A stretch of DNA of 64,000 nucleotides from Lingula anatina (Eukaryota > Animalia > Brachiopoda): positions 20,312,651 to 20,376,650 of the forward strand of contig CM120647.1 in NCBI GenBank assembly GCA_051362555.1, written 5' to 3'. A program made the position numbers and the translations under genes. A model generated the notes under the pieces. That model was not told the DNA's origin and made no database searches. It saw only the letters and a list, made by a program, of their open reading frames with translations. Below are positions 1 through 64,000 of the stretch, in pieces. How positions within the stretch are numbered: position 1 is the first letter of the stretch; each line of letters begins with the position of its first letter.

Positions 1-120
1 AAACCTTCCCGTTTCACGTAAAAATCAAGACACCATGTTTAATCACGTGGTACATTGACGTACCTACTTCTGGTAGTTTGTTGTCGTTACAGCGGAAGTG
101 ACGTAGAAGCATGCGCTCGA

Positions 121-139
121 CCAATAGAATCGGGCCACG
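121..139 (+). promoter_or_regulatory. ER stress response element (ERSE, CCAAT-N9-CCACG) in the PDIA6 promoter
   Basis: CCAAT agaatcggg CCACG matches the ATF6/NF-Y ERSE consensus exactly, ~105 bp upstream of the ATG of an ER foldase gene. TGACGT cores (~56, ~100, ~214) and CACGTGG (~44) lie nearby. Confidence 0.85.
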
Positions 140-244
140 AACAAACTAACGTGTTCTAAAATATAGGGAATCCCTCTTAAAACAACTCAGCACAAAAAGA
201 AGTTGAATCAGGTTGACGTCTTGATTGGGTAGCGCCTCTACAAG

Positions 245-3200
245 ATGCAAGCGATAGCAGGTGAGTTTGAGGCACATTTTATCATTTTTTTACGTGAAGG
301 GAAAAACCAAGGGAGTCGTTTGCAATGGGGAATCCCTAACCTTATCCCAAAGGTTTGATCAAGTTGCAGCCGTGAAGAAGGAAGAGTAAGCGTGATTACC
401 CCCTTTTCGTGTTCTTATTTTAAAAGATGCTCTCTTTGTCGTCCTTGTAGGTTGTTTATTATGTCGTCTTCGAATATGACGCCCTAATGTGTTGACGCTT
501 AGGTCTGGCAAAACTGAAAATGATAAATAATAATAATTTCAAACAAAAGATCATAGAAAAAAAAAACTGATTATTTGTTTTTATTTCTCAAAGTTATAAT
601 GATAATATTTCTATATTGGTAAGATTCATTAAGATGTAAGCAAGGAATTGGCCTTAATGTTTTGACTGTAAACAACATGTGCATCACAAGGCTGATAGAA
701 AGTAAAATCTCTCTTAACCTAAATCTAGTTTTTTGAAGTTAAGTCAAAGGTTAAGCAGGCACACAGTTTAACAGTGCTAATGCATTTACTGGTGTCAGTG
801 GTGAATTTGTCATTGAATGCATAAAAAAGTTATTAATTTGACTTAATTATTTAGTTCTCTGTAAGCTTATTATCTTGTAGAAGAGGGTTCAGCCTTCTTA
901 AAGCTCTACAAAACTGGCTAGTAGTAGTAGCTTTGTTGTTTGGCCTGTGACATATTGACAATACATTTAGTGCACAGTAAATTAAACTATTTTACTGTGA
1001 TCAAAGATTATCTTCTACTATCCTAGGACTGATAATTGAAAATGAAAATTAATTGCTGAGTAAGTTAATTTGATTCAGAGTAAAGCTAAAAAAAAAAAAA
1101 AATGAGCTAATTGACTAATTGAAAAACATACATATAGAGCACAATAAACTCTTGTTTTCATGGTCAGGGATTATCTTCTAGATCTTCTACTTTCCTAGGA
1201 CTGTTAATCTGCGGTCTGATCTCAGTGACCAGTGCTTTGTACAGCAGCTCTGATGATGTGATAGAATTAACGGCAGCTAATTTCAATCAAAAAGTGATAC
1301 AAAGTGATCAGTTGTGGCTTGTTGAGTTTTACGCTCCTTGGTGAGTATTGCGTATCATTCAAGTGTGTTGTTTGGACATGTAAAACCTGAAGTGGTAAAT
1401 ATTAGAAATGTAATTATTAACAAAAGGAAACTGATGGTGTTATAATAGTATAGTGGCAGCTTGCATTTTGCATAAAATAACCATAATTTATGCAGAAATT
1501 TATGAAACATTTTAAATTTATATGCCTGAAGATATCAAACAATTAATCTCTCATCTGGATATGCTGATTATCATCTGGTATAAAGTCAATTCCAGCTTTT
1601 AAAAAATAATAAATAAAAATAAACTTGTTTTATAATCCTTAGTTGTCCTAAATTATGCAGTCCCGGATGCTCCTGTACTCTCAGTTTGGAAATTATAAAA
1701 TGATAAATACATTTATTTATATTTTAATATAAAGGTGTGGTCATTGCCAGTCTTTGGCCCCAGAATGGAAGAAGGCAGCTACAGCTTTAAAGGTAAATAT
1801 AAGAAATAGTAGTGAACTAAATGAGTCCCAATTCTAGGGTGTGGTACATACATGTAGATATGGGTTGTTAAAAAATTAAAAGAAAAAAATAATTGACCTT
1901 GAACATTAAAATTGATATTCCATGAACTGATTGAACTCGTGTGCAGTTAATGTTGGTGATTATGAAAGATGAAATCGGTGACTTTGAACTATGAACTGAC
2001 CTTGAACTTTGAATCGACCTTGAACTTTAATGACCTAATTTATTTCCAGGGTGTGGTCAATGTAGGCGCAGTGGATATGGACCAGCACCAGTCTGTGGGG
2101 GGACCTTACGGCATCAGGGGATTCCCTACCATCAAAATATTTGGAGCCAATAAGAACAAAGCTGAAGATTATAATGGTGAGTTTGACCTTGTTAAAGTTA
2201 CAAAGTTAACTTACGTTACAAAATATTGCTTTGTATGTATTATATATTAATTTGTAGAGACATAGTGTTCATCATCAGTTATGAAAAGTTTTATTTCGTA
2301 CTGTCGTGGCCCCTTGCACAGTCCGCTTCCACTTCCTCTTGTCCTGTGCTTTTCTCTCTTTCTCCACCATATTTCTTTAATATTGTCTTCAAGCTTAGTC
2401 TTCAGTCTCCCTCATCGTCTCTGCCCATGCACTGATCCCATCACATCGTGTTATATATACTTAATTCCATTCCATATTTCTAGGAGCAAGAAGTGCCAAT
2501 GCCATAGTAGATTCTGCTATGTCACATCTTAAGCAGATGGTGCAGGCCAGACTTAGCGGAAGAGGCGGCAGCTCTGGGGGTGGGCGGAGCAGTGGAGGAG
2601 GAAGTCAGGTGGAGTGAAATAAAAATACATTAAATATCTACATGACAAGTTCTACCCTATTCTTATTTGTTGACAATGAATAGCTATATTGACAGAACAT
2701 CATTTTGCATAATATGTACTGTTTCAATTTTAATTTAATTTAATTTAGTTTAAAAACATGAATTGATGTTCCCTCTAAATTAGCTGTAGAATAAATAAGT
2801 ACAGAACTTTTGTGAGGAGGAGGGGCAACATCATTTCATTTACCATACAAAATTATTTTCAGCTTGTGTTAAATGATTCCATATGGTCATTTTTTTATTA
2901 TTTTATTTTCTTGGACCCTCCCCTTTACAGGAGTGGGCCATTTTCAAAATATCATATACTGTGACACATGACATTAAATTCTCTATCTCCAGGGAGGTGG
3001 CAAGGCAGTGATAGAACTCACAGACAGCAACTTTGAGGAGCTTGTCTTGAACAGTGAAGACTTCTGGTTGGTTGAGTTTTTCGCCCCCTGGTGTGGACAC
3101 TGTAAGAACCTGGCACCACACTGGGAGCAAGCCGCCTCTGAGCTGAAAGGGAAAGTGAAACTAGGCGCCTTGGACGCCACTGTGCATACTGTGATGGCTA

Positions 3201-6200
3201 ACAGATATGGGGTAATTTTCTTAGAAGTTCTTCAGTTTGGATAAAGAATTCACCAAAATTTGTATTTTGCTCAGGGAAATTTAATGGCGTACACATGGAA
3301 TAAAATTTTTTTAAAATATATTTTCTTACGTTTTTTCTCAAAATTCCTTACATGAAAAACTTTATTATTTTTTAGACAATATGTAATTCAAAGCAGATGT
3401 AGGGTATGCTTTTTTGAAAAGATCCAATTTCCTCTTGAAGATTTTTTAACTTGGTTGGTTTTGTTAAAGATTCCTACATCTCAAAAAAAATTTAAAGTAT
3501 TCTTGAAGCATAGACATGATGGATCAATCATCTGAAAGTATAAAACATCAAATTTTCTCTTTATTTAGGTCCGTGGCTACCCGACAATCAAGGCCTTCCC
3601 TGCTGGTAAAAAAGATGGCGACACCATCGAGTATGATGGCGGGAGAACGGCGTCTGACATTGTCCGCTGGGCCTCAGACAGGATAGTGGAGAACCTGCCA
3701 CCCCCTGAGATAGTACAGGTAGGGCGTCCCAGCTGAGATTTTCACACCGTTTCAAATTTTCCTCAGAAAAAAAAAAGAACTTTTCAAAGGAAATATCAGA
3801 AGGTTTGCAGGATATGTCAGACTTGAGCATTTTCTAGGGAATCACTGAATTCTGCATTTTTTAATTCAATTCTGATGGTTCTGTCTGGTTAGGTGTTTGG
3901 TCCCAATATAAATGTTCAGATTTTTTTTTTCTAGAACCCAGTCTCATGTCTGTTATATAGACATCACCATATTAACAACAGCTTAGACCTTTAGACATCA
4001 CAACAGTATCTATATTTGTGATATTTATTTTCCAGATCACAGAAGAGAAAAGCCTTAAAGATGCCTGTGAGGATCACCCTCTGTGTATCATAGCTGTTCT
4101 TCCACATATCCTGGACTGTCAGTCTGTATGTAGGAACAAATATCTGGATGTGATGAAAGAACTTGGAGACAAGTATAAGGGAAAGCAATGGGGGTATGTA
4201 CTGAGGACACTGAACCTTTAAAATTGTGGAGTTTGTTTGTCTGTTTGTCAGTTCAGATATTTTCCTTATAATTTTAATTATAAATTGCAGTGCTTCAGTT
4301 AGGAATAGGGTCAATTTTGCCAGTTAAAAAAATTATGGGAAAGGGGTTGATTAGATTGGTATTAATTATGGTTTGGGTATCTTAAGAAAAGAGATTTATT
4401 TTAAATTGTATTGTCTAACTTCAAAAGCAGATGTCATTGAAAGCATCAGTTTATGAAATTGATCTTTCAAATTTAAATTGTCTTTTCATTTATTATATAA
4501 AAGAAATAGTTATTACTTGATCTTTACAATGGGCAAAAAAAAAAAATCAAAATTTTAGATACATAATTCTGTAATCATTAAAATATAGTTCTGTATAGCA
4601 CCTGTGGTTCATTTATTGCATAGAATAGAACTGTCTACTTACAGAATAGTCAGCTTTTTAATTTTGTTGGTATAACTCAATAGGAATGTTTCAATTAAAA
4701 AAAAAATTATGACTTAAAAATACAATTTATGTAAAATTCACAATTATCTCCAATTGAAAAGATTGAATTTTTATGGTAATTTCCTGTATCTTGTACAGCT
4801 GGGTGTGGGCTGAGGCCATGCAGCAGCCTGAGCTGGAAGACTCCCTGGGGATTGGGGGCTTTGGTTACCCTGTAAGTAGCCTTAACAAGATATTAATTTA
4901 TCAATCTATGCATAAGGTTATTGACTTGTAAATAAGTGATTGATTTATAAATGATACAGAACCGAAAGATAAATGAATATAACAATGAGACAAGTTACTA
5001 AATAAATAAATAAATTGATAGGTGAATAAAATAGTGAACATTGCCAATTAAATTGATAAGTGAACAACTAAATAAATAAATAAATGAATAATGAGCTCAC
5101 AAACAAATTTATAAGTAAACAGTTGTCTGAAATTACACAAATTGTACTTCCAGGCCATGGCTGCAATGAATGCCAGAAAAATGAAGTATGCCATTCTGAG
5201 AGGAGCCTTTAGCAAAGATGGCATTAATTCTTTCTTAAGGTAGGTATTCTCAAATAGAAAGAGGGCTAGATCAAAATGGCTGCCATGAATGCCAGAAAAA
5301 TAAAGTATGCCATTCTGAGAGGAGCCTTTAGTAAAGTTTGGCATTAATTTCTTCTTAAGGTAGGTTTTTTCATAAAGAAGCTAGATCCGAGCTGGAACAG
5401 TTTTCAGTTTAGAAGAAAGTAATCGAGGTTATTTGGTAGAAAGTAGAGTTCAGCAGTTTTTTTTTTTTTTTTTTTTTTATCACGGGCATGTCTTCCCACT
5501 CAGTAGCTATCACGGCATTGCATCTCATTATCAGAAAGATCTTAATGAAAGTGAAGAAAATTTTACAATGAACCATTATTGTATTGTAGCTGATTTTGCC
5601 TTATTTGTTCCAATATTATTATTATTATTTTTCCCTATAGGGAGCTCTCAGTTGGTCGAGGTTCCACGTCTCCAGTTAAAAATGCCCAGCTGCCACCTAT
5701 TAAAAAGGTCGACCCTTGGGACGGCAAGGATGGAAAGGTTTGTACTTAAACAATACATGTTGAGGGCATAGTGAGGCACAGTGGTTTCACTGAAGATGTG
5801 TGACAAAAAATTATATTGATTCAACTTTTATATTTTACACATTCCTGGCACAGTAGGGCCTAGTAGCCATTACAGCTAGGTATTGAGATAATGAATGAAC
5901 GAACACATTATACATGTTCTGGCACAATAGGGCCAAGTAGCCTTTAATATGAGGCATTATGAAAATGATGATTGCACAATTACTGGTTGTATATCTTAGG
6001 AAAATGGCATTTATGTCAAGCATGGATTTTATCTAATGTAGGAAGAATTTTAGGTGCTTTTGAAAGTAAAAATAAAATAAAACTTGGCATCCAGCCTGCT
6101 ATTAAAAAAGTTAATATTGAAGAGAGAACCAGCATCTCCTGTATAATTCTCAATTTCTGATGTGTAGTCTGCTGATGATCATACAAGCTGTAATTTTTCA

Positions 6201-6309
6201 CATTCTGAAGAAAGACACGGAGTGATGGAAATATCTGCAAGGCGTTAGCTTTTATTTAGAGTTGAAAGGAAAAGTTTAAGCTTATAACATTACTTTATTT
6301 TTTAATTCT

Positions 6310-6340
<31 letters not shown>

Positions 6341-6481
6341 ATGTTGAGTGTTGTCTGGTTCATATTTTGTTGTCTATGTGATGTTTTTTTTTTTTTCTTT
6401 CAGCTTGAAGTTGAAGAAGAAATTGATCTCAGTGATGTAGAATTGGAACCTTTAGATGATGTGAAGAAAGATGAATTATAA
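245..6481 (+). CDS. PDIA6: Protein disulfide-isomerase A6 (P5), 12 coding exons, 442 aa
   Basis: Exons 245-260, 1199-1340, 1735-1792, 2050-2176, 2484-2608, 2993-3211, 3569-3718, 4036-4193, 4799-4871, 5154-5239, 5641-5737, 6404-6481. All introns GT-AG, total 1329 nt in frame. Signal peptide, two thioredoxin domains ([20 protein letters not shown]), Gly/Ser linker, b domain ([19 protein letters not shown]), acidic tail ending KDEL-stop. Confidence 0.97.
5276..5365 (+). pseudogene. Decayed tandem copy of PDIA6 exon 10 with its donor site (pseudo-exon)
   Basis: Near-identical to 5157-5245 including AG|gtaggt, but lacks the upstream acceptor and has a 1-nt insertion giving TGG CAT TAA. Confidence 0.85.
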
Positions 6482-7512
6482 CATCTAAGATATAAGTATG
6501 TAAACACTGTGGAGACTTGTACATATTGTTTCAAAATTCACTGCAGGGCTACAAAAGCACAACATGTTGTGCATGAGATGGATTTCATTCCAAACAAGAC
6601 GTCCCTATTTTGACATAGATATTTCACTCCTAGGAGTTATTTCGGGCATAGCTCTATTTTTGCCAACTAAGTTGACATTTTTACAGGTCAAATATTAACT
6701 AGTTAGATTTAGTTGTTACTGTTGCCAGGAACTTATTGTATGCCATAGAACTGGGACTTATGTGGAATTTTTTTTTTTAATTTTTCATTGTCATAAAATG
6801 AATTTGGTGAATTTTAAGAACATTTCCTGATTCACTGCCAATTTAAAAATGGTAGGAAAAAAACTCATATCCAGATATGAAGTATTTTTCCAGTCAATCC
6901 TTTCAGTGGATTATAGAAAAAGTATACAAAGTATACTGAGCAGAAAAAGACGACGTCGATTTTATTGAGATGAATTTGAAAAACATTAATGTAAGTGGAC
7001 GAAAATCAAATATGTGAAAATAAATTTATTCTTTTGAAGACCTTTTCTTATTGTACTGCGAGGAATTCAAAACTTCCTGTCACTTTTTTGTTGATTTGTA
7101 CATTTTATGTCTGGCAAACACTACGTTATTGGGCAATAGACCGAAACATTATTTAATAAGGCAACAAAAAAAGTCAATTATGGAAAACATTTCTTTGCAC
7201 ACATTTCCATTTGAAGACCAAAACAATTTACTTTTAAAACGTGTGTGTTTTAAGAATTTAAGTTATAGATCAAGCAGAGTTGCTTATCCGATGTAAGAGC
7301 TTAATAGTGAATGGACAAATATTTTAAGCTAGATTCATTTTATTATTGCTGTTCTCTAACAAAGTTTGTCACAGCATAGGTCATTTTTTTTTGGTAAATA
7401 TATAATTCATAGAAACTTAAATCTACGTAGCAGTTTTTGAAGAGTTGGATCTCATTCATATCCACTCAGTTCTTTTGATTCAGAAGTAACCGTTGATGTG
7501 TTCCATCTCATC

Positions 7513-10235
7513 TTAGACCTTCGGGCGAGCGGCGTAAGCCCCTGAAAGTAAAAAAAGTGGTTAAAATAAGCTTGTAAGAGAGCTCTAAAATACGGTTATT
7601 TAAAGTCAACGCGAAAAACATTGTACTTGTTTCAAAACACCTACAGATCTTTACCACGCCCAAACATCCTCCCCAACCCTTGGATTCCAACACCGGACAC
7701 AGATGTTACACTACCAAATTTTGTTTCAATAACACAATAAACAGCAAAAACTTTGGCTTTGAAGTATCCCTGAACAGATGGCCATGGACTTACCATATCT
7801 ATCGCAGTCTGGATGCTTTGTGTAAATTCCAGCATCGGCTTTGTCACGAGCGCACGCTGGAATCAGAAGATAAAAGCTGCGGCCAATTCAAAGTCACATC
7901 ATGAAGCAACAACATATTATGTAGACGCCTGAGCAACATCAAAGCAATGAATGACGTCACAATGACGTCATGTTTCTTTTCGACACTTAACCTACGATAC
8001 TTTGGGACATAAAGATTATCTAAAAGAAATGTCGCACAGGGGTCTACTCTCCTTTTTTGGGCTGGGCGAAGCCACCAAGTTATAGCAATTGCAATGAAAC
8101 TAATCATTTGTGAAACGTTAAACTCTCAAGCCAAGCCGTGAGGAAGACAGGTCTCGTAAAGCAACAAATCTCGCGCGAGATTTCAAACGTAAAGTCAATA
8201 GTAACAGCTCAGTTATAAAACATAAACGCATATACTCACAGCAGTCATGACGGACCCATCTTTGTTTCATAACATAGTCCGCCAGTCGGACCCCACATTC
8301 ATCTACACAATAACTCCTGAAACGATACAAAGCTAGATTACGCCACTTCCCGAGGACTGGCCAAACTATTCCGACCACTGTTTCAGTGTACTTTTTTAGA
8401 CTAATAGCAGGATTTTATATTATATTATTTATCTGTGTTAATAGGACAGGGCAGCGTGCGTGTGCATGCACGTGTGTGAGTGCGTACATGTACGTGCTTG
8501 CGTGCGTGCGTTTTTGTGAGGTTGTATACACAGTATGGGCGGCGGTTTATACAAAAATGCAAAACACGATTAGTCGTCATCGTTATCAGATCAGTCGAAA
8601 TGAAAACACGATTAGTCGTCGTCGTTATCAGATCAGAAGGCAAAATACGACTAGTAGTCGTCAAAACGCAACTAGTCATCAAAACGCAACTAGTCATCAT
8701 CAAAACGCAACTAGTCATCATCAAAACGCAACTAGTCATCAAAACGCAACTAGTCATCATCAAAACGCAACTAGTCATCATCAAAACGCAACTTGTCATC
8801 AAAACGCGATTTGACGCCAGATGGCGCCCATTGTACGAACATCTAGGCCAAGTCACATGATCCACAGTGATCAAAATGGCGGACGTTATTGAAGCAGCAT
8901 TATCATATTCCTCGCTCGAACTCGAGAATTATCTCTACGCGTACAATCTAATAATGATATTATATATATAATAATATCTGGAACTTGTGAAATGAGTACA
9001 ACAATAAAGCAGTGCTTCACAAGTGTGTGTTTTTGTTTTTTTTTTAATTTATAACATGTCCAAATTATTTAATAAATTATTTAATTATTTATTATTTCGA
9101 GAATTATCTCTACGCGTACAATCTAATAATGATATTATATATATAATAATATCTCGAACTCGAGATAATTCTCGAGTTCGAGCGAGGAATATGATAATGC
9201 TGCTTCAATAACGTCCGCCATTTTGATCACTGTGGATCATGTGACTTGGCCTAGATTTTCGTACAATGGGCGCCATCTGGCGTCAAATCGCGTTTTGATG
9301 ACAAGTTGCGTTTTGATGATGACAAGTTGCGTTTTGATGACGACTAGTTGCGTTTTGATGACTAGTTGCGTTTTGACGACTACTAGTCGTATTTTGCCTT
9401 CTGATCTGATAACGACGACGACTAATCGTGTTTTCATTTCGACTGATCTGATAACGATGACGACTAATCGTGTTTTGCATTTTTGTATAAACCACCGCCC
9501 ATAACACAGTATATATGTGTCCGTTTGCAACTGTATTTGTGCATTCAAGTCCCTGTGAGTGTATTTACCCCACCTTCAATAATTGCTAACCGCGCTCTAG
9601 TATCTATCTCAGCATTTTCTCAATCTATCGCGCTACTCGGTCGTAAAGGTTTTCCTGCTCGAGCAAATCGGGGTGACTGTCGCTCCTCCACCAATTAATG
9701 AACCGAGCAAATAATTTCTGCTTCTCCTTCCATATTAGAAATTATAAATAACATCACGCGTGAAAATCTCTCAACTCACATAGAACCTCTGTTTTGCTTC
9801 ATGGCAAACGTGCCCTCGGGGGTACAGATTGGCCGTTCTCGGCCAAGCGCAGGTGGTAAAGCGTCAAATTCTGCCTCCTTCTCCTTGCACGTTTTGGGAC
9901 ACTGTCCTGCAAACGATTTAAAAATGCACAAAATTTAAAAAAGCGATAACTCACAATCAAAAAGCGCCGAAGTCGATGTGGCTGCAGCATGCGGGCATCA
10001 TGGTTAACTCGTGTTTGCACGTGTTTATAGTGTGTGTAGAATTCGACTCATCAAACAATTTTTAAATTTTTAAATTTGACGAAAAAAAAAACATTTCTTA
10101 GCAATTGTGAAATTTTATGCTAAAACTTCAAAGAAGTTTTTTTTCTTTTTTAAGTTTTCGGTAGTATAAATATGCTCTTTCTATACCTGCGTATACAGCA
10201 CCAACCACACAAATGACGACAACTAAGAACTTCAT
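7513..10235 (-). CDS. Secreted thyroglobulin type-1 domain protein (thyropin-like), copy 1, 114 aa
   Basis: Exons 10235-10187, 9906-9780, 8316-8240, 7856-7794, 7541-7513 (49/127/77/63/29 nt, all GT-AG). Protein MKFLVVVICVVGAVYA-GQCPKTCKEKEAEFDALPPALGRERPICTPEGTFAMKQNRGSMSYCVDECGVRLADYVMKQRWVRHDCSCARDKADAGIYTKHPDCDRYGAYAARPKV*. Signal peptide plus C..PxCxxxGxFxxxQ..YCVDxxG TY signature. Confidence 0.88.
8534..9503. mobile_element. Non-autonomous palindromic DNA transposon, IS3EU-like, in intron 2 of thyropin copy 1
   Basis: Termini TATGGGCGGCGGTTTATACA...TGTATAAACCACCGCCCATA, 6-bp TSD ACACAG (8528-8533 and 9504-9509), ~350-400 bp inverted arms with internal 18/21-bp repeats (caaaacgcaactagtcat[cat]). 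Site is empty in units 3 and 4. TAY..RTA ends with a 6-bp TSD are the IS3EU hallmark. Confidence 0.85.
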
Positions 10236-10318
10236 CTTCAACCAGGTATTCTACCAAAGTGGGTACTTGTCTCCTTTCTGACGGCTGTCAATGTATCTGG
10301 CTCTCTATTCTATGTCCC

Positions 10319-10328
10319 GTTATATAAA
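10319..10328 (-). promoter_or_regulatory. Candidate TATA box of thyropin copy 1 (equivalents at ~17890, ~29360, ~34400)
   Basis: TTTATATAA on the minus strand ~85-90 nt upstream of the ATG, retained as TATATA in all four copies, followed ~25 nt later by CCAG(T/A)T. Confidence 0.5.
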
Positions 10329-11952
10329 CTGTACGCATCTTCCCTTAATGGGGCACGGCATAATATTAACTGGATATTACCGGTTTGAGCTACTGAAAAC
10401 CGGTATATTACTCTCAATCAAGCGTATAATAGCCCCAAATGTAGTAGTCTAATCAAGTAATTAGGAAATATTGACGCACCCGGGACCTCTTTCCTAAAGT
10501 ATTTTGCTATACGGAGGAACTAACAGAGAACCGCTCTACAACATATTTACAATTGACATAAAGTGATGAATCCAATTGAATATAATAACAGTTAAAACGG
10601 AAAAAATGCTAAGCATTAATTCGAATGATGTTTTATATAACCTTCATCATCTAAAATTCAGGCTTTCATTCGTTTCAAATGAGATAATATCTATATAATT
10701 TCGTGGTCATACGGTAATTTACTCCCAGTACGTTTATCGAGGGTATCTTTAATTCGGACATTAAAAAACCGAAACAGTACTGTAATTTGATCGACATTAG
10801 TTCCAACCCTATTTGAATCATCTAGTAGCCCTTGAATCATCAAATCTATATCTATGACACTATTTCCTCCCCCCTTTTTTGTTTTGTTTGAAAGCGTGTT
10901 TTTCCCTTAAAACGTCTAGCTTCAGTCGGTTCGCATCGCGGCATTTATCTTTTTTTTTTAAAACCCGTTGCATTAAATCAGTAACATAATCGATCAGGAT
11001 TTTCAATCATTAAATCGGGACATTTGCAATAGAGAAGGTTCAACCTTTTTGCCCCCTCCCCCTTTGCCCAGTGGTGTCATTCTAGATCCGCGGACCCCTG
11101 TATTTGTATCATGGCGGTGGGGAAATATAAAGAAGATGAGGACAATTTTATCTCCACCTGCGGATGCTCTTGTCTATTCCGGTCCATACTGGGACTCAGT
11201 TACAAATTCATAAGTTTATATAAAGGTAAGCTCGATGAAAAGTTCAGGAGCAAAAAAAGGTGCCATCCCATTAAAAAAAGGAACAACCCAGTCACGTGAG
11301 TGAAGCATACATTTCATTTATAAAATATATATATATATATATATGTATAATCTAGACATGTCCTATTATATGTACTGTTTTAAACTGTAGTGTACACCAA
11401 TATGGAAATAAATCAACAATAATTGAAAAGAGATAAAAAACAGTTTAAAAGATATGTGCCATAACCCGTAGACAAGCTGTAAGAAGCAAAAAAAAGATGA
11501 TAAATAAAAAAATGAAAGAAATACTGACACCGTTTCTGCAGATTTTATTCAAGATAATGAAAAATCTGTTTTCCACGTACACTGCAAACTTATCAATATG
11601 AAGAAAATATATCAACCTAATTGGTCCTAGATGACTATGGTAATTGTCTTAAACTAACTGCAGTGCATTTCTAAATCCTTCCTGCCTACGTGTAGAATTT
11701 TCCTATTTTCCTCACGTAACATTTTCTTCTGTCAAGGAATTCCATTTCCTAATGAAAAGCTGCCAAAGCATATTTCAAAAACGCAGCTAAAACTGATTAA
11801 GCGTCATTAAATTTATAAGTTACCGTTACCGAGTAAAGTCGACCAATATTTTGACAAAAAAAATGGAAATGTCAATGATTCCTCCCTGCGAAATCTAGAA
11901 CTGATTATATTTGGTCTTTGGTCAAGATAATGGAAGTATTTTTGACAGTTAC

Positions 11953-12013
11953 TTAGAGTGGTGTAAGGGTCGCCGTGTGTCCATCCCAACAGTGACCCCT
12001 GGTCTGGTCACAC
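11953..12013 (-). pseudogene. Orphan duplicate of the terminal exon of gene A (unit 1)
   Basis: Intact acceptor ttag|G, reads CDQTRGHCWDGHTATLTPL*; homologous to 36722-36788. Confidence 0.8.
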
Positions 12014-12672
12014 CTAACACAATGAAAACAAGATATAATTTAGTTCCAACACAGCTGTCACACCTAACACAATGAAAACAAGATATAAATTAGTTCCAAC
12101 ACAACTGTCACACCTAACACAATGGAGCCAGGCTGCAAAAACGTCACCTGTTGTGTTTGAGACGGATTTCATTCCAAACAAGACGTCCCTATTTTGCCGA
12201 TGATATTTCACTCCTAGAAATTATTTCGGACATAGTATACTCTCTGTTTTTCGAAATAAGTTGACATTTTACAGGTCAAACATTAACTAGCTAGATTATT
12301 TTGTTACTGTTGTCAGAGACTTCATGTATGCCATAGAACTGGGACTTACATGTATGTTTAATTCTTTTTTCATTGTCATTAAATGAATTTGATGAATTTT
12401 AAGAACATTTCCTGATTCACTGCCAATTTAAAAATCGTAAGAAAAAACTCATCAAGATTTGAAGTATTTTTCCAGTCAATCCTTTCAGTGGGTTAAAGAA
12501 AAAGTAAAAAAAAAAGTATACAAAATATACTGAGCAGAAAAAGATGACGTCGATTTTATTGAGATGAATTTGAAAAACATTAATGTAAGTGGACGAAAAT
12601 TAAATATGTGAAAATAAATCTATTCTTATGAAGACCTTTTCTTATTGTACTGCGAGGAATTCAAAAGTTCGT

Positions 12673-12716
<44 letters not shown>

Positions 12717-12773
12717 TATATTTTATGTCGGGACAAACACTATTCGTTATTGGGCAATAGACCGAAACATTGC

Positions 12774-15700
12774 TTAAGGGATCTAGGATATTAATGAAAA
12801 AGTCCAAAACTAATGCAGCTAATTAAATTTCCTATTAATAGTCCGGTGGCTTAGGGCCAAAAAAAAAAAAAAAAAAAACGGCCAAATTGTGACACGGCGG
12901 ATAAAAGCACCAAATTTTGCATGTGGGAACCTTTTGACATACTTAATCTAATTAAAGCCGTAGCCCACGGAAAAAATTTACCGTTTGGCCAAAAAATCCA
13001 AAATGGCCGCCAATTTGTGAAATTATGTAGAAATATATACATACCTATGTAGATTTTTATCAAATAAAGTATTTTCTCAATGTTTTCCACATCCTTATTA
13101 CCCATATTATGCATATATGTCAGATAACAAACGAGTGTCCTTGTACTTTTTGAAAAATCCAAGATGGCCGCCGTATGGCATAGGAATACTAGAACTTGTA
13201 CAAGGGTTTTCAACTAATGCCAACTAGGAAGATGCATTGCCCACTATCTAATTATTTTTGTTTCTGAGTGCCGTATTACACAAAGAATATATTTGTGGTG
13301 AGTAACTAACCTTTATTCTCAGGCATTTCGAGAAAAATCCAAGATGGCCGCCATATCAAAGGAATACTTGTATACACATAGGGCTTCTTCCGCCATGGAG
13401 ATATAATATTAATTGATAAATTAGGTTTGTTGCTTAGTATTCTCCACATCTTTTTAATCCACATAATATATATGTGGTGAGAATGTTATGTGTATCCTTT
13501 TTGAAAACAAAACAAAACAAAATGGCTGCCATTAGCCATAGAAGGTGGGGTTCAGTTAATACCTGCGAGAGATAGGCTTCCATTTAAAATGAAGCTACAT
13601 TCAGTTATTTTTCTGTTTTTTTATTATTATCATTATCCCATGATACATATCTGTTAGGTAATTAATGTCCATGTTTGATCATTTTGGGGAAATCCAAGAT
13701 GGCCTTCTTTTCCCCATAGGAAAACTGGTGCATTGGATTTTATAGGCACTTCTAAGGCAAATGAGGGCAATCATGATATTTTGTCAAAATACTTAAGGGT
13801 ACACACTTGTTACCCACCAGACAGATATCTCAAAGTCCAAAAAGAATGTGGGAGATACCGAAAAACAAAATTCATTTTATATTGAACCCAATGTCTCTCT
13901 GGCAGTAGTTGACTGTACTATTCCTATTGTGAATTGCAGCAATCTTGAATTTTATCAAATACGCAACATTCACACTTGCTAGACACCAGATTTATATAGA
14001 GTAAGGTTAATAAGGATGTTAACATGTTTGAACATCAAACGGCTTTATTTCATGTTGGAATCAATGTCTGAACTATTCCATTAATTGACACCTATGTGCA
14101 TTTGAATGATATATTCCTACGGTAACTGGCAGCTATCTTGGGTTTTCTCCGAATAGTACTCAAAGATACATACACTTTCTACACACACAGAGTCTTTCAT
14201 CGGGATAAATAGGATATAAAATACATTTAAAAACGATCTAAAGTTAACTACATTTAAATTACATTACATTTAAATTGTACTTTAAAGTGTATCTCTGGCA
14301 TTATTTGATTATGTGTAGTAATATTCTAATGACAAAAGGCAGACATCTTGAACTTTTTTCAGAATACCCAAAGATACATACATGCTACAGACCAGGTATA
14401 CACCACAGGGGTAATAATAAATGGAATGAAATACGTAAATTATTTTTAAAACAAACCCATGGTAATGTAATTGTATAATAAACCATATGCCTCTCTAGCA
14501 GCAATTGAAAGCCAACCATTAGTATTCCTATGTCAAATTGTAGCTATCTTGGATTTTCTCAGAATATCCAAGGATGCACACTATTTACCCACCAGATATA
14601 TATCATAGGACTAATAAGGATGGGCAAAACTTGATAAGCAAACACAATTTCACCCTGGTAGTAGATGAAAAGTCATGGATGTGCAGTTGTAATTCCAGTA
14701 GTATTCCTATGGCCAATGACAGCCATCTTGCATTTTCTCAAAATGATAAAACATGCACATTTATTACCTGCTAGATATGTATCACAGTGTAATAATAATG
14801 TGTAAAACACTGAAAAAATAAACTGAATTTGATAGTGAATTATGTTTTTCCTAGCTGGCATTAATTCCAACCCTTTGTAATACTAGAAGCATTCCTATGA
14901 CATATGGAGGCCATCTTGGATTTTCTCAAATTGCCCAAGAATACATGTTAGTTACTCACCACATACATATTGTGTGGGTGGAAAGGATGTGGAAAACACT
15001 CAGAAACAAACTTAATTTGATGGTGGAAAATTAATCTTTCCAGTTGCCATTAGTTGAATCCCCCGTTTACTAGAATTCCTGTAGCACATGACAGCCATCT
15101 TGGATTTTCCAAAATGCCCAAGAGCACTTCGTGGTTACTTACCACAAACATATTATGTGGGTAACAAAAATCTGAGAAACAGACTTAATTTGATAGTGGA
15201 AAACGTATCTTTCTAGCTGGTATTAGTTGTGCACCAGTATTCTTATGACTGTTTCTATGGCATATGACAGCCATCTTGAATTTTTTCAAAAAGTCCAAGG
15301 GAATTTGTTTGCTTTCTGACATATATGAATTAAATGGGTAATAAGGGTGTGGAAAACTCTGAGAAAATAATTTATTTGATAAAAATCAACATAGGTATGT
15401 ACATATTTCTATAGAATTCCATAAATTGGCAGCCATTTTGGATTTTTTGAAGAAACGGTTAATTGTTTGAGAGGGCTACGGCTCTGATTTGATTTAGAAT
15501 GTCAAAAGGTAACTACATGCCAAATTTGATGCTTTTATCCGCCGTGTCACGAATTTTTCCTTAAGCCACCGGACTATAACTAAAGGATATGGTCTAGCAA
15601 GCAAAAAAATTTTGTAGTCACAGTGTAACACGAGTGACGTAATATCAGCGTTTTGGGGCTAAAATTGTCATTTTTTAATCAAGATTTTCTCTTAAACAAG

Positions 15701-15820
15701 AAGCCCTATCAATACGATTGAAATACCTATCTAAAGGTTAGCACAAAAACCAGTAAACTGAGTCAGGATTTTCTCTTATTATCTTTACTTTTGATTTTAT
15801 TTTGATAAAACATGAATTTT
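12774..15820. mobile_element. Kolobok-like DNA transposon fragment (outer element) interrupted by the Academ-like element
   Basis: Absent from units 1, 3 and 4. Begins TTAA|GGGATCTAGG (TTAA followed by purines, as in Kolobok). No matching right end is visible, so it is probably truncated. Confidence 0.45.
12839..15576. mobile_element. Non-autonomous foldback DNA transposon, Academ-like
   Basis: Termini TAGTCCGGTGGCTTA...TAAGCCACCGGACTA, 3-bp TSD TAA (12836-12838 and 15577-15579), imperfect inverted arms of several hundred bp, many internal AATCCAAGATGGC(C/T)GCC repeats that switch orientation between arms, no transposase ORF. TAG..CTA ends with a 3-bp TSD fit Academ; PIF/Harbinger is an alternative. 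Confidence 0.8.
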
Positions 15821-16054
15821 ACAACTAGGACAAGTGAAAGTTGTTAATTATGGAAAACATTTTTTTGGACACATTTCCATTTGACGATCAAAACAATTTT
15901 CTTTTATAACGTTTGTGTTTCAAGAATTTAAATTCTAGATCAAGAAGAGTTGCCTATTCGATGTATGAGTATGAAAGTGAATGGACAACTATTTTACTCG
16001 AGATTTCTCAGTTCTGTTGATTCAGAAGTGATTTTTGGCGTGTTCCATCTCATC

Positions 16055-17803
16055 TTAGACCTTCGGGCGAGCGGCGTAAGCCCCTACAAATTAAAAAAGT
16101 GGTTAAAATGAGCTTGAGAGAGAGAGAGAGGTTTAAAATACGGTTATTTAAAGTCAAGGCGAAAATCAAACATTTTACTTTTTTCAAAACACCTACAGAT
16201 CTTTACCACACGCAAACATTCTCAACAACCCTTGGTTTCCCACACCGGACACAGATGTTACACAACCAAATTTTGTTTCAATAACACAATAAACAGCAAA
16301 AACTTTGGCTTTGAAGTATCCCTGAACAGAGGGTCATGGACTTACCATATCTATCGCAGTCTGGATGCTTTGTGTACACACCAGCATCGGCTTTGTCACG
16401 AGCGCACGCTGGAATCAGAAGATAAAAACAACGGTCAGTCATATGAAGCAACAACACGACGTTATGTGGACGTCTGAGCAACGTCAAAGCGGTGAATGAC
16501 GTCACGATGACGTCATATTCCTTTTGGACAGATTAACCTACGATACTTTAGGAAATAAAGGTTACCTAAAAGATATATCGCACATCGGCCTACTCTCAAT
16601 TTTAGGGCTGGGCGAAGCCACCAAGGAATAGTAATCGCAATGAAACTAATTGTTGGTGACAGTTTAACCTTAAGCCAAGCAAGAGGAATGCAGGTCTCGT
16701 AAAGCAACAAGCCTCGCTCGAGATTACGAACATGTAGTCAACCGACTTTACGATCTTATCTCAAAATATTAACGGTTCAGTTATAAAACATAAACGCATA
16801 TACTCACAGCAGTCGTGAGGGAGCCATCTATCTTTCGTTTCATAGTCCCCCAGTTCAACCCCACATTCGTCTACACAATAACTCCTGGAACGATACAAAG
16901 CTAGATTACACCACTGCCCGGGAACTGGCCATACTTTGCCGCCCACTGTTTCAATGTACTTTTTTTAGACAAGGATGTCAGATTATTTTATTAAACTGTG
17001 TTAAGAGAACAGGGTGTGTGCATGCACGTGTGTGAGTGCGTGTACTTGCGTGTGTTTGCTTGCATGTGTAATTGTGAGTTTGTATATGTATATGTGTCCG
17101 TTTTTACCTGTATTCGAGCCCTTGTGCGTGTATTTACCCCGCCTTCAATAATTCTCTATCTCAGCATTATCTCAATCTATCGCCCCGCTCGGTCGTCACG
17201 GTATTCCTACTACAGCAACTCGGCGTGACTGTCGCTCCGCCACCAACACCAACCAATTAATGAACCGAGCAAATAATTTCTGCCTCTCCTACCATATTAA
17301 CATCTATAGATAATATTACGCGTGAAAATCTCTCAACTCACTCAGACCCAAGGTACTGCTTCTTGTCAAACGTGCCCTCGGGGGTACAGATTGGCCTGTC
17401 CCGGCCAGCCAAAGGAGGTGAAGCGTCAAAATCTGCCTCCTCCTCCTTGCACGTTTTGGGACACTGTCCTGCAAACGATTTAAAAATGCACAAAATTTAA
17501 AAAAGCGATAACTCACAATCAAAAAGCGCCGAAGTCGATGTGGCTGCAGCATGCGGGCATCATGGTTAACTCGTGTTTGCACGCGTTTATAGTGTGTGAA
17601 GAATTCGACCAAAAACCCAATAAAGCCATGGACAGAAATTGTTTTGAGGAACAAAAGTATTTCTTCGCAATTGTGAATTTTTATGCCAAAACTTCATAGA
17701 AGTTTTTTTTTCTTTTTTTAAATTTTCGGTGGTACAAGTATGCTCTTACTATACCTGCATATACAGCCCCAACCACACAAATGGCGACAACTAAGAACTT
17801 CAT
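16055..17803 (-). CDS. Secreted thyropin-like protein, copy 2, 114 aa
   Basis: Exons 17803-17755, 17468-17342, 16884-16808, 16408-16346, 16083-16055. MKFLVVAICVVGAVYA-GQCPKTCKEEEADFDASPPLAGRDRPICTPEGTFDKKQYLGSESYCVDECGVELGDYETKDRWLPHDCSCARDKADAGVYTKHPDCDRYGAYAARPKV*. Confidence 0.88.
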
Positions 17804-19110
17804 CTTCAACCAGGTATTCTACCAAAGTGGGTACTTGTCTCGTTTTTGACGGCTGTCAATGTAACTGGCTCTCTTTTCTATGTCCCGCTATATAAGCCAT
17901 ACGCGTGTTCCTTAAATGGGGCATGGCATAAAATTATTTGAAGATTACCCGTTTAAGCCACTGAATACCGGTATTTTATTCTCAATCAAGCGTATAATAG
18001 CCCCAAACGTAGTAGTCTAATGAAGTGATTAGGAAATACCGACGCACCCGGGAATTCACTCCTAAAGTATTTTGCCATACGGAGGAACTAATAGAGAGCC
18101 CCTCTACAACATAATTACAATTGACATAAAGTGATGAATCCAATTGATATAATAACAGTTAAAACGGGAAAATGCTGAGCATTAATTCGAATGATGTTAT
18201 ATCTAACCTTCATCATTTAAAATTCAGGCTTTCATTCGTTTTGAAAGAGATAATATCTATATAATTTCGTGGTCATACGGTAATTCACGCCCAGTACGTT
18301 TATCGAGGGTATCTTTAATTTGAACATTAAAAACCGAAACAGTACTGCAATTTGATCGACATTAGTTCCAACCCTAGTTCCAATCCTCTAGTAGCCCTTG
18401 AATCATCGAGTCTATATAAGGCCACTATTTCCTCCCTTTTTTTTTTTTTAAAGCTTGTTTTATCCCTTGAAGCGTGTCCAGCTTCAGTCGGTTGGCGTCG
18501 CGGCTCTTATCTTTTTTATAAATCCCCAGTTCGTTAAATCTGTAAAAAATCGTTGATAATTTCTACTCACGAAATCGGGACATTGAAAATGAAGAAGGAT
18601 CAACCTTTCCGCCCCCTCCCCCTTTGCCCAGGGGTGTCATTCTAGATCCCCGGACCCCTGGGTTTGTATCATGGCGGTGGGAGGTGGAATGGATGTGGAC
18701 AATTTACACCTCCACCTTTCGACTCCACTCGGACGCTCAGTTGCACATTTTTAAGTATATATTGAGCTGAAAATTCAAGACCCAAATAGGGGCCATTCCG
18801 TTATAAATGGGACAACCCAGACACGTGAGTGACGCACCCATTTTATTTATAAAATATATATGTATAATCTAGACTTGTCCTTTTATATGTACTGTTTACT
18901 GTACACCAATATGGAAATAAATCAACAGTAATTGAAAAGAGATAAAAACAGTTAAAAAAAATATGTGCCATAACCCGTGGACAAGCTTTAAGAAGCAAAA
19001 AAAAAAAAAAAAAAAAAAAAGATAAATAAAAAAAAAATTTAAGAAATACTGACACCGTTTCTGCAGATTTTATTCAAGATAATGAAAAATCTGTTTTCCA
19101 CGTACATTGC

Positions 19111-19153
<43 letters not shown>

Positions 19154-19525
19154 TGACACAATACTTCACAAATACAGCATATATGTAGTACAAAAAAGAA
19201 AACTACAGTCACTCCCACTCTCACACTTAAGAGAAAATATACTATGTTATATTAATTAAATTTTTTATGGTACGTTAAACATTCAGGTTGATAAGGAATT
19301 GATAACATTTGAAGTGTACCAGAGTGACTTATCTATTTTTATCACAATTTTTTAATTTTTATTTAAATAAAGGCTCCTGCACACACTCACACATACCCAA
19401 CCTCACACACACTAGCACGCACACCCTATTTATATACAAACAAATATATACAGATTTATATACATGTATAATTAGAAGTAAACTAATAAGTAATAAAAAG
19501 TAAAAAATACAAACTGAAACAATAA

Positions 19526-22500
19526 CTATATGTTCTGATTTGCTATACTCATTAAAGTAGATTTAAGTTCCGGTTTAAGTAGCAATCTAGAATTTAATTT
19601 AGTACTTTTGAAAATAAAAAATTTAGAATGAAGAATTACAAGGTTTTTAACTTTATCACTACTTCCAAAAATGAGATCAGATGGCAGTATTTTGAAGACA
19701 TTTCCTGTAATTTGACTTAACCATAGTTCAACCTCTGTCCAGAAAAGCTTCACTAATTCACAGTCCATAAATAGATGCTTTATCGTTTCAGCCTGTTTGT
19801 TGCACAAACTACAAAGAGGATTCTCGATCATATGGTATTTAAACAGCAACTCTTTGGTACCCAAAATTCTGTGGATTATTCTGAAATTAAACCATTTCAA
19901 TCTTATTTCTTTAACTTTAACCAGGGCATTGGTATACGTTAGTTGCCAGTCTATTTTGATACCTAACTCTTGTTCCCATTTTTCTTCACATTTTGGTCTC
20001 TGACCGAGACTTTTTATGCAAATGTCATATATGCTTCTACATCCTTTTTTATCGTTACATAATGTTTTAACTGGGTTAGAGATCTGCGGTAATGGCAACA
20101 TAACGTTAGCATTCAGAAGTCTAAGCACAGGGTAGGCACCAAAGGTTGCTTGCCTTAATCCATAATACAGAGTAAAAGGAATCTGAATTTCAAACTCTTC
20201 TACAAAATAGTCAAATGATAGGAATTTCCCTTCGCTGTTAAATAAATCTTGGATAATATGGAAACCTTTGTCATACAAATTCTTATAAAAAATTCTTCTG
20301 CCATCTGATAATACAGCAGGATTATACCAGATTGGAGTTCTGAGAATGACATCGAGACTATTACTTGCCATTTTTTCTGAATATTCTGAAAAGTATATTA
20401 AGATTTCTCTCCAAAAAGAATTGCGAATTTTAGATATTTCCTTTGCATAAGTTGGTCCAAACTGAGTCAATCTCTGAACATCCGATCCAGTGGCTTCAGC
20501 AAAAAGTTTATTTGTTATTTTATCAGAGGTTATCAATCTGCGAATCCAGGAAATTTTTAGCGCCCTCACAAAGGATTCTAAATGTATCATACGGCAACCT
20601 CCCTGTTTATAGTCCTGAATAAGTGTTTTACGGGCAACTTTTTCTGTTTTACCGTGCCAAATAAATTTGAATAGCATATTTTGTAAATTTTGCAGCCACT
20701 CTTTGGTAGGGCTCGGAAGAGAGAGCAGTAGGTGTGTTATTTTTGAAATAATTAAAGACTTCACTACAGTAATCTTACCTAAAGTAGTAATATTTCTTTT
20801 TCCCCACCGATACATTTCTAATTCTATTTGCTGAAGCTTGCTGGTATAATTCAACTCATTCATTTGTTCTAAATCAGCTGTGAAAACTATACCTAATATA
20901 TTAAAAGGGTTGTTAGTCCATTTAAGATTGTTATCTTTACAGATAATTTCTCTACTGTTGGCCTTTGAACCAATCCATATGGCTTTAGTCTTACTAATAT
21001 TGGGCTTAAGCCCCGAGTACTTGGAAAACTGAAACAGTAAGTCGAGTGCACTCTTTAAACTTTTCTCTGAGCCATCTAAAAAAAGCACTGTGTCATCTGC
21101 GTACTGAGATAGTTTTACTTCCACCCTCCCCAAGTTTATTCCTGTTATGTTATTGTTTTGTCTTATAAGAATAGCTAGGATCTCAACACATAAATTAAAA
21201 ATGTAGGGTGATACAGGGTCTCCCTGTCTGCAGCCTCTGCCAATTTTAAAGAAATTAGAGAAAATACCATTTTGTATTACACATAATTCAGGATCATTAT
21301 ATAGAACATTTATCCATTTTTTAAAGTCATCACCAAAATTAAAAAACGAGAGAGTTTTTTTCATAAAATCCCAAGATATGCTATCAAATGCTTTAAGGAA
21401 ATCTACTGAGAGTATCATTCCTGGGATTTTTTTATCTTTTGTAATTTGCAAAACATCATAAACAATTCTAGTATTCTCACCAATGAACCGTCCTTTCAAA
21501 AATCCCGTTTGATTTTCATGTATAAGCAAATGTAAAACTTTTTTTAATCTATTTGAAATACAAGCAGAGAGGATTTTATATGAGATGTTTAAGAGAGATA
21601 TCGGCCTCCAATTTTCTAAAAATTCCCGTGGTTTATCCCCTTTGGGTAAAATTGAAATAACCCCTTGTTTCTGGGTAATGGACAAGTGACCTTTAGCAAA
21701 CCCCTTATTATATGATCTCACAAGAAACGTTCCTATATCATTCCAGAAAAATTTAAAAAATTCGACAGAAAAACCGTCGGGGCCAGGTGATTTGTTGTTC
21801 TTCATACTTTTTAAGGCTATTAGAGCTTCCTGATAAGTAATTGTTCCCTCTAATTGCCTAGCCGTATTGTCATCTAATATGTTTATTTTGTCTTTATCGA
21901 TTATATTATTCCAATCAAAAATTTCAGAGTAGTTATCTTGTTTCGAGTAAAGATGGTTATAGAAATCTCTGATTTCTTTCAAAATTTCTGCTTGATCGGT
22001 AATAATACGACCTGTCTCCCTTATAATTTTCTTTACAGTTTTATTTACAAAATTTCTTTTTTCCAGGGATAAAAAATATTTAGTTGGTTTTTCCCCTTCC
22101 TCTGACCATTTTACTTTGGTTCTTATATAGACCCCTCTAATATGTTCATGTCTCATTTCTTCTTCCTCTAGTTTCAGAGTCTGGAGCTGGTTTTCTAAAT
22201 TCGATGTGGGGTTATCTGTATACATGGAATATAATTTCTTAATTTTTTCAGCCAGGGTCTTCATTCTTATATTTTTCTCCTTTTTCTTTGCTGAACTATA
22301 GGCAATGGTATAGCCTCTAACCTGTAATAATATCTGTTCAAAAAATGCTTGCTCATCCACAAGAAAGTCCAGATCATTGTCACTAATTTTACATAACTCT
22401 GCTTTGTTATATGGACTGGCACAATATTGATATTTTAGATCCTCTATTATTTTCTTTACTCCTCTTATATACTCAAAATCTTTTAGAAGGCTGTTATTCA

Positions 22501-23248
22501 TTTTCCAGAAACCTTTCCCTTTTTTCTGCTCAGAGAGAGTAAGTTTCAGATGTATCATTGCGTGGTCTGTTCGGTATCCATAAGTTATCTCAGTTTGATC
22601 AACAAGATTCATGAGTTCGTTAGAAATAAGGAAAAAGTCAAGCCTAGCTCTTTTTACAGGGTTATTAGAGGACCAAGTGAATTGTTTCCTCTGTTCATGT
22701 TGAGCTCTCCATGGGTCTATCAAATTGAATTTAGTTTTCAGCCGTAAGAGAGCATCTCTTGCTTGGGGATTATTAACACGTCTGTAATTATAATAATCTA
22801 AATCACTATCTTGAACTAGGTTAAAGTCCCCCATCATTATCACAAAGTGACCCTCAAAATCTTCTATGATATTTCCGAGGTGAACAAAAAATTCCGGGTC
22901 ATCTTTGTTTGGTCCATATAAATTAATAAGTAAAACAGAGTAATTATTTTCAACTTCAATTTCGATAATCAAATAATTTCCATCTTTTCCGAACAACGTT
23001 CTCATTATTTTAAATTCAAAGTTATTGTTGAAAAGGATTGCCGTACCTCTTGAATTTGATTTGCCAGGGCTCAGAAGGGTTTTATATCCCCACAAGGAAT
23101 GTACTTTTGATTTGTCCCTCTCTGTAAAGTGGGTATCTTGGATACAATATATTGAGTATTTCTGTTGTTTCAAATAGTTCAGGACGTCTCTTCTCTTTTG
23201 AGTACCTCCAAGACCCCTACAATTCAAACTAACGATATGCAAACTCAT
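19526..23248 (-). CDS. LINE ORF2: APE endonuclease, reverse transcriptase and C-terminal zinc knuckle, 1240 aa
   Basis: SLNCRGL, IQDTH, MMGDFN, RLDFFL, TDH (APE); KSPGPDG, WRPISLLN, GCRQGDPVSP, QYADD (RT); CSLC..ETIKHLFMDC (zf-RVT). Confidence 0.97.
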   Translation of the reverse strand: MSLHIVSLNCRGLGGTQKRRDVLNYLKQQKYSIYCIQDTHFTERDKSKVHSLWGYKTLLSPGKSNSRGTAILFNNNFEFKIMRTLFGKDGNYLIIEIEVENNYSVLLINLYGPNKDDPEFFVHLGNIIEDFEGHFVIMMGDFNLVQDSDLDYYNYRRVNNPQARDALLRLKTKFNLIDPWRAQHEQRKQFTWSSNNPVKRARLDFFLISNELMNLVDQTEITYGYRTDHAMIHLKLTLSEQKKGKGFWKMNNSLLKDFEYIRGVKKIIEDLKYQYCASPYNKAELCKISDNDLDFLVDEQAFFEQILLQVRGYTIAYSSAKKKEKNIRMKTLAEKIKKLYSMYTDNPTSNLENQLQTLKLEEEEMRHEHIRGVYIRTKVKWSEEGEKPTKYFLSLEKRNFVNKTVKKIIRETGRIITDQAEILKEIRDFYNHLYSKQDNYSEIFDWNNIIDKDKINILDDNTARQLEGTITYQEALIALKSMKNNKSPGPDGFSVEFFKFFWNDIGTFLVRSYNKGFAKGHLSITQKQGVISILPKGDKPREFLENWRPISLLNISYKILSACISNRLKKVLHLLIHENQTGFLKGRFIGENTRIVYDVLQITKDKKIPGMILSVDFLKAFDSISWDFMKKTLSFFNFGDDFKKWINVLYNDPELCVIQNGIFSNFFKIGRGCRQGDPVSPYIFNLCVEILAILIRQNNNITGINLGRVEVKLSQYADDTVLFLDGSEKSLKSALDLLFQFSKYSGLKPNISKTKAIWIGSKANSREIICKDNNLKWTNNPFNILGIVFTADLEQMNELNYTSKLQQIELEMYRWGKRNITTLGKITVVKSLIISKITHLLLSLPSPTKEWLQNLQNMLFKFIWHGKTEKVARKTLIQDYKQGGCRMIHLESFVRALKISWIRRLITSDKITNKLFAEATGSDVQRLTQFGPTYAKEISKIRNSFWREILIYFSEYSEKMASNSLDVILRTPIWYNPAVLSDGRRIFYKNLYDKGFHIIQDLFNSEGKFLSFDYFVEEFEIQIPFTLYYGLRQATFGAYPVLRLLNANVMLPLPQISNPVKTLCNDKKGCRSIYDICIKSLGQRPKCEEKWEQELGIKIDWQLTYTNALVKVKEIRLKWFNFRIIHRILGTKELLFKYHMIENPLCSLCNKQAETIKHLFMDCELVKLFWTEVELWLSQITGNVFKILPSDLIFGSSDKVKNLVILHSKFFIFKSTKLNSRLLLKPELKSTLMSIANQNI

Positions 23249-24127
23249 AGATTAAATAACAATTTTGTGAATTATAATACTTTCAAGTAATCCAGTACGC
23301 AGATGACATCCATAGATTGTGTATATCTATGGAATATATGGCTCATTATATCGGTGTAAAATATTTTGTAGAGTAAGCAAGTCCACATCACAGTTATACA
23401 TGCAGATATCATGATAATATATTCATTCATATCTGGTGTAGTGCTCCAATTATGCATCACTTCACAAACATACAACCCCATACATACATTAACCCACATG
23501 TCATTTGACCCTAAACATTGCTTGATCAGGATGCTCTCACCTATGAGGTTTGCATACATCACACATTCATACACATGACACACACTCACATAGACAAAAA
23601 TTTTGTTCGTAAAACAAAAAACAAAGTAAGATAACATAAATACAATCATCCCACACATTTCGAGTATCAGTACTTGCAGCATGTTCTGAAAATTGAGGTA
23701 CCTAATGATCCCACAGAATATCAAATTGTAACATTGATAATATTTTGCATAATGTTAAGGATGAGCACCAATTCAAAAAATATTTTTACAACATTAATAT
23801 TTGAATGTTAGGGATCAGCACTCACCTTATCTTTATTGGTCTATGTAAAGGATATTCTGTACATACCAGTGAAAGCATTATGTGGGTTATTCTCCTTCCC
23901 AAAAACAAGGTTTATTGGAAGATAAGAAGAACCTTATGATTATTTCTCTATTAATCGTAAAGCATGAGAAGTAGTAACAATTGGGATCTACATGTGTACC
24001 TAGAAAATATGGAAGAAGAAAGTTTATAAACATAAAGTGATAAAGATAACCAAGCAATTACATTGCATTATATCTAGGCACTCTAGGCTTTACATATTAG
24101 AAAACAAAACATTAGTCATTTTTTCTC

Positions 24128-25048
24128 CTAATTGGACCTTTTCTTTTGTTTCAGTTTCTCCTCCAAATTATCACATATGTCTACCTTTATTCTGTTTCCA
24201 TTTTTTAACTGGCAGTATACATTGCAGTTAAAGAACCATGCACTTTCAACGTGCTCATGTTGTTTTAGTTTGTTCAAGAGAGTTAAGTTTTTTAATGTTA
24301 TGTCATCATACAGACGTGCACCAGATTTCAGTTCTCTCTTTTTCCGCATGATTGTTCTCTTGATATCTGTGTTTCTAAGTTTTATGATCACTGGTCTTGG
24401 GGATCCTTGTTTACCGGGTATGCGATGTATTGCCTGGATATCAGTAGGCTCAATATTCAGTTTGGCTTCTTTTTGCAGCATATCAATAAAGATTTCTCTC
24501 AGGTTTTCCTCCTTTTTTTCTATTATGTTCAAGGCCCTTATATTAGTTTTCCTTGAGTACTGTTCATTATGATTGCAAGAGCGCATGGTTTCTTTACTGT
24601 AGTAATCATTTTGTTTTAGCAGTTCATTCATTTTTTTCATTTCTTGGTCTTTCTTTCTCATGACTTCTTTCAACTGCTCATTTTCCATCTGAAGACTATC
24701 CACCTGATCTTGCAGTTTTGCAGCACGGGTCTCAGATTCCATTTTTAGACAGTCGAATTTCTGCATAAATTTTGCATCCATTTCTGATACCATGTTATTA
24801 AGAAGTCTTTCAACCACCCTTGTTACTGTAATTTCTAAATCCTCTTTTCTAATAGTTTCTTTAATCTCATTTTTTATTTCAGACAGCTCATGCATGAGCA
24901 TTTGCAATTCTTCTGCACTGGAGTTTGCCACCTCCGAATGAGGTCTTTTAGGTGCTGAAGTTATTGTTTGTGTTTTGCTCTTTGTATTGCTGCTTGCGAG
25001 AAACCTGGACATGGTCCTGTCATCAGCCTTGGTAGGTTTCTGGGCCAT
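24128..25048 (-). CDS. LINE ORF1: coiled coil plus RRM-like nucleic-acid chaperone
   Basis: First ATG at 25048 (MAQKPTK...), heptad-rich middle region, EQYSRKTNIR and IQAIHRIPGK..PRPVIIK motifs typical of L1/Tx1/CR1-type ORF1p; lies upstream of ORF2. Confidence 0.88.
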   Translation of the reverse strand: MAQKPTKADDRTMSRFLASSNTKSKTQTITSAPKRPHSEVANSSAEELQMLMHELSEIKNEIKETIRKEDLEITVTRVVERLLNNMVSEMDAKFMQKFDCLKMESETRAAKLQDQVDSLQMENEQLKEVMRKKDQEMKKMNELLKQNDYYSKETMRSCNHNEQYSRKTNIRALNIIEKKEENLREIFIDMLQKEAKLNIEPTDIQAIHRIPGKQGSPRPVIIKLRNTDIKRTIMRKKRELKSGARLYDDITLKNLTLLNKLKQHEHVESAWFFNCNVYCQLKNGNRIKVDICDNLEEKLKQKKRSN

Positions 25049-25893
25049 GATAGCTTTGTAATCAGTAGGAGCTAGTGAGATGTCACAATAGTGCACAGTG
25101 TATAGAAAGGCCCATTACCTATATGACTGTTACAGCTTCAGGGGGCCAATTATGTCTTTGACAATGACTATTGCTGAGTAGCACTCTTTTATATAGCTAC
25201 ACTAGAGAACTGCTCAACCACCTATTTTCATGCATATACTTGCGTAAGTCCAAGCCTCCAGATTTAAAGTTCTTAGAAAATGTCACTTGCCTTTCATGAT
25301 CTATACCAGTGATGCCTACCACTACTTTCCAGAAACATTCATGAACATGTCTGCAAGACCTTAAAACTCAGGCATCTACATTTCTCACAATATTAGACAC
25401 CAATGTGAGAGACTCTTTTCTTTTGTATGTCAGGTGTTACCTCGACCTTGACCTCAAGTCACGTACATTGCAAACTTATCAGTATGAAGAAAATATATCA
25501 ACCTAATTGGTCCAAGATGACTATGGTAATTGTCTTAAACTAACTACAATGCAGTTTTAAACCCTTAATGTCCACGTGTAGAATTTTCCTCACATTACAT
25601 TTTTCTTCTGTCAAGGAATTTCATTTGCCAATGAAAAGCTGCCAAAGCATATTTCAAAAACGCAGCCAAAACTGATTAAGCGTCATTAAATTAATAAGTT
25701 ACCGTTACCGAGTAATTGATAAAGTCGACTAATATTTTGACCAAAAAAAAAAAAAAAAAAAAAAAGAAAATGAAAATGTAAATATGTCCTTCCTGTGACA
25801 TCTATAACTGATTATATTTGGTATTTGGTCAAGATAATGGAAATATTTTTGACAGGTTTATTTTCCCGGAAGAAAACCTCTCCAATCTCTCAG

Positions 25894-25960
25894 TTATTTA
25901 GTTGTTGGTGTAAGGGTTGCCGTGTGTCCATCCCAACAGTGACCCCCGGTCTGGTCACAC
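25894..25960 (-). pseudogene. Orphan duplicate of the terminal exon of gene A (unit 2)
   Basis: Intact acceptor and frame: CDQTGGHCWDGHTATLTPTTK*. Confidence 0.8.
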
Positions 25961-26270
25961 CTAACGCAATAAGAACAATTATAAATTAGTTCTAACACAG
26001 CTGTCACAACTAACACAATAAGAACAAGATATAAATTAGTTCTAACACAACTGTTACACCTAACACAATGCTAACACTACATAAATGAGTTCTAACACAG
26101 CTGTCACACTAAACACAATGAATACAAGATATAAATGAGTTCTAACACAGCTGTCACACCTAATACAATGGAAACAAGATATAAATGAGTTCTTACACAG
26201 CTGTCACACCTAATACAATGGAAACAAGATATAAATGAGTTCTTACACAGCTGTCACACCTAACACAGTG
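25955..26270. repeat. ~50-bp minisatellite (also ~12007-12125, ~31060-31325, ~36783-37000)
   Basis: Unit approximately acacagctgtcacacctaacacaatgaaaacaagatataaatgagttcta; ctgtcacac recurs at 26101, 26151, 26201, 26251. Copy number differs between duplication units. Confidence 0.9.
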
Positions 26271-26628
26271 GAACCAGTTCTAAATTCTCTGCAGGGCTGG
26301 AAAAACATCACCTGTTGTGCTTGAGATGGATTTCATTCCAAACAAGAGGTCCCTATTTTGCCGGTGATATTTCACTCCTAGAAATTATCTCAGACATAGC
26401 ATATTCTCTGTTTTGCCAAATAATTTGACATTTTTACAGGTCAAGTATTAACTAGCTAGATTTAGTTGTTAATGTTGCCAGGAACTTATTGTATGTTATG
26501 GAAATGGAACTTATGTAGAATTTTTTTATTTTCATAAAAATGCATTTGGTGAATTTTAAGAATATCCTGATTCACTGCCAACTCTGACAATTTAAAAAAA
26601 TTTAGGAGAAAAAACTGGTATCAAGATA

Positions 26629-26850
26629 CACACATTGGACAATAGAGGTGTCACCCCTACTGAACCAATACTTTGGAGGAGATAAATGACTGTGGAATGA
26701 TATGCTCCTGGTATCATTTTATAAACATCAAATTTCACAAAAAGACCAACAATACGGTTTTATACTCATTAGTCACATTATAAGTAGACCAGGCATTATA
26801 ACTTTGATTACTCTGATTCAGGGGGTGACACTTCTATTGTCCAGTGTGTG
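26629..26850. mobile_element. Tc1/mariner-like MITE (unit 3)
   Basis: TIR CACACATTGGACAATAGAGGTGTCACCCC...GGGGTGACACTTCTATTGTCCAGTGTGTG flanked by TA on both sides; absent from units 1 and 2. Confidence 0.8.
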
Positions 26851-27495
26851 TAAATAGTTTTTGTCCAGTCAATCCTTTCAATGTTTTATAGAAAAAGCAT
26901 ACAATGTGTACTGAGCAGAGAAAGATGACGTCGATTTTATTGAGATGAATTTGAAAAAGATTAGTGTAAGTGGACGAAAATTAAATATGTGAAAATAAAT
27001 TCATTCTTTTGAAGACCTTTGCTTATTGTATTGCGAGGAATTCAAAACTTTGTGTTAATGTTTTGTTCATTTGTATATTTTATGTTTGGCAAACACTATA
27101 CTTTATTAGGGCAATAGACCAAAACATCATTTAATTAGGCAACTAGGATAAGTGAAAGTTGTTAACTATGGAAAAAATTCTTTGAACACATTTCCGTTTG
27201 ACGATCAAGACAACGCGTTTTTAACGTGTGTGTTTCAAGAATTTAAATTCTAGATCAAGCAGAGTTGCCTATTCGGTGTATGAGTATGGAAGTGAATGGA
27301 CAACTATTTTCCTCGAGATTTATTTTATTATTGCTATTCTCCAACGAAGTTTTTCACATCATAGGTCATTTATTTGATAAATATTTGATTCATTAAAACT
27401 TAAATCTACGTTGCAGTTTTTGAAGAGTTGGATTTCATTCGTATCCACTCAGTGCTGTTGATTCAGAAGTAATTTTTGGCGTGTTCCATCTCATC

Positions 27496-27558
27496 TTAGA
27501 CCTTCGGACGAGCAGCGTAAGCCCCTACAAATTAAAAAAGTGGTTAGGTTAAAATGAG

Positions 27559-27596
<38 letters not shown>

Positions 27597-29272
27597 TTAA
27601 AATACGGTTATTTAAAGTCAAGGCGAAAAACAAACATTGTACTTTTTTCAAAACACCTACAAATCTTTACCACACGCAAACATTCTCAACAACCCTTGGT
27701 TTCCCACACCGGACACAGATGTTACACAACCAAATTTTGTTTCAATAACACAATAAACAGCAAAAACTTTGGCTTTGAAGTATCCCTGAACAGATGGCCA
27801 TGGACTTACCATATCTATCGCAGTCTGGATGCTTTGTGTACACACCAGCATCAGCTTTGTCACGAGCGCACGCTGGAATCAGAAGATAAAAACTGCGGTC
27901 AGTCACATGAAGCAACAACACGACGTTATGTTGACGTCTGAGCAACGTCAAAGCGGTGAATGACGGCACAATGACGTCATATTCCTTTTGGACAGATTAA
28001 CCTACGATACTTTAGGAAATAAAGGTTACCTAAAAGATATATCGCACATCGGCCTACTCTCAATTTTAGGGCTGGGCGAAGCCACCAAGGAAAAGTAATC
28101 GCAATGAAACTAATTGTTTGTGACAGTTTATACTTAAGCCAAGCCAGAGGAATGCAGGTCTCGTAAAGCAACAAGCCTCGCTCGAGATTACGAACATGTA
28201 GTCAACCGACTTTACGATCTTATCTCAAAATATTAACGGTTCAGTTATAAAACATTAATGCATATACTCACAGCAGTCGTGAGGGACCCATCTATCTTTC
28301 GTATCATAGTCCTCCAGTTCAACCCCACATTCGTCTGCACAATAACTCCTGGAACGATACAAAACTAGATTACCCCACTGCCCGAGGACTGGCCATAATT
28401 TGCCGCCCTCTGTTTCACTGTACTTTTCTAGACTAGGGTAGCAGATTATTTTACTAAACTGTGTTAAGAGAGCAGGGTGTGTGCATGTACGTGTGTGAGT
28501 GCGTGTACTTGCGTGTGTGTTTGCGTGTATGTGTATTTGTGAGTTTGTATACACAGTGTATGTGTCCGTTTGTACCTGTATTCGAGCCCTTGTGCGTGTA
28601 TTTACCCCACCTTCAATAATTGCTAACCGCGCTCAAGTCTCTATCTCAGCATTTTCTCAATCTATCGCGCCGCTCGGTCGTCATGGTATTCCTACTACAG
28701 CAACTCGGCGTGACTGTCGCTCCGCCACCAACACCAATCAATTAATGAACCGAGCAAATAATTTCTGCCTCTCCTACCATATTAACAACTATAAATAATA
28801 TTACGCGTGAAAATCTCTCAACTCACCCAGCCCCAATGTACTGCTTCTTGTCAAACGTGCCCTCGGGGGTACAGATTGGCCTTTCCCGGCCAGCCAAAGG
28901 AGGTGAAGCGTCAAAATCTGCTTCCTCCTCCTTGCACGTTTTGGGACACTGTCCTGCAAACGATTTAAAAATGCACAAAAATTAAAAAAGCGATTACTCA
29001 CTATCAAAAAGCGCCGAAGTCAATGCTGCAGCATGCGGGCATCATGGCTAACTCGTGTTTGCACGTGTTTATAGTGTGTGAAAATTCGCCTAAAACCCAT
29101 AAAGCCATGGACAGATATTGCCTTGAAGAACAAAAGTATTTCTTCGCAATTTTGAATTTCTTTGCTGAAACTTCAAATATATTTTTGTACAGTTTTGGTT
29201 GCACAAGTATGCTCTTGCTATACCTGCATATACAGCACCAACCACACAAATGGCGACAACTAAAAACTTCAT
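27496..29272 (-). CDS. Secreted thyropin-like protein, copy 3, 114 aa
   Basis: Exons 29272-29224, 28953-28827, 28348-28272, 27872-27810, 27524-27496. MKFLVVAICVVGAVYA-GQCPKTCKEEEADFDASPPLAGRERPICTPEGTFDKKQYIGAGSYCADECGVELEDYDTKDRWVPHDCSCARDKADAGVYTKHPDCDRYGAYAARPKV*. Confidence 0.88.
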
Positions 29273-30490
29273 CTTCAACCAGGTATTCTACCAAAGTGGG
29301 TACTTGTCTCCTTTCTGACGGCTGTCAATGTAACTGGTTCTCTATTCTATGTCCCGCTATATAAACTGTACACGTGTTCCTTTAATGGGGCACGGCATAA
29401 AATTATTTGGAGATTACCCGTTTAAGCCACTGAAAACCGATATATTACTCTCAATCAAGCGTATAATAGCCCCTAATGTAGTAGTCTAATGAAGTGATTA
29501 GGAAATACCGACGCACCCGGGACTTCACTCCTAAAGTATTTTGCCAGACGGAGAAATTAATAGAGAGCCCCTCTACAACATAATTACAATTTACATAAAG
29601 TGATGAATCCAATTGAATATAATAACAGATAAAACGGGAAAATGCTGAGCATTAATTCGAATGATGTTATATCTAACTTTCATCATTTAAAATTCAAGCT
29701 TTCATTCGTTTCTAATGAGATAATATCTATATAATTTCGTGGTCATACGGTAATTCACGCCCAATACGTTTATCGAGGGTATCTTTAATTCGGACATTAA
29801 AAACCGAAACAGTACTGTAATTTGATCGACATTAGTTCCAACCCTATTTGATTTCTTTAGTAGCCCTTGAATCATCGAATCTATATCTATGGTAATATTT
29901 CCCTTTTTTTTTTTTTTTTTTTTTGAAAGCTTGTTTTTCTCGTAAAGCGTCTAGCTTCAGCTGGTTCGCATCGCGGCATTTATCTTTTTTTAAAACCTCA
30001 GTTCCTTCAATCAATAAAATAATCAATTAGGAAATCGGGACATTTACAATAAGAAGGTTAAACCTTTTTGCCCCATCCCCCTTTGCCCAGGGGTGTCATT
30101 CTAGATCCGCGGACCCCTGTTTTTGTATCATGGCGGTGGTGAAATATAAAGCAGATGAGGACAATTTTATCTCCACCTGCGGATGCTCTTGTCTATTCCG
30201 GTCCATACTGGGACTCAGTTACAAATTCATAAGTTTATATAAAGGTAAGCTCGATGAAAAGTTCAGGAGCAAAAAAAGGTGCCATCCCATTAAAAAAAGG
30301 AACAACCCAGTCACGTGAGTGAAGCATACATTTTATTTATAAAATATATATGCAAAATCTAGACTTGTCCTATGATATGTTCTGTTTTATACTGTAATGT
30401 ACACCAACATGGAAATAAATCAACAGTAATTGAAAAGAGATAAAAAACAGTTAAAAAACATGTGCCATAACCCGTGGACAAGCTGTAAGA

Positions 30491-30539
<49 letters not shown>

Positions 30540-30998
30540 AAAGAAATACTGACACCGTTTCTGCAGATTTTATTCAAGATAATGAAAAATCTGTATCCAC
30601 GTACACTGCAAACATATCAGTATGAAGAAAATATATCAACCTAATTGGCCCAAGATGACTATGGTAACTGTATTAAACTAACTGCAATGCATCTCTAAAG
30701 CTTTCCTGCCCACGTGTAGAATTTTCCTCACATTACAATTTTCTTTTGTCACGGAATTTCATTTGCTAGTGAAAAGATGTCAAAAACGCAGCTAAAGCTA
30801 ATTAAGCGTCATAAAATTAATAAGTTACAGTTACTGAGTAACTGATTAAGTCGACTACTATTTTGACAAATAACAAATGAAAATATCAATAATTCCTCCC
30901 TGTGCCATCTATAACTGATTATATTTGGTATTTGGTCAAGATAATGGAAATATTTTTTATAGGTTTACTTTCCCGCAGGAAAACTTCTGCAATCTCTG

Positions 30999-31065
30999 TT
31001 ATTTAGTTGTTGGTGTAAGGGTTGCCGTGTGTCCATCCCAACAGTGACCCCTGGTCTGGTCACAC
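30999..31065 (-). pseudogene. Orphan duplicate of the terminal exon of gene A (unit 3)
   Basis: Intact acceptor and frame: CDQTRGHCWDGHTATLTPTTK*. Confidence 0.8.
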
Positions 31066-31683
31066 CTAACGCAATAAGAACAATTATAAATGAGTTCTAA
31101 CACAGCTGTCACAACTAACACAATAAGAACAAGATATAAATTAGGTCTAACACAGCTGTCACACCTAACACAATGATAACACTATGTAAATAAGTTCTAA
31201 CACAGCTGTCACACCTAACACAATGAAAACAAGATATAAATGAGTTCTAACACAGCTGTAACACCTTATACAATGGAAACAAGATATAAATGAGTTCTTA
31301 CACAGCTGTCACACCTAACACAGTGGAACCAGTTTAGAAATTCTCTGCAGGGCTGGAAAAACATCACCTGTTGTGTTTGAAATGGATTTCATTCCAAACA
31401 AGAGGTCCCTATTTTGCCGGTGATATTTCACTCCTAGAAATTATTTCGGACATAGAATATTCTCTGTTTTGCCAAATAAATTGACAGTTTTACAGGTCAA
31501 GTAATATCTAGCTAGATTTAGTTGTTAATGTTGCCAGGAACTTATAGTATGTTATGGAAATGGAACTTATGTAGAATTTTTTTATTTTCATAAAAATGAA
31601 TTTGGTGAATTTTAAGAATATCCTGATTCACTGCCAACTCTGACAATTAAAAAAAATTAGAAGAAAAAACTGGTATCAAGATA

Positions 31684-31910
31684 CACACATTGGACAATAG
31701 AAGCGTCACCCCTACTGAACCAATACTTTGGAGGAGAAAAATGACTGTGGAATGATATGCTCCTTGTATCATTTTATAAACATCAAATTTCACAAAAAGA
31801 CCAACAATACGGTTCCATGGTACAGCGGGTTTATACTCATTAGTCACATTATAAGTAGACCAGGCATTATAACTTTGATTACTCTCATTTAGGGGGTGAC
31901 ACTTCTTGTC
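31684..31910. mobile_element. Tc1/mariner-like MITE (unit 4, same site as in unit 3, right end eroded)
   Basis: TA|CACACATTGGACAATAGAAGCGTCACCCC...GGGGTGACACTTCT; same flanks as 26629-26850. Confidence 0.75.
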
Positions 31911-32566
31911 AAAGTTTTTGTCCTTTCAATGTTTTATAGAAAAAGTATACAATGTGTACTGATCAGAGAGAGATGACGTCGATTTTATTGAGATGAATTT
32001 GAAAAAGGTTAATGTAAGTGGACGAAAATTTAAAATATATAAATTATAATATAAATTTATAATGTGAAAAAATTTTTATTCTTTTGAAGACCTTTGCTTA
32101 TTGTATTGCGAGGAATTCAAAACTTTGTGTTAATGTTTTGTTCATTTGTATATTTTATGTTTGGCAAACACTATACTTTATTGGGGCAATAGACCTAAAC
32201 ATCATTTAATTAGGCAACTAGGATAAGTAAAATTTGTTTACTATGGAAAAATCTTTGAACACATTTCTGTTTGACGATCAACACAATGCGTTTTTAACGC
32301 GTGTCTCAAGAAGTTAAATTCTAGATCAAGCAGAGTTGCCTATTCGATGTAAGAGTATGAAAGTGAATGGACAACTATTTTACTCGAGATTCATTTTATT
32401 ATTGCTATTCTCCAACGAAGTTTTTCACATCATAGGTCATTTATTTGATAAATATTTGATTCATTAAAACTTAAATCTAAGCAGCAGTTTTTGAAGAATT
32501 GGATCTCATTCGTTTCCACTGAGTTCTATTGATTCAGAAGTAATTTTTGGCGTGTTCCATCTCATT

Positions 32567-34314
32567 TTAGACCTTCGGACGAGCAGCGTAAGCCCCTACA
32601 AATTAAAAAAGTGGTTAAAATTAGCTTGAGAGAGAGAGAGAGAGAGATTTAAAATACGGTTATTTAAAGTCAAGGCGAAAAACAACATTGTACTTTTTTT
32701 TCAAAACACCTACAGATTTTTACCACACGCAAACATTCTCAACAACCCTTGGTTTCACACACCGGACACAGATGTTACACTACCAAATTTTGTTTCAATA
32801 ACACAATAAACAGCAAAAACTTTGGCTTTGAAGTATCCCTGAACAGATGGTCATGGACTTACCATATCTATCGCAGTCTGGATGCTTTGTGTACACACCA
32901 GCATCGGCTTTGTCACGAGCGCACGCTGGAATCAGAAGATAAAAACTGCGGTCAGTCACATGAAGCAACAACACGACGTTAAGTTGACGTCTGAGCAACG
33001 CCAAAGCGGTGAATGACGTCACAATGACGTCATGTTTCTTTTGGACAGATTAACCTACGATACTTTGGGAAATAAAGATTTTCTAAAAGAAATGTCGCAC
33101 ATCGGCCTACTCTAAATTTTAGGGCTGGGCGAAGCCACCAAGGAATAGTAATTGCAATGAAACTAATCGTTGGTGAAAGTTTAACCTTAAGCCAAGACAG
33201 AGGAATGCAGGTCCCGTAAAGCAACAAGCCCCGCTCGAGATTACGAACATGTCGTCAACCGACTTTACGATCTTATTTAAAAATATTAACGGTTCAGTTA
33301 TAAAACATAAACGCATATACTCACAGCAGTCGTGAGGGAGCCATCTATCTTTCGATTCATAGTCCGCCAGTTCAACCCCACATTCGTCTACACAATAACT
33401 CCTGGAACGATACAAAGCTAGATTACACCACTGCCCGGGAACTTGCCATACTTTGCCGCCCACTGTTTTACTGTACTTTTTTTGACAAGGATGTCAGATT
33501 ATTTTACTAAACTGTGTTAAGAGAACAGGGTGTGTGCATGCACGTGTGTGAGTGCGTGTACTTGCGTGTGTTTGCGTGCATGGGTATTTGTGAGTTTGTA
33601 TACGCAGTATATATGTGTCCGTTTTTACCTGTAATCGAGCCCTTGTGCATGTATTTACCCCACCTTCAATAATTGCTAACCGCGCTCAAGTCTCTATCTC
33701 AGCATTTTCTCAATCTATTGCGCCGCTCGGTCGTCAAGGTGTTCATGCTCCAACAACTGGGGGTGACTGTCTCTCCGCCACCAACACCAAACAATTAATG
33801 AACCAAGCAAATAATTTCTGCCTCTCCTACCATATTAACAACTATAAATAATATTAGGCGTGAAAATCTCTCAACTCACCCAGCCCCAAGGTACTGCTTC
33901 TTGTCAAACGTGCCCTCAGGGGTACAGATTGGCCGTTCCATGCCAGGCTTTTTAGGTGAAGCGTCAAATTCTGCCTCTTTCTCCTTACACGTTTTGGGGC
34001 ACTGTCCTGCAAACGATTTAAAATACACAAAATTCTAAAAATAAAAAAAGTACCGATGTCGATGTGACTGCAGAATGGGAACTTGTGTTTTCAGGTGTTT
34101 ATAGTGTGTGAAAATTCGACCAAAAAACTAATAAAGCCATGGACAGATATTGCTTTGAAGAACAAAAATATTTCTTCGCAATTGTGAATTTTTTTGGCTA
34201 AAACTTCAAAAAAATTTTTTTCCTTTTTTTTAATTTTCGGTAGTACAAGTATGCTCTTACTATACCTGCGCACACAGCACCAACCACGCAAATGACGACA
34301 ACTAAGAACTTCAT
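32567..34314 (-). CDS. Secreted thyropin-like protein, copy 4, 114 aa
   Basis: Exons 34314-34266, 34006-33880, 33401-33325, 32925-32863, 32595-32567. MKFLVVVICVVGAVCA-GQCPKTCKEKEAEFDASPKKPGMERPICTPEGTFDKKQYLGAGSYCVDECGVELADYESKDRWLPHDCSCARDKADAGVYTKHPDCDRYGAYAARPKV*. Confidence 0.88.
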
Positions 34315-35175
34315 GTTCAACCAGGTATTCTACCAACGTGGGTACTTGTCTCCTTTCTGACGGCTGTCAATGTAACTGGCTCTCTATTCTATGTCCCGCT
34401 ATATAAACTGTACACGTGTTCCTTTAATGGGGCAAGGCATAAAATTATTTGGAGATTACCCGTTTAAGCCACTGAATACCGGTATATTACTCTCAATCAA
34501 GCGTATAATAGCCCCAAATGTAGTAGTCTAATGAAGTGACTAGGAAATACCGACGCACCCGGGACCTCTTTCTTAAAGTATTTTGCCATACGGAGAAACT
34601 AATAGAGAGCCCCTCTACAACATAATTACAATTGACATAAAGTGATGAATCCAATTGAATATAATAACAGTTAAAACGGGAAAATGCTGAGCATTAATTC
34701 GAATGATGTTATATCTAACTTTCATCATTTAAAATTCAAGCTTTCATTCGTTTCTAATGAGATAATATACATATAATTTCGTGGTCATACGGCAATTCAC
34801 GCCCAATACGTTTATCGAGGGTATCTTTAATTCGGACATTAAAAACCGAAACAGCACTGTAATTTCACCGACATTAGTTCCTTCCCTATTTGAATCCTCT
34901 AGTTACCCTTGAATCATCGAGTGTATATAATGACACTATTTCCTCCATTTTTTCTTGAAAGCTTGTTTTTCCATTGAAGCGTGCCCAGCTTCAGTCGGTT
35001 CGCATCGCGGCATTTATCTTTTTTTAATCCCCAGTTCATTAAATCTGTAAAATAAACAATGAGGATTTCAACTCACGAAATCGGGACATTTACAATGGAG
35101 AAGGTTCAACCTTTCCGCCCCCTCCCCCTTTGCCCAGGGGTGTCATTCTAACTCCGAAGACCCCTGGGTTTGTAT

Positions 35176-35810
35176 TGTTGTAAAGTTAATTACTTACCCT
35201 TACACTCATTACAATTAGTAATAAAAGGGAAATCAAATAGATGAAAAGTTAGAGTGATATTGAGTGCAAATTAAGCTTCATCGAGTGTCAACAAGTGTAG
35301 AACATGTTTTTAGTGTCAGAAGAAGATGGAAAAGGTCCAAGTCAATAACATTTAATGTGATTGGTCAATTTCATAACAGATTTTAATTTTGATCAACTGT
35401 TTATCACATGATAACTAAGTTTTGGACATGATTCACGTATGAGTAATGCAAATAGTATTTTGGATGAGTTTAGTTGAAAACAAGGTTCTTAGACATTACC
35501 TAATAAGGGAATGCTCTATGGTAAAGTAAACATAACAATGGAAATTTTCTGGAAATCACGCCATAAACAATAAAAAGAACATAATTACACGCGTGATCAG
35601 TACGGAAAATTAGAGTATAAATATGGGTAAAATTGTATGAAAATTAAGTGGTGAATAAATGATTGAAGACTCCAGAACCTCGTCGACGTTATAATAAATG
35701 GTGGAGGAAGAAACCGGTCCCGACTCTACCGATGCAAAGTGAACAACCAGAGAATTGGAGTCCTCCAGCAGCAAACACCAGAAAAGCTGTACAGAAGAAA
35801 CGGTGGTGGC
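35176..35810. mobile_element. Unit-4-specific ~0.63 kb insertion of unclassified origin
   Basis: Other units read tttgtat-catggcggtgg directly; unit 4 has extra sequence beginning TGTTGTAA at this point. No clear TIR, TSD or closing CA was found. Confidence 0.5.
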
Positions 35811-36008
35811 GATGGAAGGTGGGAGGTGAAACAGATGAGGACAATTTATACCTCCACCTGCGGACGCTCTTGTTGGCTCCACTCGGGCGCTCAGTTTCAA
35901 ATTTTTAAGTGTATATTCAGCTAATGACGATGACAAATTCAAGAGCAAAATGGGGCCATTCCATTAAAAAAGAACAACCCAGTCACGTGAGTGACGCACA
36001 CATTTTAT

Positions 36009-36012
<4 letters not shown>

Positions 36013-36078
<66 letters not shown>
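36013..36078. repeat. (TA)n microsatellite
   Basis: About 33 perfect TA units; much shorter at the equivalent sites in units 1-3. Confidence 0.9.
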
Positions 36079-36080
<2 letters not shown>

Positions 36081-36721
36081 CAAGACTTGCCCTATTATAG
36101 TATGTGTACTGTATTATACTATATAGTGTTCACCAATAAGGAAATAAATCAACAGTAATTGGAAAAAACAGTTAAAGAAATAACATTTCACAAAATGTGT
36201 GCCATAACCCGTGGACAAGCTGTAAGAAGCAAAAAAAGAAAAAAAAAAGGATAAATGAAAAATGAAAGAAACCCTGACACAGTTTTTGCAGATTTTATTC
36301 AAGATAATGAAAAATCTGTTTTCCACGTACACTGCAAACCTGAAGAAGAAAATACAACAACCTAATTGGTCCAAGATGACTATGGTAACTGTATTAAACT
36401 AACTGCAATGCAGTTCTAAATCCTTCATGTCCACGTGTAGAATTTTCCTCACATTACATTCTTCTTCTGTCACGGAATTTCATTTGCTAGTGAAAAGATG
36501 TCAAAAACGCAGCTAAAGCTAATTAAGCGTCATAAAATTAATAAGTTACAGTTACTGAGTAACTGATTAAGTCGACTACTATTTTGACAAATAACAAATG
36601 GAAATATCAATAATTCCTCCCTGTGCCATCTATAACTGATTATATTTGGTCTTTGGTCAAGATATTGGAAATATTTTTGACAGGTTTATTTTCCCGGAAG
36701 AAAACCTCTCCAATCTCTCTG

Positions 36722-39700
36722 TTATTTAGTTGTTGGTGTAAGGGTTGCCGTGTGTCCATCCCGACAGTGACCCCTGGTCTGGTCACACCTAACACAATAA
36801 GAACAATTATAAATAAGTTCTAACACAGCTGTCACACCTAACACAACGAGAACACGATATTAATTAGTTCTAACACAGCTGTCACAACTAACACAACGAG
36901 AACAAGATATAAATTAGTTCTAACACAACTGTCATCCCTAACACAATGAGAACAAGATATTAATTAGTTCTAACACAGCTGTCATAACTAACACAGTTAT
37001 AACAATTTTATGACACTTTCTCACCTGACACATGGAGAACAGGCTAAATACAAGTTCAAAAATACTGTCACACCTAGCCAGTGATAGATAAGCGACAAAA
37101 CAACTGCCGCCACGGGAAGAAGTTATAGATTAGTTAGTACAAGGCATGAGCAAAATAATATCTTGGTTAGGACAGTAAGCTGACAAAAAGAGTTTCTGTA
37201 TGAAAAATACTAGCATTCCACATTTTACAACTACCGATACTTACTTAACAATAAGAAAACAGTTACAACGGTTGACGTATTTAACCAACAGTTCGTGAAA
37301 ATGTCCCATGTCGGTTGACGTCGTGACTTTGACTTTTTGCCCCTCATCTTTCAATGCTTTGACTTGGTCTGGTGTCAGTCGAACTCTGAAAAAAATTATC
37401 AATTTTGTATTTTATCAATTATATTTTCTATCCTACTGGAAAAAGAAAAGCAACAGCGTCAATTACTTTCCTGTAGTGCATTTTACTTACTATGGCATCG
37501 CAGAAACCTCAGTTTTACTAAAAAAGATAAGCGGGTAGGGCTGCGCGTTGGATCAACATGGATAGAATGGAACGTGACTGTGTATGCGTAACATTGGCTC
37601 TACGATTCCACGGTAGAATAATTAAATCAGTGAAAATAAAATCAATCCAATTTTTAGGTTATAGATTCCAAATAAAGTATCTAATTAATTAATAAACAAA
37701 TACGTGATGAATGATAAATGAATGATCGAATAAATGAGTGAATATTGTTTGAATAAGAATAATAAATATGAAAAACCCCGCTATGTGGAACTTGTATATT
37801 TAGCAACTGACCGACAGCATTTACCTCGTGAAAGTTCTCAGGTTCATACCACAAAGTCTGTCAGCTGCTAAATGTACATTGTAAGTTCCAGTATAGGAGT
37901 TATTCATATTAATTAAATGGACGAATGATAAAAGGTCATTAACATGTGGGAATGATATCCAGGCGGATCCTCCGTGGCGGCCGTCGTCTCCAGCACTATG
38001 TCCCGTTGAAAGGTAGAATTGTCGCCATCCAGGGCGGCTAGAGGCTTCTGGCGATACAAGTCGATGTATTTCCGCTGCTCCATGACCATGTCCTGAGGGT
38101 GGAAATGTTTTGAGTGATATTCGAGATAACTGTGTGTGCGCATGTGCACGTATAACTAAACTCTAAGAATGCATTCAGAACAGCGGAATAACATAGCCGC
38201 GGATCAAATATGGCGACCCACTAAAAAGGCTTGGCTCTTAATTCCCGATTAGACACTGAATAGATTCCCCGCGGGGATTACGGAACAAGAATTCAAGTGG
38301 GTCGGCCATATTTGATCTGTGCCAGTGGATCTGTTTTTCCACTATTCTGAATGGGCTACAACACGTGGGATGCAAGTGTTATTATTCAGTATTAATTAAA
38401 GAACCAAATTTTAAAAATGCATACAAAAGGTACATATATACAGCGTATTCACTTTTATCATTCTTCCGAAAAAATTAAATGTTTCAATAAGACAAAGATA
38501 GAAAGAGTACCCTTTGTCATACCTTCAGAGCTTCAATTTCCTTCATGATGGTGCTGCCCTCTACCGACACGGGCATTATGGGCCATCGTTGACGAATTTC
38601 ACCAACACCATCTATGTTAAGTTCAATTCGGAAACCAGATGCGTCTAGTGATCTCACTTCCCCTAGAACACGTAATATAGATAGATAGATAGATAGATAG
38701 ATAGGTAACAGTACCTAATGACATAATATCGATGGCGCGTTTTGACTGTACTTTTTTTTAATGAAAAAAAAAGCACCTTAATATTAACTCTACTGTGGTT
38801 ATAATAATACATGTAGGCCTACTTATACTACAGTACATTGTGTGCCCAGGACCTACAGACCAGATATCTCACGGCGTTTCAATCATCTCAATTAATAAAG
38901 TGTAACTGTAATTCTTATCATTACTGTACCTTGTCTGTCCAGGACTCCGACGCGAATGTTTCTCATGGTGTAACATTTAACCTTCAAATATTACAAGAAA
39001 AAAACACTGGTACGTAAAAAGAAGACTTTTACGCGTAACTTTAGCTTTTATCATCACTGTACCTTGTCTGTCCAAGACTCCAACGCCTCCATATCTCACG
39101 GTGTCTGCAGCGTCCTTGTCCCCGTTGGTAAAGAACATTTCCACCGGTGTATGGTAGTATAAGGCATCGTTGGTACCATCAAATGCCAAGTTGGCTTCCT
39201 TCTTTCCATTACGGACAGATCCTTTTGAAGGGGGAGGAGGGAAAATGAAATTAATATAGTTAATTGGTGGTACAGATGTAGCTACATGTATTAAAATGTA
39301 CTATTGCAAACTTTGGGGGGCATAAATATCTCTTTTGATAAAAATAATGTGCATATATGTTCTTTAAAAGCGTAGTCTATATACACAAAGAAAAAGCGGA
39401 ACTTGCGGTCTTCACGGCGCAACGGTCATTTGAAATGGAGTCATATCTGAAGTTTCAGCCTTTCAGTATACTTGATATGAATTGGTTCACAGCTTTTAAT
39501 ACAAGGTCTGCCCAAAATCCACCAGACACCTCTCTAAATCCACGGTTCTTACCGTTTGGCCCCTCTCTCACAGTCTTCCCAAGGTCGGACTTGGCGTCTC
39601 CTTTGAAGTGCAGGTTGTAAGGGTTCCAGGAACTCAGAGGCGTTGAATACACGATCTCCAGGGGGATAGCATAGGTCCACTTCTGTTCTACTCTCTCGCA

Positions 39701-42470
39701 TACTGCAACAGAAATCAGATTTTTGTGGCCAGAGCTCGGGGGGGGGGGGTCTTGTAAGTTTGATAATAACACTACATGGTATCTGAGACTTGTGGTGACG
39801 GTATTGGTGGTGTGTAAAAAAACCTGCCATTGTATATGACGAATGTCTTACACCTACAGGTGTGTGTATTTGCCGGGTGTTCGAAAAATATAAACGCAAA
39901 TTTACTCTCTCATGCAATAATTATATAGATAGTGGTATCGTTTGCTAGTTAAAGCAAATAAAAGCATAAAAGCAAAAGAATCTTAATCTGAATAACAACT
40001 TCAAAGTTGCACAAATCGCCGTAGTTATTAACAATCCTTCTCATAATGTACGAAAAATATAATTCACAGCTAACCTTGCTTCTTGGATCGCTTTTTAGGG
40101 CATTCTTCAATCCCTAGGCCGGCCACCTTCTCCTGTGACGTCATAGCCATGAAAATGTTTTGATCCGAGAAACCTCGATGTAACTTCTTGAGGCCGTTTG
40201 CGCCCTGCGAGAAGAAAATGTTTGTTAGTATTTTTTATTATTTATTTTGGTTTAAACCCCTATAATTCTACCAGAGAGACACATTTTAAATGCTTTTAAT
40301 GGTGAACGCATACATCTTGATCGACCTTGATGTCATGTCGCAACCAAACTTGGTCTCGCCTAACGTTCCAACCCTTTCTAAGGAAAGTTCAAAACCCAAA
40401 GAGCAAGACGTACACTTCAAGAGTAGCTTATGCATTTTAGTAGAGAAGAATAAAAACAAGATCGTAAATAAATATCGTCAATCCCAAATATAACGTAACA
40501 AACCTTTTTCGCCACTTTAAACCAGCGATGATAGTAACCGGCATTCAAGACGTCGTTGTCTCTTTCGCCCTGGTCTAAAATTAAGGCCGTGTCACCAAAG
40601 ATGTTGTCCGTCAAGTTTGCGACGTAATTGTCTTTTCCGGGCACCTGTTCCATCAGGTCATCTAGAAAGCTGTGAGCATACACGTGCTCTTCGCCCCAGT
40701 TTTCTTTGTTTTCTGGGTTAAGCTGGAATCTGAAGATATTAAGGAAATGTCATCTGAAAAAAGATGTACGAATATAAAAATTGAGCCTATCCTTAACTTT
40801 GATTCTCCAAAACGAGAAAGTCGCAGCACTGCCATCACTTCACAGCAAGAATTTCTTATCACTCAAATCGGATATCCAAACAAATTTTCAAATGATGGGA
40901 AAATCATTATAACAATCACAAAGCTAGAAAAATAAGTTTGACATTAAAAAAATATTGCTCTAAAAATTCAATGTTAAATCGAGTTATTGAAAAATGTATC
41001 CAAGCCTACCTTGCCCTTCGTGACTCGGTTAGTTCAGCCATGTTGGATTTGTAGGCCATTCTGGAATGAAGGTCGTCCACGGTCCGGAAGTGGCTGAACG
41101 GTATGTCCTGCTTCAGAGGATGACATAATATCCGGTAGTTCCACTGCGCAAGCTCAGGAATCGTGCCGTTGATGAGACCGGAAATGATGACGGGAAGATA
41201 GGCAAAGTTCTCAAGGTTGTCCTTGCGACCAGAAAACGCGCTGAAGCGAGCCTTCTCGTGCAGGTCAAACCAGTCCGTGGCGTCCAAAAAGTGGCGGTCA
41301 CTGTCGAAGGATTCTTCCAGAGATGCTAAAGGAGCATGTTTCAGAAAATGAAAACACTTTCAGATGTTTATGGAACCAGTTAAAATTGATCTAATTGAAT
41401 AAATGCTACATGTAACCTAGTGAACTAATTTCGCCACTGATTGGATATAGTATGCAATAACCTATGGAAATATTTTCCAGAGAATTTTTTAAATGCTTAA
41501 GGATTTAATTCATATTCAAATACTTAACGATGCCTTATGGAAATTCATGAAATGACAGAATCAAAAACTTTTTTTTATAAAATAATATTATCTTTGTTAC
41601 CTGAACTTTTCATCCAGGCTCCTTCTAAGTAACAAAGGTTGGGTTTGAAGTATTTAGTGTAATCTCTGTGAGATTCGTCTTGATTTTTCCAGGCTTTGAA
41701 CCACTCCTTCATCTCCGCTATCTGTTCCTGCACCGTGGCTTTATCCGTTACCTGAATTAAAACAGATTGATATATACACAAAGATATATACACAAAGAAT
41801 GAAAAAAAATGACACACAAAAGAATAAATGAAGTGACAGAGAAATAAAGGTAAAATAATACATTGATAGGACTAAGGCTTCTGTACTGCGTCCATTATAA
41901 TTTTGCACATTTGAACTGACATTAAAATTCTTGGTAGATAATATTAATAAATTAATAAATATTATCAGAAAACGATGCCAACAGTACCTCTGATGGCACA
42001 TCAGGGAAAGGGATATCCTCCGTGCAGTGAAAATCTTTGCTTCTCCGGCATGGCATGACGAACTTGTAATCGTTATGTCTGGTCCGGAACTCCACCCCGT
42101 TCAAGACGGCGACGAACTCTCCCATCCCTATGGTGCGGTCGTAGTTAGCATGGTTATGAATACTGACGGCGCTGTTACCGGTGTACGTCGTGGAGTGGTA
42201 CGGCCGCGTGCCTGGAGAGACAAACTTTTAAGCTTGAAAAGTTTGGACCTAACGGAGCCTGCGTCGGAAATTGCCCCTTTGTTAAAAGGCAGAAGAAGAA
42301 AAAAGAGAAGAGAAATAAAAGAGAAATAAGAAGAATGAATTTACAACTTACAGACCTGCTTGGCTGCGCTGCAGATGATTTTTTTTGTAATAATTAAACA
42401 TGGATTGGCACTTATGAGTAATAATTCTACTCCTGGTAGTGACGAGAGAGAGAGAGAGGGAGAGGGAGGG

Positions 42471-42532
<62 letters not shown>

Positions 42533-43834
42533 GAGAGAGAGAGAGAAAGAGAGATAGATATAGAGAGACGGTCACGACAGCATGGTGACCATACCAAAAT
42601 TTGTGAAAAAAGGAGAAAAAATTAATGCCATACTCGAGACGCAAAAAGATCTCAGTCACTGTAATTCAATTTTATGTTATGGATAATGTTTTTGGTTTAA
42701 CATTATTGATATAAAGAAGAATCGCTTTTTGCTAGGAGTCCTAATATACGATGCCGAATTGGTGACCGAAAGGTTACGCAATTACCGCTACTCACAATGT
42801 ATACGGGCCTACAGAAATATAAATGTACGCCATGTCGTTAAACTTTTGACACTGAAATACAGATGAATCACATCATTAAACGTTTGGTATTGAACCGAAC
42901 AATACATTTAACCAATTATCAAGCCAAAATTAAACCGCCCGTTTACTGGTCTCTTAGAGAAATCAACGGGGAATGGTTTTTGATATTGTAAATTTGACAT
43001 TGGTTTGTCTTTACTAACAATTAAGTTTTGCGCAGCCCCTACATTGTACAAATGATTCTCTTGCTGATACGGGTTTTATGGAAACAGAAAGTGGTTAATT
43101 AAACCTTAATTCGCCACATAATATGTTCAATGATTCTATTAAAGCTGACTTCAGTCGTTTATAAGGGCACCCAGCATCGATAACGTTTTGCGTAAATTTC
43201 TCTACTGGCTCTGATTTAAACTCTCCTGTATTTTGCCTTTTCACATCATAACTCACCGAAATAACAAACAAACCACCGATCAGACCAATTAACTTGCGAA
43301 AAAAATTTTCTCTAGTGAACAAGTTTATTTACAGGGGAGAGTCACGTCACATTCCAGGGGCGGATCCAGGATTATTTGAAGTGGGGATCCGTGCATGCGA
43401 AGCCGATCTACTCCCCCCCTCCTCTTGCCGAGGGGTTCTAAAATTTTGGTATTTTAGAGGGCGAACGGTGCCATTTGGTACGGTTTAGAACTATGATTCA
43501 GCTAGTCAAAAGTCTATTTTCAAGACAGAAATCGAAGGTGGGGGGGGGGGGGGGGAGGGTCAGGGTCCCCCTGACCCCCACCCCCTCTAAATCCGCCATT
43601 GTTGGGGTAAGTGTATAAAAACTCACCGTCCGTCTGAAGTCTGATCTGTTTTATCCCCGAACTCCCCTCAGACCGTATTCTTTCCTCAACAAACAGCTGC
43701 TGCATGATAAGTTGCCTTCCCAAGGCTGCCACTGTGCCTTGGAGTTGCCGTATCGTCTCTGAATCTTTGTCGGCCACGGCGACACCCAGGATGTTCCAAG
43801 AAGCCAGGAGAATTAAATATAAAGCCGAATGCAT
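36722..43834 (-). CDS. Uncharacterised secreted protein, gene A (12 coding exons, 686 aa)
   Basis: Exons 43834-43627, 42211-41988, 41751-41601, 41325-41010, 40729-40504, 40204-40075, 39702-39553, 39221-39063, 38662-38523, 38092-37944, 37385-37245, 36788-36722 (2061 nt, in frame). Signal peptide MHSALYLILLASWNILGVAVA. Motifs IHNHANYDRTIGMGEFVAVLNGVEFRTRHNDY, CYLEGAW, QWNYRILCHP, WTYAIPLEI, PPGYHSH, GHFHEL. Exon-for-exon homology with gene B. Confidence 0.9.
38160..38360. mobile_element. Small hairpin MITE in a gene A intron; related copy at ~51625-51735 in the opposite orientation
   Basis: Inverted arms cattcagaa...ttctgaatg and gatcaaatatggcgacccact...agtgggtcggccatatttgatc. The block tatggcgacccactaaaaa..ctgaatagattccc recurs as the reverse complement in a gene B intron. 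Confidence 0.6.
42445..42568. repeat. GA-rich compound microsatellite
   Basis: (GA)n interrupted by periodic GGGAGAGGGAGGG blocks. Confidence 0.85.
43355..43601. mobile_element. CAG(G/T)GGCGGAT-terminus MITE with G-runs
   Basis: Ends CAGGGGCGGATCC...AAATCCGCCATTG form an imperfect TIR; same family as 54852-55071. Confidence 0.6.
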
Positions 43835-46810
43835 CTTTTTAAATATCTGAAATGTAAACAGAATCGAAATTTCAGCTTGTTAATAACTGTGTGCACACGT
43901 AATCCACAAGGTACAGTGTTTAAATCATCGCCGGTTCAATGCAATTTACCACTTCGTAGCAGATTTGGTATCTGATTCATCGGCAAGTTGATACATGTAC
44001 CAGTAGTCCTATCAGATTAATGCAAATTTTACCTGCGGTTTCTTAGGACATTTTGCCATTTAGTGCAGATTACATCTCTGAACAAGTTAAATTTTGATGC
44101 GGGCTTATAGTTTTTCGAGGACCGCAAGTGTAAATGACCAAGGTTGGGTACCAGAATGAAATAATGAAGATATTGGTGAATAAATAACATTTATAACCAA
44201 TATCCCGACGCATATTTAAGTAACTGAAGGACTAAAGAATTGACGAACAGATTGATAAAAACTCGAAATAACCAATGTTCTGCTGCATTTTATAAATCTA
44301 AACAACGGCTTGTTTCAACGTCGCGCGAATCAAATCTGCATTTGGAAATTAACGTGTTTAACTTCTCCCATTTCTCAAAATGATGCTCCTGAAATCGTTA
44401 TCCGGGAGTCCCCGCGGATTTGGATAATATATAATTTCATTGAAAATGAGCCCATTTTTCCCCCCACATAGAAATAGGTGCATGAGACGCCCCAAACATA
44501 CGTTAAAAATTCGTAAATCATATACCCTGTAGCAAAGACTTATAGGAATGTAAGTTACAGTGTCGTAATAAAAAATGATGATTCTAAAAGGAAGGAGAAT
44601 CGTGACAGTAAAAAGACCTCAGGCTGCGTTAGACAAAACCCAATATTTCCCTCTACAAAGGCCACAGGGAATTCCTTTTTCTCCTTCATATTCACATATT
44701 TTCTCTGATTTTTTTCCTGCACTTTTCTGTGCTGTGTCCAGTGAAAGTGTTCGGAAAAGAAAAACAAACAAACAAACAAACAAACAAACAAAAACAAAAA
44801 ACAGACCTACGCCTTGTACCCTGTATGCCTTTGTTTTCCGACTTACATCTTGTATGTAGGTATAAATAAGGCAGTAATCTGAGTATAAAAGAAAATTGTG
44901 TCTTTAGTTATAAAGACTTCCCTTTTTATTTACACTGACCAAAAAGATGGGAATTATCTTCCATGAACACAATGTTTGGTATTTTTCAGAACAATGCCAA
45001 TTTGGTATTTATATCAAAAGGATGGAACTGTTTTTACATGAAAACATTCGTCAACTTGGTAAAGTTGAAAGGATGTTTGAGTGCTTGAGATAGCCTAACT
45101 GTTTTCGAACACATTGCTAGCTTGTTGAACAGTGCTCATTGCATTGACCCTCCCCACTAAAAATATGGACACAAACGCCTTTGCCATGCAAAAACTGTCT
45201 CGTCCCATCACCGGTAGACCTACCACCATGTTCGCTGACTCAGTCTCCGTCTTCTTTCTTAGCCTCTTTCTCTCTTTTTCTCTCTTCCGTTCAGTTTCAG
45301 ACGCTAATATCCCACAAATCACGCCCGTGTGAGTAATTATACATACCCGTATACGTGATTACCTGTTCACTTTCTCCTCGTAATTCGCAGCTGATGGTAG
45401 GCACACAGTTATGTTGAGCACGCCTTGACTCTTTTCATGGGCCTTCCTCGGTAAAAATCGACCAACGTAACTTTTGATGAAAAGCAACGGTGCCTGAACA
45501 ACCCTAGCGAAAAACCATGTCTGTCGCACTGGCAAACTGATCGTGTATTTCTAACCAAAAATTCGTTCAGTTATCATATAGTCAGCGAAGACACGTGTAT
45601 AATAGGCCTAACGGCAATTGTACATGGTGCCTCTGTCATACAAATTTTAGAGATTTTCAGAAACTTTCTGAGCGTTCCCGACCATGAAGACATCCCCGAT
45701 CCCCTCACAAACTGGTGAACATGATATGCAGTAAGTTTGCCATACTTTGTCCTTTTGTACAATTATCTTATCTGTGTAACACTTATTATTTTGGAACCCG
45801 TCGCCTCGCAATTTTACTGTCAATCAATTGGTTTACCTGCGTTCTATTTGTAAGAACTTTGGACTTTCTTGTTCTTAAATCATGTTTATGAAACCAGTAA
45901 AAGAAAAACATTATGCCACATCGCGCATACCCCCAGAAGAAACCAGTTAGATGTTGATATTGTTTCATGGTTTTCATGAATTGATAAAGTAACGTTTAAA
46001 ATTATGGGGGTTGTCGACTGAACATTCATTGCACCATAGCGTCTGTATCTAGAATAGTAAACACATAATATTTAAGTTACAGCATGGGATTCCTTCGTTA
46101 TTCACTCTTTACTGTGCACAGCATTTAAGGCACTGGACTTGTAAATCCTTAGGCAAGTAAACAAAATGTTAAAATGTAATAAAGGGTCTTTTTCTGCGGA
46201 TCGTGATCCGGTGTAATGAAACTGAGGGTCGGTGTAACAGAAAGTCTGTCTTCCATTTTATTGTGGTTTTATTGTGCGAACAGAACGTTTCCTTACAATC
46301 AGTTGTGTTAGCATTAAATATGATTGAAAATAATATAAATGCAAAAGTAAAGGTGCAAAGAGTTAGAATGAAATCCATAAAGACATTCAGTGTGTGGAGA
46401 ATATTACATTATTTGCAAATTTTAGTAGAATTTTTATAACTGGATTCCTCCTTTTTCCAGGGTAGTGATGAAAATGACAAAGGTTGATTGTGTCAGCCGC
46501 GTGACGAATGACTAACAAAAATCACCTGTCATTCAAATGAATGTTTTATTCAAGAAAATATTGTTTTGCCAATACAGTTCCCCTTGATTTAATTTGCTGT
46601 ATCACATTTAGTGATGCAGCTCCAGGTATCTTTCAGTTCACAAAATGATGAAAATTCAAAATCAAATTTCAAAAAGACAGTTCTGAATATATAAACTTTA
46701 TATATCGGATGTACTCGTAGAGGGACCTCATCCCCACTTCAGCTTCCATCAAAAACACCTTGCACATCTGTAGTTGTCGCTGCCAGCAGTCGCGTGTCAC
46801 GAGCGTCACG

Positions 46811-47790
46811 TCATACTTCTTGGAACAGCTCCATCATGTGACCATCCCAGCATTCAGGTTGCTGGTCACACCTGGAACGAAGTTTCTTTTTATAAACTCA
46901 TATAACAATGGTTACATATTCATTGAGGACTAATTAATCTTACAGCGTTATTTTTTGGCCGTATAGTATAAAACAAATAAATACATTATTACGTAGGTCC
47001 TACTCAGCACACATATTTCCAGTTGGCTTTCTCAGCTTCTACTTTTTTCATTCATGTAATTCATATTACCACAGAAAGCGGGGTTTTAATGTGTGTGTGT
47101 GTGTAGGGGGGGGGGGGGTAGAGGGGGGTGGAGGGGGACAACATATCCTATCGCTTTTTTTCTGAATGGTTAACCCCACACACACACTCTAGATCTCACA
47201 CATACGTAGACCACCGCCACCACCACCAAATTCCAGAAAAATTCTTGAATTTTGCTTCCTACTCGCCTCATAAAAAAACTGACACTGTATATCTACCTCA
47301 TTATCTCGTAGCAGCCGCAGTATTTATCATAGCGCAGTCTCAGGGAGTGGGAGTGGCCCAGAGCCTCACTTGTTGTCACAGTAAACATCTCCCCAGCCTC
47401 GAACCTCGTCTGTTCCTCTGGGCTCAGCACAACTCTGAATAGACGGAAGGGTGGGGTTTGTGAGTGGAATTGGAAATGGACAAATAAGTACTATGAAATT
47501 AGATAAACTATTTAATATAAAAGATGGATTGGTTAGAAAGAAATAAAAGAGTAAAGAAAGGAAATATTAGCTTTATCAACATTATTTGATCAACTGCAAC
47601 AATCAACGATTCAAAACGTTTAGAAAGAAATAAATTTTCAGAACTATCTGCAACAAATAGTCACGTGGAGTTGACATGAAATTGCAGCTAAAATACATAA
47701 CTAAGCTTTAGGGTGGAAAAGCATTAATTCCTGGTTCATTACAATCAATAAGTTTGTTGATTTGCTTTCCATTTAGATCCAAGGCATCGG

Positions 47791-47847
<57 letters not shown>

Positions 47848-50800
47848 TACTCGTGGAAATGTTCCCCTGGAGGATTCTGGGTAGTTGTAGAAGTCGTCAG
47901 CAACAGGTCTGTTCCTTCCACTGGCACGGTAGTCGTGCCGCCCCCTTGCGGCGGATCTCGGTACATTTTGATGTAACGGCTTTGCTCCATCAGCAGGTCC
48001 TGGAATGTAGGTCAATATTGTTCACGTGATGCAGCTTTCAACCCTGACATATTAGTAAATATCGCTACTTTTATCGACACATAAGTATATGTTGATGACG
48101 TCATAACTCGCACACTGCGATGCAAGATTTGTAGACGTTTTAAAGAATTGCTGATTTTAAACAATTTTATGTAATGTATTTCTAGTGTTTTGTAGAAAAA
48201 AAAGACATTAAGAAAATGCATAACCAATTTTTTTCTTTTATTTAAATAAATTGTTTTGAGAATACGACAGAAGAATTTGCAAGAACATTTTAAAGAAAAG
48301 AGAAAGGTTTAGTTAACCACCTAATACAGCCCGCTGTAGAAATGACCTCGGTTCGCAAAATGTTAGAAGAAGAACAAAACTAAAGCGTACACATAAAGAC
48401 ATGCTTGGTATTGTCACAGGTAAACATGAATTCTTACCTTCATTGCCTCCATTTCCTTTTGTATATTACTTCCGTCGGTTGTCAAAGGATAGATGGGGTA
48501 CCGTTGGCGTATCAGTCCCACATCGGGAATATTAATAAATACACGAATACCAGAGGAACTGGTGATTTTTACCTCACCTAAAATGGCAAAAAGAACATTT
48601 TTGTGTAATATGAAGAAACAATTTGAAATTTCTTAATGGAATTACACATCACTACAATTGATGACGTTGCATCTCCCTATTGGATAAAAATACATTGCAC
48701 GGTCTGCTAATAATGCAGATGGAGAACGGCGCAACGTCATCAACTTAGTACCTGGTATAATACATATATACAGTATATATATGTAAGTTTAGTAAACATA
48801 GTTTTAATGCAATTTATTCATGTGAATAGCGACTGAGCGATAAAACTGGACAGTATGATTTAGGTAACACTTGAAATATGTACAAGGCGTGTTGTTGCTG
48901 GTACACATTAATGAGCATCAATACTATGAATATCAATGCCGCTAAGAAATAATTAATTAATGAAATAATAACCGCATTAATGGTGCTGCGGGTCTGACAA
49001 TTTCTACAGGTTGCAGGTTGCTTCAAGCAATGGCGATGACTGATAAATTAAGTAAAAGAGGGTAGAACAGAAACTTACGCCATCTACTGTACGTATTTTT
49101 TCAAAGCTCTGCATTAATATGCTAATATGTATATAACAATGACAAGGACCTTTTTTCAGTCACAAAAACGGAGAATTAAAAACAAAAAAGATTTCTCGTA
49201 CCGTTTTGGTCGAGGACTCCCACCCCTTTCCTAGTGGTGTCCGCTGCTCCGGCTTCCTGGGAGGCGAAGAACTCATTCGGCGTCAGATAGTACGTGTATT
49301 CGTTGACGCCATTGTATGCCTTCTCCACTGTCTGAGCGCCCGTCCTAAGCGTTCCTGCTCAGAGAGTTTAGCCACACATTACATTTTATAAAGTCGCTTA
49401 CTTGTATGATGTCCTTTGTGCCCTGCTGTATACTGCCATATAAGTGCATTAAGTAATATAATATAATATAATATAATATAATATAATATAATATAATATA
49501 ATATAAATTTCAGGCTTACCATGTTCAGTTATCAATTGAAACTGTATCTTAATAGAGTTTACATTCTGATAAATGGCATTGTGACGAAGGAACAACAGCG
49601 ATTGACTTAAAATGCTCATCATAATCTCATACAACTGTATGTATTATAAGCTCCAAACAGGAAATGCATTTTGTCAAACGTTTACATTATGTAATAAAAC
49701 TTCCAAACCGATCTTAATTTCGCAGTATGAGACCCTTTCTTCCATAACATATGTGATGTTTCATATTTTGCTATTGATAATCGGCATTTTGAAGCTAGAT
49801 TTAAATACGATTTAAATACGAAACAACGCATTAGGGCATGATCAAGCTACGTATATATATAATGCTAAAAGACTGAGTTGTCAAAGAAAGCTCAGGAAGT
49901 TGAGTGCCATCGATAGCGACTAGTCAGTCACGTGATCAAGACAAGCTTAATCTTGGGTAAAGCATGCCTCACAGACAAGAAGCACATTTAGTTTCCTCTG
50001 GAATGATTTACTTTTTTGCCATCATTTACAAAGAGGCAATGAGAAACCTGCACCACCAATAATGCAATTATTTTATAACACTATTGCCACCCACCGTCTT
50101 CCGCCCTGACCACCATTTTATCCGGGTCTTTTCCCCAGTTTTTAAGGTTATAGGGGTTCCACAAGCTCAGCGGTGTCAAATAAATGATTTCCAAAGGTAT
50201 GGCATACGACCATTTTTGATCAGCCCATTTACAATCTGAAAAAAAGAAGAAAACCGGAAGGATCGAGTCAGTACGTTTACCGTTGAATATGATAAAAATA
50301 TTAGCTATGATCTCCAAAGTTATGCCACAGGCCCATATCCATCACCCACCACGCAGGAAATATATCGTGAACTGAAGTAGAGCAAGTTTTTGGTCTGTTC
50401 ATTGAGACAATTTTTAGGGAAAAGATTGTAAAACAGGTGCCAAGTCATGCGCCCAATCTGCCATTGCCGCAGGTGCGAAACGGGTTAATTAATTTTAATT
50501 AATTAGGTGAATTTTAATCTTTTAAGATTAAAATTCACCTAAACCATTTACACCGGCCATTGCTGCAATACTTCTCACGTGAACCACCTACCTCTGCCGT
50601 TCTGGTTACACTTCTTAAACGTCATACCGACGACCTCGTCTTTATCTGTCATGGCCATGAATACATTGGCATCTGAATAGCTGCGATGACGAGTTTTCCG
50701 GCCGCTGGCACCCTGGCAGAATATTATTGAAGAATTGTTCCAGAAACAATAATAAACGTAAATTACATTCTGGAATGTACTTGGTAAATTTCAATGACGA

Positions 50801-53574
50801 ACCGACTTTGTGGTCTCCCCCTGAGTTGAATCCTAAAATAACGTATTCGATAAATTCACTTAGTAATGGCTCAATCCTAATGAAACTATCGGTCTAAGCA
50901 GTTTAACGTACTCGTAAAATCACCAGCTTTACTGTTCAACTCCATGAGGAAGCGTGTTAATCCGTTAACCTGTTTGCATTCCGCGAGAGTCACCGTGAAG
51001 TTGGATCGAGGTACATAGACCGATAGTTTCTTTGGGAATAGTTTATTTACAGCAGAGTTGGGGCGGGCACAATATAGCATATAAACAATACGCCCTTACC
51101 GCTTTAATAACCTGATACCACCGATGATACCTGGCGGCGTTGAGCATCACTTCCGTGCCGTTCTCCAGAGGCTCCAACTGGTAAAATGGCTCGTCAAATA
51201 TGTTATCTTCCAGATAAGCAGGGTAGTTATTCTTGCCGGGGATCTCTTCCATGATCTGGTCCAAGAGGCCGGTCAACCCGCGGACGAACAGGTGCTCATC
51301 CGGCCAGAATTTGGAGTTGTCCGGGTTTAATTGGAACCTAACACAATGGATATTTGTATGGAAATATTAATTGTCCATGTTTAATTGTGGCCTAATTGAC
51401 ACAATGGATATTTATATGAAATACGCAGTGTGTAAATAACAGCAGCTTCTGTACATAGTCGTCTGCTATGTGGTACATAGGCCCAATATAAATAGAAAAG
51501 AAGAATAGCCCCGTATCTAGTTTCGGTTCCATCAACAGTTGAAATGATTTTTTTACTCTGAATACCAAGGCGAATCATGACATGAAAACTATGGCCGCAT
51601 TCAGAGCATGGCAGACCCATTTAAATACTTCCCCACAGGGAATCTATTCAGTATCTATTAAGGCATTAGACGGCAAGCTTTTTAGTGGGTCGCCATACTT
51701 ACCCCGCGGACTAGCTAGTCCACTGTTCTGACTGCAGCCTTTGAGTATAATTCATCCTGTAATTATTTTCAGTCATCAAATTCACTCATCTACCCACTTT
51801 TCCTCACCGTTGTTTTCTACTTTTCAGCCATGTAACATCCATGTCCATCTTGCATGTACTTTATACTGTATTTTCACCTTAGTCTCAGCCACCTAAAAAC
51901 TCTCATTCACCCACCCACAATCACTCATCTTCACTTTCTTTCAACCCCCAATCTCTCCAGTCAACCAACCTTGCCCTGCGCGTCTTCGAATGCGTCTCAA
52001 AATCGCTCTGGTAGGCCAGCCTGGAGCCGAGGTCATCACGCACCCTGAAGATCGAGGTGCTGATGTCTTTGCTGATCGGGTGACACAGTATCCGGTAGTT
52101 CCACTGCGCCATCTTGGGAATGCCGTCTGTGATGTTCATCACGGCCACAGGAAGAAAGGCGAAATTCTCCAGCTGGCTCTTTCGGCCCGAGTAGGAGGTG
52201 AAACGGGTCTTCTGGTGAAGGTCAGCCCAGTCGGTCGCGTCAAGAGCGTGACGGTCGCTTTGGAAGGACTCCTCCAGTTTACCTATTGGTGGCGAGGAAG
52301 GGTTACGGTGAAGAGACCATTCTCAGATTCTATCGTACTAACTTTAGCTTGAATTATCTTCAAGGGGATTCTCGCGTAATTGCAAATAACTTAAGCGGCT
52401 GAGATGTCTGTCACGCCTACCGAAGCTGATAAATAAATAAAATAAAATAAATAAAGTAAATATTAAGAGATTAATTAATTAAGTATTGTACTTATTAATT
52501 TTGGATATATTTTCTTTACCGTCTGGGCTTATCTTGGTCCACGTGCCCTCCAAATAACACATGACAGGCTTGAAGTACTTCCTGTAGTCCCGCACATAAC
52601 TGTTTTGATCACGGAATGCTTTGAACCACTCCTTCATTTCTGCTATCTGTTCCTCTACCGTCGTCTTACTTGTTACCTGTTAATAAAAATATAGTATCAT
52701 TAGTTAAGTACTCATGGGTACATTACTCCACCAAGAAAGTGCAATTCTCATTATTAATCAATGAATTAATTGTAATAACTGCAATATTAATGATATTTTT
52801 AACAAAAACAATAATGATGGCAATAATAAATGTTAGTAGATTCACATTAACTTTTCTATACTTGCGGCCATTATCAAAATGTGTTTTACTTATTATTATT
52901 ATTTCAACAAAACAGAAAATATCTAATAAGTGTGAAAGTTTTGGTTGGTTTTCGTTTTCAGAACCGACGAATACATAAAATATAACATAGCCTATAACCT
53001 TCATTCTCCATATCAAGATTTATTCCTTCATCATCATTTTTATTTTGATATGTTTTTTGTCAATGATGTTCTGGATAATTTTATTGTTAAAAAATGAGTC
53101 AAACGGCGCCTCATTATAGCAGCTAATTTCATGTGGGACTCCACTATTCAAACAGCTGTCTTTATGAATGTGATCGTTTTGAAAAGGAAACAAATTTCTA
53201 AAGCCTTTATGCCCCTATGCTGTTTACAATCCCAGAACAACCCTGATGATCAGCAAGGTTCTATGGAGGTGTTGGAAAGCCAGTCTTTTTCTTTTCTGTA
53301 TGAGTTGTAGAGTAATATTCATTATTTATTATTGCAACAAATTCCTCAAGCTGCAAAGCTAGTTTATATGCTAGGATTGGGGGCTATTGCGAACTCTTCT
53401 CAACGACCAGAAAATATTCGTGTATGTAGGGAGTAGGCCTATATGTATACCGGGCATTGTAGAATTTCTATCACAACTCTGAAACTCAGGGTGTTTTTCA
53501 TTTATTCAGTTATAGATATGAAAAACGGGAGGATGTGTCTTGGTGCATAATTGTGAAACTGTGGCTCCTCTTTA

Positions 53575-53607
<33 letters not shown>

Positions 53608-53751
53608 ACGCTAGTTTTAAAATAATTTCTTTAAAAGACATGCCCTTCCTGATGAAAAAAAAAAAAAAAAAATCGCCGTAATATATAACGTTTTAATTTC
53701 AGTGTGGAATATTTTGTCAGCTGATTGAAAACAGAAATATTTTCTAACACA

Positions 53752-53805
<54 letters not shown>

Positions 53806-55733
53806 ATGATCACGTCCTCCAAAGACCAGGGCATGCTTTTGACCACGAAATCACCTCTCTTAACACTTGTTTGGTGAAGTACTTCAATTTATTTGCTAAC
53901 TCGACGTTTAAAAAGTCCTAAAAAAAGAGCACCAAAAACTTGTACAAATTAAATTTTTTGTGAACTTCTCGACAGACCTCTAAAAAGATATCCTTTAAAA
54001 TTTCGAGAGAATACGCATGCGTCAATTATACTGACCTCTGGCGGGACGGGCGGGAAGGGGATGTTCTCTATACAGTGATAAGACTCATCGCTTGTACACG
54101 GCATGACCAGCTTGAAGTCGTTGTGCCTGGTCTTAAATTCGACCCCATTCAAGACGGCGGAGATCTCCCCCATGCCCACGGTTCTATCGTAATTAGCATG
54201 ATCGTGGTAGGCTGCTACGCTGTCTCGCACGTGGGAGGGCGTGTGATACGGGCGCGTGCCTGAAAATAAAGATCTTTTTAAATTTTCTTATTTTCGTGAA
54301 AACGAGGGCCGAATTTGAAGGTGGAAGTTGGATGGGCGCACCCAGTAAAAAATATATACACGCAAAACTCACACGTAAACGTTATGCACGAATGTACTCA
54401 CACATGCTGTTACCGTAAACAAATGCACACATACACAAGCATACATTCAGGCAAGATCACATACACACGCACGTACGCGCACAAACAAACCGGAACACAC
54501 GCACATACACACAGGGAAACCTGAGGCAGGATAAAAAATAACCAATGGTGTTTGGTGAATCAAACTGAAACCAACCTAATATCCCCCAAAACATTTTCAT
54601 GTTAAAATTGATCATCTGATCTCAAGGTGATCTTTTTTTAAAGTAGTCACAAAAATATAACCTTAAGCAAACACTCGATAGCCTACACATAAACGGACAC
54701 TGATTTTAAGAGTGATTTCTTACCGGCAATATCCATTCGAATCTGCTTGATTCCAGACGCCCCGTCGAACCTCGCTTTCTCCTCTACTATCAACTGCTGC
54801 ATCATCAGCTGGTTTGCTAGGAGATCCACCACGTTCTGGAAAGATGAAAGGCAGTGGCGGATTTCTAAATAAATCACACCAATAGTGCCCTCTTGGAATT
54901 AGGTCCCCTGTAGAATTTTCACTAGCTGAACCATACATGTAGGTCCAGGGCCAGTAGGAGGGGGTGGGGGTGGGGGTGGGGGGGGGGGGGTCCAGGACCA
55001 GCTTCGCTTCTGAGGCCTGTCTTTATAAAAACCGGACACCCCCCCCTTCAAATAATCCTGGATCCGCCCTGAAGGGGGTTGCTATTTGTCAAATATGATG
55101 TGCAATATATAGTTATCAGGAAATATTCAGAACATTTAAACGGGGATTTGAACGGAGTTAAGAGGAAATTTTATATCCAACGTGGTTTGAAATTTATTCT
55201 CATAATATTTATAAAAAAATATGAAAGAAGTAAATTTAGAGGTAATTTTCAGTCAAACATGATTTACAACTAATCATTATCAATGAAATGATTTAGCGTC
55301 GGAACAAAAAGTTGAATGAGATAAGAAAATTGTGAGGTAAACTTTATTTGTAACCTATCCTTATTATTTATTTAAGCAGAAAAAATTGTGAAAAGAACAA
55401 TGATATAAGCAACATTTTCTCTCGTAAAAATAACTTCAACCGATATTTTAATAATGATTTAAAAATGCTACCAAATTCGACATCGTTTTAAAGAGATGGA
55501 AGTTGGCAAGGCAATATCGTTAAATAACCGAAAATAAAACAGTTTACAAAACCAGACAATTACTTACGTTGGCATAGTATTCCCACTTAATTAATTATCT
55601 TTACCTTTAAATCTTGAACCATAGAACTTATCTCTGACAATGTAGGTGACGCCTCAGCGTCCTGGCTCTTGACATTGTGGATGACCACAGCCATGAGTGG
55701 TAAGAGAAGACTCCAGAGAAATTGCGTCTTCAT
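46811..55733 (-). CDS. Uncharacterised secreted protein, gene B, paralog of gene A (13 coding exons, 691 aa)
   Basis: Exons 55733-55605, 54835-54724, 54259-54036, 52676-52520, 52282-51970, 51337-51100, 50712-50592, 50235-50095, 49354-49202, 48577-48438, 47999-47851, 47434-47297, 46871-46811 (2076 nt, in frame). Signal peptide MKTQFLWSLLLPLMAVVIHNVKS. Motifs YHDHANYDRTVGMGEISAVLNGVEFKTRHNDF, CYLEGTW, QWNYRILCHP, PPGEHFH, GHSHSL, CDQQPECWDGH. Confidence 0.9.
47790..47846. repeat. (ATT)n microsatellite next to a gene B donor site
   Basis: About 19 ATT units; source of the spurious poly-Y and poly-N ORFs. Confidence 0.9.
54852..55071. mobile_element. CAG(G/T)GGCGGAT-terminus MITE with G-runs
   Basis: Ends CAGTGGCGGATTT...GGATCCGCCCTG; lies ~15 nt from the exon 2 acceptor of gene B. 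Confidence 0.6.
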
Positions 55734-56906
55734 CCTTTCGCGTCGCTCTCCCAAAGCCAAAGTGTGCAATTCTGCCAGTCACGCACAGTCTGTTGGGTTT
55801 GAATTATTTGCCGAAACCCTTTCAATTTGCATACAACGAAAACAACTGCCATGCGGGCTTTGTAAAATAATCGCTTCACGCAGATTATCAGGTGCAATAT
55901 TATTTCAAATTGGCGATTGATTAATTACTTGCTTCATTCATTCATTTGAATACAAATTGATTGAAATATTTATGCATTTACATATTGACTCCTGATTTTG
56001 GTTTATCTGTTTTTTTCCATTCATCTCAATAACTTTTATTTTATTTTTTCGTGTACTTTGCTTCCTTTATTTATTTATTCATAATTAGACCATTATCATT
56101 CTCAGAAATGGGACACTAACATTAAAATAACAAAAGCAAAACCGTCTGTATACCTATCCAGTAGTACAGCAAATAACACTCTGGGATAGAGCTGTTGTTA
56201 TTCTCCAGTCAGTTTCATCGTCCTTTGCGTCTGATAGTGATTGAACAACAGACCAGACGTGCTATTATATATATTGAACAAAGCATTATGTAACACAACT
56301 GTGACTATGATGGCAGTTTCACACACAGCAGCTGTTTTTCATACTTGATTATTCAATGTCTGTATTTTCATATATACCTTTGTGTTGTGTTGGTAATTTT
56401 TTTTTATTCCTCACTCAATGTTCACATGATAAGCAAGTTGCTGTTGTATTTTTAAATTCCCGGTGTTTTAAAAAATCTTGAATGTTAGACTGTTGTTGAA
56501 TTTCTCTCTTATTTTCAGCACCTATTTTGTAAATGCAGCGTGTTATTTTTGTCATATATTTATTGTCACTGCTTTGCTTGAAATGAATACTGATTAAACA
56601 TGGGATACGAGAGAGAGAGGGAGAGAGAGAGAGAGAGAGGGAGAGAGGGAGGGAGACTACAGCTTTCAAATGCATGTACATGTATTTCATGAGAGAGAGA
56701 GAGGGGGAGAGAAAGAGATTTCCCACGAAAGTTTTGGTCTGAAGCATCAGTCACGTCTCTAGAGCTTCATTTCTGACTTCATTTTGGACAACTTCCTATT
56801 TCTCTTGTATCAAAGTTTTATCAAATATTAGTCTAAAAGATTATACCATATATCTTATACCCCTTTTCCTATTATTGTTTTAAATTTTTAGTCTTAAAAT
56901 TTTAAA

Positions 56907-59502
56907 CTAAACTTGATGAAGACACATCCGCACACAGCCTCTACAGACCACATCCCCGAACCTGTCCAAGAGTGTAGGCCAGATGTATCTCTCTATTATG
57001 GCGGTGGCGTGAGAGCCACAGACATCATTTTCCACTGCGTGTTTGATTCCGCTGTATACAGTATCCTCTGCATCGAGGATCAAATGGTTGTTAATTATAC
57101 GCCAGGTTGTTTTTAGACATGAGTCAATGTATGCCAGAGTCTGCGTAAATTGTGAAATATCCTTTTCAGATGACAGCGTGGTTTTTTCAAGTATTTGCTG
57201 AAAAGCAACACAAAGACGGGAATGTAAATTTGAAATGCAAGCAACGTAAGTGTTATACTTGAAATGTAAGAACAAATAGTTGGATTACACATAGTGCTAT
57301 GGACACATCAAGCTTAGCATGATATAAGTGTATGCATTGGTCTTGTAAGACTTCACAGTAAGACTGGCGCTTTCGGTACTGTAAAATAAAAACCTTTAGT
57401 ACTACAGATGCAGAAAATAGACTATCAGTGTGTCTGTCATACATTAAGGGTGGTGGTAGTGAGAGCTTACGAGCTACAGACATTTTAGCTATTTAATTTT
57501 TTTTTGTATTCATAGCGCCTGCTATATACCGGTGCTCACTGTCACCTTTATTCATAACATGCCCTATTACCTCGCACAAATCGGCAAAACTTGCCGTATC
57601 GGTATCAGCTAGGTCTGCCCAAAAGATGAAAAGCGACTCCTCAAGCCAAGGTGGTAAAGTTCTTTTCTTCTCCTGATAAAAACAAAAAAAAAAAAAAAAA
57701 TAAATTGCCATTTCCAATGAAGTGACGTCATGTATTGGACACCATGTGATTTTATTTTGTTTGTGACGTCACATATTTAGCATTGTTTGCGTGACGTCAT
57801 ACATTCAAATGACGCAAAAATGCCATGTCACGGTGTCACATATAATTATAAACTATGTTAACTAGTTTTGTCGCTCTGAGCTGAAGTATTTTAATATAAA
57901 GCTACCATATGCAATACCTGTAAATTTACTTTTTCACGACTCACCTGTTTTTTACCTCCATTCCCACCAAACGGTTGTAACAGTGGTTTGATGAAATGTT
58001 CCTCCCTGTGTTGGATCACAGCAGCATAAGAGGCCTAATTGGTAGCCGTGAGCAAACAAACAATTTAATTGATAAATAAATTTAAAAAATGATAAAATAA
58101 ACATATAAAAAGGAAGAAAACATAAGTGGTATTACACAGAAGTTATAAACAAAATTAGTTCTAATAGAAATGTTTGACTTCATTTCAGAATCATGAACTG
58201 CCGCCGATTGAAACCTAGATATGGGTGTTTCTTAAGAAAATATGTTATTTACAGCACAGTAGCATATTCAGAGCATATAGATTGCACTCAGCATATAGTC
58301 TATAGTAGTAATATGTGTGTTTAACATTCAAGTTTAGATATAGGTTATTTTGGCAGGTCCATAATTTTAATTAGTTAAAAACTAAAAGACTGCAATGAAG
58401 GCAACTGTATTGTCTGTGTTGACCTTATCTCGGCAGTTATAATACATGATTGACTGACTTTACCATGAGTATATCAAATAGAATACGGTCCATGTCAAGG
58501 TCACCACGGAGGTTATTCAGCTCAAGACGAGCCTCTTTCCATTGTATGTTCTTTAGACTTAAGTATTCCTCCTTTGCAGCATGGACTCGCATTTGTTGGC
58601 CTGTCACTGTCCGCGTGATCGGATCACTAGAAAAAAGAGGAGAAAATCCATGTAAGCAATTTTAAAAATTAAAATTGATAGGGGTTATTCCAAAGTATAC
58701 TTTCACTTTCACATACATGTACAGTCTTTGTCATCCGACCAATTTTTTAAAAATCTTTTTATATCCTGATAAATAAGACAAAAAAAATACATGTAAGCAA
58801 AGTATCTATAGTTATCTTAATTTGTAGAGGTAGACAGAATAGCGTGGTGTCGCAGAAGTATTAATAAAGGGAAAGAAACGTCTCAGAGTACCTCGAAAAA
58901 TACAGTGTATAACTTAAGTTGGCCTTTTTTCACCTAAAATGCTTTCGAACTCAATATTATTCCCGAGTATCTTAATCCTACCTATTACGTGTAGTATCTG
59001 ATTCCTTTGGTTTCAATCTTCTGTAGACATTGGTAAAAGTGATTTCATGTTCTGTCAACGAAGGCGTGTAAGAGACCCGTACGAAACCACTCCGTCTTTG
59101 AGAACGCCTAGAAGTTGCTGTCACTCTCGTTGTTGTCGTTCCTGGTTTGTTCTTGGTGGTGATGACGTTTTCTGGATGAGTTGCTTTTTCTTGTGTTTTG
59201 ATGAGATTGTTTTGAGCGGGTCTCGGCTTCGGGTTCGTGGCAAGAGCATTAGGTTTGAGAATTAGTTTGAAAAAAGATCTTACACCCGTCGCCTCTTTTT
59301 TCTCGTCCTTCTTTTCATTCTGGCTCAAACTTATATTTGCATTATTTCCTGGAGTCGACGTGCATTTGGGTTGAGTCCTGCTTAAGTCAGGGCCAGCAGC
59401 AGTGAAGCTTATATTATGGCTGGCAGACGCTGGCGTGTAACTAACCCGCAATAAAAGGTTTCTTTTCTTGTCGCCTCCGGAAGAAGAAAACCCAGATCCC
59501 AT
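56907..59502 (-). CDS. Protein with a mitochondria-eating protein (MIEAP/SPATA18)-like C-terminal domain, gene C (5 exons, 388 aa)
   Basis: Exons 59502-58982, 58626-58464, 58034-57945, 57672-57571, 57197-56907 (1167 nt, in frame, GT-AG). C-terminus YIDSCLKTTWRI...H...YIWPTLLDRFGDVVCRGCV fits the MIEAP C-terminal pattern (Y..C...W...Y.WP.L...G....KG.V). N-terminus MGSGFS. Confidence 0.72.
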
Positions 59503-59628
59503 TGCGGTAGGTGTTCAGGCAGTCACTTTGAAGATTGTCCATGCGGTACAGTTTTCGGTTAGTTACACACGTGTATGTATTATATACAAAATCACAGGCC
59601 TTTCTACATTCCCTGAGACTACGTGTAC

Positions 59629-59636
59629 CTTTTATA
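59629..59636 (-). promoter_or_regulatory. Candidate TATA box of gene C
   Basis: TATAAAAG on the minus strand ~130 nt upstream of the ATG. Confidence 0.5.
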
Positions 59637-61529
59637 GATGATATTTCATTATTCACTGCACGCTCTCATAATCAAGAGATATGCCAATACGATAGCTAAT
59701 GTTGATATGTACAGGGTAGTAAATGTACCTTCATACACTGTATATATACACTACATGGGTTAAAGGGGGTATCGGCGTATACATCGGCTATCAGTAATTG
59801 AATTGCCCTAACAATATACCGGTGCGTTAATTATCGATCATACTTGATAAACTTGGTGATCTCTTCTCTTTTGTATTCATACGTATAACATAGGGTTACA
59901 GGTTGTGGACACTTACTGTCACGTGGCGCTATGGGTCACATGATATACACGCGCGCACTGGAGGACCCAGGGCTTTGCTTGGTAGAGGACCAGTGGCAGA
60001 ATGAAAAACATTTTGCTGTAGAGCCGAGAAAGAACTGCACCAAAATGCATGTCGCATATAGCATATTATTTTATATGTTGAGGGGGGGGACGCTGTGTGG
60101 GTATTTGTATGTGTGTGTGTGTGGGGGGGGGGGGCGTGCCCGCTTCGTCCCCTAGACTCGTCCTTGTTCATAAGATTGACTCCTTTGCTTATCAGAAATT
60201 GATGGTATATTATTTTTGTCGTTTTAGTTGTCACATAGTTTTCCTGTCAGCTAGGTCACTTTTATGATCACATTATACGTGTATTTAACCACTGCAATGG
60301 AAATTTAACAGGGGCGAAAATAAAGCTATTTGCACATAATTAAAATGAATTTTCCACTCACTCTCAGTTCATTTATTTTAAAAATCAAATCACCCATCTC
60401 TTTCCTCCCTAAATGGATAAAACACGATAAACCTTATCAGGGTCATTCCGCAAAAAAAAAAAAAAAAAAAAAAAAAAAATGTAAATCTTAGTCACATCAG
60501 CGACGCATACATTAATGAGTAACATTTTCATAGCTGTTTCATACCACTTTCATATCATTTACAGTTGATTTATTTCAGATTGGAGGGTATAATAATATAA
60601 AATATCAAAATTAATTGTGTGAGTCAGTATTATAGAAACATTACACAATGTGTGTGCGTCACTGGCGTGACTCAAGTGTTCACTTTTTCGTGGAACGTCA
60701 GTGATATTACAGGTGGTGGTGTTCTTCACTGACAGTCTGACAGCGAGGACGAAACTCGCCAAACCCTTGACCTAATCTTCTGCTTTTATATAGTTATAGC
60801 ATAAAACTACTTTTTGTTTTGGTGGAGAAGGATTGTCCTCTATCGAGTCCTTCTGTTCCTCAAAACTTAAGCCTGCTCACGTGCCCTCCCTTTCCTTTCA
60901 AAGTGTCTCACAGACACGATTTGTCCGGTATTCAGTGCACACCCACCTGAAAAGGTGTGATATGACTTATAAGACCTGAGTTAAATAATAGGCCTTTACA
61001 TGTTGGTTTATTTAATGTAGGATGCAATGAGTACAATGAAAATGTGCAATAGAGATACCCTTATAAATATACAGTTATACAGTGATTTACTATAACCACT
61101 CAAATAATGAAGATATTAACTACTGAGCCTGAATGACTCTTACGACTCAATTGCCAGTAGATGCGGTACTGTCTTCGAAAATTCCGATAAGAAGGGTATT
61201 AGTAAAGTACTGAAGCTAATATTTAATCTGGAGTTTGCTCTCTTTGCATATAAGTATAATAACATTTTTTCATCTATGATTATTCTTCGGCCAAGTTTTG
61301 TATGGTATTTTTGGTATATTAAATGCTTCGTACGTTGTGATGCGCAGATCGTTGCATAGGAAGGACGCCGTGAGAAAGTGTTTGTAGATAATAGATTTAT
61401 CCACGGTTTTTTATGGGGCATAATTTGGCGATTAAGGGGAAAATGTCTGTAATTACCAAGAAAAATCCATTTACAATACAAAAAAGCCTAACGCGTTGTG
61501 CCTTGAAGTATTATCCTGTGGATGACTAA

Positions 61530-62237
61530 GACCCCATTCCCATAGATTTTAGATCGATCTATCCCTGTGGGGAGTCTCACTACATTACTGTCAGCTTAGC
61601 CGGCTTAAGCGTCTGTCCCGCCTACTAAAAGCAGTAAGGGGGTAATTAACTATGGTGCACGCTCGTCTGACTGCAATTTAGCGTGAAACCCCAGGCAGTT
61701 AGGTCGATCTAAATCTTACAACCCATTTCCATAGATTTTTAGATTGATCTATCCCTGTGGGGAGTCTCACTAGATTACTGTCAGCTTGGCCGGCTTAAGC
61801 GTCTGTCCCGCCTACTAAAAGCTGTAAGGGGGTAATTAACTATGGTGCCCGCTCGGCTGACTGCAATTTAGCGTGAACCCCCAGGGAGTTAGGTCGATCT
61901 AAATCTTAATCTTTAGATCGATCTAAATCTCTGGGAAAGCACCCTTAATCTCTGGATCGATCTAAATCTCTGGGATGCACCCTAAGTCCCATTTATTAAC
62001 ATGAATAGAATTCAAAGACATCAAAGTGAGCAGATTCTGAGTGTCATAGGTCACTGACGTCTCTAGTACATCAAAGACCCTGTTCCCACTCTTATTGTGT
62101 CTATCACTTAATTACCCTCTAACAGCTTTAATAGGTGTGACAGACATCAGAGTCGCTTAAGCTGAATGCAATCTAGCGAGAGACCCCTCGGAGATGGGTC
62201 GATGCTGCTAGATCGATCTAGGTATGGGAACGGGGTC
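61530..62237. mobile_element. PIF/Harbinger-like MITE or composite of MITEs with a ~190-bp internal tandem duplication
   Basis: TAA|GACCCCATTCCCATA...TATGGGAACGGGGTC|TAA; direct repeats ~61531-61720 and ~61721-61910; diverged inverted copy ~62075-62237; repeated TAGATCGATCTA palindromes. Confidence 0.7.
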
Positions 62238-63887
62238 TAAGGCTCACCAAATCGGTGCAGAAGTAAGCTCAGCGCCTGTGTTATGGTTCGTAGGCACACT
62301 TTGGGCAAAGAAATCCAAGATATGCAGTTACAATCACCCGGCTGGTGCAGACATCCTTTTAAGTGCACTGCGTGTGAAAGAGACAAAATGTCTGAGTAAT
62401 CAATGAATTCAGTGTACCTCATTCTTGAGAGCTCAGCACCCTTGTTATTGAGCATTTGACCCCGAGGAATGAGGTCACAAACAATGAAGTAGGGGGGCGA
62501 TTTCAAACAATAACTGGGCTGTAAAGTCGCCTGCAGCATTTTTCACAAAAGAGCTTCGTCCTGGAACTAGGTCTACCGTATTTAAGGTCAATACATACGT
62601 AGTTCACTGGAATGAAGTGGGTATTGGCTTGTATCTTCCGCAATATCTTCCTCGTTATAAAACAACCACAATGTTTAGTTTGATATAGCTGTAGTGCTGA
62701 TCTAATCTGGGTAGAATTCGAGTAAGGGCTCATTCTTAATGAAACTATAGCCCTACGTAGATCACAACCACGCGGGAACTCTCGCTGAATGCAATCAGAT
62801 TAACTGATTAACACCCTTCCTCCTGGCGTTGAGTAGAATGCAGAAAAGCTGGTGATTATACGAGTATACGTGGAAACGTTAACAAAGCTGACCAAAACTG
62901 AATACCAGAAAAATGTGCGCTTAGCACTTAGTTAAAGTTGAGAACAATCTTGTCCTGATTTCAAGACAATAGAGAAGCCATGCTGCACAGTTGTATCTAC
63001 CATTACAGGTGTTAAGTATAATATCATTTTTTCACACGAAAAAAAGGTTTATGAGTTCAAAAAACCCCATTATCGGTACCTCCGTGAAAAACAATTAAAA
63101 TATAAAGGCAATTAAAGCTGTTAATACGCCTAGGGCGGGACGGTGCTGCATGGTACTGTAGAATATATATTTGAAAGCACTGTGCTAACACTGGAGCCAA
63201 GAATCATATGATTTTAAGAAGAAAAACAAACATTGGACCAATTCTGTAGGACATCCACTCCCCATAAAGGCTCACTTAATAGCAGGTGTGGTCACAGTCT
63301 GAGGCTTTCTTGTGATCACATGAGCAAATATCACTATATATAGATCTAACAATGCGGGTATTGGAATGCGCCATGTCACTAGGCTGACTCGTATGTGTTG
63401 TTCTACCCTGACTTCGGGGACTTCGGGAATGTTCATAACTGCATGAGAAAATGCCAACATGAGCGAATTTAACTACACGAGGACGGTAGAGTAGCGAGAA
63501 GCTGATCGGCCATTCATTCTTGTTATTTTAAGCGTTAAGGCGTCAGAGGCATTATGTCTACAAATACCTGGTTCACCCGCACCGTATTTTTGATGTTATG
63601 TGTCAGCGCCGGCATCCTGCTACGATTGTCTTGGGGAGGATCGAACAATCGGCCCAGTACGCGTGGATTGTTGTTAGCAGATACGAAAGGTAGGCCTGCG
63701 TCTTTGTGATTTGAAATGATTTAAAACTTGTTTGAAAACCACAAAATACGAAAAGGCCACTTAAACTGAAAACACCACAGGTAAGCTATGCTTGTGAAAC
63801 CGAAACTGCAAGCAGACATGTATAGCCACCCTTTTGGTCTACCCCCCTATCACGACCACTGGGTGTTACCTTTCGAGCCTCCACAGA

Positions 63888-63927
<40 letters not shown>

Positions 63928-64000
63928 CGTGCCTGCGCGCGCCCCACATATACAATGATGGCCCCCAAGCCTGAAGGTACATCTTATGGTGCGTTCCCCA

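What the first reader, a model, noticed from the sequence alone, without database searches (positions are those of the whole stretch)
7513..34314. Hidden four-gene array of small secreted thyropin-like proteins, all copies intact
Seen: each duplication unit contains five short minus-strand exons (49/127/77/63/29 nt) with GT-AG sites that splice to a 114-aa signal-peptide protein. All four copies keep frame, splice sites and 8 mature cysteines, although introns and flanks carry indels and up to ~9 kb of TE insertions. The ORF track never assembles these genes. Known: C..PxC..GxF..Q..(W/Y)CVD..G..C is the thyroglobulin type-1 signature, and small TY proteins (equistatin, p41 invariant-chain fragment, saxiphilin inserts) inhibit papain-family cathepsins. 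Inference: a recently amplified, probably unannotated family of secreted protease inhibitors for defence, mucus, egg or salivary secretion.
Basis: partly seen in the sequence, partly recalled or inferred. Interest (0 to 1): 0.9.

Follow-up and report, generated by a model that had tools for sequence, protein, structure and literature searches.

The report
Brachiopod truncated thyropin gene array
Four neighbouring intact gene copies in the lamp shell Lingula encode small, likely secreted proteins with one and a half thyroglobulin-type modules that are predicted to block cathepsin-type proteases, and the copies differ mostly at the predicted protease-contact surface.

Summary
The array is real: four minus-strand five-exon genes, 16 of 16 introns GT-AG, each giving 114 aa with 8 mature cysteines. 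RNA reads splice all four introns of copy A; copies B-D are only weakly read. It is not hidden: RefSeq lists copies A, B and D as 'uncharacterized' Lingula anatina proteins. The protein is one type-1B thyroglobulin type-1 (Tg1) domain (Pfam PF00086 above cut-off; fold matches saxiphilin and p41), with an extra cysteine pair, a shorter central loop and the first half of a second Tg1 domain. It derives by truncation from a two-domain invertebrate family; its sister is a 148-aa Lingula protein. A complex prediction docks copy A in the active site of a stand-in cathepsin L (0.91; best control 0.51), possibly from memory of the solved p41 complex. Ten of 16 predicted contact residues vary among copies, against 13 of 82 elsewhere; positive selection is suggested, not shown. 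Verdict: new variant of a known kind, likely a thyropin (65%); tissue, target and activity untested. Interest 0.35.

The parts
7513..10235 (-). Copy A. Coding exons 10235-10187, 9906-9780, 8316-8240, 7856-7794, 7541-7513. 114 aa, mature pI 8.5; the well-read copy.
   Evidence: identical to P0004 (XP_013413638.1)
10236..10330 (-). Copy A 5' UTR and TATA-like box about 90 nt upstream of the ATG, kept in all four copies; 13 read ends at 10285 in run X14
16055..17803 (-). Copy B. Coding exons 17803-17755, 17468-17342, 16884-16808, 16408-16346, 16083-16055. Mature pI 4.8.
   Evidence: 1 residue from P0002 (XP_013413639.1); few junction reads
27496..29272 (-). Copy C. Coding exons 29272-29224, 28953-28827, 28348-28272, 27872-27810, 27524-27496. 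Mature pI 4.8; no exact public record among those returned.
   Evidence: 4 C-like exon-3 reads in X13
32567..34314 (-). Copy D. Coding exons 34314-34266, 34006-33880, 33401-33325, 32925-32863, 32595-32567. Mature pI 5.7.
   Evidence: 2 residues from P0001 (XP_013413640.1); introns 2-4 spliced in a few reads
8534..9503 (.). About 0.97-kb foldback element inserted in copy A intron 2 only; spliced out correctly
12838..15576 (.). About 2.7-kb element with terminal inverted repeats between copies A and B
19115..25475 (-). Full-length LINE retrotransposon (open ORF1 328 aa and ORF2 1241 aa, poly(A) tail, about 17-bp target-site duplication) between copies B and C

Best explanation
Four tandem Lingula genes encode small, likely secreted proteins whose single complete Tg1 domain is predicted to inhibit papain-family cathepsins by wedging three loops into the active-site cleft. 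Shown: the gene structures, splicing of copy A, the Tg1 match, and descent from a two-domain Lingula paralogue by loss of the last 35 or so residues. Predicted: residue 37 in loop 1 fills the S2 pocket beside the catalytic Cys and His, loop 2 covers the oxyanion side, loop 3 touches the primed-side tryptophans. Inferred: secretion (hydrophobic N-terminus, no other hydrophobic stretch), four disulfides, a structural role for the half-domain tail, and different target preferences among copies (residue 37 is Leu, Ala, Ala, Pro; copy A is basic, B-D acidic).
For: Pfam PF00086 above its 20.6-bit cut-off for the 3 public array proteins of 114 aa (23.3, 24.2, 22.0). AlphaFold2 model with a 14-row alignment, mean pLDDT 85.9, helix plus hairpin plus second helix; Foldseek matches saxiphilin and p41 (1icf_I, rmsd 2.9 over 65 columns). 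Loop-1 Gly38 and Pro42 invariant in 14 of 14 aligned rows, the motif flagged in thyropins (PMC10889554 section 2.6). Complex of copy A residues 17-114 with a metagenome cathepsin L (L025): score 0.91, best of 3 controls 0.51, runs agree in at least 98% of contacts, partner pLDDT at least 88; the mark was reached by 51 of 78 solved and 2 of 108 mismatched microbial pairs, and by 71 of 105 solved (39 of 65 without a like complex) and 2 of 126 unrelated eukaryotic pairs. The predicted contacts include catalytic Cys26 and His165. 10 of 16 contact residues vary among copies against 13 of 82 others (p 0.0003; within the domain 12 of 46, p 0.011). Small Tg1-only invertebrate proteins can inhibit: tick IrThy, Ki 27-795 nM.
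Against: No assay. The p41-cathepsin L complex (1ICF) is solved, so the pass may be from memory; one control partner also scored 0.51; the protease is a stand-in from another organism and only copy A was folded. The fold ties inhibitors with non-inhibitors: Z 7.7 saxiphilin (rmsd 3.7, 73 aligned), 7.2 IGFBP C-domain (3.0, 67), 7.0 p41 (2.6, 63), 7.0 thyroglobulin (2.5, 74). Inhibition is confirmed for few Tg1 proteins (PMC7863939 passage). The central loop is 2 residues shorter than in both saxiphilin domains and matches some thyroglobulin repeats, and the signature Trp is Tyr. Loop pN exceeds intron divergence in 5 of 6 non-independent pairs but exceeds synonymous divergence significantly in 0 of 6, so relaxed constraint on surface loops explains the variation as well.
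Confidence: 0.65

Rival explanations
1. A non-inhibitory secreted Tg1 protein: the loops bind another ligand (a hormone-like peptide, matrix, mucus or shell component, or a microbial surface), as in IGFBP C-domains, nidogen or thyroglobulin.
For: Fold ties with IGFBP and thyroglobulin; the family profile's best PDB sequence hit is thyroglobulin, with the same short hairpin; most Tg1 domains have no shown inhibition; some relatives add a cysteine-rich N-terminal module with no Pfam hit (P0024, P0030, P0035).
Against: Confident canonical active-site pose; loop-1 Gly/Pro motif kept; the inhibitory tick IrThy C-domain appears to have an equally short hairpin (inferred from its Cys115 and Cys122 numbering); the locus names and 'thyroglob' were absent from the one held supplement of a Lingula shell proteome paper.
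Confidence: 0.22
2. An inhibitor of a different protease class, such as cathepsin D, as for one equistatin domain.
For: Tg1 domains inhibit cysteine or aspartic cathepsins depending on the domain (PMC10889554 introduction); the altered central loop departs from the p41 type.
Against: The cathepsin L pose scored well; no aspartic protease was modelled, so this is untested rather than excluded.
Confidence: 0.08
3. Part of the array (B and C above all) is an assembly artefact of two haplotypes, or B-D are young, nearly silent duplicates on the way to loss.
For: B and C are 96% identical in coding sequence; B-D get few reads in the 7 runs laid; intron 1 of B and D and introns 2-3 of C were not listed as joints; DNA read depth was not measured.
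Against: B and C differ at 5.2% of intron sites with 11 indels; non-loop replacement rates are below intron divergence in 6 of 6 pairs; public records hold A, B and D as separate proteins on one 295-kb contig, though they may come from this same genome; D-type and C-type reads occur together in run X13.
Confidence: 0.05

Closest known systems
Lingula anatina LOC106170253 (XP_013405500.1, 148 aa; P0006) and the small two-Tg1 proteins of nemerteans and molluscs (Tubulanus 'equistatin-like', Mactra, Haliotis, Mytilus, Gigantopelta)
   Same: Signal-like N-terminus, same first domain with 7-residue hairpin spacing, C-x-C linker, start of second domain; P0006 is 48% identical, shares the extra Cys19/Cys66 pair and is sister to the four copies (98/97 support).
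   Different: These have a complete second domain; the array proteins stop a few residues after its second cysteine. None of these names rests on a shown function.
Saxiphilin Thy1-2 (type 1B Tg1 domain, bullfrog)
   Same: Best sequence and fold match in PDB; lacks the inter-strand disulfide as this domain does.
   Different: Embedded in a transferrin; hairpin 2 residues longer; keeps the Trp before Cys-Val; no extra cysteine pair.
p41 invariant-chain fragment bound to cathepsin L (PDB 1ICF)
   Same: Same fold (Z 7.0, rmsd 2.6, 63 aligned) and same predicted three-loop contact (described).
   Different: Type 1A with three disulfides, single domain cut from a membrane chaperone; inhibition measured.
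IrThy, tick two-domain thyropin (PMC10889554; PDB 8R6T)
   Same: Small secreted Tg1-only invertebrate protein with C-x-C linker and unusual disulfides; both domains inhibit cathepsins V, K and L.
   Different: Two complete type-1A domains; weak fold match to the NMR model (Z 2.0, rmsd 4.2, 61 aligned).

Membership tests
Thyroglobulin type-1 domain (PF00086) | Profile score above the curated cut-off | tested here: met
   23.3, 24.2, 22.0 bits against 20.6 for P0001, P0002, P0004; copy C itself was not scanned whole
Thyroglobulin type-1 domain (PF00086) | Helix, loop 1, two-stranded hairpin, loop 3 fold | tested here: met
   Model H23-32, E53-56, E59-63, pLDDT above 90 over 21-110; Foldseek and VIA top hits all Tg1 proteins
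Tg1 subtype 1A | Six cysteines including the inter-strand pair | tested here: not met
   No cysteines at the inter-strand positions in any copy
Tg1 subtype 1B | Four core cysteines, inter-strand pair absent | tested here: met
   Cys23, 44, 62, 84 align with saxiphilin Thy1-2; Cys19 and Cys66 are extra
Tg1 subtype 1B | Actual disulfide pairing | not testable with these tools
Thyropins (MEROPS I31) | Measured inhibition of a cysteine or aspartic cathepsin | not testable with these tools
   Needs an assay
Thyropins (MEROPS I31) | Three-loop wedge filling the papain-type cleft | tested here: inconclusive
   Predicted with score 0.91 against best control 0.51, but a like complex is solved
Thyropins (MEROPS I31) | Loop-1 Gly and Pro | tested here: met
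   Gly38 and Pro42 invariant in 14 of 14 rows (feature)
Thyropins (MEROPS I31) | Central loop and Trp-Cys-Val core as in p41 and saxiphilin | tested here: inconclusive
   Two residues shorter than saxiphilin, Tyr for Trp, Ala for Val in copy C; a short loop appears compatible with inhibition in IrThy (inferred from numbering)
Short two-domain invertebrate thyropins (IrThy-like) | Two complete tandem Tg1 domains | tested here: not met
   Second domain ends after its second cysteine; one Pfam stretch only; no remnant of the lost half downstream of any copy
Secreted proteins | Cleaved signal peptide | tested here: inconclusive
   Hydropathy 3.2-3.4 in the first 20 residues, at most 0.6 after; no signal-peptide predictor or proteomics available

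The most novel reading that the evidence does not exclude
A Lingula-specific one-and-a-half-domain thyropin was amplified and its copies were driven apart by selection at the protease-contact surface (S2-pocket residue Leu/Ala/Ala/Pro, basic versus acidic loops) to block different foreign or own cathepsins. This would be a natural specificity series for the Tg1 fold and the first functional handle on a widespread, untested short-hairpin family of lophotrochozoan Tg1 proteins.
Probability: 0.25. Interest if true: 0.55.

Novelty: new variant of a known kind. Interest (0 to 1): 0.35.

Why it matters
Few Tg1 proteins have a shown inhibitory role, and invertebrate thyropins are little studied. Four natural variants with a fixed scaffold and different predicted contact residues would make it easy to test what turns a Tg1 domain into an inhibitor and what sets its specificity, including whether a type-1B domain with a short central loop works alone. 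It also corrects annotation: RefSeq treats copies A and B as isoforms of one locus, and an older record fuses two copies. It is not a new mechanism or system.

Tried and rejected
Pfam on single exons found nothing (0 of 9); the domain is split by intron 2. No whole genome was held, so other paralogues were seen only through protein databases. The run search listed no RNA holder; RNA evidence comes from laying same-species raw reads. Run X17 gave no listed junction and X12 only 2 reads on one. A single-sequence fold of P0002 failed (pLDDT 39.3) and was not used. The wide VIA search was not run, so folds outside Foldseek's list were not examined. ESM Atlas hits were Tg1 clusters at 0.90, 0.87, 0.86, a lead only. 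A 9-residue look-alike of the lost second-domain hairpin at 9007-9036 lies on the plus strand inside the foldback element of copy A only and was rejected as chance. P0003 (226 aa) was rejected as a real two-unit protein: it reads into intron 2 and fuses a D-like and a C-like copy; no joint from D to C was listed. Junction reads on copy C intron 1 (71) and copy B intron 4 (70) in X14 carry or adjoin A-type letters and were not counted as proof for C or B. Positive selection was tested and not established. Paper searches with zero hits: Lingula anatina + thyroglobulin, Lingula + equistatin (46), brachiopod + shell matrix + thyroglobulin (47), thyroglobulin type + positive selection + gene duplication + invertebrate (65); listings showed no title on these genes. 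Earlier scan notes: none.
Full report
Observation. A self-comparison of the window shows four related units between about 6.5 and 37 kb. Each holds five minus-strand exons of 49, 127, 77, 63 and 29 nt; all 16 introns are GT-AG and each copy gives 114 aa with cysteines at 19, 23, 44, 62, 66, 84, 86 and 102 after the signal-like region. Introns differ at 5-13% of aligned sites and carry 11-30 indels per pair in the 4 of 6 pairs counted, while the coding sequences have none; neutral mutation at those rates would rarely keep all features. The insertions are a 0.97-kb foldback element in copy A intron 2, a 2.7-kb inverted-repeat element and a 6.4-kb LINE.

Identity and annotation. A search with one exon returned a 114-aa Lingula anatina protein. 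Copy A is identical to XP_013413638.1, copy B differs by 1 residue from XP_013413639.1 (both LOC106175984, called isoforms) and copy D by 2 from XP_013413640.1 (LOC106175985). All are named 'uncharacterized' and had no precomputed Pfam entry. Copy C matched no returned record exactly (7 differences from the nearest 114-aa one). These records may come from this same genome. The genes are therefore annotated but unlabelled.

Expression. Seven same-species RNA runs from three studies were laid, about 6 or 25% of each. For copy A, introns 1-4 were skipped by 246, 173, 17 and 1 reads in X14, 45, 75, 80 and 70 in X15, 108, 165, 141 and 110 in X16, and 2, 0, 0 and 0 in X12. First mates lie on the plus strand, as expected for a minus-strand RNA in the usual stranded library. 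For copy D, introns 2-4 had 2-11 reads in some runs; of 10 exon-3 reads in X13, 4 carried C-like letters. Copy B introns 2 and 3 had 1-7 reads. X17 gave no listed junction. So all four junctions are shown for copy A only, and B-D are read weakly. Tissues are not given. DNA depth was not measured.

Domain. The three public 114-aa proteins pass the Pfam Thyroglobulin_1 cut-off narrowly. A 14-row AlphaFold2 model has mean pLDDT 85.9. Its top fold matches are saxiphilin, p41, thyroglobulin, IGFBP C-domains and Trop2/EpCAM, with the best Z values tied within 1. The domain lacks the inter-strand cysteines, like saxiphilin's type-1B repeat, adds Cys19 and Cys66, and has 7 residues between the conserved Gln and the Cys of the C-V motif against 9 in saxiphilin. 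Residues 85-106 are the helix and first loop of a second Tg1 domain, which then stops.

Origin. A full scan of 1.84 billion representatives gave 32 hits at E up to 0.001; I viewed 19 of the 31 others and looked up names for 20 of the 32. The closest are small proteins with two complete Tg1 domains from Lingula, nemerteans and molluscs. In a 25-row tree the four copies form one clade (100/99), sister to the 148-aa Lingula protein (98/97); deeper branches are unresolved. The array thus most likely arose by truncation of a two-domain ancestor within the Lingula lineage, then tandem duplication with copy A splitting first. Two other hits (P0025, P0034) also lack a full second domain and look like a mis-predicted end and a fragment, so uniqueness of the architecture is likely but not shown.

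Mechanism. Thyropins bind papain-family enzymes with three loops (PMC7863939, passages; PMC6584486, passages and one section; PMC10889554, abstract, five sections including legends and table). Copy A residues 17-114 were folded with a cathepsin L-like enzyme from metagenome locus L025 (Peptidase_C1). Score 0.91, best of 3 controls 0.51; runs agreed in at least 98% of contacts; partner pLDDT at least 88. That mark was reached by 51 of 78 solved and 2 of 108 mismatched microbial pairs, and by 71 of 105 solved and 2 of 126 unrelated eukaryotic pairs. Contacts are residues 35-41, 56-59, 61, 75 and 77-79, against the cleft with Cys26, His165 and Trp187. Because the p41-cathepsin L complex is solved, this shows likeness to a known inhibitor pose, not binding. 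One unrelated partner also scored 0.51, and the enzyme is from another organism.

Divergence among copies. Variable columns are 17 of 36 in the three loops against 6 of 62 elsewhere in the mature chain (p 4e-5), and 10 of 16 predicted contacts against 13 of 82 (p 0.0003). The half-domain tail varies at 1 of 30. Copy A is basic (pI 8.5) and B-D acidic (4.8-5.7). Loop replacement rates exceed intron divergence in 5 of 6 pairs but not synonymous divergence in any; whole-gene dN/dS is about 0.4 among B-D. The scaffold is under purifying selection; the loops are either relaxed or positively selected, and four sequences cannot decide.

Literature. Four searches for these genes or this family gave no paper; five others gave listings without a title on them. 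In the one held supplement of a Lingula shell proteome paper (PMC13425148; passages and supplement search) the locus names and 'thyroglob' did not occur; the held supplement of the 2015 genome paper (PMC4595640; supplement search only) mentions the domain only for SPARC-related genes. Supplements or tables not held as text could still list them. The 2006 Tg1 superfamily survey, the 1999 p41 structure paper and a 2018 Lingula immunity paper were not read.

Verdict. A real, expressed, lineage-specific variant of a known domain family: likely a secreted thyropin with one working domain and a half-domain tail. The truncation and the contact-site variation justify 0.35.

Noticed in passing
window 19115-25475 (-): Full-length LINE with open ORF1 (328 aa) and ORF2 (1241 aa; endonuclease, reverse transcriptase, zf-RVT), poly(A) tail and about 17-bp target-site duplication; absent from the other units, so likely recent.
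   Followed up: partly
window 8534-9503 and 12838-15576: Two non-coding inverted-repeat elements; the larger collects divergent RNA reads on both strands, probably from other genomic copies.
   Followed up: partly
window 7794-7856, 8240 and 16346-16408: In run X14, 180 reads join a copy-A exon 3 to a B/C/D-type exon 4, with two kinds of exon 5 and 3' end; alleles, gene conversion or an A-like paralogue missing from this assembly.
   Followed up: no
window 12007-12124, 25954-26267, 31059-31322, 36782-36995: A 50-bp minisatellite upstream of each copy, with 2.4 to 6.3 units.
   Followed up: no
window 37244-43879 and 47296-54898 (-): Two tandem multi-exon genes, 37-66% identical over ten or more matching pieces, for a large protein with a signal-like start; four exon pieces scanned had no Pfam hit.
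   Followed up: partly
window 56907-57284 (-): Exon-sized piece matching Pfam MIEAP (E 6.5e-8).
   Followed up: no
P0024, P0030, P0035: Relatives with a cysteine-rich N-terminal module before two Tg1 domains; it recalls IGFBP or insect fungal-protease-inhibitor modules (recalled), but Pfam found only Tg1.
   Followed up: partly
L001 (metagenome locus): One open frame holds a papain-like domain followed by what looks like an aspartic-protease start (recalled motif).
   Followed up: no

Follow-up and report, generated by a model that had tools for sequence, protein, structure and literature searches.

The window analysed, the whole 64,000-nucleotide stretch of Lingula anatina DNA, carries an array of four intact tandem five-exon genes on the minus strand, each encoding 114 aa: copy 1 at 7513..10235 (exons 10235-10187, 9906-9780, 8316-8240, 7856-7794 and 7541-7513), copy 2 at 16055..17803 (17803-17755, 17468-17342, 16884-16808, 16408-16346 and 16083-16055), copy 3 at 27496..29272 (29272-29224, 28953-28827, 28348-28272, 27872-27810 and 27524-27496) and copy 4 at 32567..34314 (34314-34266, 34006-33880, 33401-33325, 32925-32863 and 32595-32567). 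Each of the four copies retains an intact reading frame and the full set of eight mature cysteines. The initial annotation had located the array at 8240..34006; its true extent is slightly longer, from 7513 to 34314. A tblastn search gave exactly four copies, ruling out a fifth. An assembly artefact was also ruled out, as the introns differ by 5-15% and the copies are told apart by private insertions and by copy-specific reads or database proteins. A foldback (long inverted-repeat) insertion, identified by self-BLAST with inspection of its ends, lies at 8534..9503 (no strand assigned) in intron 2 of copy 1 and in no other copy. An L1/Tx1-type LINE with an open 1241-codon ORF2 frame (19117..25459, minus strand) lies in the interval separating copies 2 and 3; its target-site duplication, of 18 bp, is at 19099 and 25460.

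Each protein opens with a putative signal peptide, followed by one thyroglobulin type-1 (Tg1) domain of type 1B and then one half of another. The N-terminus, judged by eye, is hydrophobic over 16-17 residues and is encoded by its own exon. Both proteins scanned matched Pfam Thyroglobulin_1 (PF00086), at 23.3 and 22.0 bits against a cutoff of 20.6. The predicted secondary structure (H23-32, E53-56, E59-63) is that of a helix and an antiparallel hairpin with three loops, and the structure model (pLDDT 82.6) matched the p41 fragment (1ICF_I) with a Z score of 7.1 and an rmsd of 2.7 over 63 residues. The best Foldseek E-value of the model was just 1.5e-3, and it was equally close to IGFBP domains, thyroglobulin domains and inhibitors (Z 6.2-7.3). 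The nearest solved sequence was the type-1B domain of saxiphilin (E=0.12); exon 2 alone as a query gave no PDB match. Subtype 1B, as defined in the portion of PMC6584486 drawn on here, lacks the inter-strand disulfide and keeps the other four cysteines. These four (Cys23, 44, 62 and 84) are all present in the array proteins and align with the second domain of saxiphilin. The loop 2 inter-strand disulfide that marks subtype 1A is missing, residue 55 being Asn or Tyr and residue 60 Ser; Cys occurs at positions 55/60 in 9 of 16 relatives. The proteins have a degenerate CWCV signature and a loop 2 shorter by two residues than that of saxiphilin. The Tg1 fold and three-loop mapping assumed in the initial annotation are upheld by the Pfam match, the saxiphilin alignment, the predicted hairpin and the structural match to 1ICF_I. 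The array proteins are likely to be secreted protease inhibitors.

A HMMER search gave 32 hits; 19 rows (with cluster members) and 3 array proteins were combined in alignment A2, and entropy was calculated on 16 non-redundant relatives, with long multi-repeat hits excluded. A word-indexed search with the full protein gave 4 candidates, of which just 2 were Lingula proteins. Short two-domain equistatin-like proteins of protostomes (Lingula LOC106170253, here P0007; Tubulanus P0011; Mactra P0014) have the same cysteine framework and share a C-x-C-A-R linker with the array, but retain a complete second domain. P0007 also shares the extra Cys19/Cys66 pair of the array proteins and, over 94 residues, has 49% identity with copy 1. 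Similar one-and-a-half units occur within the longer proteins P0010 and P0012, and P0026 and P0035 stop near the same point, possibly as incomplete models. Alignment to the two-domain relatives identified the array tail, encoded by exons 4-5 (7513..7856, minus strand, in copy 1; the same exons in all copies), as what is left of a second Tg1 domain after truncation, namely its first subdomain with helix, loop and Cys86/Cys102; the helix, residues 85-92, was modelled at pLDDT ~88. The stop follows residue 114, RNA reads confirm the junction into exon 5, and tblastn at E up to 1 turned up no persuasive trace of the rest of the domain. The C-x-C linker (Cys84/Cys86) shows no change across the 22 proteins aligned. 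It is shared by the two-domain tick thyropin IrThy (MEROPS I31, PDB 8R6T; profile match E=5.8e-5), where, according to the relevant part of PMC10889554, it forms crossed interdomain disulfides. IrThy also has a signal peptide (putative here) and a Tg1-only architecture. It differs in that both of its domains are complete and of type 1A, its inhibition has been measured, and it lacks the extra cysteine pair; the array proteins have a single type-1B domain and half of a second.

Among the copies, 25 of the 114 residues vary; 17-19 of these lie in loops and only one in the 30 residues of the tail. The initial annotation had described divergence concentrated in three predicted protease-contact loops beside a near-invariant C-terminus of ~30 aa, and both descriptions were borne out. 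All 12 of its loop strings were present where expected, position 59 bridging the exon 2/3 junction and becoming visible after splicing. Its loops contain 19 variable residues of 32, against 4 of 65 other mature residues (p=2e-8, to be read with the knowledge that these windows had been set around the variation). Loops taken from the cysteine and strand framework (residues 31-42, 55-60 and 67-83), also defined after the data were seen, contain 17 of 35, against 5 of 32 elsewhere in the domain (p=0.005). Loop 1 (residues 31-42; 9830..9865, minus strand, in copy 1 and the same exon 2 offsets in copies 2-4) has six variable residues around invariant Gly38. The loop 2 hairpin (residues 55-59; 9780..9793, minus strand, in copy 1, continuing into exon 3) has four around invariant Gly57; as first drawn it took in the predicted strand 53-56, the turn itself being 57-58. 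Loop 3 (residues 67-83; 8244..8294, minus strand, in copy 1) has seven, with Tyr73, Arg78 and Trp79 invariant. The variable sites coincide with positions at which the wider family tolerates change (p=0.0025). Net loop charge in copies 1-4 is +5, -2, -2 and 0; the proposed division into a basic copy 1 and acidic copies 2-4 thus does not hold for copy 4, which is not acidic.

Between copies 2 and 3, the counts reported initially were reproduced exactly, with 8 nonsynonymous and 1 synonymous change in exons 2-3 and 0 and 5 in exons 1, 4 and 5. The Fisher 2x2 test suggested for such counts gave p=0.003, but was set aside as a test of positive selection because purifying selection outside the loops produces the same outcome. 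Of the six pairwise comparisons, copies 2 and 3 alone show pN>pS in exons 2-3 (pN<pS in the other five), and their domain pN (0.050) equals their intron divergence (0.051); the counts show heterogeneity, not dN/dS>1 (p=0.42). Site models gave p=0.0009 (M8a vs M8) and p=0.004 (M1a vs M2a), with posteriors >0.9 at sites 35, 36, 56 and 59, all in loops 1-2. Loop dN was 1.75-2.14 times the rate of introns 1-3 (p=0.0003-0.011). Measured against synonymous sites of exons 2-3 alone, however, loop omega was 1.26-1.50 (p=0.26-0.53), and within copies 2-4 it was 1.06-1.32 (p=0.47-0.89). When multinucleotide changes were allowed, p was 0.012-0.094 with their rates fixed and 0.07-0.18 with the rates left free; overall, the site-model p of 0.001-0.004 rose to 0.04-0.18. 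With the choice of neutral yardstick, loop omega shifts between 1.3 and 2.1. Much of the selection signal is carried by codons 35-39, where loop 1 of copy 4 has a clustered multi-base change (33939..33953, minus strand); their removal raised the M1a/M2a p from 0.004 to 0.10. In non-coding DNA, the excess of adjacent differences was ~0.08 per difference in copy-1 pairs vs 0.01-0.02 among copies 2-4. Neutral simulations on mosaic trees alone reached the observed statistic in 0 of 51 cases, and those with mosaic trees and 3% multi-base events in 4 of 68. The p value for loop dN/dS>1 ranges from 0.0003 to 0.53 with the neutral reference and the handling of multinucleotide changes, and positive selection on the loops is borderline: the diversifying selection put forward initially is suggested rather than established, and the significance of the site models turns on the treatment of clustered multi-base changes. 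Outside the loops omega is ~0.14, and the scaffold and tail are under purifying selection.

Informative sites are clustered along the gene (p=0.0036), indicating mosaic ancestry. There is clear gene conversion among the copies, and it has gone some way towards homogenising the tail, whose invariance is thus in part due to conversion; the initial annotation had overlooked conversion. Intron 4 divergence is half that of introns 1-3, and none of 8 family-variable tail sites varies in the array, while 14 of the 30 such sites of domain 1 do (p=0.017). In RNA sample X14, the letters at codons 94-95 are of copy-2-4 type in all 257 reads, while in loop 1 copy-1 letters are found in 154 of 159 reads. 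Database haplotypes depart from the window in loop 3: residue 71 of P0004 is the copy-3 residue, and P0005, a fused gene model that may be an assembly chimera, joins copy-3 loops 1-2 to copy-4 loop 3 in its second half.

Raw reads were examined for 7 of the 9 RNA runs available. Copy 1 accounted for ~95% of transcripts in three deep samples (X14-X16), in which each of its four splice junctions was backed by 75-322 reads, and copies 2-4 for ~5% or less. Loop-2 reads of copy 2 type numbered 4 in X15, and those of copy 4 type 7 in X14 and 2 in X12; copy 3-like exon-2 letters were weakly represented, by 4-6 reads in X11. Of the 23 variable mature sites, copy 1 shares the P0007 residue at 8 and the other copies at 2-3. 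Copy 1 had been regarded as the charge-shifted copy, but this polarity is probably reversed: because copy 1 is closest to the outgroup and supplies ~95% of transcripts, copies 2-4 look like the shifted ones.

We tentatively favour, at a confidence just short of even, a joint explanation in which a truncated equistatin-like ancestor was amplified with its half-domain kept, the loops of copies 2-4 were altered, and conversion acted among the copies. A two-domain ancestor comparable to P0007 would have lost the second half of domain 2 before tandem amplification. The half-domain may have been kept because the Cys84-x-Cys86 linker would lock it to domain 1 through crossed disulfides (62-86 and 84-102), by analogy with IrThy, alongside an additional 19-66 bond and a predicted 23-44 pair. 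In loop 2, copy 1 would have remained most like the ancestor, and it is the copy chiefly expressed; acidic residues and altered loops would have been acquired on the line leading to copies 2-4 and would change protease preference. Gene conversion would homogenise the 3' end and reshuffle loop 3 from copy to copy.

Relaxed constraint is a less probable account, although one with appreciable weight. Here the loops, tolerant of change in a disulfide-held fold, would drift almost neutrally in partly redundant, weakly expressed copies, and a few multi-base mutations together with gene conversion would inflate the apparent omega. The low share of copies 2-4 in X14-X16 reads is consistent with this, as are a loop omega not distinct from 1 by local synonymous sites or within copies 2-4, variation that follows family-wide tolerance, the loss of significance on removing five codons, and the adjacent-difference excess of copy-1 pairs. 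That excess is small among copies 2-4, however, and drift accords poorly with the intact frames and cysteines and with a loop dN about twice the intron rate; since the loops also hold invariant residues, their free sites must evolve faster still. The ongoing arms race originally suggested, with continuing diversifying or balancing selection by parasite, microbial or predator proteases and conversion making new loop combinations, appears quite unlikely. The loop 3 differences of P0004 and P0005 and the serpin precedent (excerpts of PMC4136820 and PMC3966226) fit such a contest, but P0005 may be chimeric, and no loop amino-acid change was present among 40 of 362 copy 1 variant rows (four RNA runs), leaving the idea without direct support. 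It is similarly doubtful that the proteins are not protease inhibitors and that their loops diverged for another ligand (matrix, growth factor or microbial surface). The short loop 2, altered CWCV motif and equal structural likeness to IGFBP C-domains and thyroglobulin repeats would suit such a ligand; the small, putatively secreted Tg1-only architecture, as in IrThy and equistatin-like proteins, argues for inhibition, and type-1B domains can inhibit, the saxiphilin one being reported as a nanomolar inhibitor (PMC6584486, in part). Inhibition has been confirmed for few Tg1 proteins, according to the section of PMC7863939 consulted.

Saxiphilin Thy1-2 (6O0D) and the p41 fragment (1ICF) have the helix-plus-hairpin and three loops of the array, and saxiphilin Thy1-2 also its four-cysteine 1B pattern, although saxiphilin and p41 domains sit within large proteins and the array proteins are small. 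For those domains the central loop 2 has been presented as conserved and loop 1 as the one that sets specificity (PMC6584486, same portion), whereas array loop 2 also varies. Duplicated protease inhibitors are known to show hypervariable reactive sites, as described for the serpins SERPINB3/B4 (PMC4136820 and PMC3966226, in part, citing Hill and Hastie 1987 and Ohta 1994), and the array is not a new kind of system. Such serpin families share tandem duplicates, a fixed scaffold, a variable contact region and gene conversion that raises both dN and dS, but have another fold, known inhibition and targets, and far larger sampling. A literature search returned no report of reactive-site hypervariability for thyropins, and nothing on Lingula anatina with thyroglobulin or on equistatin-like up-regulation in bivalves. 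That the array is a diversifying thyropin repertoire, in which selection and conversion keep a disulfide-locked half-domain constant and conversion shuffles positively selected loop modules between copies and haplotypes against different foreign cysteine proteases, seems improbable at present; if true, it would be the first instance found of positive selection acting on reactive loops among thyroglobulin type-1 proteins. If selection were confirmed, the serpin pattern would extend to a family and a phylum for which that search gave no report, and four natural variants, ~20 loop residues apart on one scaffold, would offer a small panel for working out which loop determines thyropin specificity, with the usually conserved loop 2 among the candidates.

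The copy 1 protein is 100% identical to Lingula anatina RefSeq P0003 (XP_013413638.1); copy 2 differs from P0004 only at residue 71, and copy 4 from P0002 at residues 3 and 15. RefSeq treats copy 1 and a copy-2-like protein as two isoforms from a single locus; the array corrects this annotation, as they are separate genes.

The window carries a genuine tandem array of thyropin-like genes that is young and expressed; the genes are truncated, and the array shows loop-focused divergence together with gene conversion. By self-comparison, a unit of 5-6 kb occurs four times in tandem. Each unit contains a five-exon minus-strand gene (copies 1-4, at 7513..10235, 16055..17803, 27496..29272 and 32567..34314); the junctions are GT-AG, the introns fall in phases 1-2-1-1, and the 114-codon frame is intact. 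The copy 1 protein was identical to Lingula anatina RefSeq XP_013413638.1. Named Lingula proteins differed by one residue from copy 2 and by two from copy 4, and these near-identical records probably come from another haplotype. Under RefSeq LOC106175984, copy 1 is annotated together with a copy-2-like protein as if they were isoforms from a single locus, and the MetaClust record P0005 is a 226-residue model in which two copies are fused. All four copies have a TATA-like box ~90 bases upstream of the ATG (10285-10325 and equivalents), with a pile-up of RNA 5' ends at 10285 and 17853. An E-box, TCACGTGA, was found ~1.05 kb upstream in two of the four copies (1.4 kb scanned).

Each of the four junctions was crossed by 75-322 reads in three stranded RNA runs (X14-X16). 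Read depth was ~80-230 in these runs and exon depth was at most 5 in runs X11, X12, X17 and X19, indicating that expression varies widely from sample to sample. Copy 1 loop 1 letters were carried by 154 of 159 X14 reads. Copies 2-4 were expressed at low level, with copy-4-type reads in X14 (seven) and X12 (two), four copy-2-type reads in X15, and 4-6 copy-3-like reads in X11.

Both proteins scanned passed the Pfam Thyroglobulin_1 cutoff. The AlphaFold model of copy 1 (pLDDT 82.6, from 22 sequences) has helices at 23-32 and 85-92 and strands at 53-56 and 59-63, and it aligned with the p41 fragment over 63 residues (Z 7.1, rmsd 2.7). Saxiphilin, thyroglobulin and IGFBP domains scored about like p41, so fold likeness alone does not demonstrate inhibition. 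The array's thyroglobulin type-1 domain (Tg1) lacks the loop 2 disulfide, which places it in subtype 1B. Many of the 32 relatives found by HMMER are short two-domain equistatin-like invertebrate proteins, among them P0007, a Lingula paralog with a complete second domain. By alignment, the 30 residues of the tail constitute the first subdomain of another Tg1 domain, ending after the G-x-Y motif. The C84-x-C86 linker was kept in 22 of 22 aligned rows, and the array proteins share this C-x-C linker with the tick thyropin IrThy, in which it forms crossed interdomain disulfides (PMC10889554). Corresponding bonds in the array proteins would tie the tail covalently to domain 1 and would account for retention of the half-domain.

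The loop sequences quoted in the initial annotation were confirmed, as was its count for copy 2 vs copy 3 of eight nonsynonymous and one synonymous change in exons 2-3, against none and five in exons 1, 4 and 5. With loops drawn from the cysteine and strand framework (residues 31-42, 55-60 and 67-83), 17 of 35 loop positions were variable, compared with 5 of 32 elsewhere in the domain (p=0.005); the C-terminal ~30 residues were near-invariant as described (1/30 variable). The proposed shift in loop charge held for copy 1 (+5) and for copies 2 and 3 (both -2), but copy 4, also called acidic, is neutral (0). At the level of whole loops, the proposed three-loop contact surface agrees with the p41 loops that bind cathepsin L, where loops 1 and 2 lie over the active site and loop 3 contributes primed-side contacts (PMC7863939). 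Loop 1 is considered the determinant of specificity, with loop 2 reported as conserved (PMC6584486). Of the 23 variable mature sites, copy 1 shares 8 with the outgroup P0007, to which it is nearest, and copies 2-4 share 2-3 (BLAST identities 46/94 vs 41/95), suggesting that many differences arose on the stem leading to copies 2-4. Array-variable sites coincide with family-tolerant sites (p=0.0025).

Positive selection in the array is borderline, the evidence for it being suggestive and a little better than even. In exons 2-3, pN exceeded pS in only one of six copy pairs, copy 2 vs copy 3 (p=0.42), with pN equal to intron divergence. Codon likelihood models were fitted to the four sequences with our own implementation (F3x4) rather than PAML. 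Two trees were compared. Under single-base steps, M1a vs M2a gave p=0.004 for the better tree and 0.001 for the other, and M8a vs M8 gave p=0.0009, with sites 35, 36, 56 and 59 ranking highest. Multinucleotide changes can produce false positives in such tests. The diversifying selection originally proposed is favoured by single-base models (p=0.0009-0.004), and the support weakens once multi-base events are admitted: p rose to 0.012, 0.041 and 0.094 with these at 1.4, 3 and 6% of neutral events, and to 0.18 and 0.07 with their rate freely estimated. In non-coding DNA the excess of adjacent differences was ~0.08 per difference for copy 1 pairs and 0.01-0.02 for other pairs. Removal of codons 35-39 gave p=0.10. 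Neutral simulations reached the observed statistic in 0 of 51 cases with mosaic trees alone and in 4 of 68 with mosaic trees plus 3% multi-base events. The choice of neutral reference also mattered: loop omega was 1.75-2.14 against introns 1-3 (p=0.0003-0.011), 1.35-1.65 assuming 1.3 times faster exon mutation (p=0.014-0.16), and 1.26-1.50 with exon 2-3 synonymous sites as the reference (p=0.26-0.53); the fit put the synonymous/intron ratio at 1.19, statistically indistinguishable from 1. The branch separating copy 1 from copies 2-4 gave the strongest signal (omega 2.1-2.5, p=0.04-0.10); among copies 2-4 the signal was weak (1.1-1.3), a contrast that was non-significant.

Along the gene, informative sites grouped according to the tree they support (48 sites, 26 adjacent matches, p=0.0036), and copy 1 diverged from the others by 0.064-0.074 in intron 4 vs 0.14-0.23 in introns 1-3. 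In X14, copy-2-4 letters were present at codons 94-95 in 257/257 reads and at two 3' UTR sites in 207/207, although the loops were of copy 1 type; in X15 they were found at codons 94-95 in 0/128. This pattern in RNA reads is best read as a putative converted allele. Loop 3 exchanges also occur among database proteins, one of them in a fused model, where it may be an artefact. In the tail, synonymous changes outnumber replacements, and its near-invariance is attributed to both selection and homogenization by conversion. Ohta's review describes the same combination at inhibitor reactive centres (PMC3966226), and SERPINB3/B4 is a worked example (PMC4136820); the array is a further instance of a well-known evolutionary pattern. 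In a literature search covering few subscription journals, neither these genes nor positive selection in thyropins turned up in any report.

Among the 40 of 362 variant rows listed, copy 1 carried two sorts of coding variant, synonymous (codons 6, 26, 49, 71, 94) and replacement (codons 3, 15, 61, 95), with no loop amino-acid variants. The suggested arms race is no more than a possible reading; nothing in these variants points to current diversification among alleles of copy 1, the main expressed copy.

An apparently full-length L1/Tx1-type LINE (19117-25459), ~1.3 kb upstream of copy 2, has an open ORF2 with endonuclease, RVT_1 and zf-RVT domains, a 328-codon ORF1-like frame, a poly-A tail and an 18-bp target-site duplication, and likely inserted recently. 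A foldback element (8534-9503) showed A>G mismatches at 79-115 places and T>C at 54-90 places per RNA run, on both strands in all four runs, a signature that makes its repeat family a candidate for A-to-I hyper-editing; many of the reads extend into unrelated sequence and probably derive from other genomic copies. A short part of intron 2 (17206-17339 and 9690-9735) attracted reads of other transcripts in all runs and is probably a piece of some dispersed repeat. Self-comparison revealed a degenerate long inverted-repeat element between copies 1 and 2 (12884-15556; arms ~72% alike, internal repeats), and a ~640-bp insertion upstream of copy 4 (35175-35818) is missing from the corresponding copy 3 region. 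A 50-bp minisatellite, variable in unit number among sites, lies upstream of three copies (12007-12126, 31059-31332 and 36782-37005) and at 25954-26286, within a 25.9-26.3 kb stretch that continues the copy 2 upstream region past the LINE. A MIEAP (mitochondria-eating protein) domain frame at 56910-57284 on the minus strand, matched above cutoff, is probably an exon of an adjoining gene.

Follow-up and report, generated by a model that had tools for sequence, protein, structure and literature searches.

A tandem pair of Lingula anatina genes encoding predicted secreted proteins with a core homologous to a phage tail-fibre domain

The gene pair and its family

The window analysed here is a stretch of 64,000 nucleotides of Lingula anatina DNA, and its minus strand carries two intact paralogs, gene A (46811..55733, 691 aa) and gene B (36722..43834, 686 aa). 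On that strand, both gene models could be assembled with unbroken frames and canonical GT..AG introns. Gene A has 13 coding exons (55733-55605, 54835-54724, 54259-54036, 52676-52520, 52282-51970, 51337-51100, 50712-50592, 50235-50095, 49354-49202, 48577-48438, 47999-47851, 47434-47297 and 46871-46811, the last with the stop), and gene B has 12 (43834-43627, 42211-41988, 41751-41601, 41325-41010, 40729-40504, 40204-40075, 39702-39553, 39221-39063, 38662-38523, 38092-37944, 37385-37245 and 36788-36722, the last with the stop). The interval 36722..55733 ends exactly at the stop of gene B and the ATG of gene A. RefSeq models of close relatives begin 6 residues earlier than gene B, and an acceptor at 43846 suggests that gene B may have a further exon upstream. 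The two proteins are identical at 342 of 703 alignment columns, and their intron phases agree from the 'GTRPYH' exon on (1,0,1,2,0,1,1,1,0,2,2), which bears out the preliminary description of the locus as a tandem pair of diverged paralogs with matching exon boundaries. All ten motif patterns drawn from that description occur, once per protein, in both A and B. Neither protein contains low-complexity or acidic tracts.

Transcripts of gene B include 8 of its 11 junctions among the joints listed for four RNA runs, with 17 further joints beyond those listed. Most RNA reads are 90-99% alike, so paralogs or alleles contribute some of the signal. Coverage of gene A is very low in eight RNA runs, with 1 of 12 junctions found (48577/49202; 5 reads, 2 runs). 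Other Lingula models agree with this layout. Gene B and Lingula anatina XP_013397467.1 share 98% identity, and residues 156-691 of gene A are 95% identical to the N-terminal half of a fused model (P0111) whose C-terminal half matches B. Because this model joins A-like and B-like halves, the A-B tandem is present in other Lingula data too.

Each protein opens with a hydrophobic stretch, and later 19-residue windows never exceed a mean hydropathy of 1.3. By this test of hydropathy windows, which is crude and is not SignalP, signal peptides are predicted at about residues 1-24 of gene A (55662..55733) and 1-21 of gene B (43772..43834), so that secretion, as supposed earlier, is likely for both proteins. 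In gene B, a long, coiled-coil-like N-terminal helix is predicted at about residues 22-56 (43667..43771), judging from the AlphaFold2 model of a 95%-identical protein (P0001, helix 27-62). The core domain follows at about residues 44-572 of gene B (38081..43705) and 55-580 of gene A (48438..54835), and a C-terminal His module closes each protein.

Members of the family are found in corals, anemones, annelids, molluscs, a nemertean, brachiopods, a choanoflagellate and a diplonemid. Among the named cnidarians and spiralians they are 40-55% identical, and both Lingula and stony corals, Oculina for example, have several copies. The hosts include animals without mineral skeletons (Nematostella, Actinia, Tubulanus and sacoglossan slugs). 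A hydrophobic N-terminus is present in 178 of 208 full-length eukaryotic members versus 1 of 47 prokaryotic ones. In members that are not animal-like, the core is fused to collagen, ShK, EGF or plastocyanin-type domains. A copper-redox role, prompted by the plastocyanin-like fusions, was not adopted, as Copper-bind occurred in only 1 of 17 multidomain proteins scanned. A literature search by identifiers, motifs, gp431 or topic, with subscription papers and bioRxiv supplements outside its scope, found no paper on the family; members could be listed under other identifiers in proteome tables.

The core domain and phage tail fibres

From end to end, the core of A and B is homologous to a phage tail-fibre domain, a link beyond the reach of the preliminary description. 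A Foldseek search against BFVD matches phage G gp431 (E 3.8e-33, TM 0.60, 585 columns), and phage G is also the sole tblastn match among 50,697 phage records. An alignment of the animal proteins matches gp431 by hhalign with probability 99.9, and it matches 42 prokaryotic proteins with E 3.3e-85. Both genes are 32% identical to P0386, a protein with the tail-fibre domain, gene A over 538 columns and gene B over 558. The end of the gene B N-terminal helix (EERIRSEGSSG) is kept in phage fibres as well. In IMG/VR and GTDB, relatives were matched by phage-derived peptide patterns and by none of the animal-derived ones.

Gp431 (G3MAH2) of Bacillus (Lysinibacillus) phage G, the sole cultured phage in which the core was found, matches it with its C-terminal half, in structure (TM 0.60) and in sequence (26.8%, E 3e-29). 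Unlike A and B, it has 1013 aa, a tail-protein-like N-terminus and an ILEI domain, and lacks the His module; it is labelled 'Hypothetical' in the supplement of PMC12484599. Fibres of the P2 gpH type with a PF12571 N-terminus (a 'phage tail protein' of Pseudomonas sp. TCU-HL1 and of Pseudoalteromonas tunicata, and Tistrella mobilis WP_014752772.1) have the same ~520-aa core; the nearest matches are 29-33% identical and have the near-invariant His/Asp/Glu/Arg set in common with the A/B family. The Pseudoalteromonas-type fibre also has the HxH module, as A and B do, although the module is C-terminal in the animal proteins and inserted in the PF12571 fibres. In the animal proteins, a signal peptide replaces PF12571, and introns and extra Cys pairs are present. 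Thus, A and B contain the homologous C-terminal domain of a P2 gpH-type tail fibre, whereas the PF12571 baseplate-attachment N-terminus was found by Pfam neither in the window exons nor in 70 family members, and A and B are spliced animal genes rather than parts of a tail operon, where the prokaryotic homologues lie.

The prokaryotic contexts are P2-like, lambda-like and jumbo-phage. The PF12571 tail-collar-fibre N-terminus precedes the core in 5 of 41 scanned matches, and in five prophage loci (L004, L007, L013, L045 and L048) a gene with PF12571 and the core comes after the baseplate genes, where P2 has gpH. Co-oriented tail genes were found in 54 of 75 loci with small profiles built from the neighbours of such genes. 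On Tistrella mobilis pTM2, the core gene is annotated 'phage tail protein' and sits among other tail genes; the annotation of the examined stretch around it lists no head gene. The core is not always the tip of the fibre, since more domains follow it in several proteins and loci (P0382-P0384, L029 and L035); many loci carry, immediately downstream, a second gene that is receptor-binding-like. Trailing domains and this downstream gene indicate that the core may be a platform. The phage version is rare, with 10 loci in GTDB and one cultured phage.

That no characterised family could be assigned holds throughout: the ~520-aa domain is uncatalogued and without a clear fold match, and it occurs in phages of both Gram-positive and Gram-negative hosts. 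Nothing exceeded the cut-off in Pfam (14 exons and 70 members) or PHROGs (70 members), and NCBIfam returned nothing but collagen and coiled-coil noise on 10 proteins. Sequence searches of the PDB with three alignments gave 0, 0 and 9 matches, the nine being coiled-coil chance, Foldseek against the PDB gave none at E<=1e-3, and the ESM Atlas gave none for the whole protein. In a VIA structural search (best Z 4.9, to 4l92, rmsd 4.8, 156 aligned), the top rows align 110-180 residues from both core ends with the 'shoulder' beta-sandwich of TssK and lactococcal receptor-binding proteins (4l92, 5m30, 2wzp; Mtd 1yu0), although Z values of 3.5-4.9 are noise for VIA and about 350 core residues stay unmatched. 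For the shoulder topology of N-helix, beta-sandwich and C-helix, the structural alignments reached Z 3.6-4.9. A sequence comparison with the shoulder domain (hhalign, a tiny 5-sequence alignment) found nothing. As no solved structure matches, no catalytic mechanism can be borrowed.

Conserved residues and the His module

When 132 eukaryotic and 47 prokaryotic representatives are compared, 46 positions reach a conservation of 85% or more in each set; they include 4 His, 7 Asp/Glu and 8 Arg. In gene B, the near-invariant residues are H88, H90, E101, H115, D117, E187, H206, E233, D389, E434, D508 and eight Arg. The main part of a predicted metal site is H88-x-H90...E101...H115-x-D117 (42071..42158), and the fourth near-invariant His lies in S203-x-R205-H206 (41291..41302). 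All 11 residues of the His/Asp/Glu signature are present in 270 of 344 eukaryotic rows and in 97 of 119 prokaryotic ones. Conversely, some animal paralogs (Physella, Paralvinella) have lost the signature and kept the structural motifs, the pattern seen in inactive enzyme copies. Invariant His, Asp and Glu across distant members, as looked for in a metalloenzyme, are thus present. Together with the HxH unit of the tail, these residues, near-invariant in eukaryotes and phages, make the metal-binding or catalytic role proposed earlier likely, and a metal-dependent site for binding would suit them no less than one for catalysis.

Cupins are barrels marked by an HxH...E-x6-G motif 1 and a second His motif. 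Gene B has a similar stretch, H88-x-H90...E101-x6-G108, with a spacing unlike that of motif 1, and no cupin appears among the Pfam, Foldseek-PDB or VIA matches; a cupin assignment was not adopted.

The His module spans about residues 598-686 of gene B (H615-x-H617, H646-x-H648, C666...C673-x-D-G-H677; 36722..38005) and 605-691 of gene A (H623-x-H625, H653-x-H655, C673...C679-x-D-G-H683; 46811..47915). The His/Cys-rich tail described at first has five conserved His and three conserved Cys rather than a His-rich tract. The HHHHCCH set is complete in 259 of 344 eukaryotic rows, and the module is absent from 52. A profile built from eukaryotes matched 43 prokaryotic rows, 30 of them at E<=2e-4, and no reversed sequences, its homologue being an insertion within some phage fibres; the module is therefore joined to the core at two different positions in eukaryotes and phage fibres. 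The phage proteins nearest to the animal ones lack it. Two HxH units and one His adjoin strands in the predicted models. The nearest ESM Atlas clusters to residues 603-692 belong to YmaF (PF12788), with its repeated HxH units on short beta-hairpins, and all 10 of the best named matches share its family or clan; the score of 0.86, below the 0.9 set for such matches, makes YmaF a lead only. The family module differs in having five His, plus a Cys pair in eukaryotes. Pfam gave no YmaF match above cut-off in 70 members or in module-only proteins (P0169, P0175), and the module model matched nothing in BFVD or the PDB (best Z 3.3).

Possible function and origin

Our tentative reading, held at rather less than even confidence, is that A and B are likely secreted and depend on a metal to bind and cut some polymer of the bacterial surface, the family probably going back to an early transfer from phage. 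It rests on the intact spliced genes, the whole-domain homology to tail fibres, the near-invariant four His with Asp, Glu and Arg, and the HxH module at two positions. The steps of this reading follow from the most to the least confident. A metal site would be formed by the invariant His and acidic residues, and the HxH module would bind or supply the metal. Helices at both termini may hold the protein together as a trimer, by analogy with phage fibres, which are generally trimeric. The metal site would hydrolyse or de-esterify capsule, exopolysaccharide or a similar anionic polymer. Animals and protists would release the protein into mucus or onto surfaces and handle food bacteria or control microbes with it, and the gene would have passed from phage to eukaryote.

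The same tail-fibre position could instead belong to a non-catalytic adhesin or lectin, in which a metal-dependent site of the core grips a glycan of the bacterial surface, or the core only scaffolds the trimer, and which in animals would agglutinate or recognise microbes without cutting. The ILEI domain of gp431 fits this account, as do 8 or 9 of the 10 top VIA rows, which are baseplate, adaptor or receptor-binding proteins of phages and contractile systems (4l92, 1yu0, 2wzp, 9h7v, 5m30, 7b5h, 2xc8, 6n38, 9h5b), although these Z values are noise and the small sequence test of the shoulder link failed. However, some 19 near-invariant charged or His residues across 500 residues probably exceed what a simple adhesin usually has, and host-binding tips usually diverge fast, yet the core is kept across phages of Gram-positive and Gram-negative hosts. 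We regard this account as rather unlikely.

Metal capture or buffering is distinctly improbable. Here, the core His site and HxH module would chelate Fe, Zn, Cu or Ni, as a 'Trojan horse' metal bait on phages and for scavenging, detoxification or withholding from microbes in animals. It draws on the YmaF-like HxH module joined to the core at two positions and on PMC11705849, in which HxH motifs of the T4 gp37 tip bind iron and those of marine phage fibres are proposed metal ligands. However, about nine conserved His in 690 aa make a poor sponge, and the invariant Arg, Ser and Asn are left unexplained. T4-type HxH sites sit on a thin trimeric needle, unlike the core, which is modelled as a large globular domain.

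Biomineralisation is unlikely, and a structural role there or in an adhesive, among the earlier suggestions, has very little probability: likely secretion, multiple copies in Lingula and Oculina, and His and acidic residues that could bind mineral speak for it, but the family also occurs in cnidarians that do not mineralise, in slugs, in a nemertean and in two protists, the domain sits on phage tails, and low-complexity and acidic tracts are absent. Family motifs were absent from the supplements of three skeletal-proteome papers (PMC13425148, PMC4595640 and PMC7533068), which counts for little, as these files may list identifiers only.

The homology to tail fibres gives a functional clue to a family that had none, with the bacterial surface as a likely target and the predicted four-His metal site as a likely mechanism. 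Phage G gp431 and its host provide a cultured test system. If catalytic, the domain would represent a phage tail enzyme of a new class and add a new component to the mucus-microbe biology of corals and invertebrates.

On the tentative reading, the gene was likely acquired from phage before the cnidarian-bilaterian split. In both trees, which are unrooted, a single branch parts eukaryotic from prokaryotic rows, the eukaryotic rows being the best 150 of 1,613 matches, so intermediates may be unseen. Conversely, phages could have captured their tail-fibre module from a secreted protein of old eukaryotic (or unseen bacterial) origin. The spread over animals, a choanoflagellate and a diplonemid, the position of the sampled eukaryotic rows on one side of one branch and the rarity of the phage version favour this direction; however, the phage side is equally deep and covers P2-like, lambda-like and jumbo-phage contexts, and the sole fold leads, weak ones, are phage tail and baseplate proteins. 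This reverse origin seems unlikely. Taken whole, the account of a new-fold tail-fibre metalloenzyme is rather doubtful. In it, eukaryotes would have domesticated the enzyme before that split, and corals, worms, molluscs, brachiopods and marine protists would secrete it, stripping or cutting polymers of bacterial surfaces. If this account is right, the protein would be an animal weapon or digestive tool borrowed whole from a bacterial virus. Another phage-tail part in animals is the intramolecular chaperone domain of MYRF, which would represent the same kind of event, a tail-fibre module at work in animal proteins. The MYRF domain is unrelated, whereas the mature A and B proteins consist nearly entirely of phage-type domain, and that domain is shared with protists.

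Two paralogous genes and their surroundings

Gene A and gene B form a real pair of intact paralogous genes on the minus strand. Gene A (55733..46811) has 13 coding exons and encodes 691 aa, and gene B (43834..36722) has 12 coding exons and encodes 686 aa, both spliced by coordinates; every intron is GT..AG, and neither frame has an internal stop. The proteins are identical at 342 of 703 aligned columns, and intron phases are equal from the second conserved exon onward. The tandem arrangement and matching exon boundaries of the preliminary description are thus upheld, as are its conserved polar motifs, since 10/10 patterns occur once in each protein. In RNA reads from four runs, 8 of the 11 gene B junctions were seen among the joints listed (17 more joints lay beyond these), and the reads are mostly 90–99% alike, so that paralogs contribute to the signal. 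Gene A is almost silent in eight runs (1/12 junctions detected). Lingula anatina XP_013397467.1 shares 98% identity with the gene B protein; the gene A protein shares 95% with one half of a fused database model that runs on into gene B. Two database models, P0111 (Lingula-type, 1236 aa) and P0171 (Paramuricea, 1420 aa), each consist of two tandem paralogs fused, likely through annotation errors; P0171 is also evidence of tandem paralog pairs in an octocoral.

Several other features lie in the window. A MIEAP-domain exon (56910–57284, minus; E 6.5e-8) belongs to the gene upstream of gene A. Tandem segmental repeats of ~5 kb, 80–90% alike, occupy ~6500–37000, and three hold copies of the last exon of gene B (31085–31002, 25980–25897 and 12033–11959, minus) with no further gene B exon found beside them. 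A small secreted Cys-rich gene (33122–34329, with copies near 28255–29324, minus) is present seemingly once per repeat; its motif resembles that of a thyroglobulin type-1 domain, and Pfam searches with its single ORFs gave no match. An apparently intact LINE (19526–25114, minus) encodes an ORF2 of 1241 aa, which contains endonuclease, RVT_1 and zf-RVT domains, together with an ORF1-like frame of 328 aa.

A core domain common to animals and phage tail fibres

A single exon used as query retrieved 109 proteins, and a profile from 70 of these matched 1,613 representatives (50% clustering, E ≤ 1e-3); the survey of eukaryotic rows rests on the best 150 of these matches, and most rows are classed as eukaryotic by rank and architecture. 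Named members come from cnidarians (stony corals, anemones, octocorals, Hydractinia), annelids (Ridgeia, Lamellibrachia, Paralvinella, Owenia), gastropods, bivalves, the nemertean Tubulanus, several Lingula paralogs, the choanoflagellate Hartaetosiga and the diplonemid Diplonema. Longer members carry added collagen, ShK, EGF or plastocyanin-type domains. By a crude hydropathy test, 178 of the 208 members that are full-length have a hydrophobic N-terminus, which agrees with secretion as first proposed. It also holds that no characterised family can be assigned: Pfam, PHROG, NCBIfam and PDB sequences gave zero matches. Searches of the open literature by identifiers, motifs and topic found nothing on this family.

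The AlphaFold2 model of P0001, a relative 95% identical to gene B, is confident (pLDDT 84.8, pTM 0.77), yet has no clear match among PDB structures. Among predicted viral structures, its best match is gp431 of phage G (E 3.8e-33, TM 0.60, 23% identity), and homology to gp431 is supported by sequence (tblastn E 3e-29; hhalign probability 99.9). With residues 490–1013 of gp431 as query, 47 proteins were found, among them ‘phage tail proteins’ of Pseudomonas and Pseudoalteromonas and one animal-type member (P0390); PF12571, the baseplate-attaching N-terminus of P2 gpH-type tail fibres, precedes the core in 5 of 41 scanned proteins from this search. The prokaryotic fibre P0386 is 32% identical to gene A over 538 columns and to gene B over 558, and the eukaryotic and prokaryotic family profiles align at E 3.3e-85. 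The homology link to phage tail fibres is solid. Only phage G among 50,697 cultured-phage records, and only Tistrella mobilis pTM2 among the plasmids searched, has the core.

Patterns from 42 prokaryotic proteins gave 10 GTDB, 65 IMG/VR and 31 metagenome loci, many redundant. Pfam was run on 107 ORFs beside the core gene at 11 loci. A PF12571-plus-core gene follows baseplate genes, in the P2 gpH slot, in L004, L007, L013, L045 and L048, and apparently as a split gene in L006; in L010, L029 and L035 the core gene lies one to three genes beyond gene I, in lambda-like L070 it follows the tape-measure gene, and the L037 neighbours had no Pfam match. With profiles made from the surveyed neighbours, co-oriented tail genes were found in 54 of 75 GTDB and IMG/VR loci.

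Further observations concern these neighbourhoods. The gene directly after the fibre (L013:12192–13010, L045:12125–12934, L010:11921–12871, L006:12149–12661, L007:12169–12858, L070:12106–13251) often has an N-terminal helix and has no Pfam match; four share a short motif and two others their N-terminal 60 residues, and these genes may encode second receptor-binding proteins docked on the fibre. Two genes downstream of the fibre, L035 has an FGE-sulfatase-type gene (12473–13576, Pfam match) and L029 a 54% identical counterpart adjoined by a reverse transcriptase (12491–15497); this gene looks like the target of a diversity-generating retroelement. In pTM2 (L078:10825–24253), a complete contractile-tail gene set, its fibre bearing the core, is flanked by housekeeping genes and looks tailocin-like; the annotation of the 25 kb covered includes no head gene. 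In phage G (L001:1–17350), the region just upstream of gp431 is occupied by gp424–gp427, a set of four giant paralogs that contain BNR and Ig-like repeats.

Conserved residues and possible function

Conservation reaches 85% or more at 46 positions, both among 132 eukaryotic and among 47 prokaryotic representatives. In gene B numbering, the conserved residues include His (H88, H90, H115, H206), acids (E101, D117, E187, E233, D389, E434, D508) and Arg (R54, R65, R114, R205, R259, R385, R545, R547). All 11 residues of the His/acid signature are present in 270/344 eukaryotic and 97/119 prokaryotic rows, counts that take in fragments and near-duplicates; 16 prokaryotic rows are gapped across its first eight positions, likely by alignment failure, and some animal paralogs lack the signature and retain the structural motifs.

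Tail fibres touch the bacterial surface. The core stays nearly invariant in phages whose hosts are Gram-positive or Gram-negative, and its conserved set comprises four His, seven acidic residues and eight Arg; a metal-dependent site that catalyses a reaction on an anionic polymer would fit this pattern better than a host-range tip, which evolves fast. We tentatively infer that the gene A and gene B proteins bind and cut a bacterial surface polymer in a metal-dependent manner; this is the likeliest of the readings considered, although possible rather than probable. In animals, a predicted signal peptide takes the place of the baseplate anchor, and Cys pairs are added. Against this reading stand the additional domains C-terminal to the core in some fibres, the second receptor-binding-like gene after the core gene in many loci, and the label ‘Hypothetical’ for gp431 in the supplement of PMC12484599. 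Binding of such a polymer with no cutting is the nearest alternative and somewhat unlikely.

The His/Cys-rich tail first described was recovered as HxH...HxH...CD...CxDxH, complete in 259/344 eukaryotic rows. Its profile matches 43 prokaryotic rows and zero reversed sequences, and the prokaryotic module is inserted mid-core, with five His and without the Cys pair. Since module and core are joined at two different positions, a functional link through metal is suggested. Modelled on its own, the module is predicted with confidence across the His-bearing part, and this model had no match among predicted viral structures or the PDB; the ESM Atlas gave YmaF as a lead (score 0.86). One phage fibre (L076, ORF from 622) carries the His module twice, once on the N-terminal side of the core and once as an insertion within it. 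Iron-ligand HxH motifs have been described on phage fibres (in PMC11705849). Metal capture is a still less likely role than binding with no cutting, and the biomineral or adhesive roles raised in the preliminary description are very improbable. The family motifs were absent from the supplements searched for three skeletal-proteome papers, which is weak evidence, as such files may give identifiers in place of sequences.

Origin and comparison with phage tail fibres

In a FastTree analysis of 46 eukaryotic and 31 prokaryotic cores, a single branch divides the two sets (support 100; unrooted), and IQ-TREE with a mixture model recovered the same split from 25 eukaryotic and 21 prokaryotic rows (SH-aLRT 100; unrooted), a set that omits 21 eukaryotic rows and 10 prokaryotic rows that are long-branched or near kept rows. 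Fourteen animal rows, named or from the window, form a group (support 99), as do gene A, gene B and another Lingula paralog (support 99). With unrooted trees and a sampling that favours the two seed sequences, one transfer between phage and eukaryotes, in either direction, may have occurred and is compatible with the trees. A phage-to-eukaryote direction would be favoured by how deep the phage side is and by weak fold leads from VIA (PDB). Among its ten top rows, eight or nine are baseplate and receptor-binding proteins from phages or contractile systems, at Z 3.5–4.9, the noise level of the tool; a sequence test of these leads in a 5-sequence alignment failed.

MYRF is a precedent for phage tail parts in animal proteins. 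The window proteins were rejected as tail fibres: PF12571 and a tail operon belong to P2 gpH-type fibres, whereas the gene A and gene B proteins have neither. Common to these proteins and the phage tail fibres is the uncatalogued core domain.
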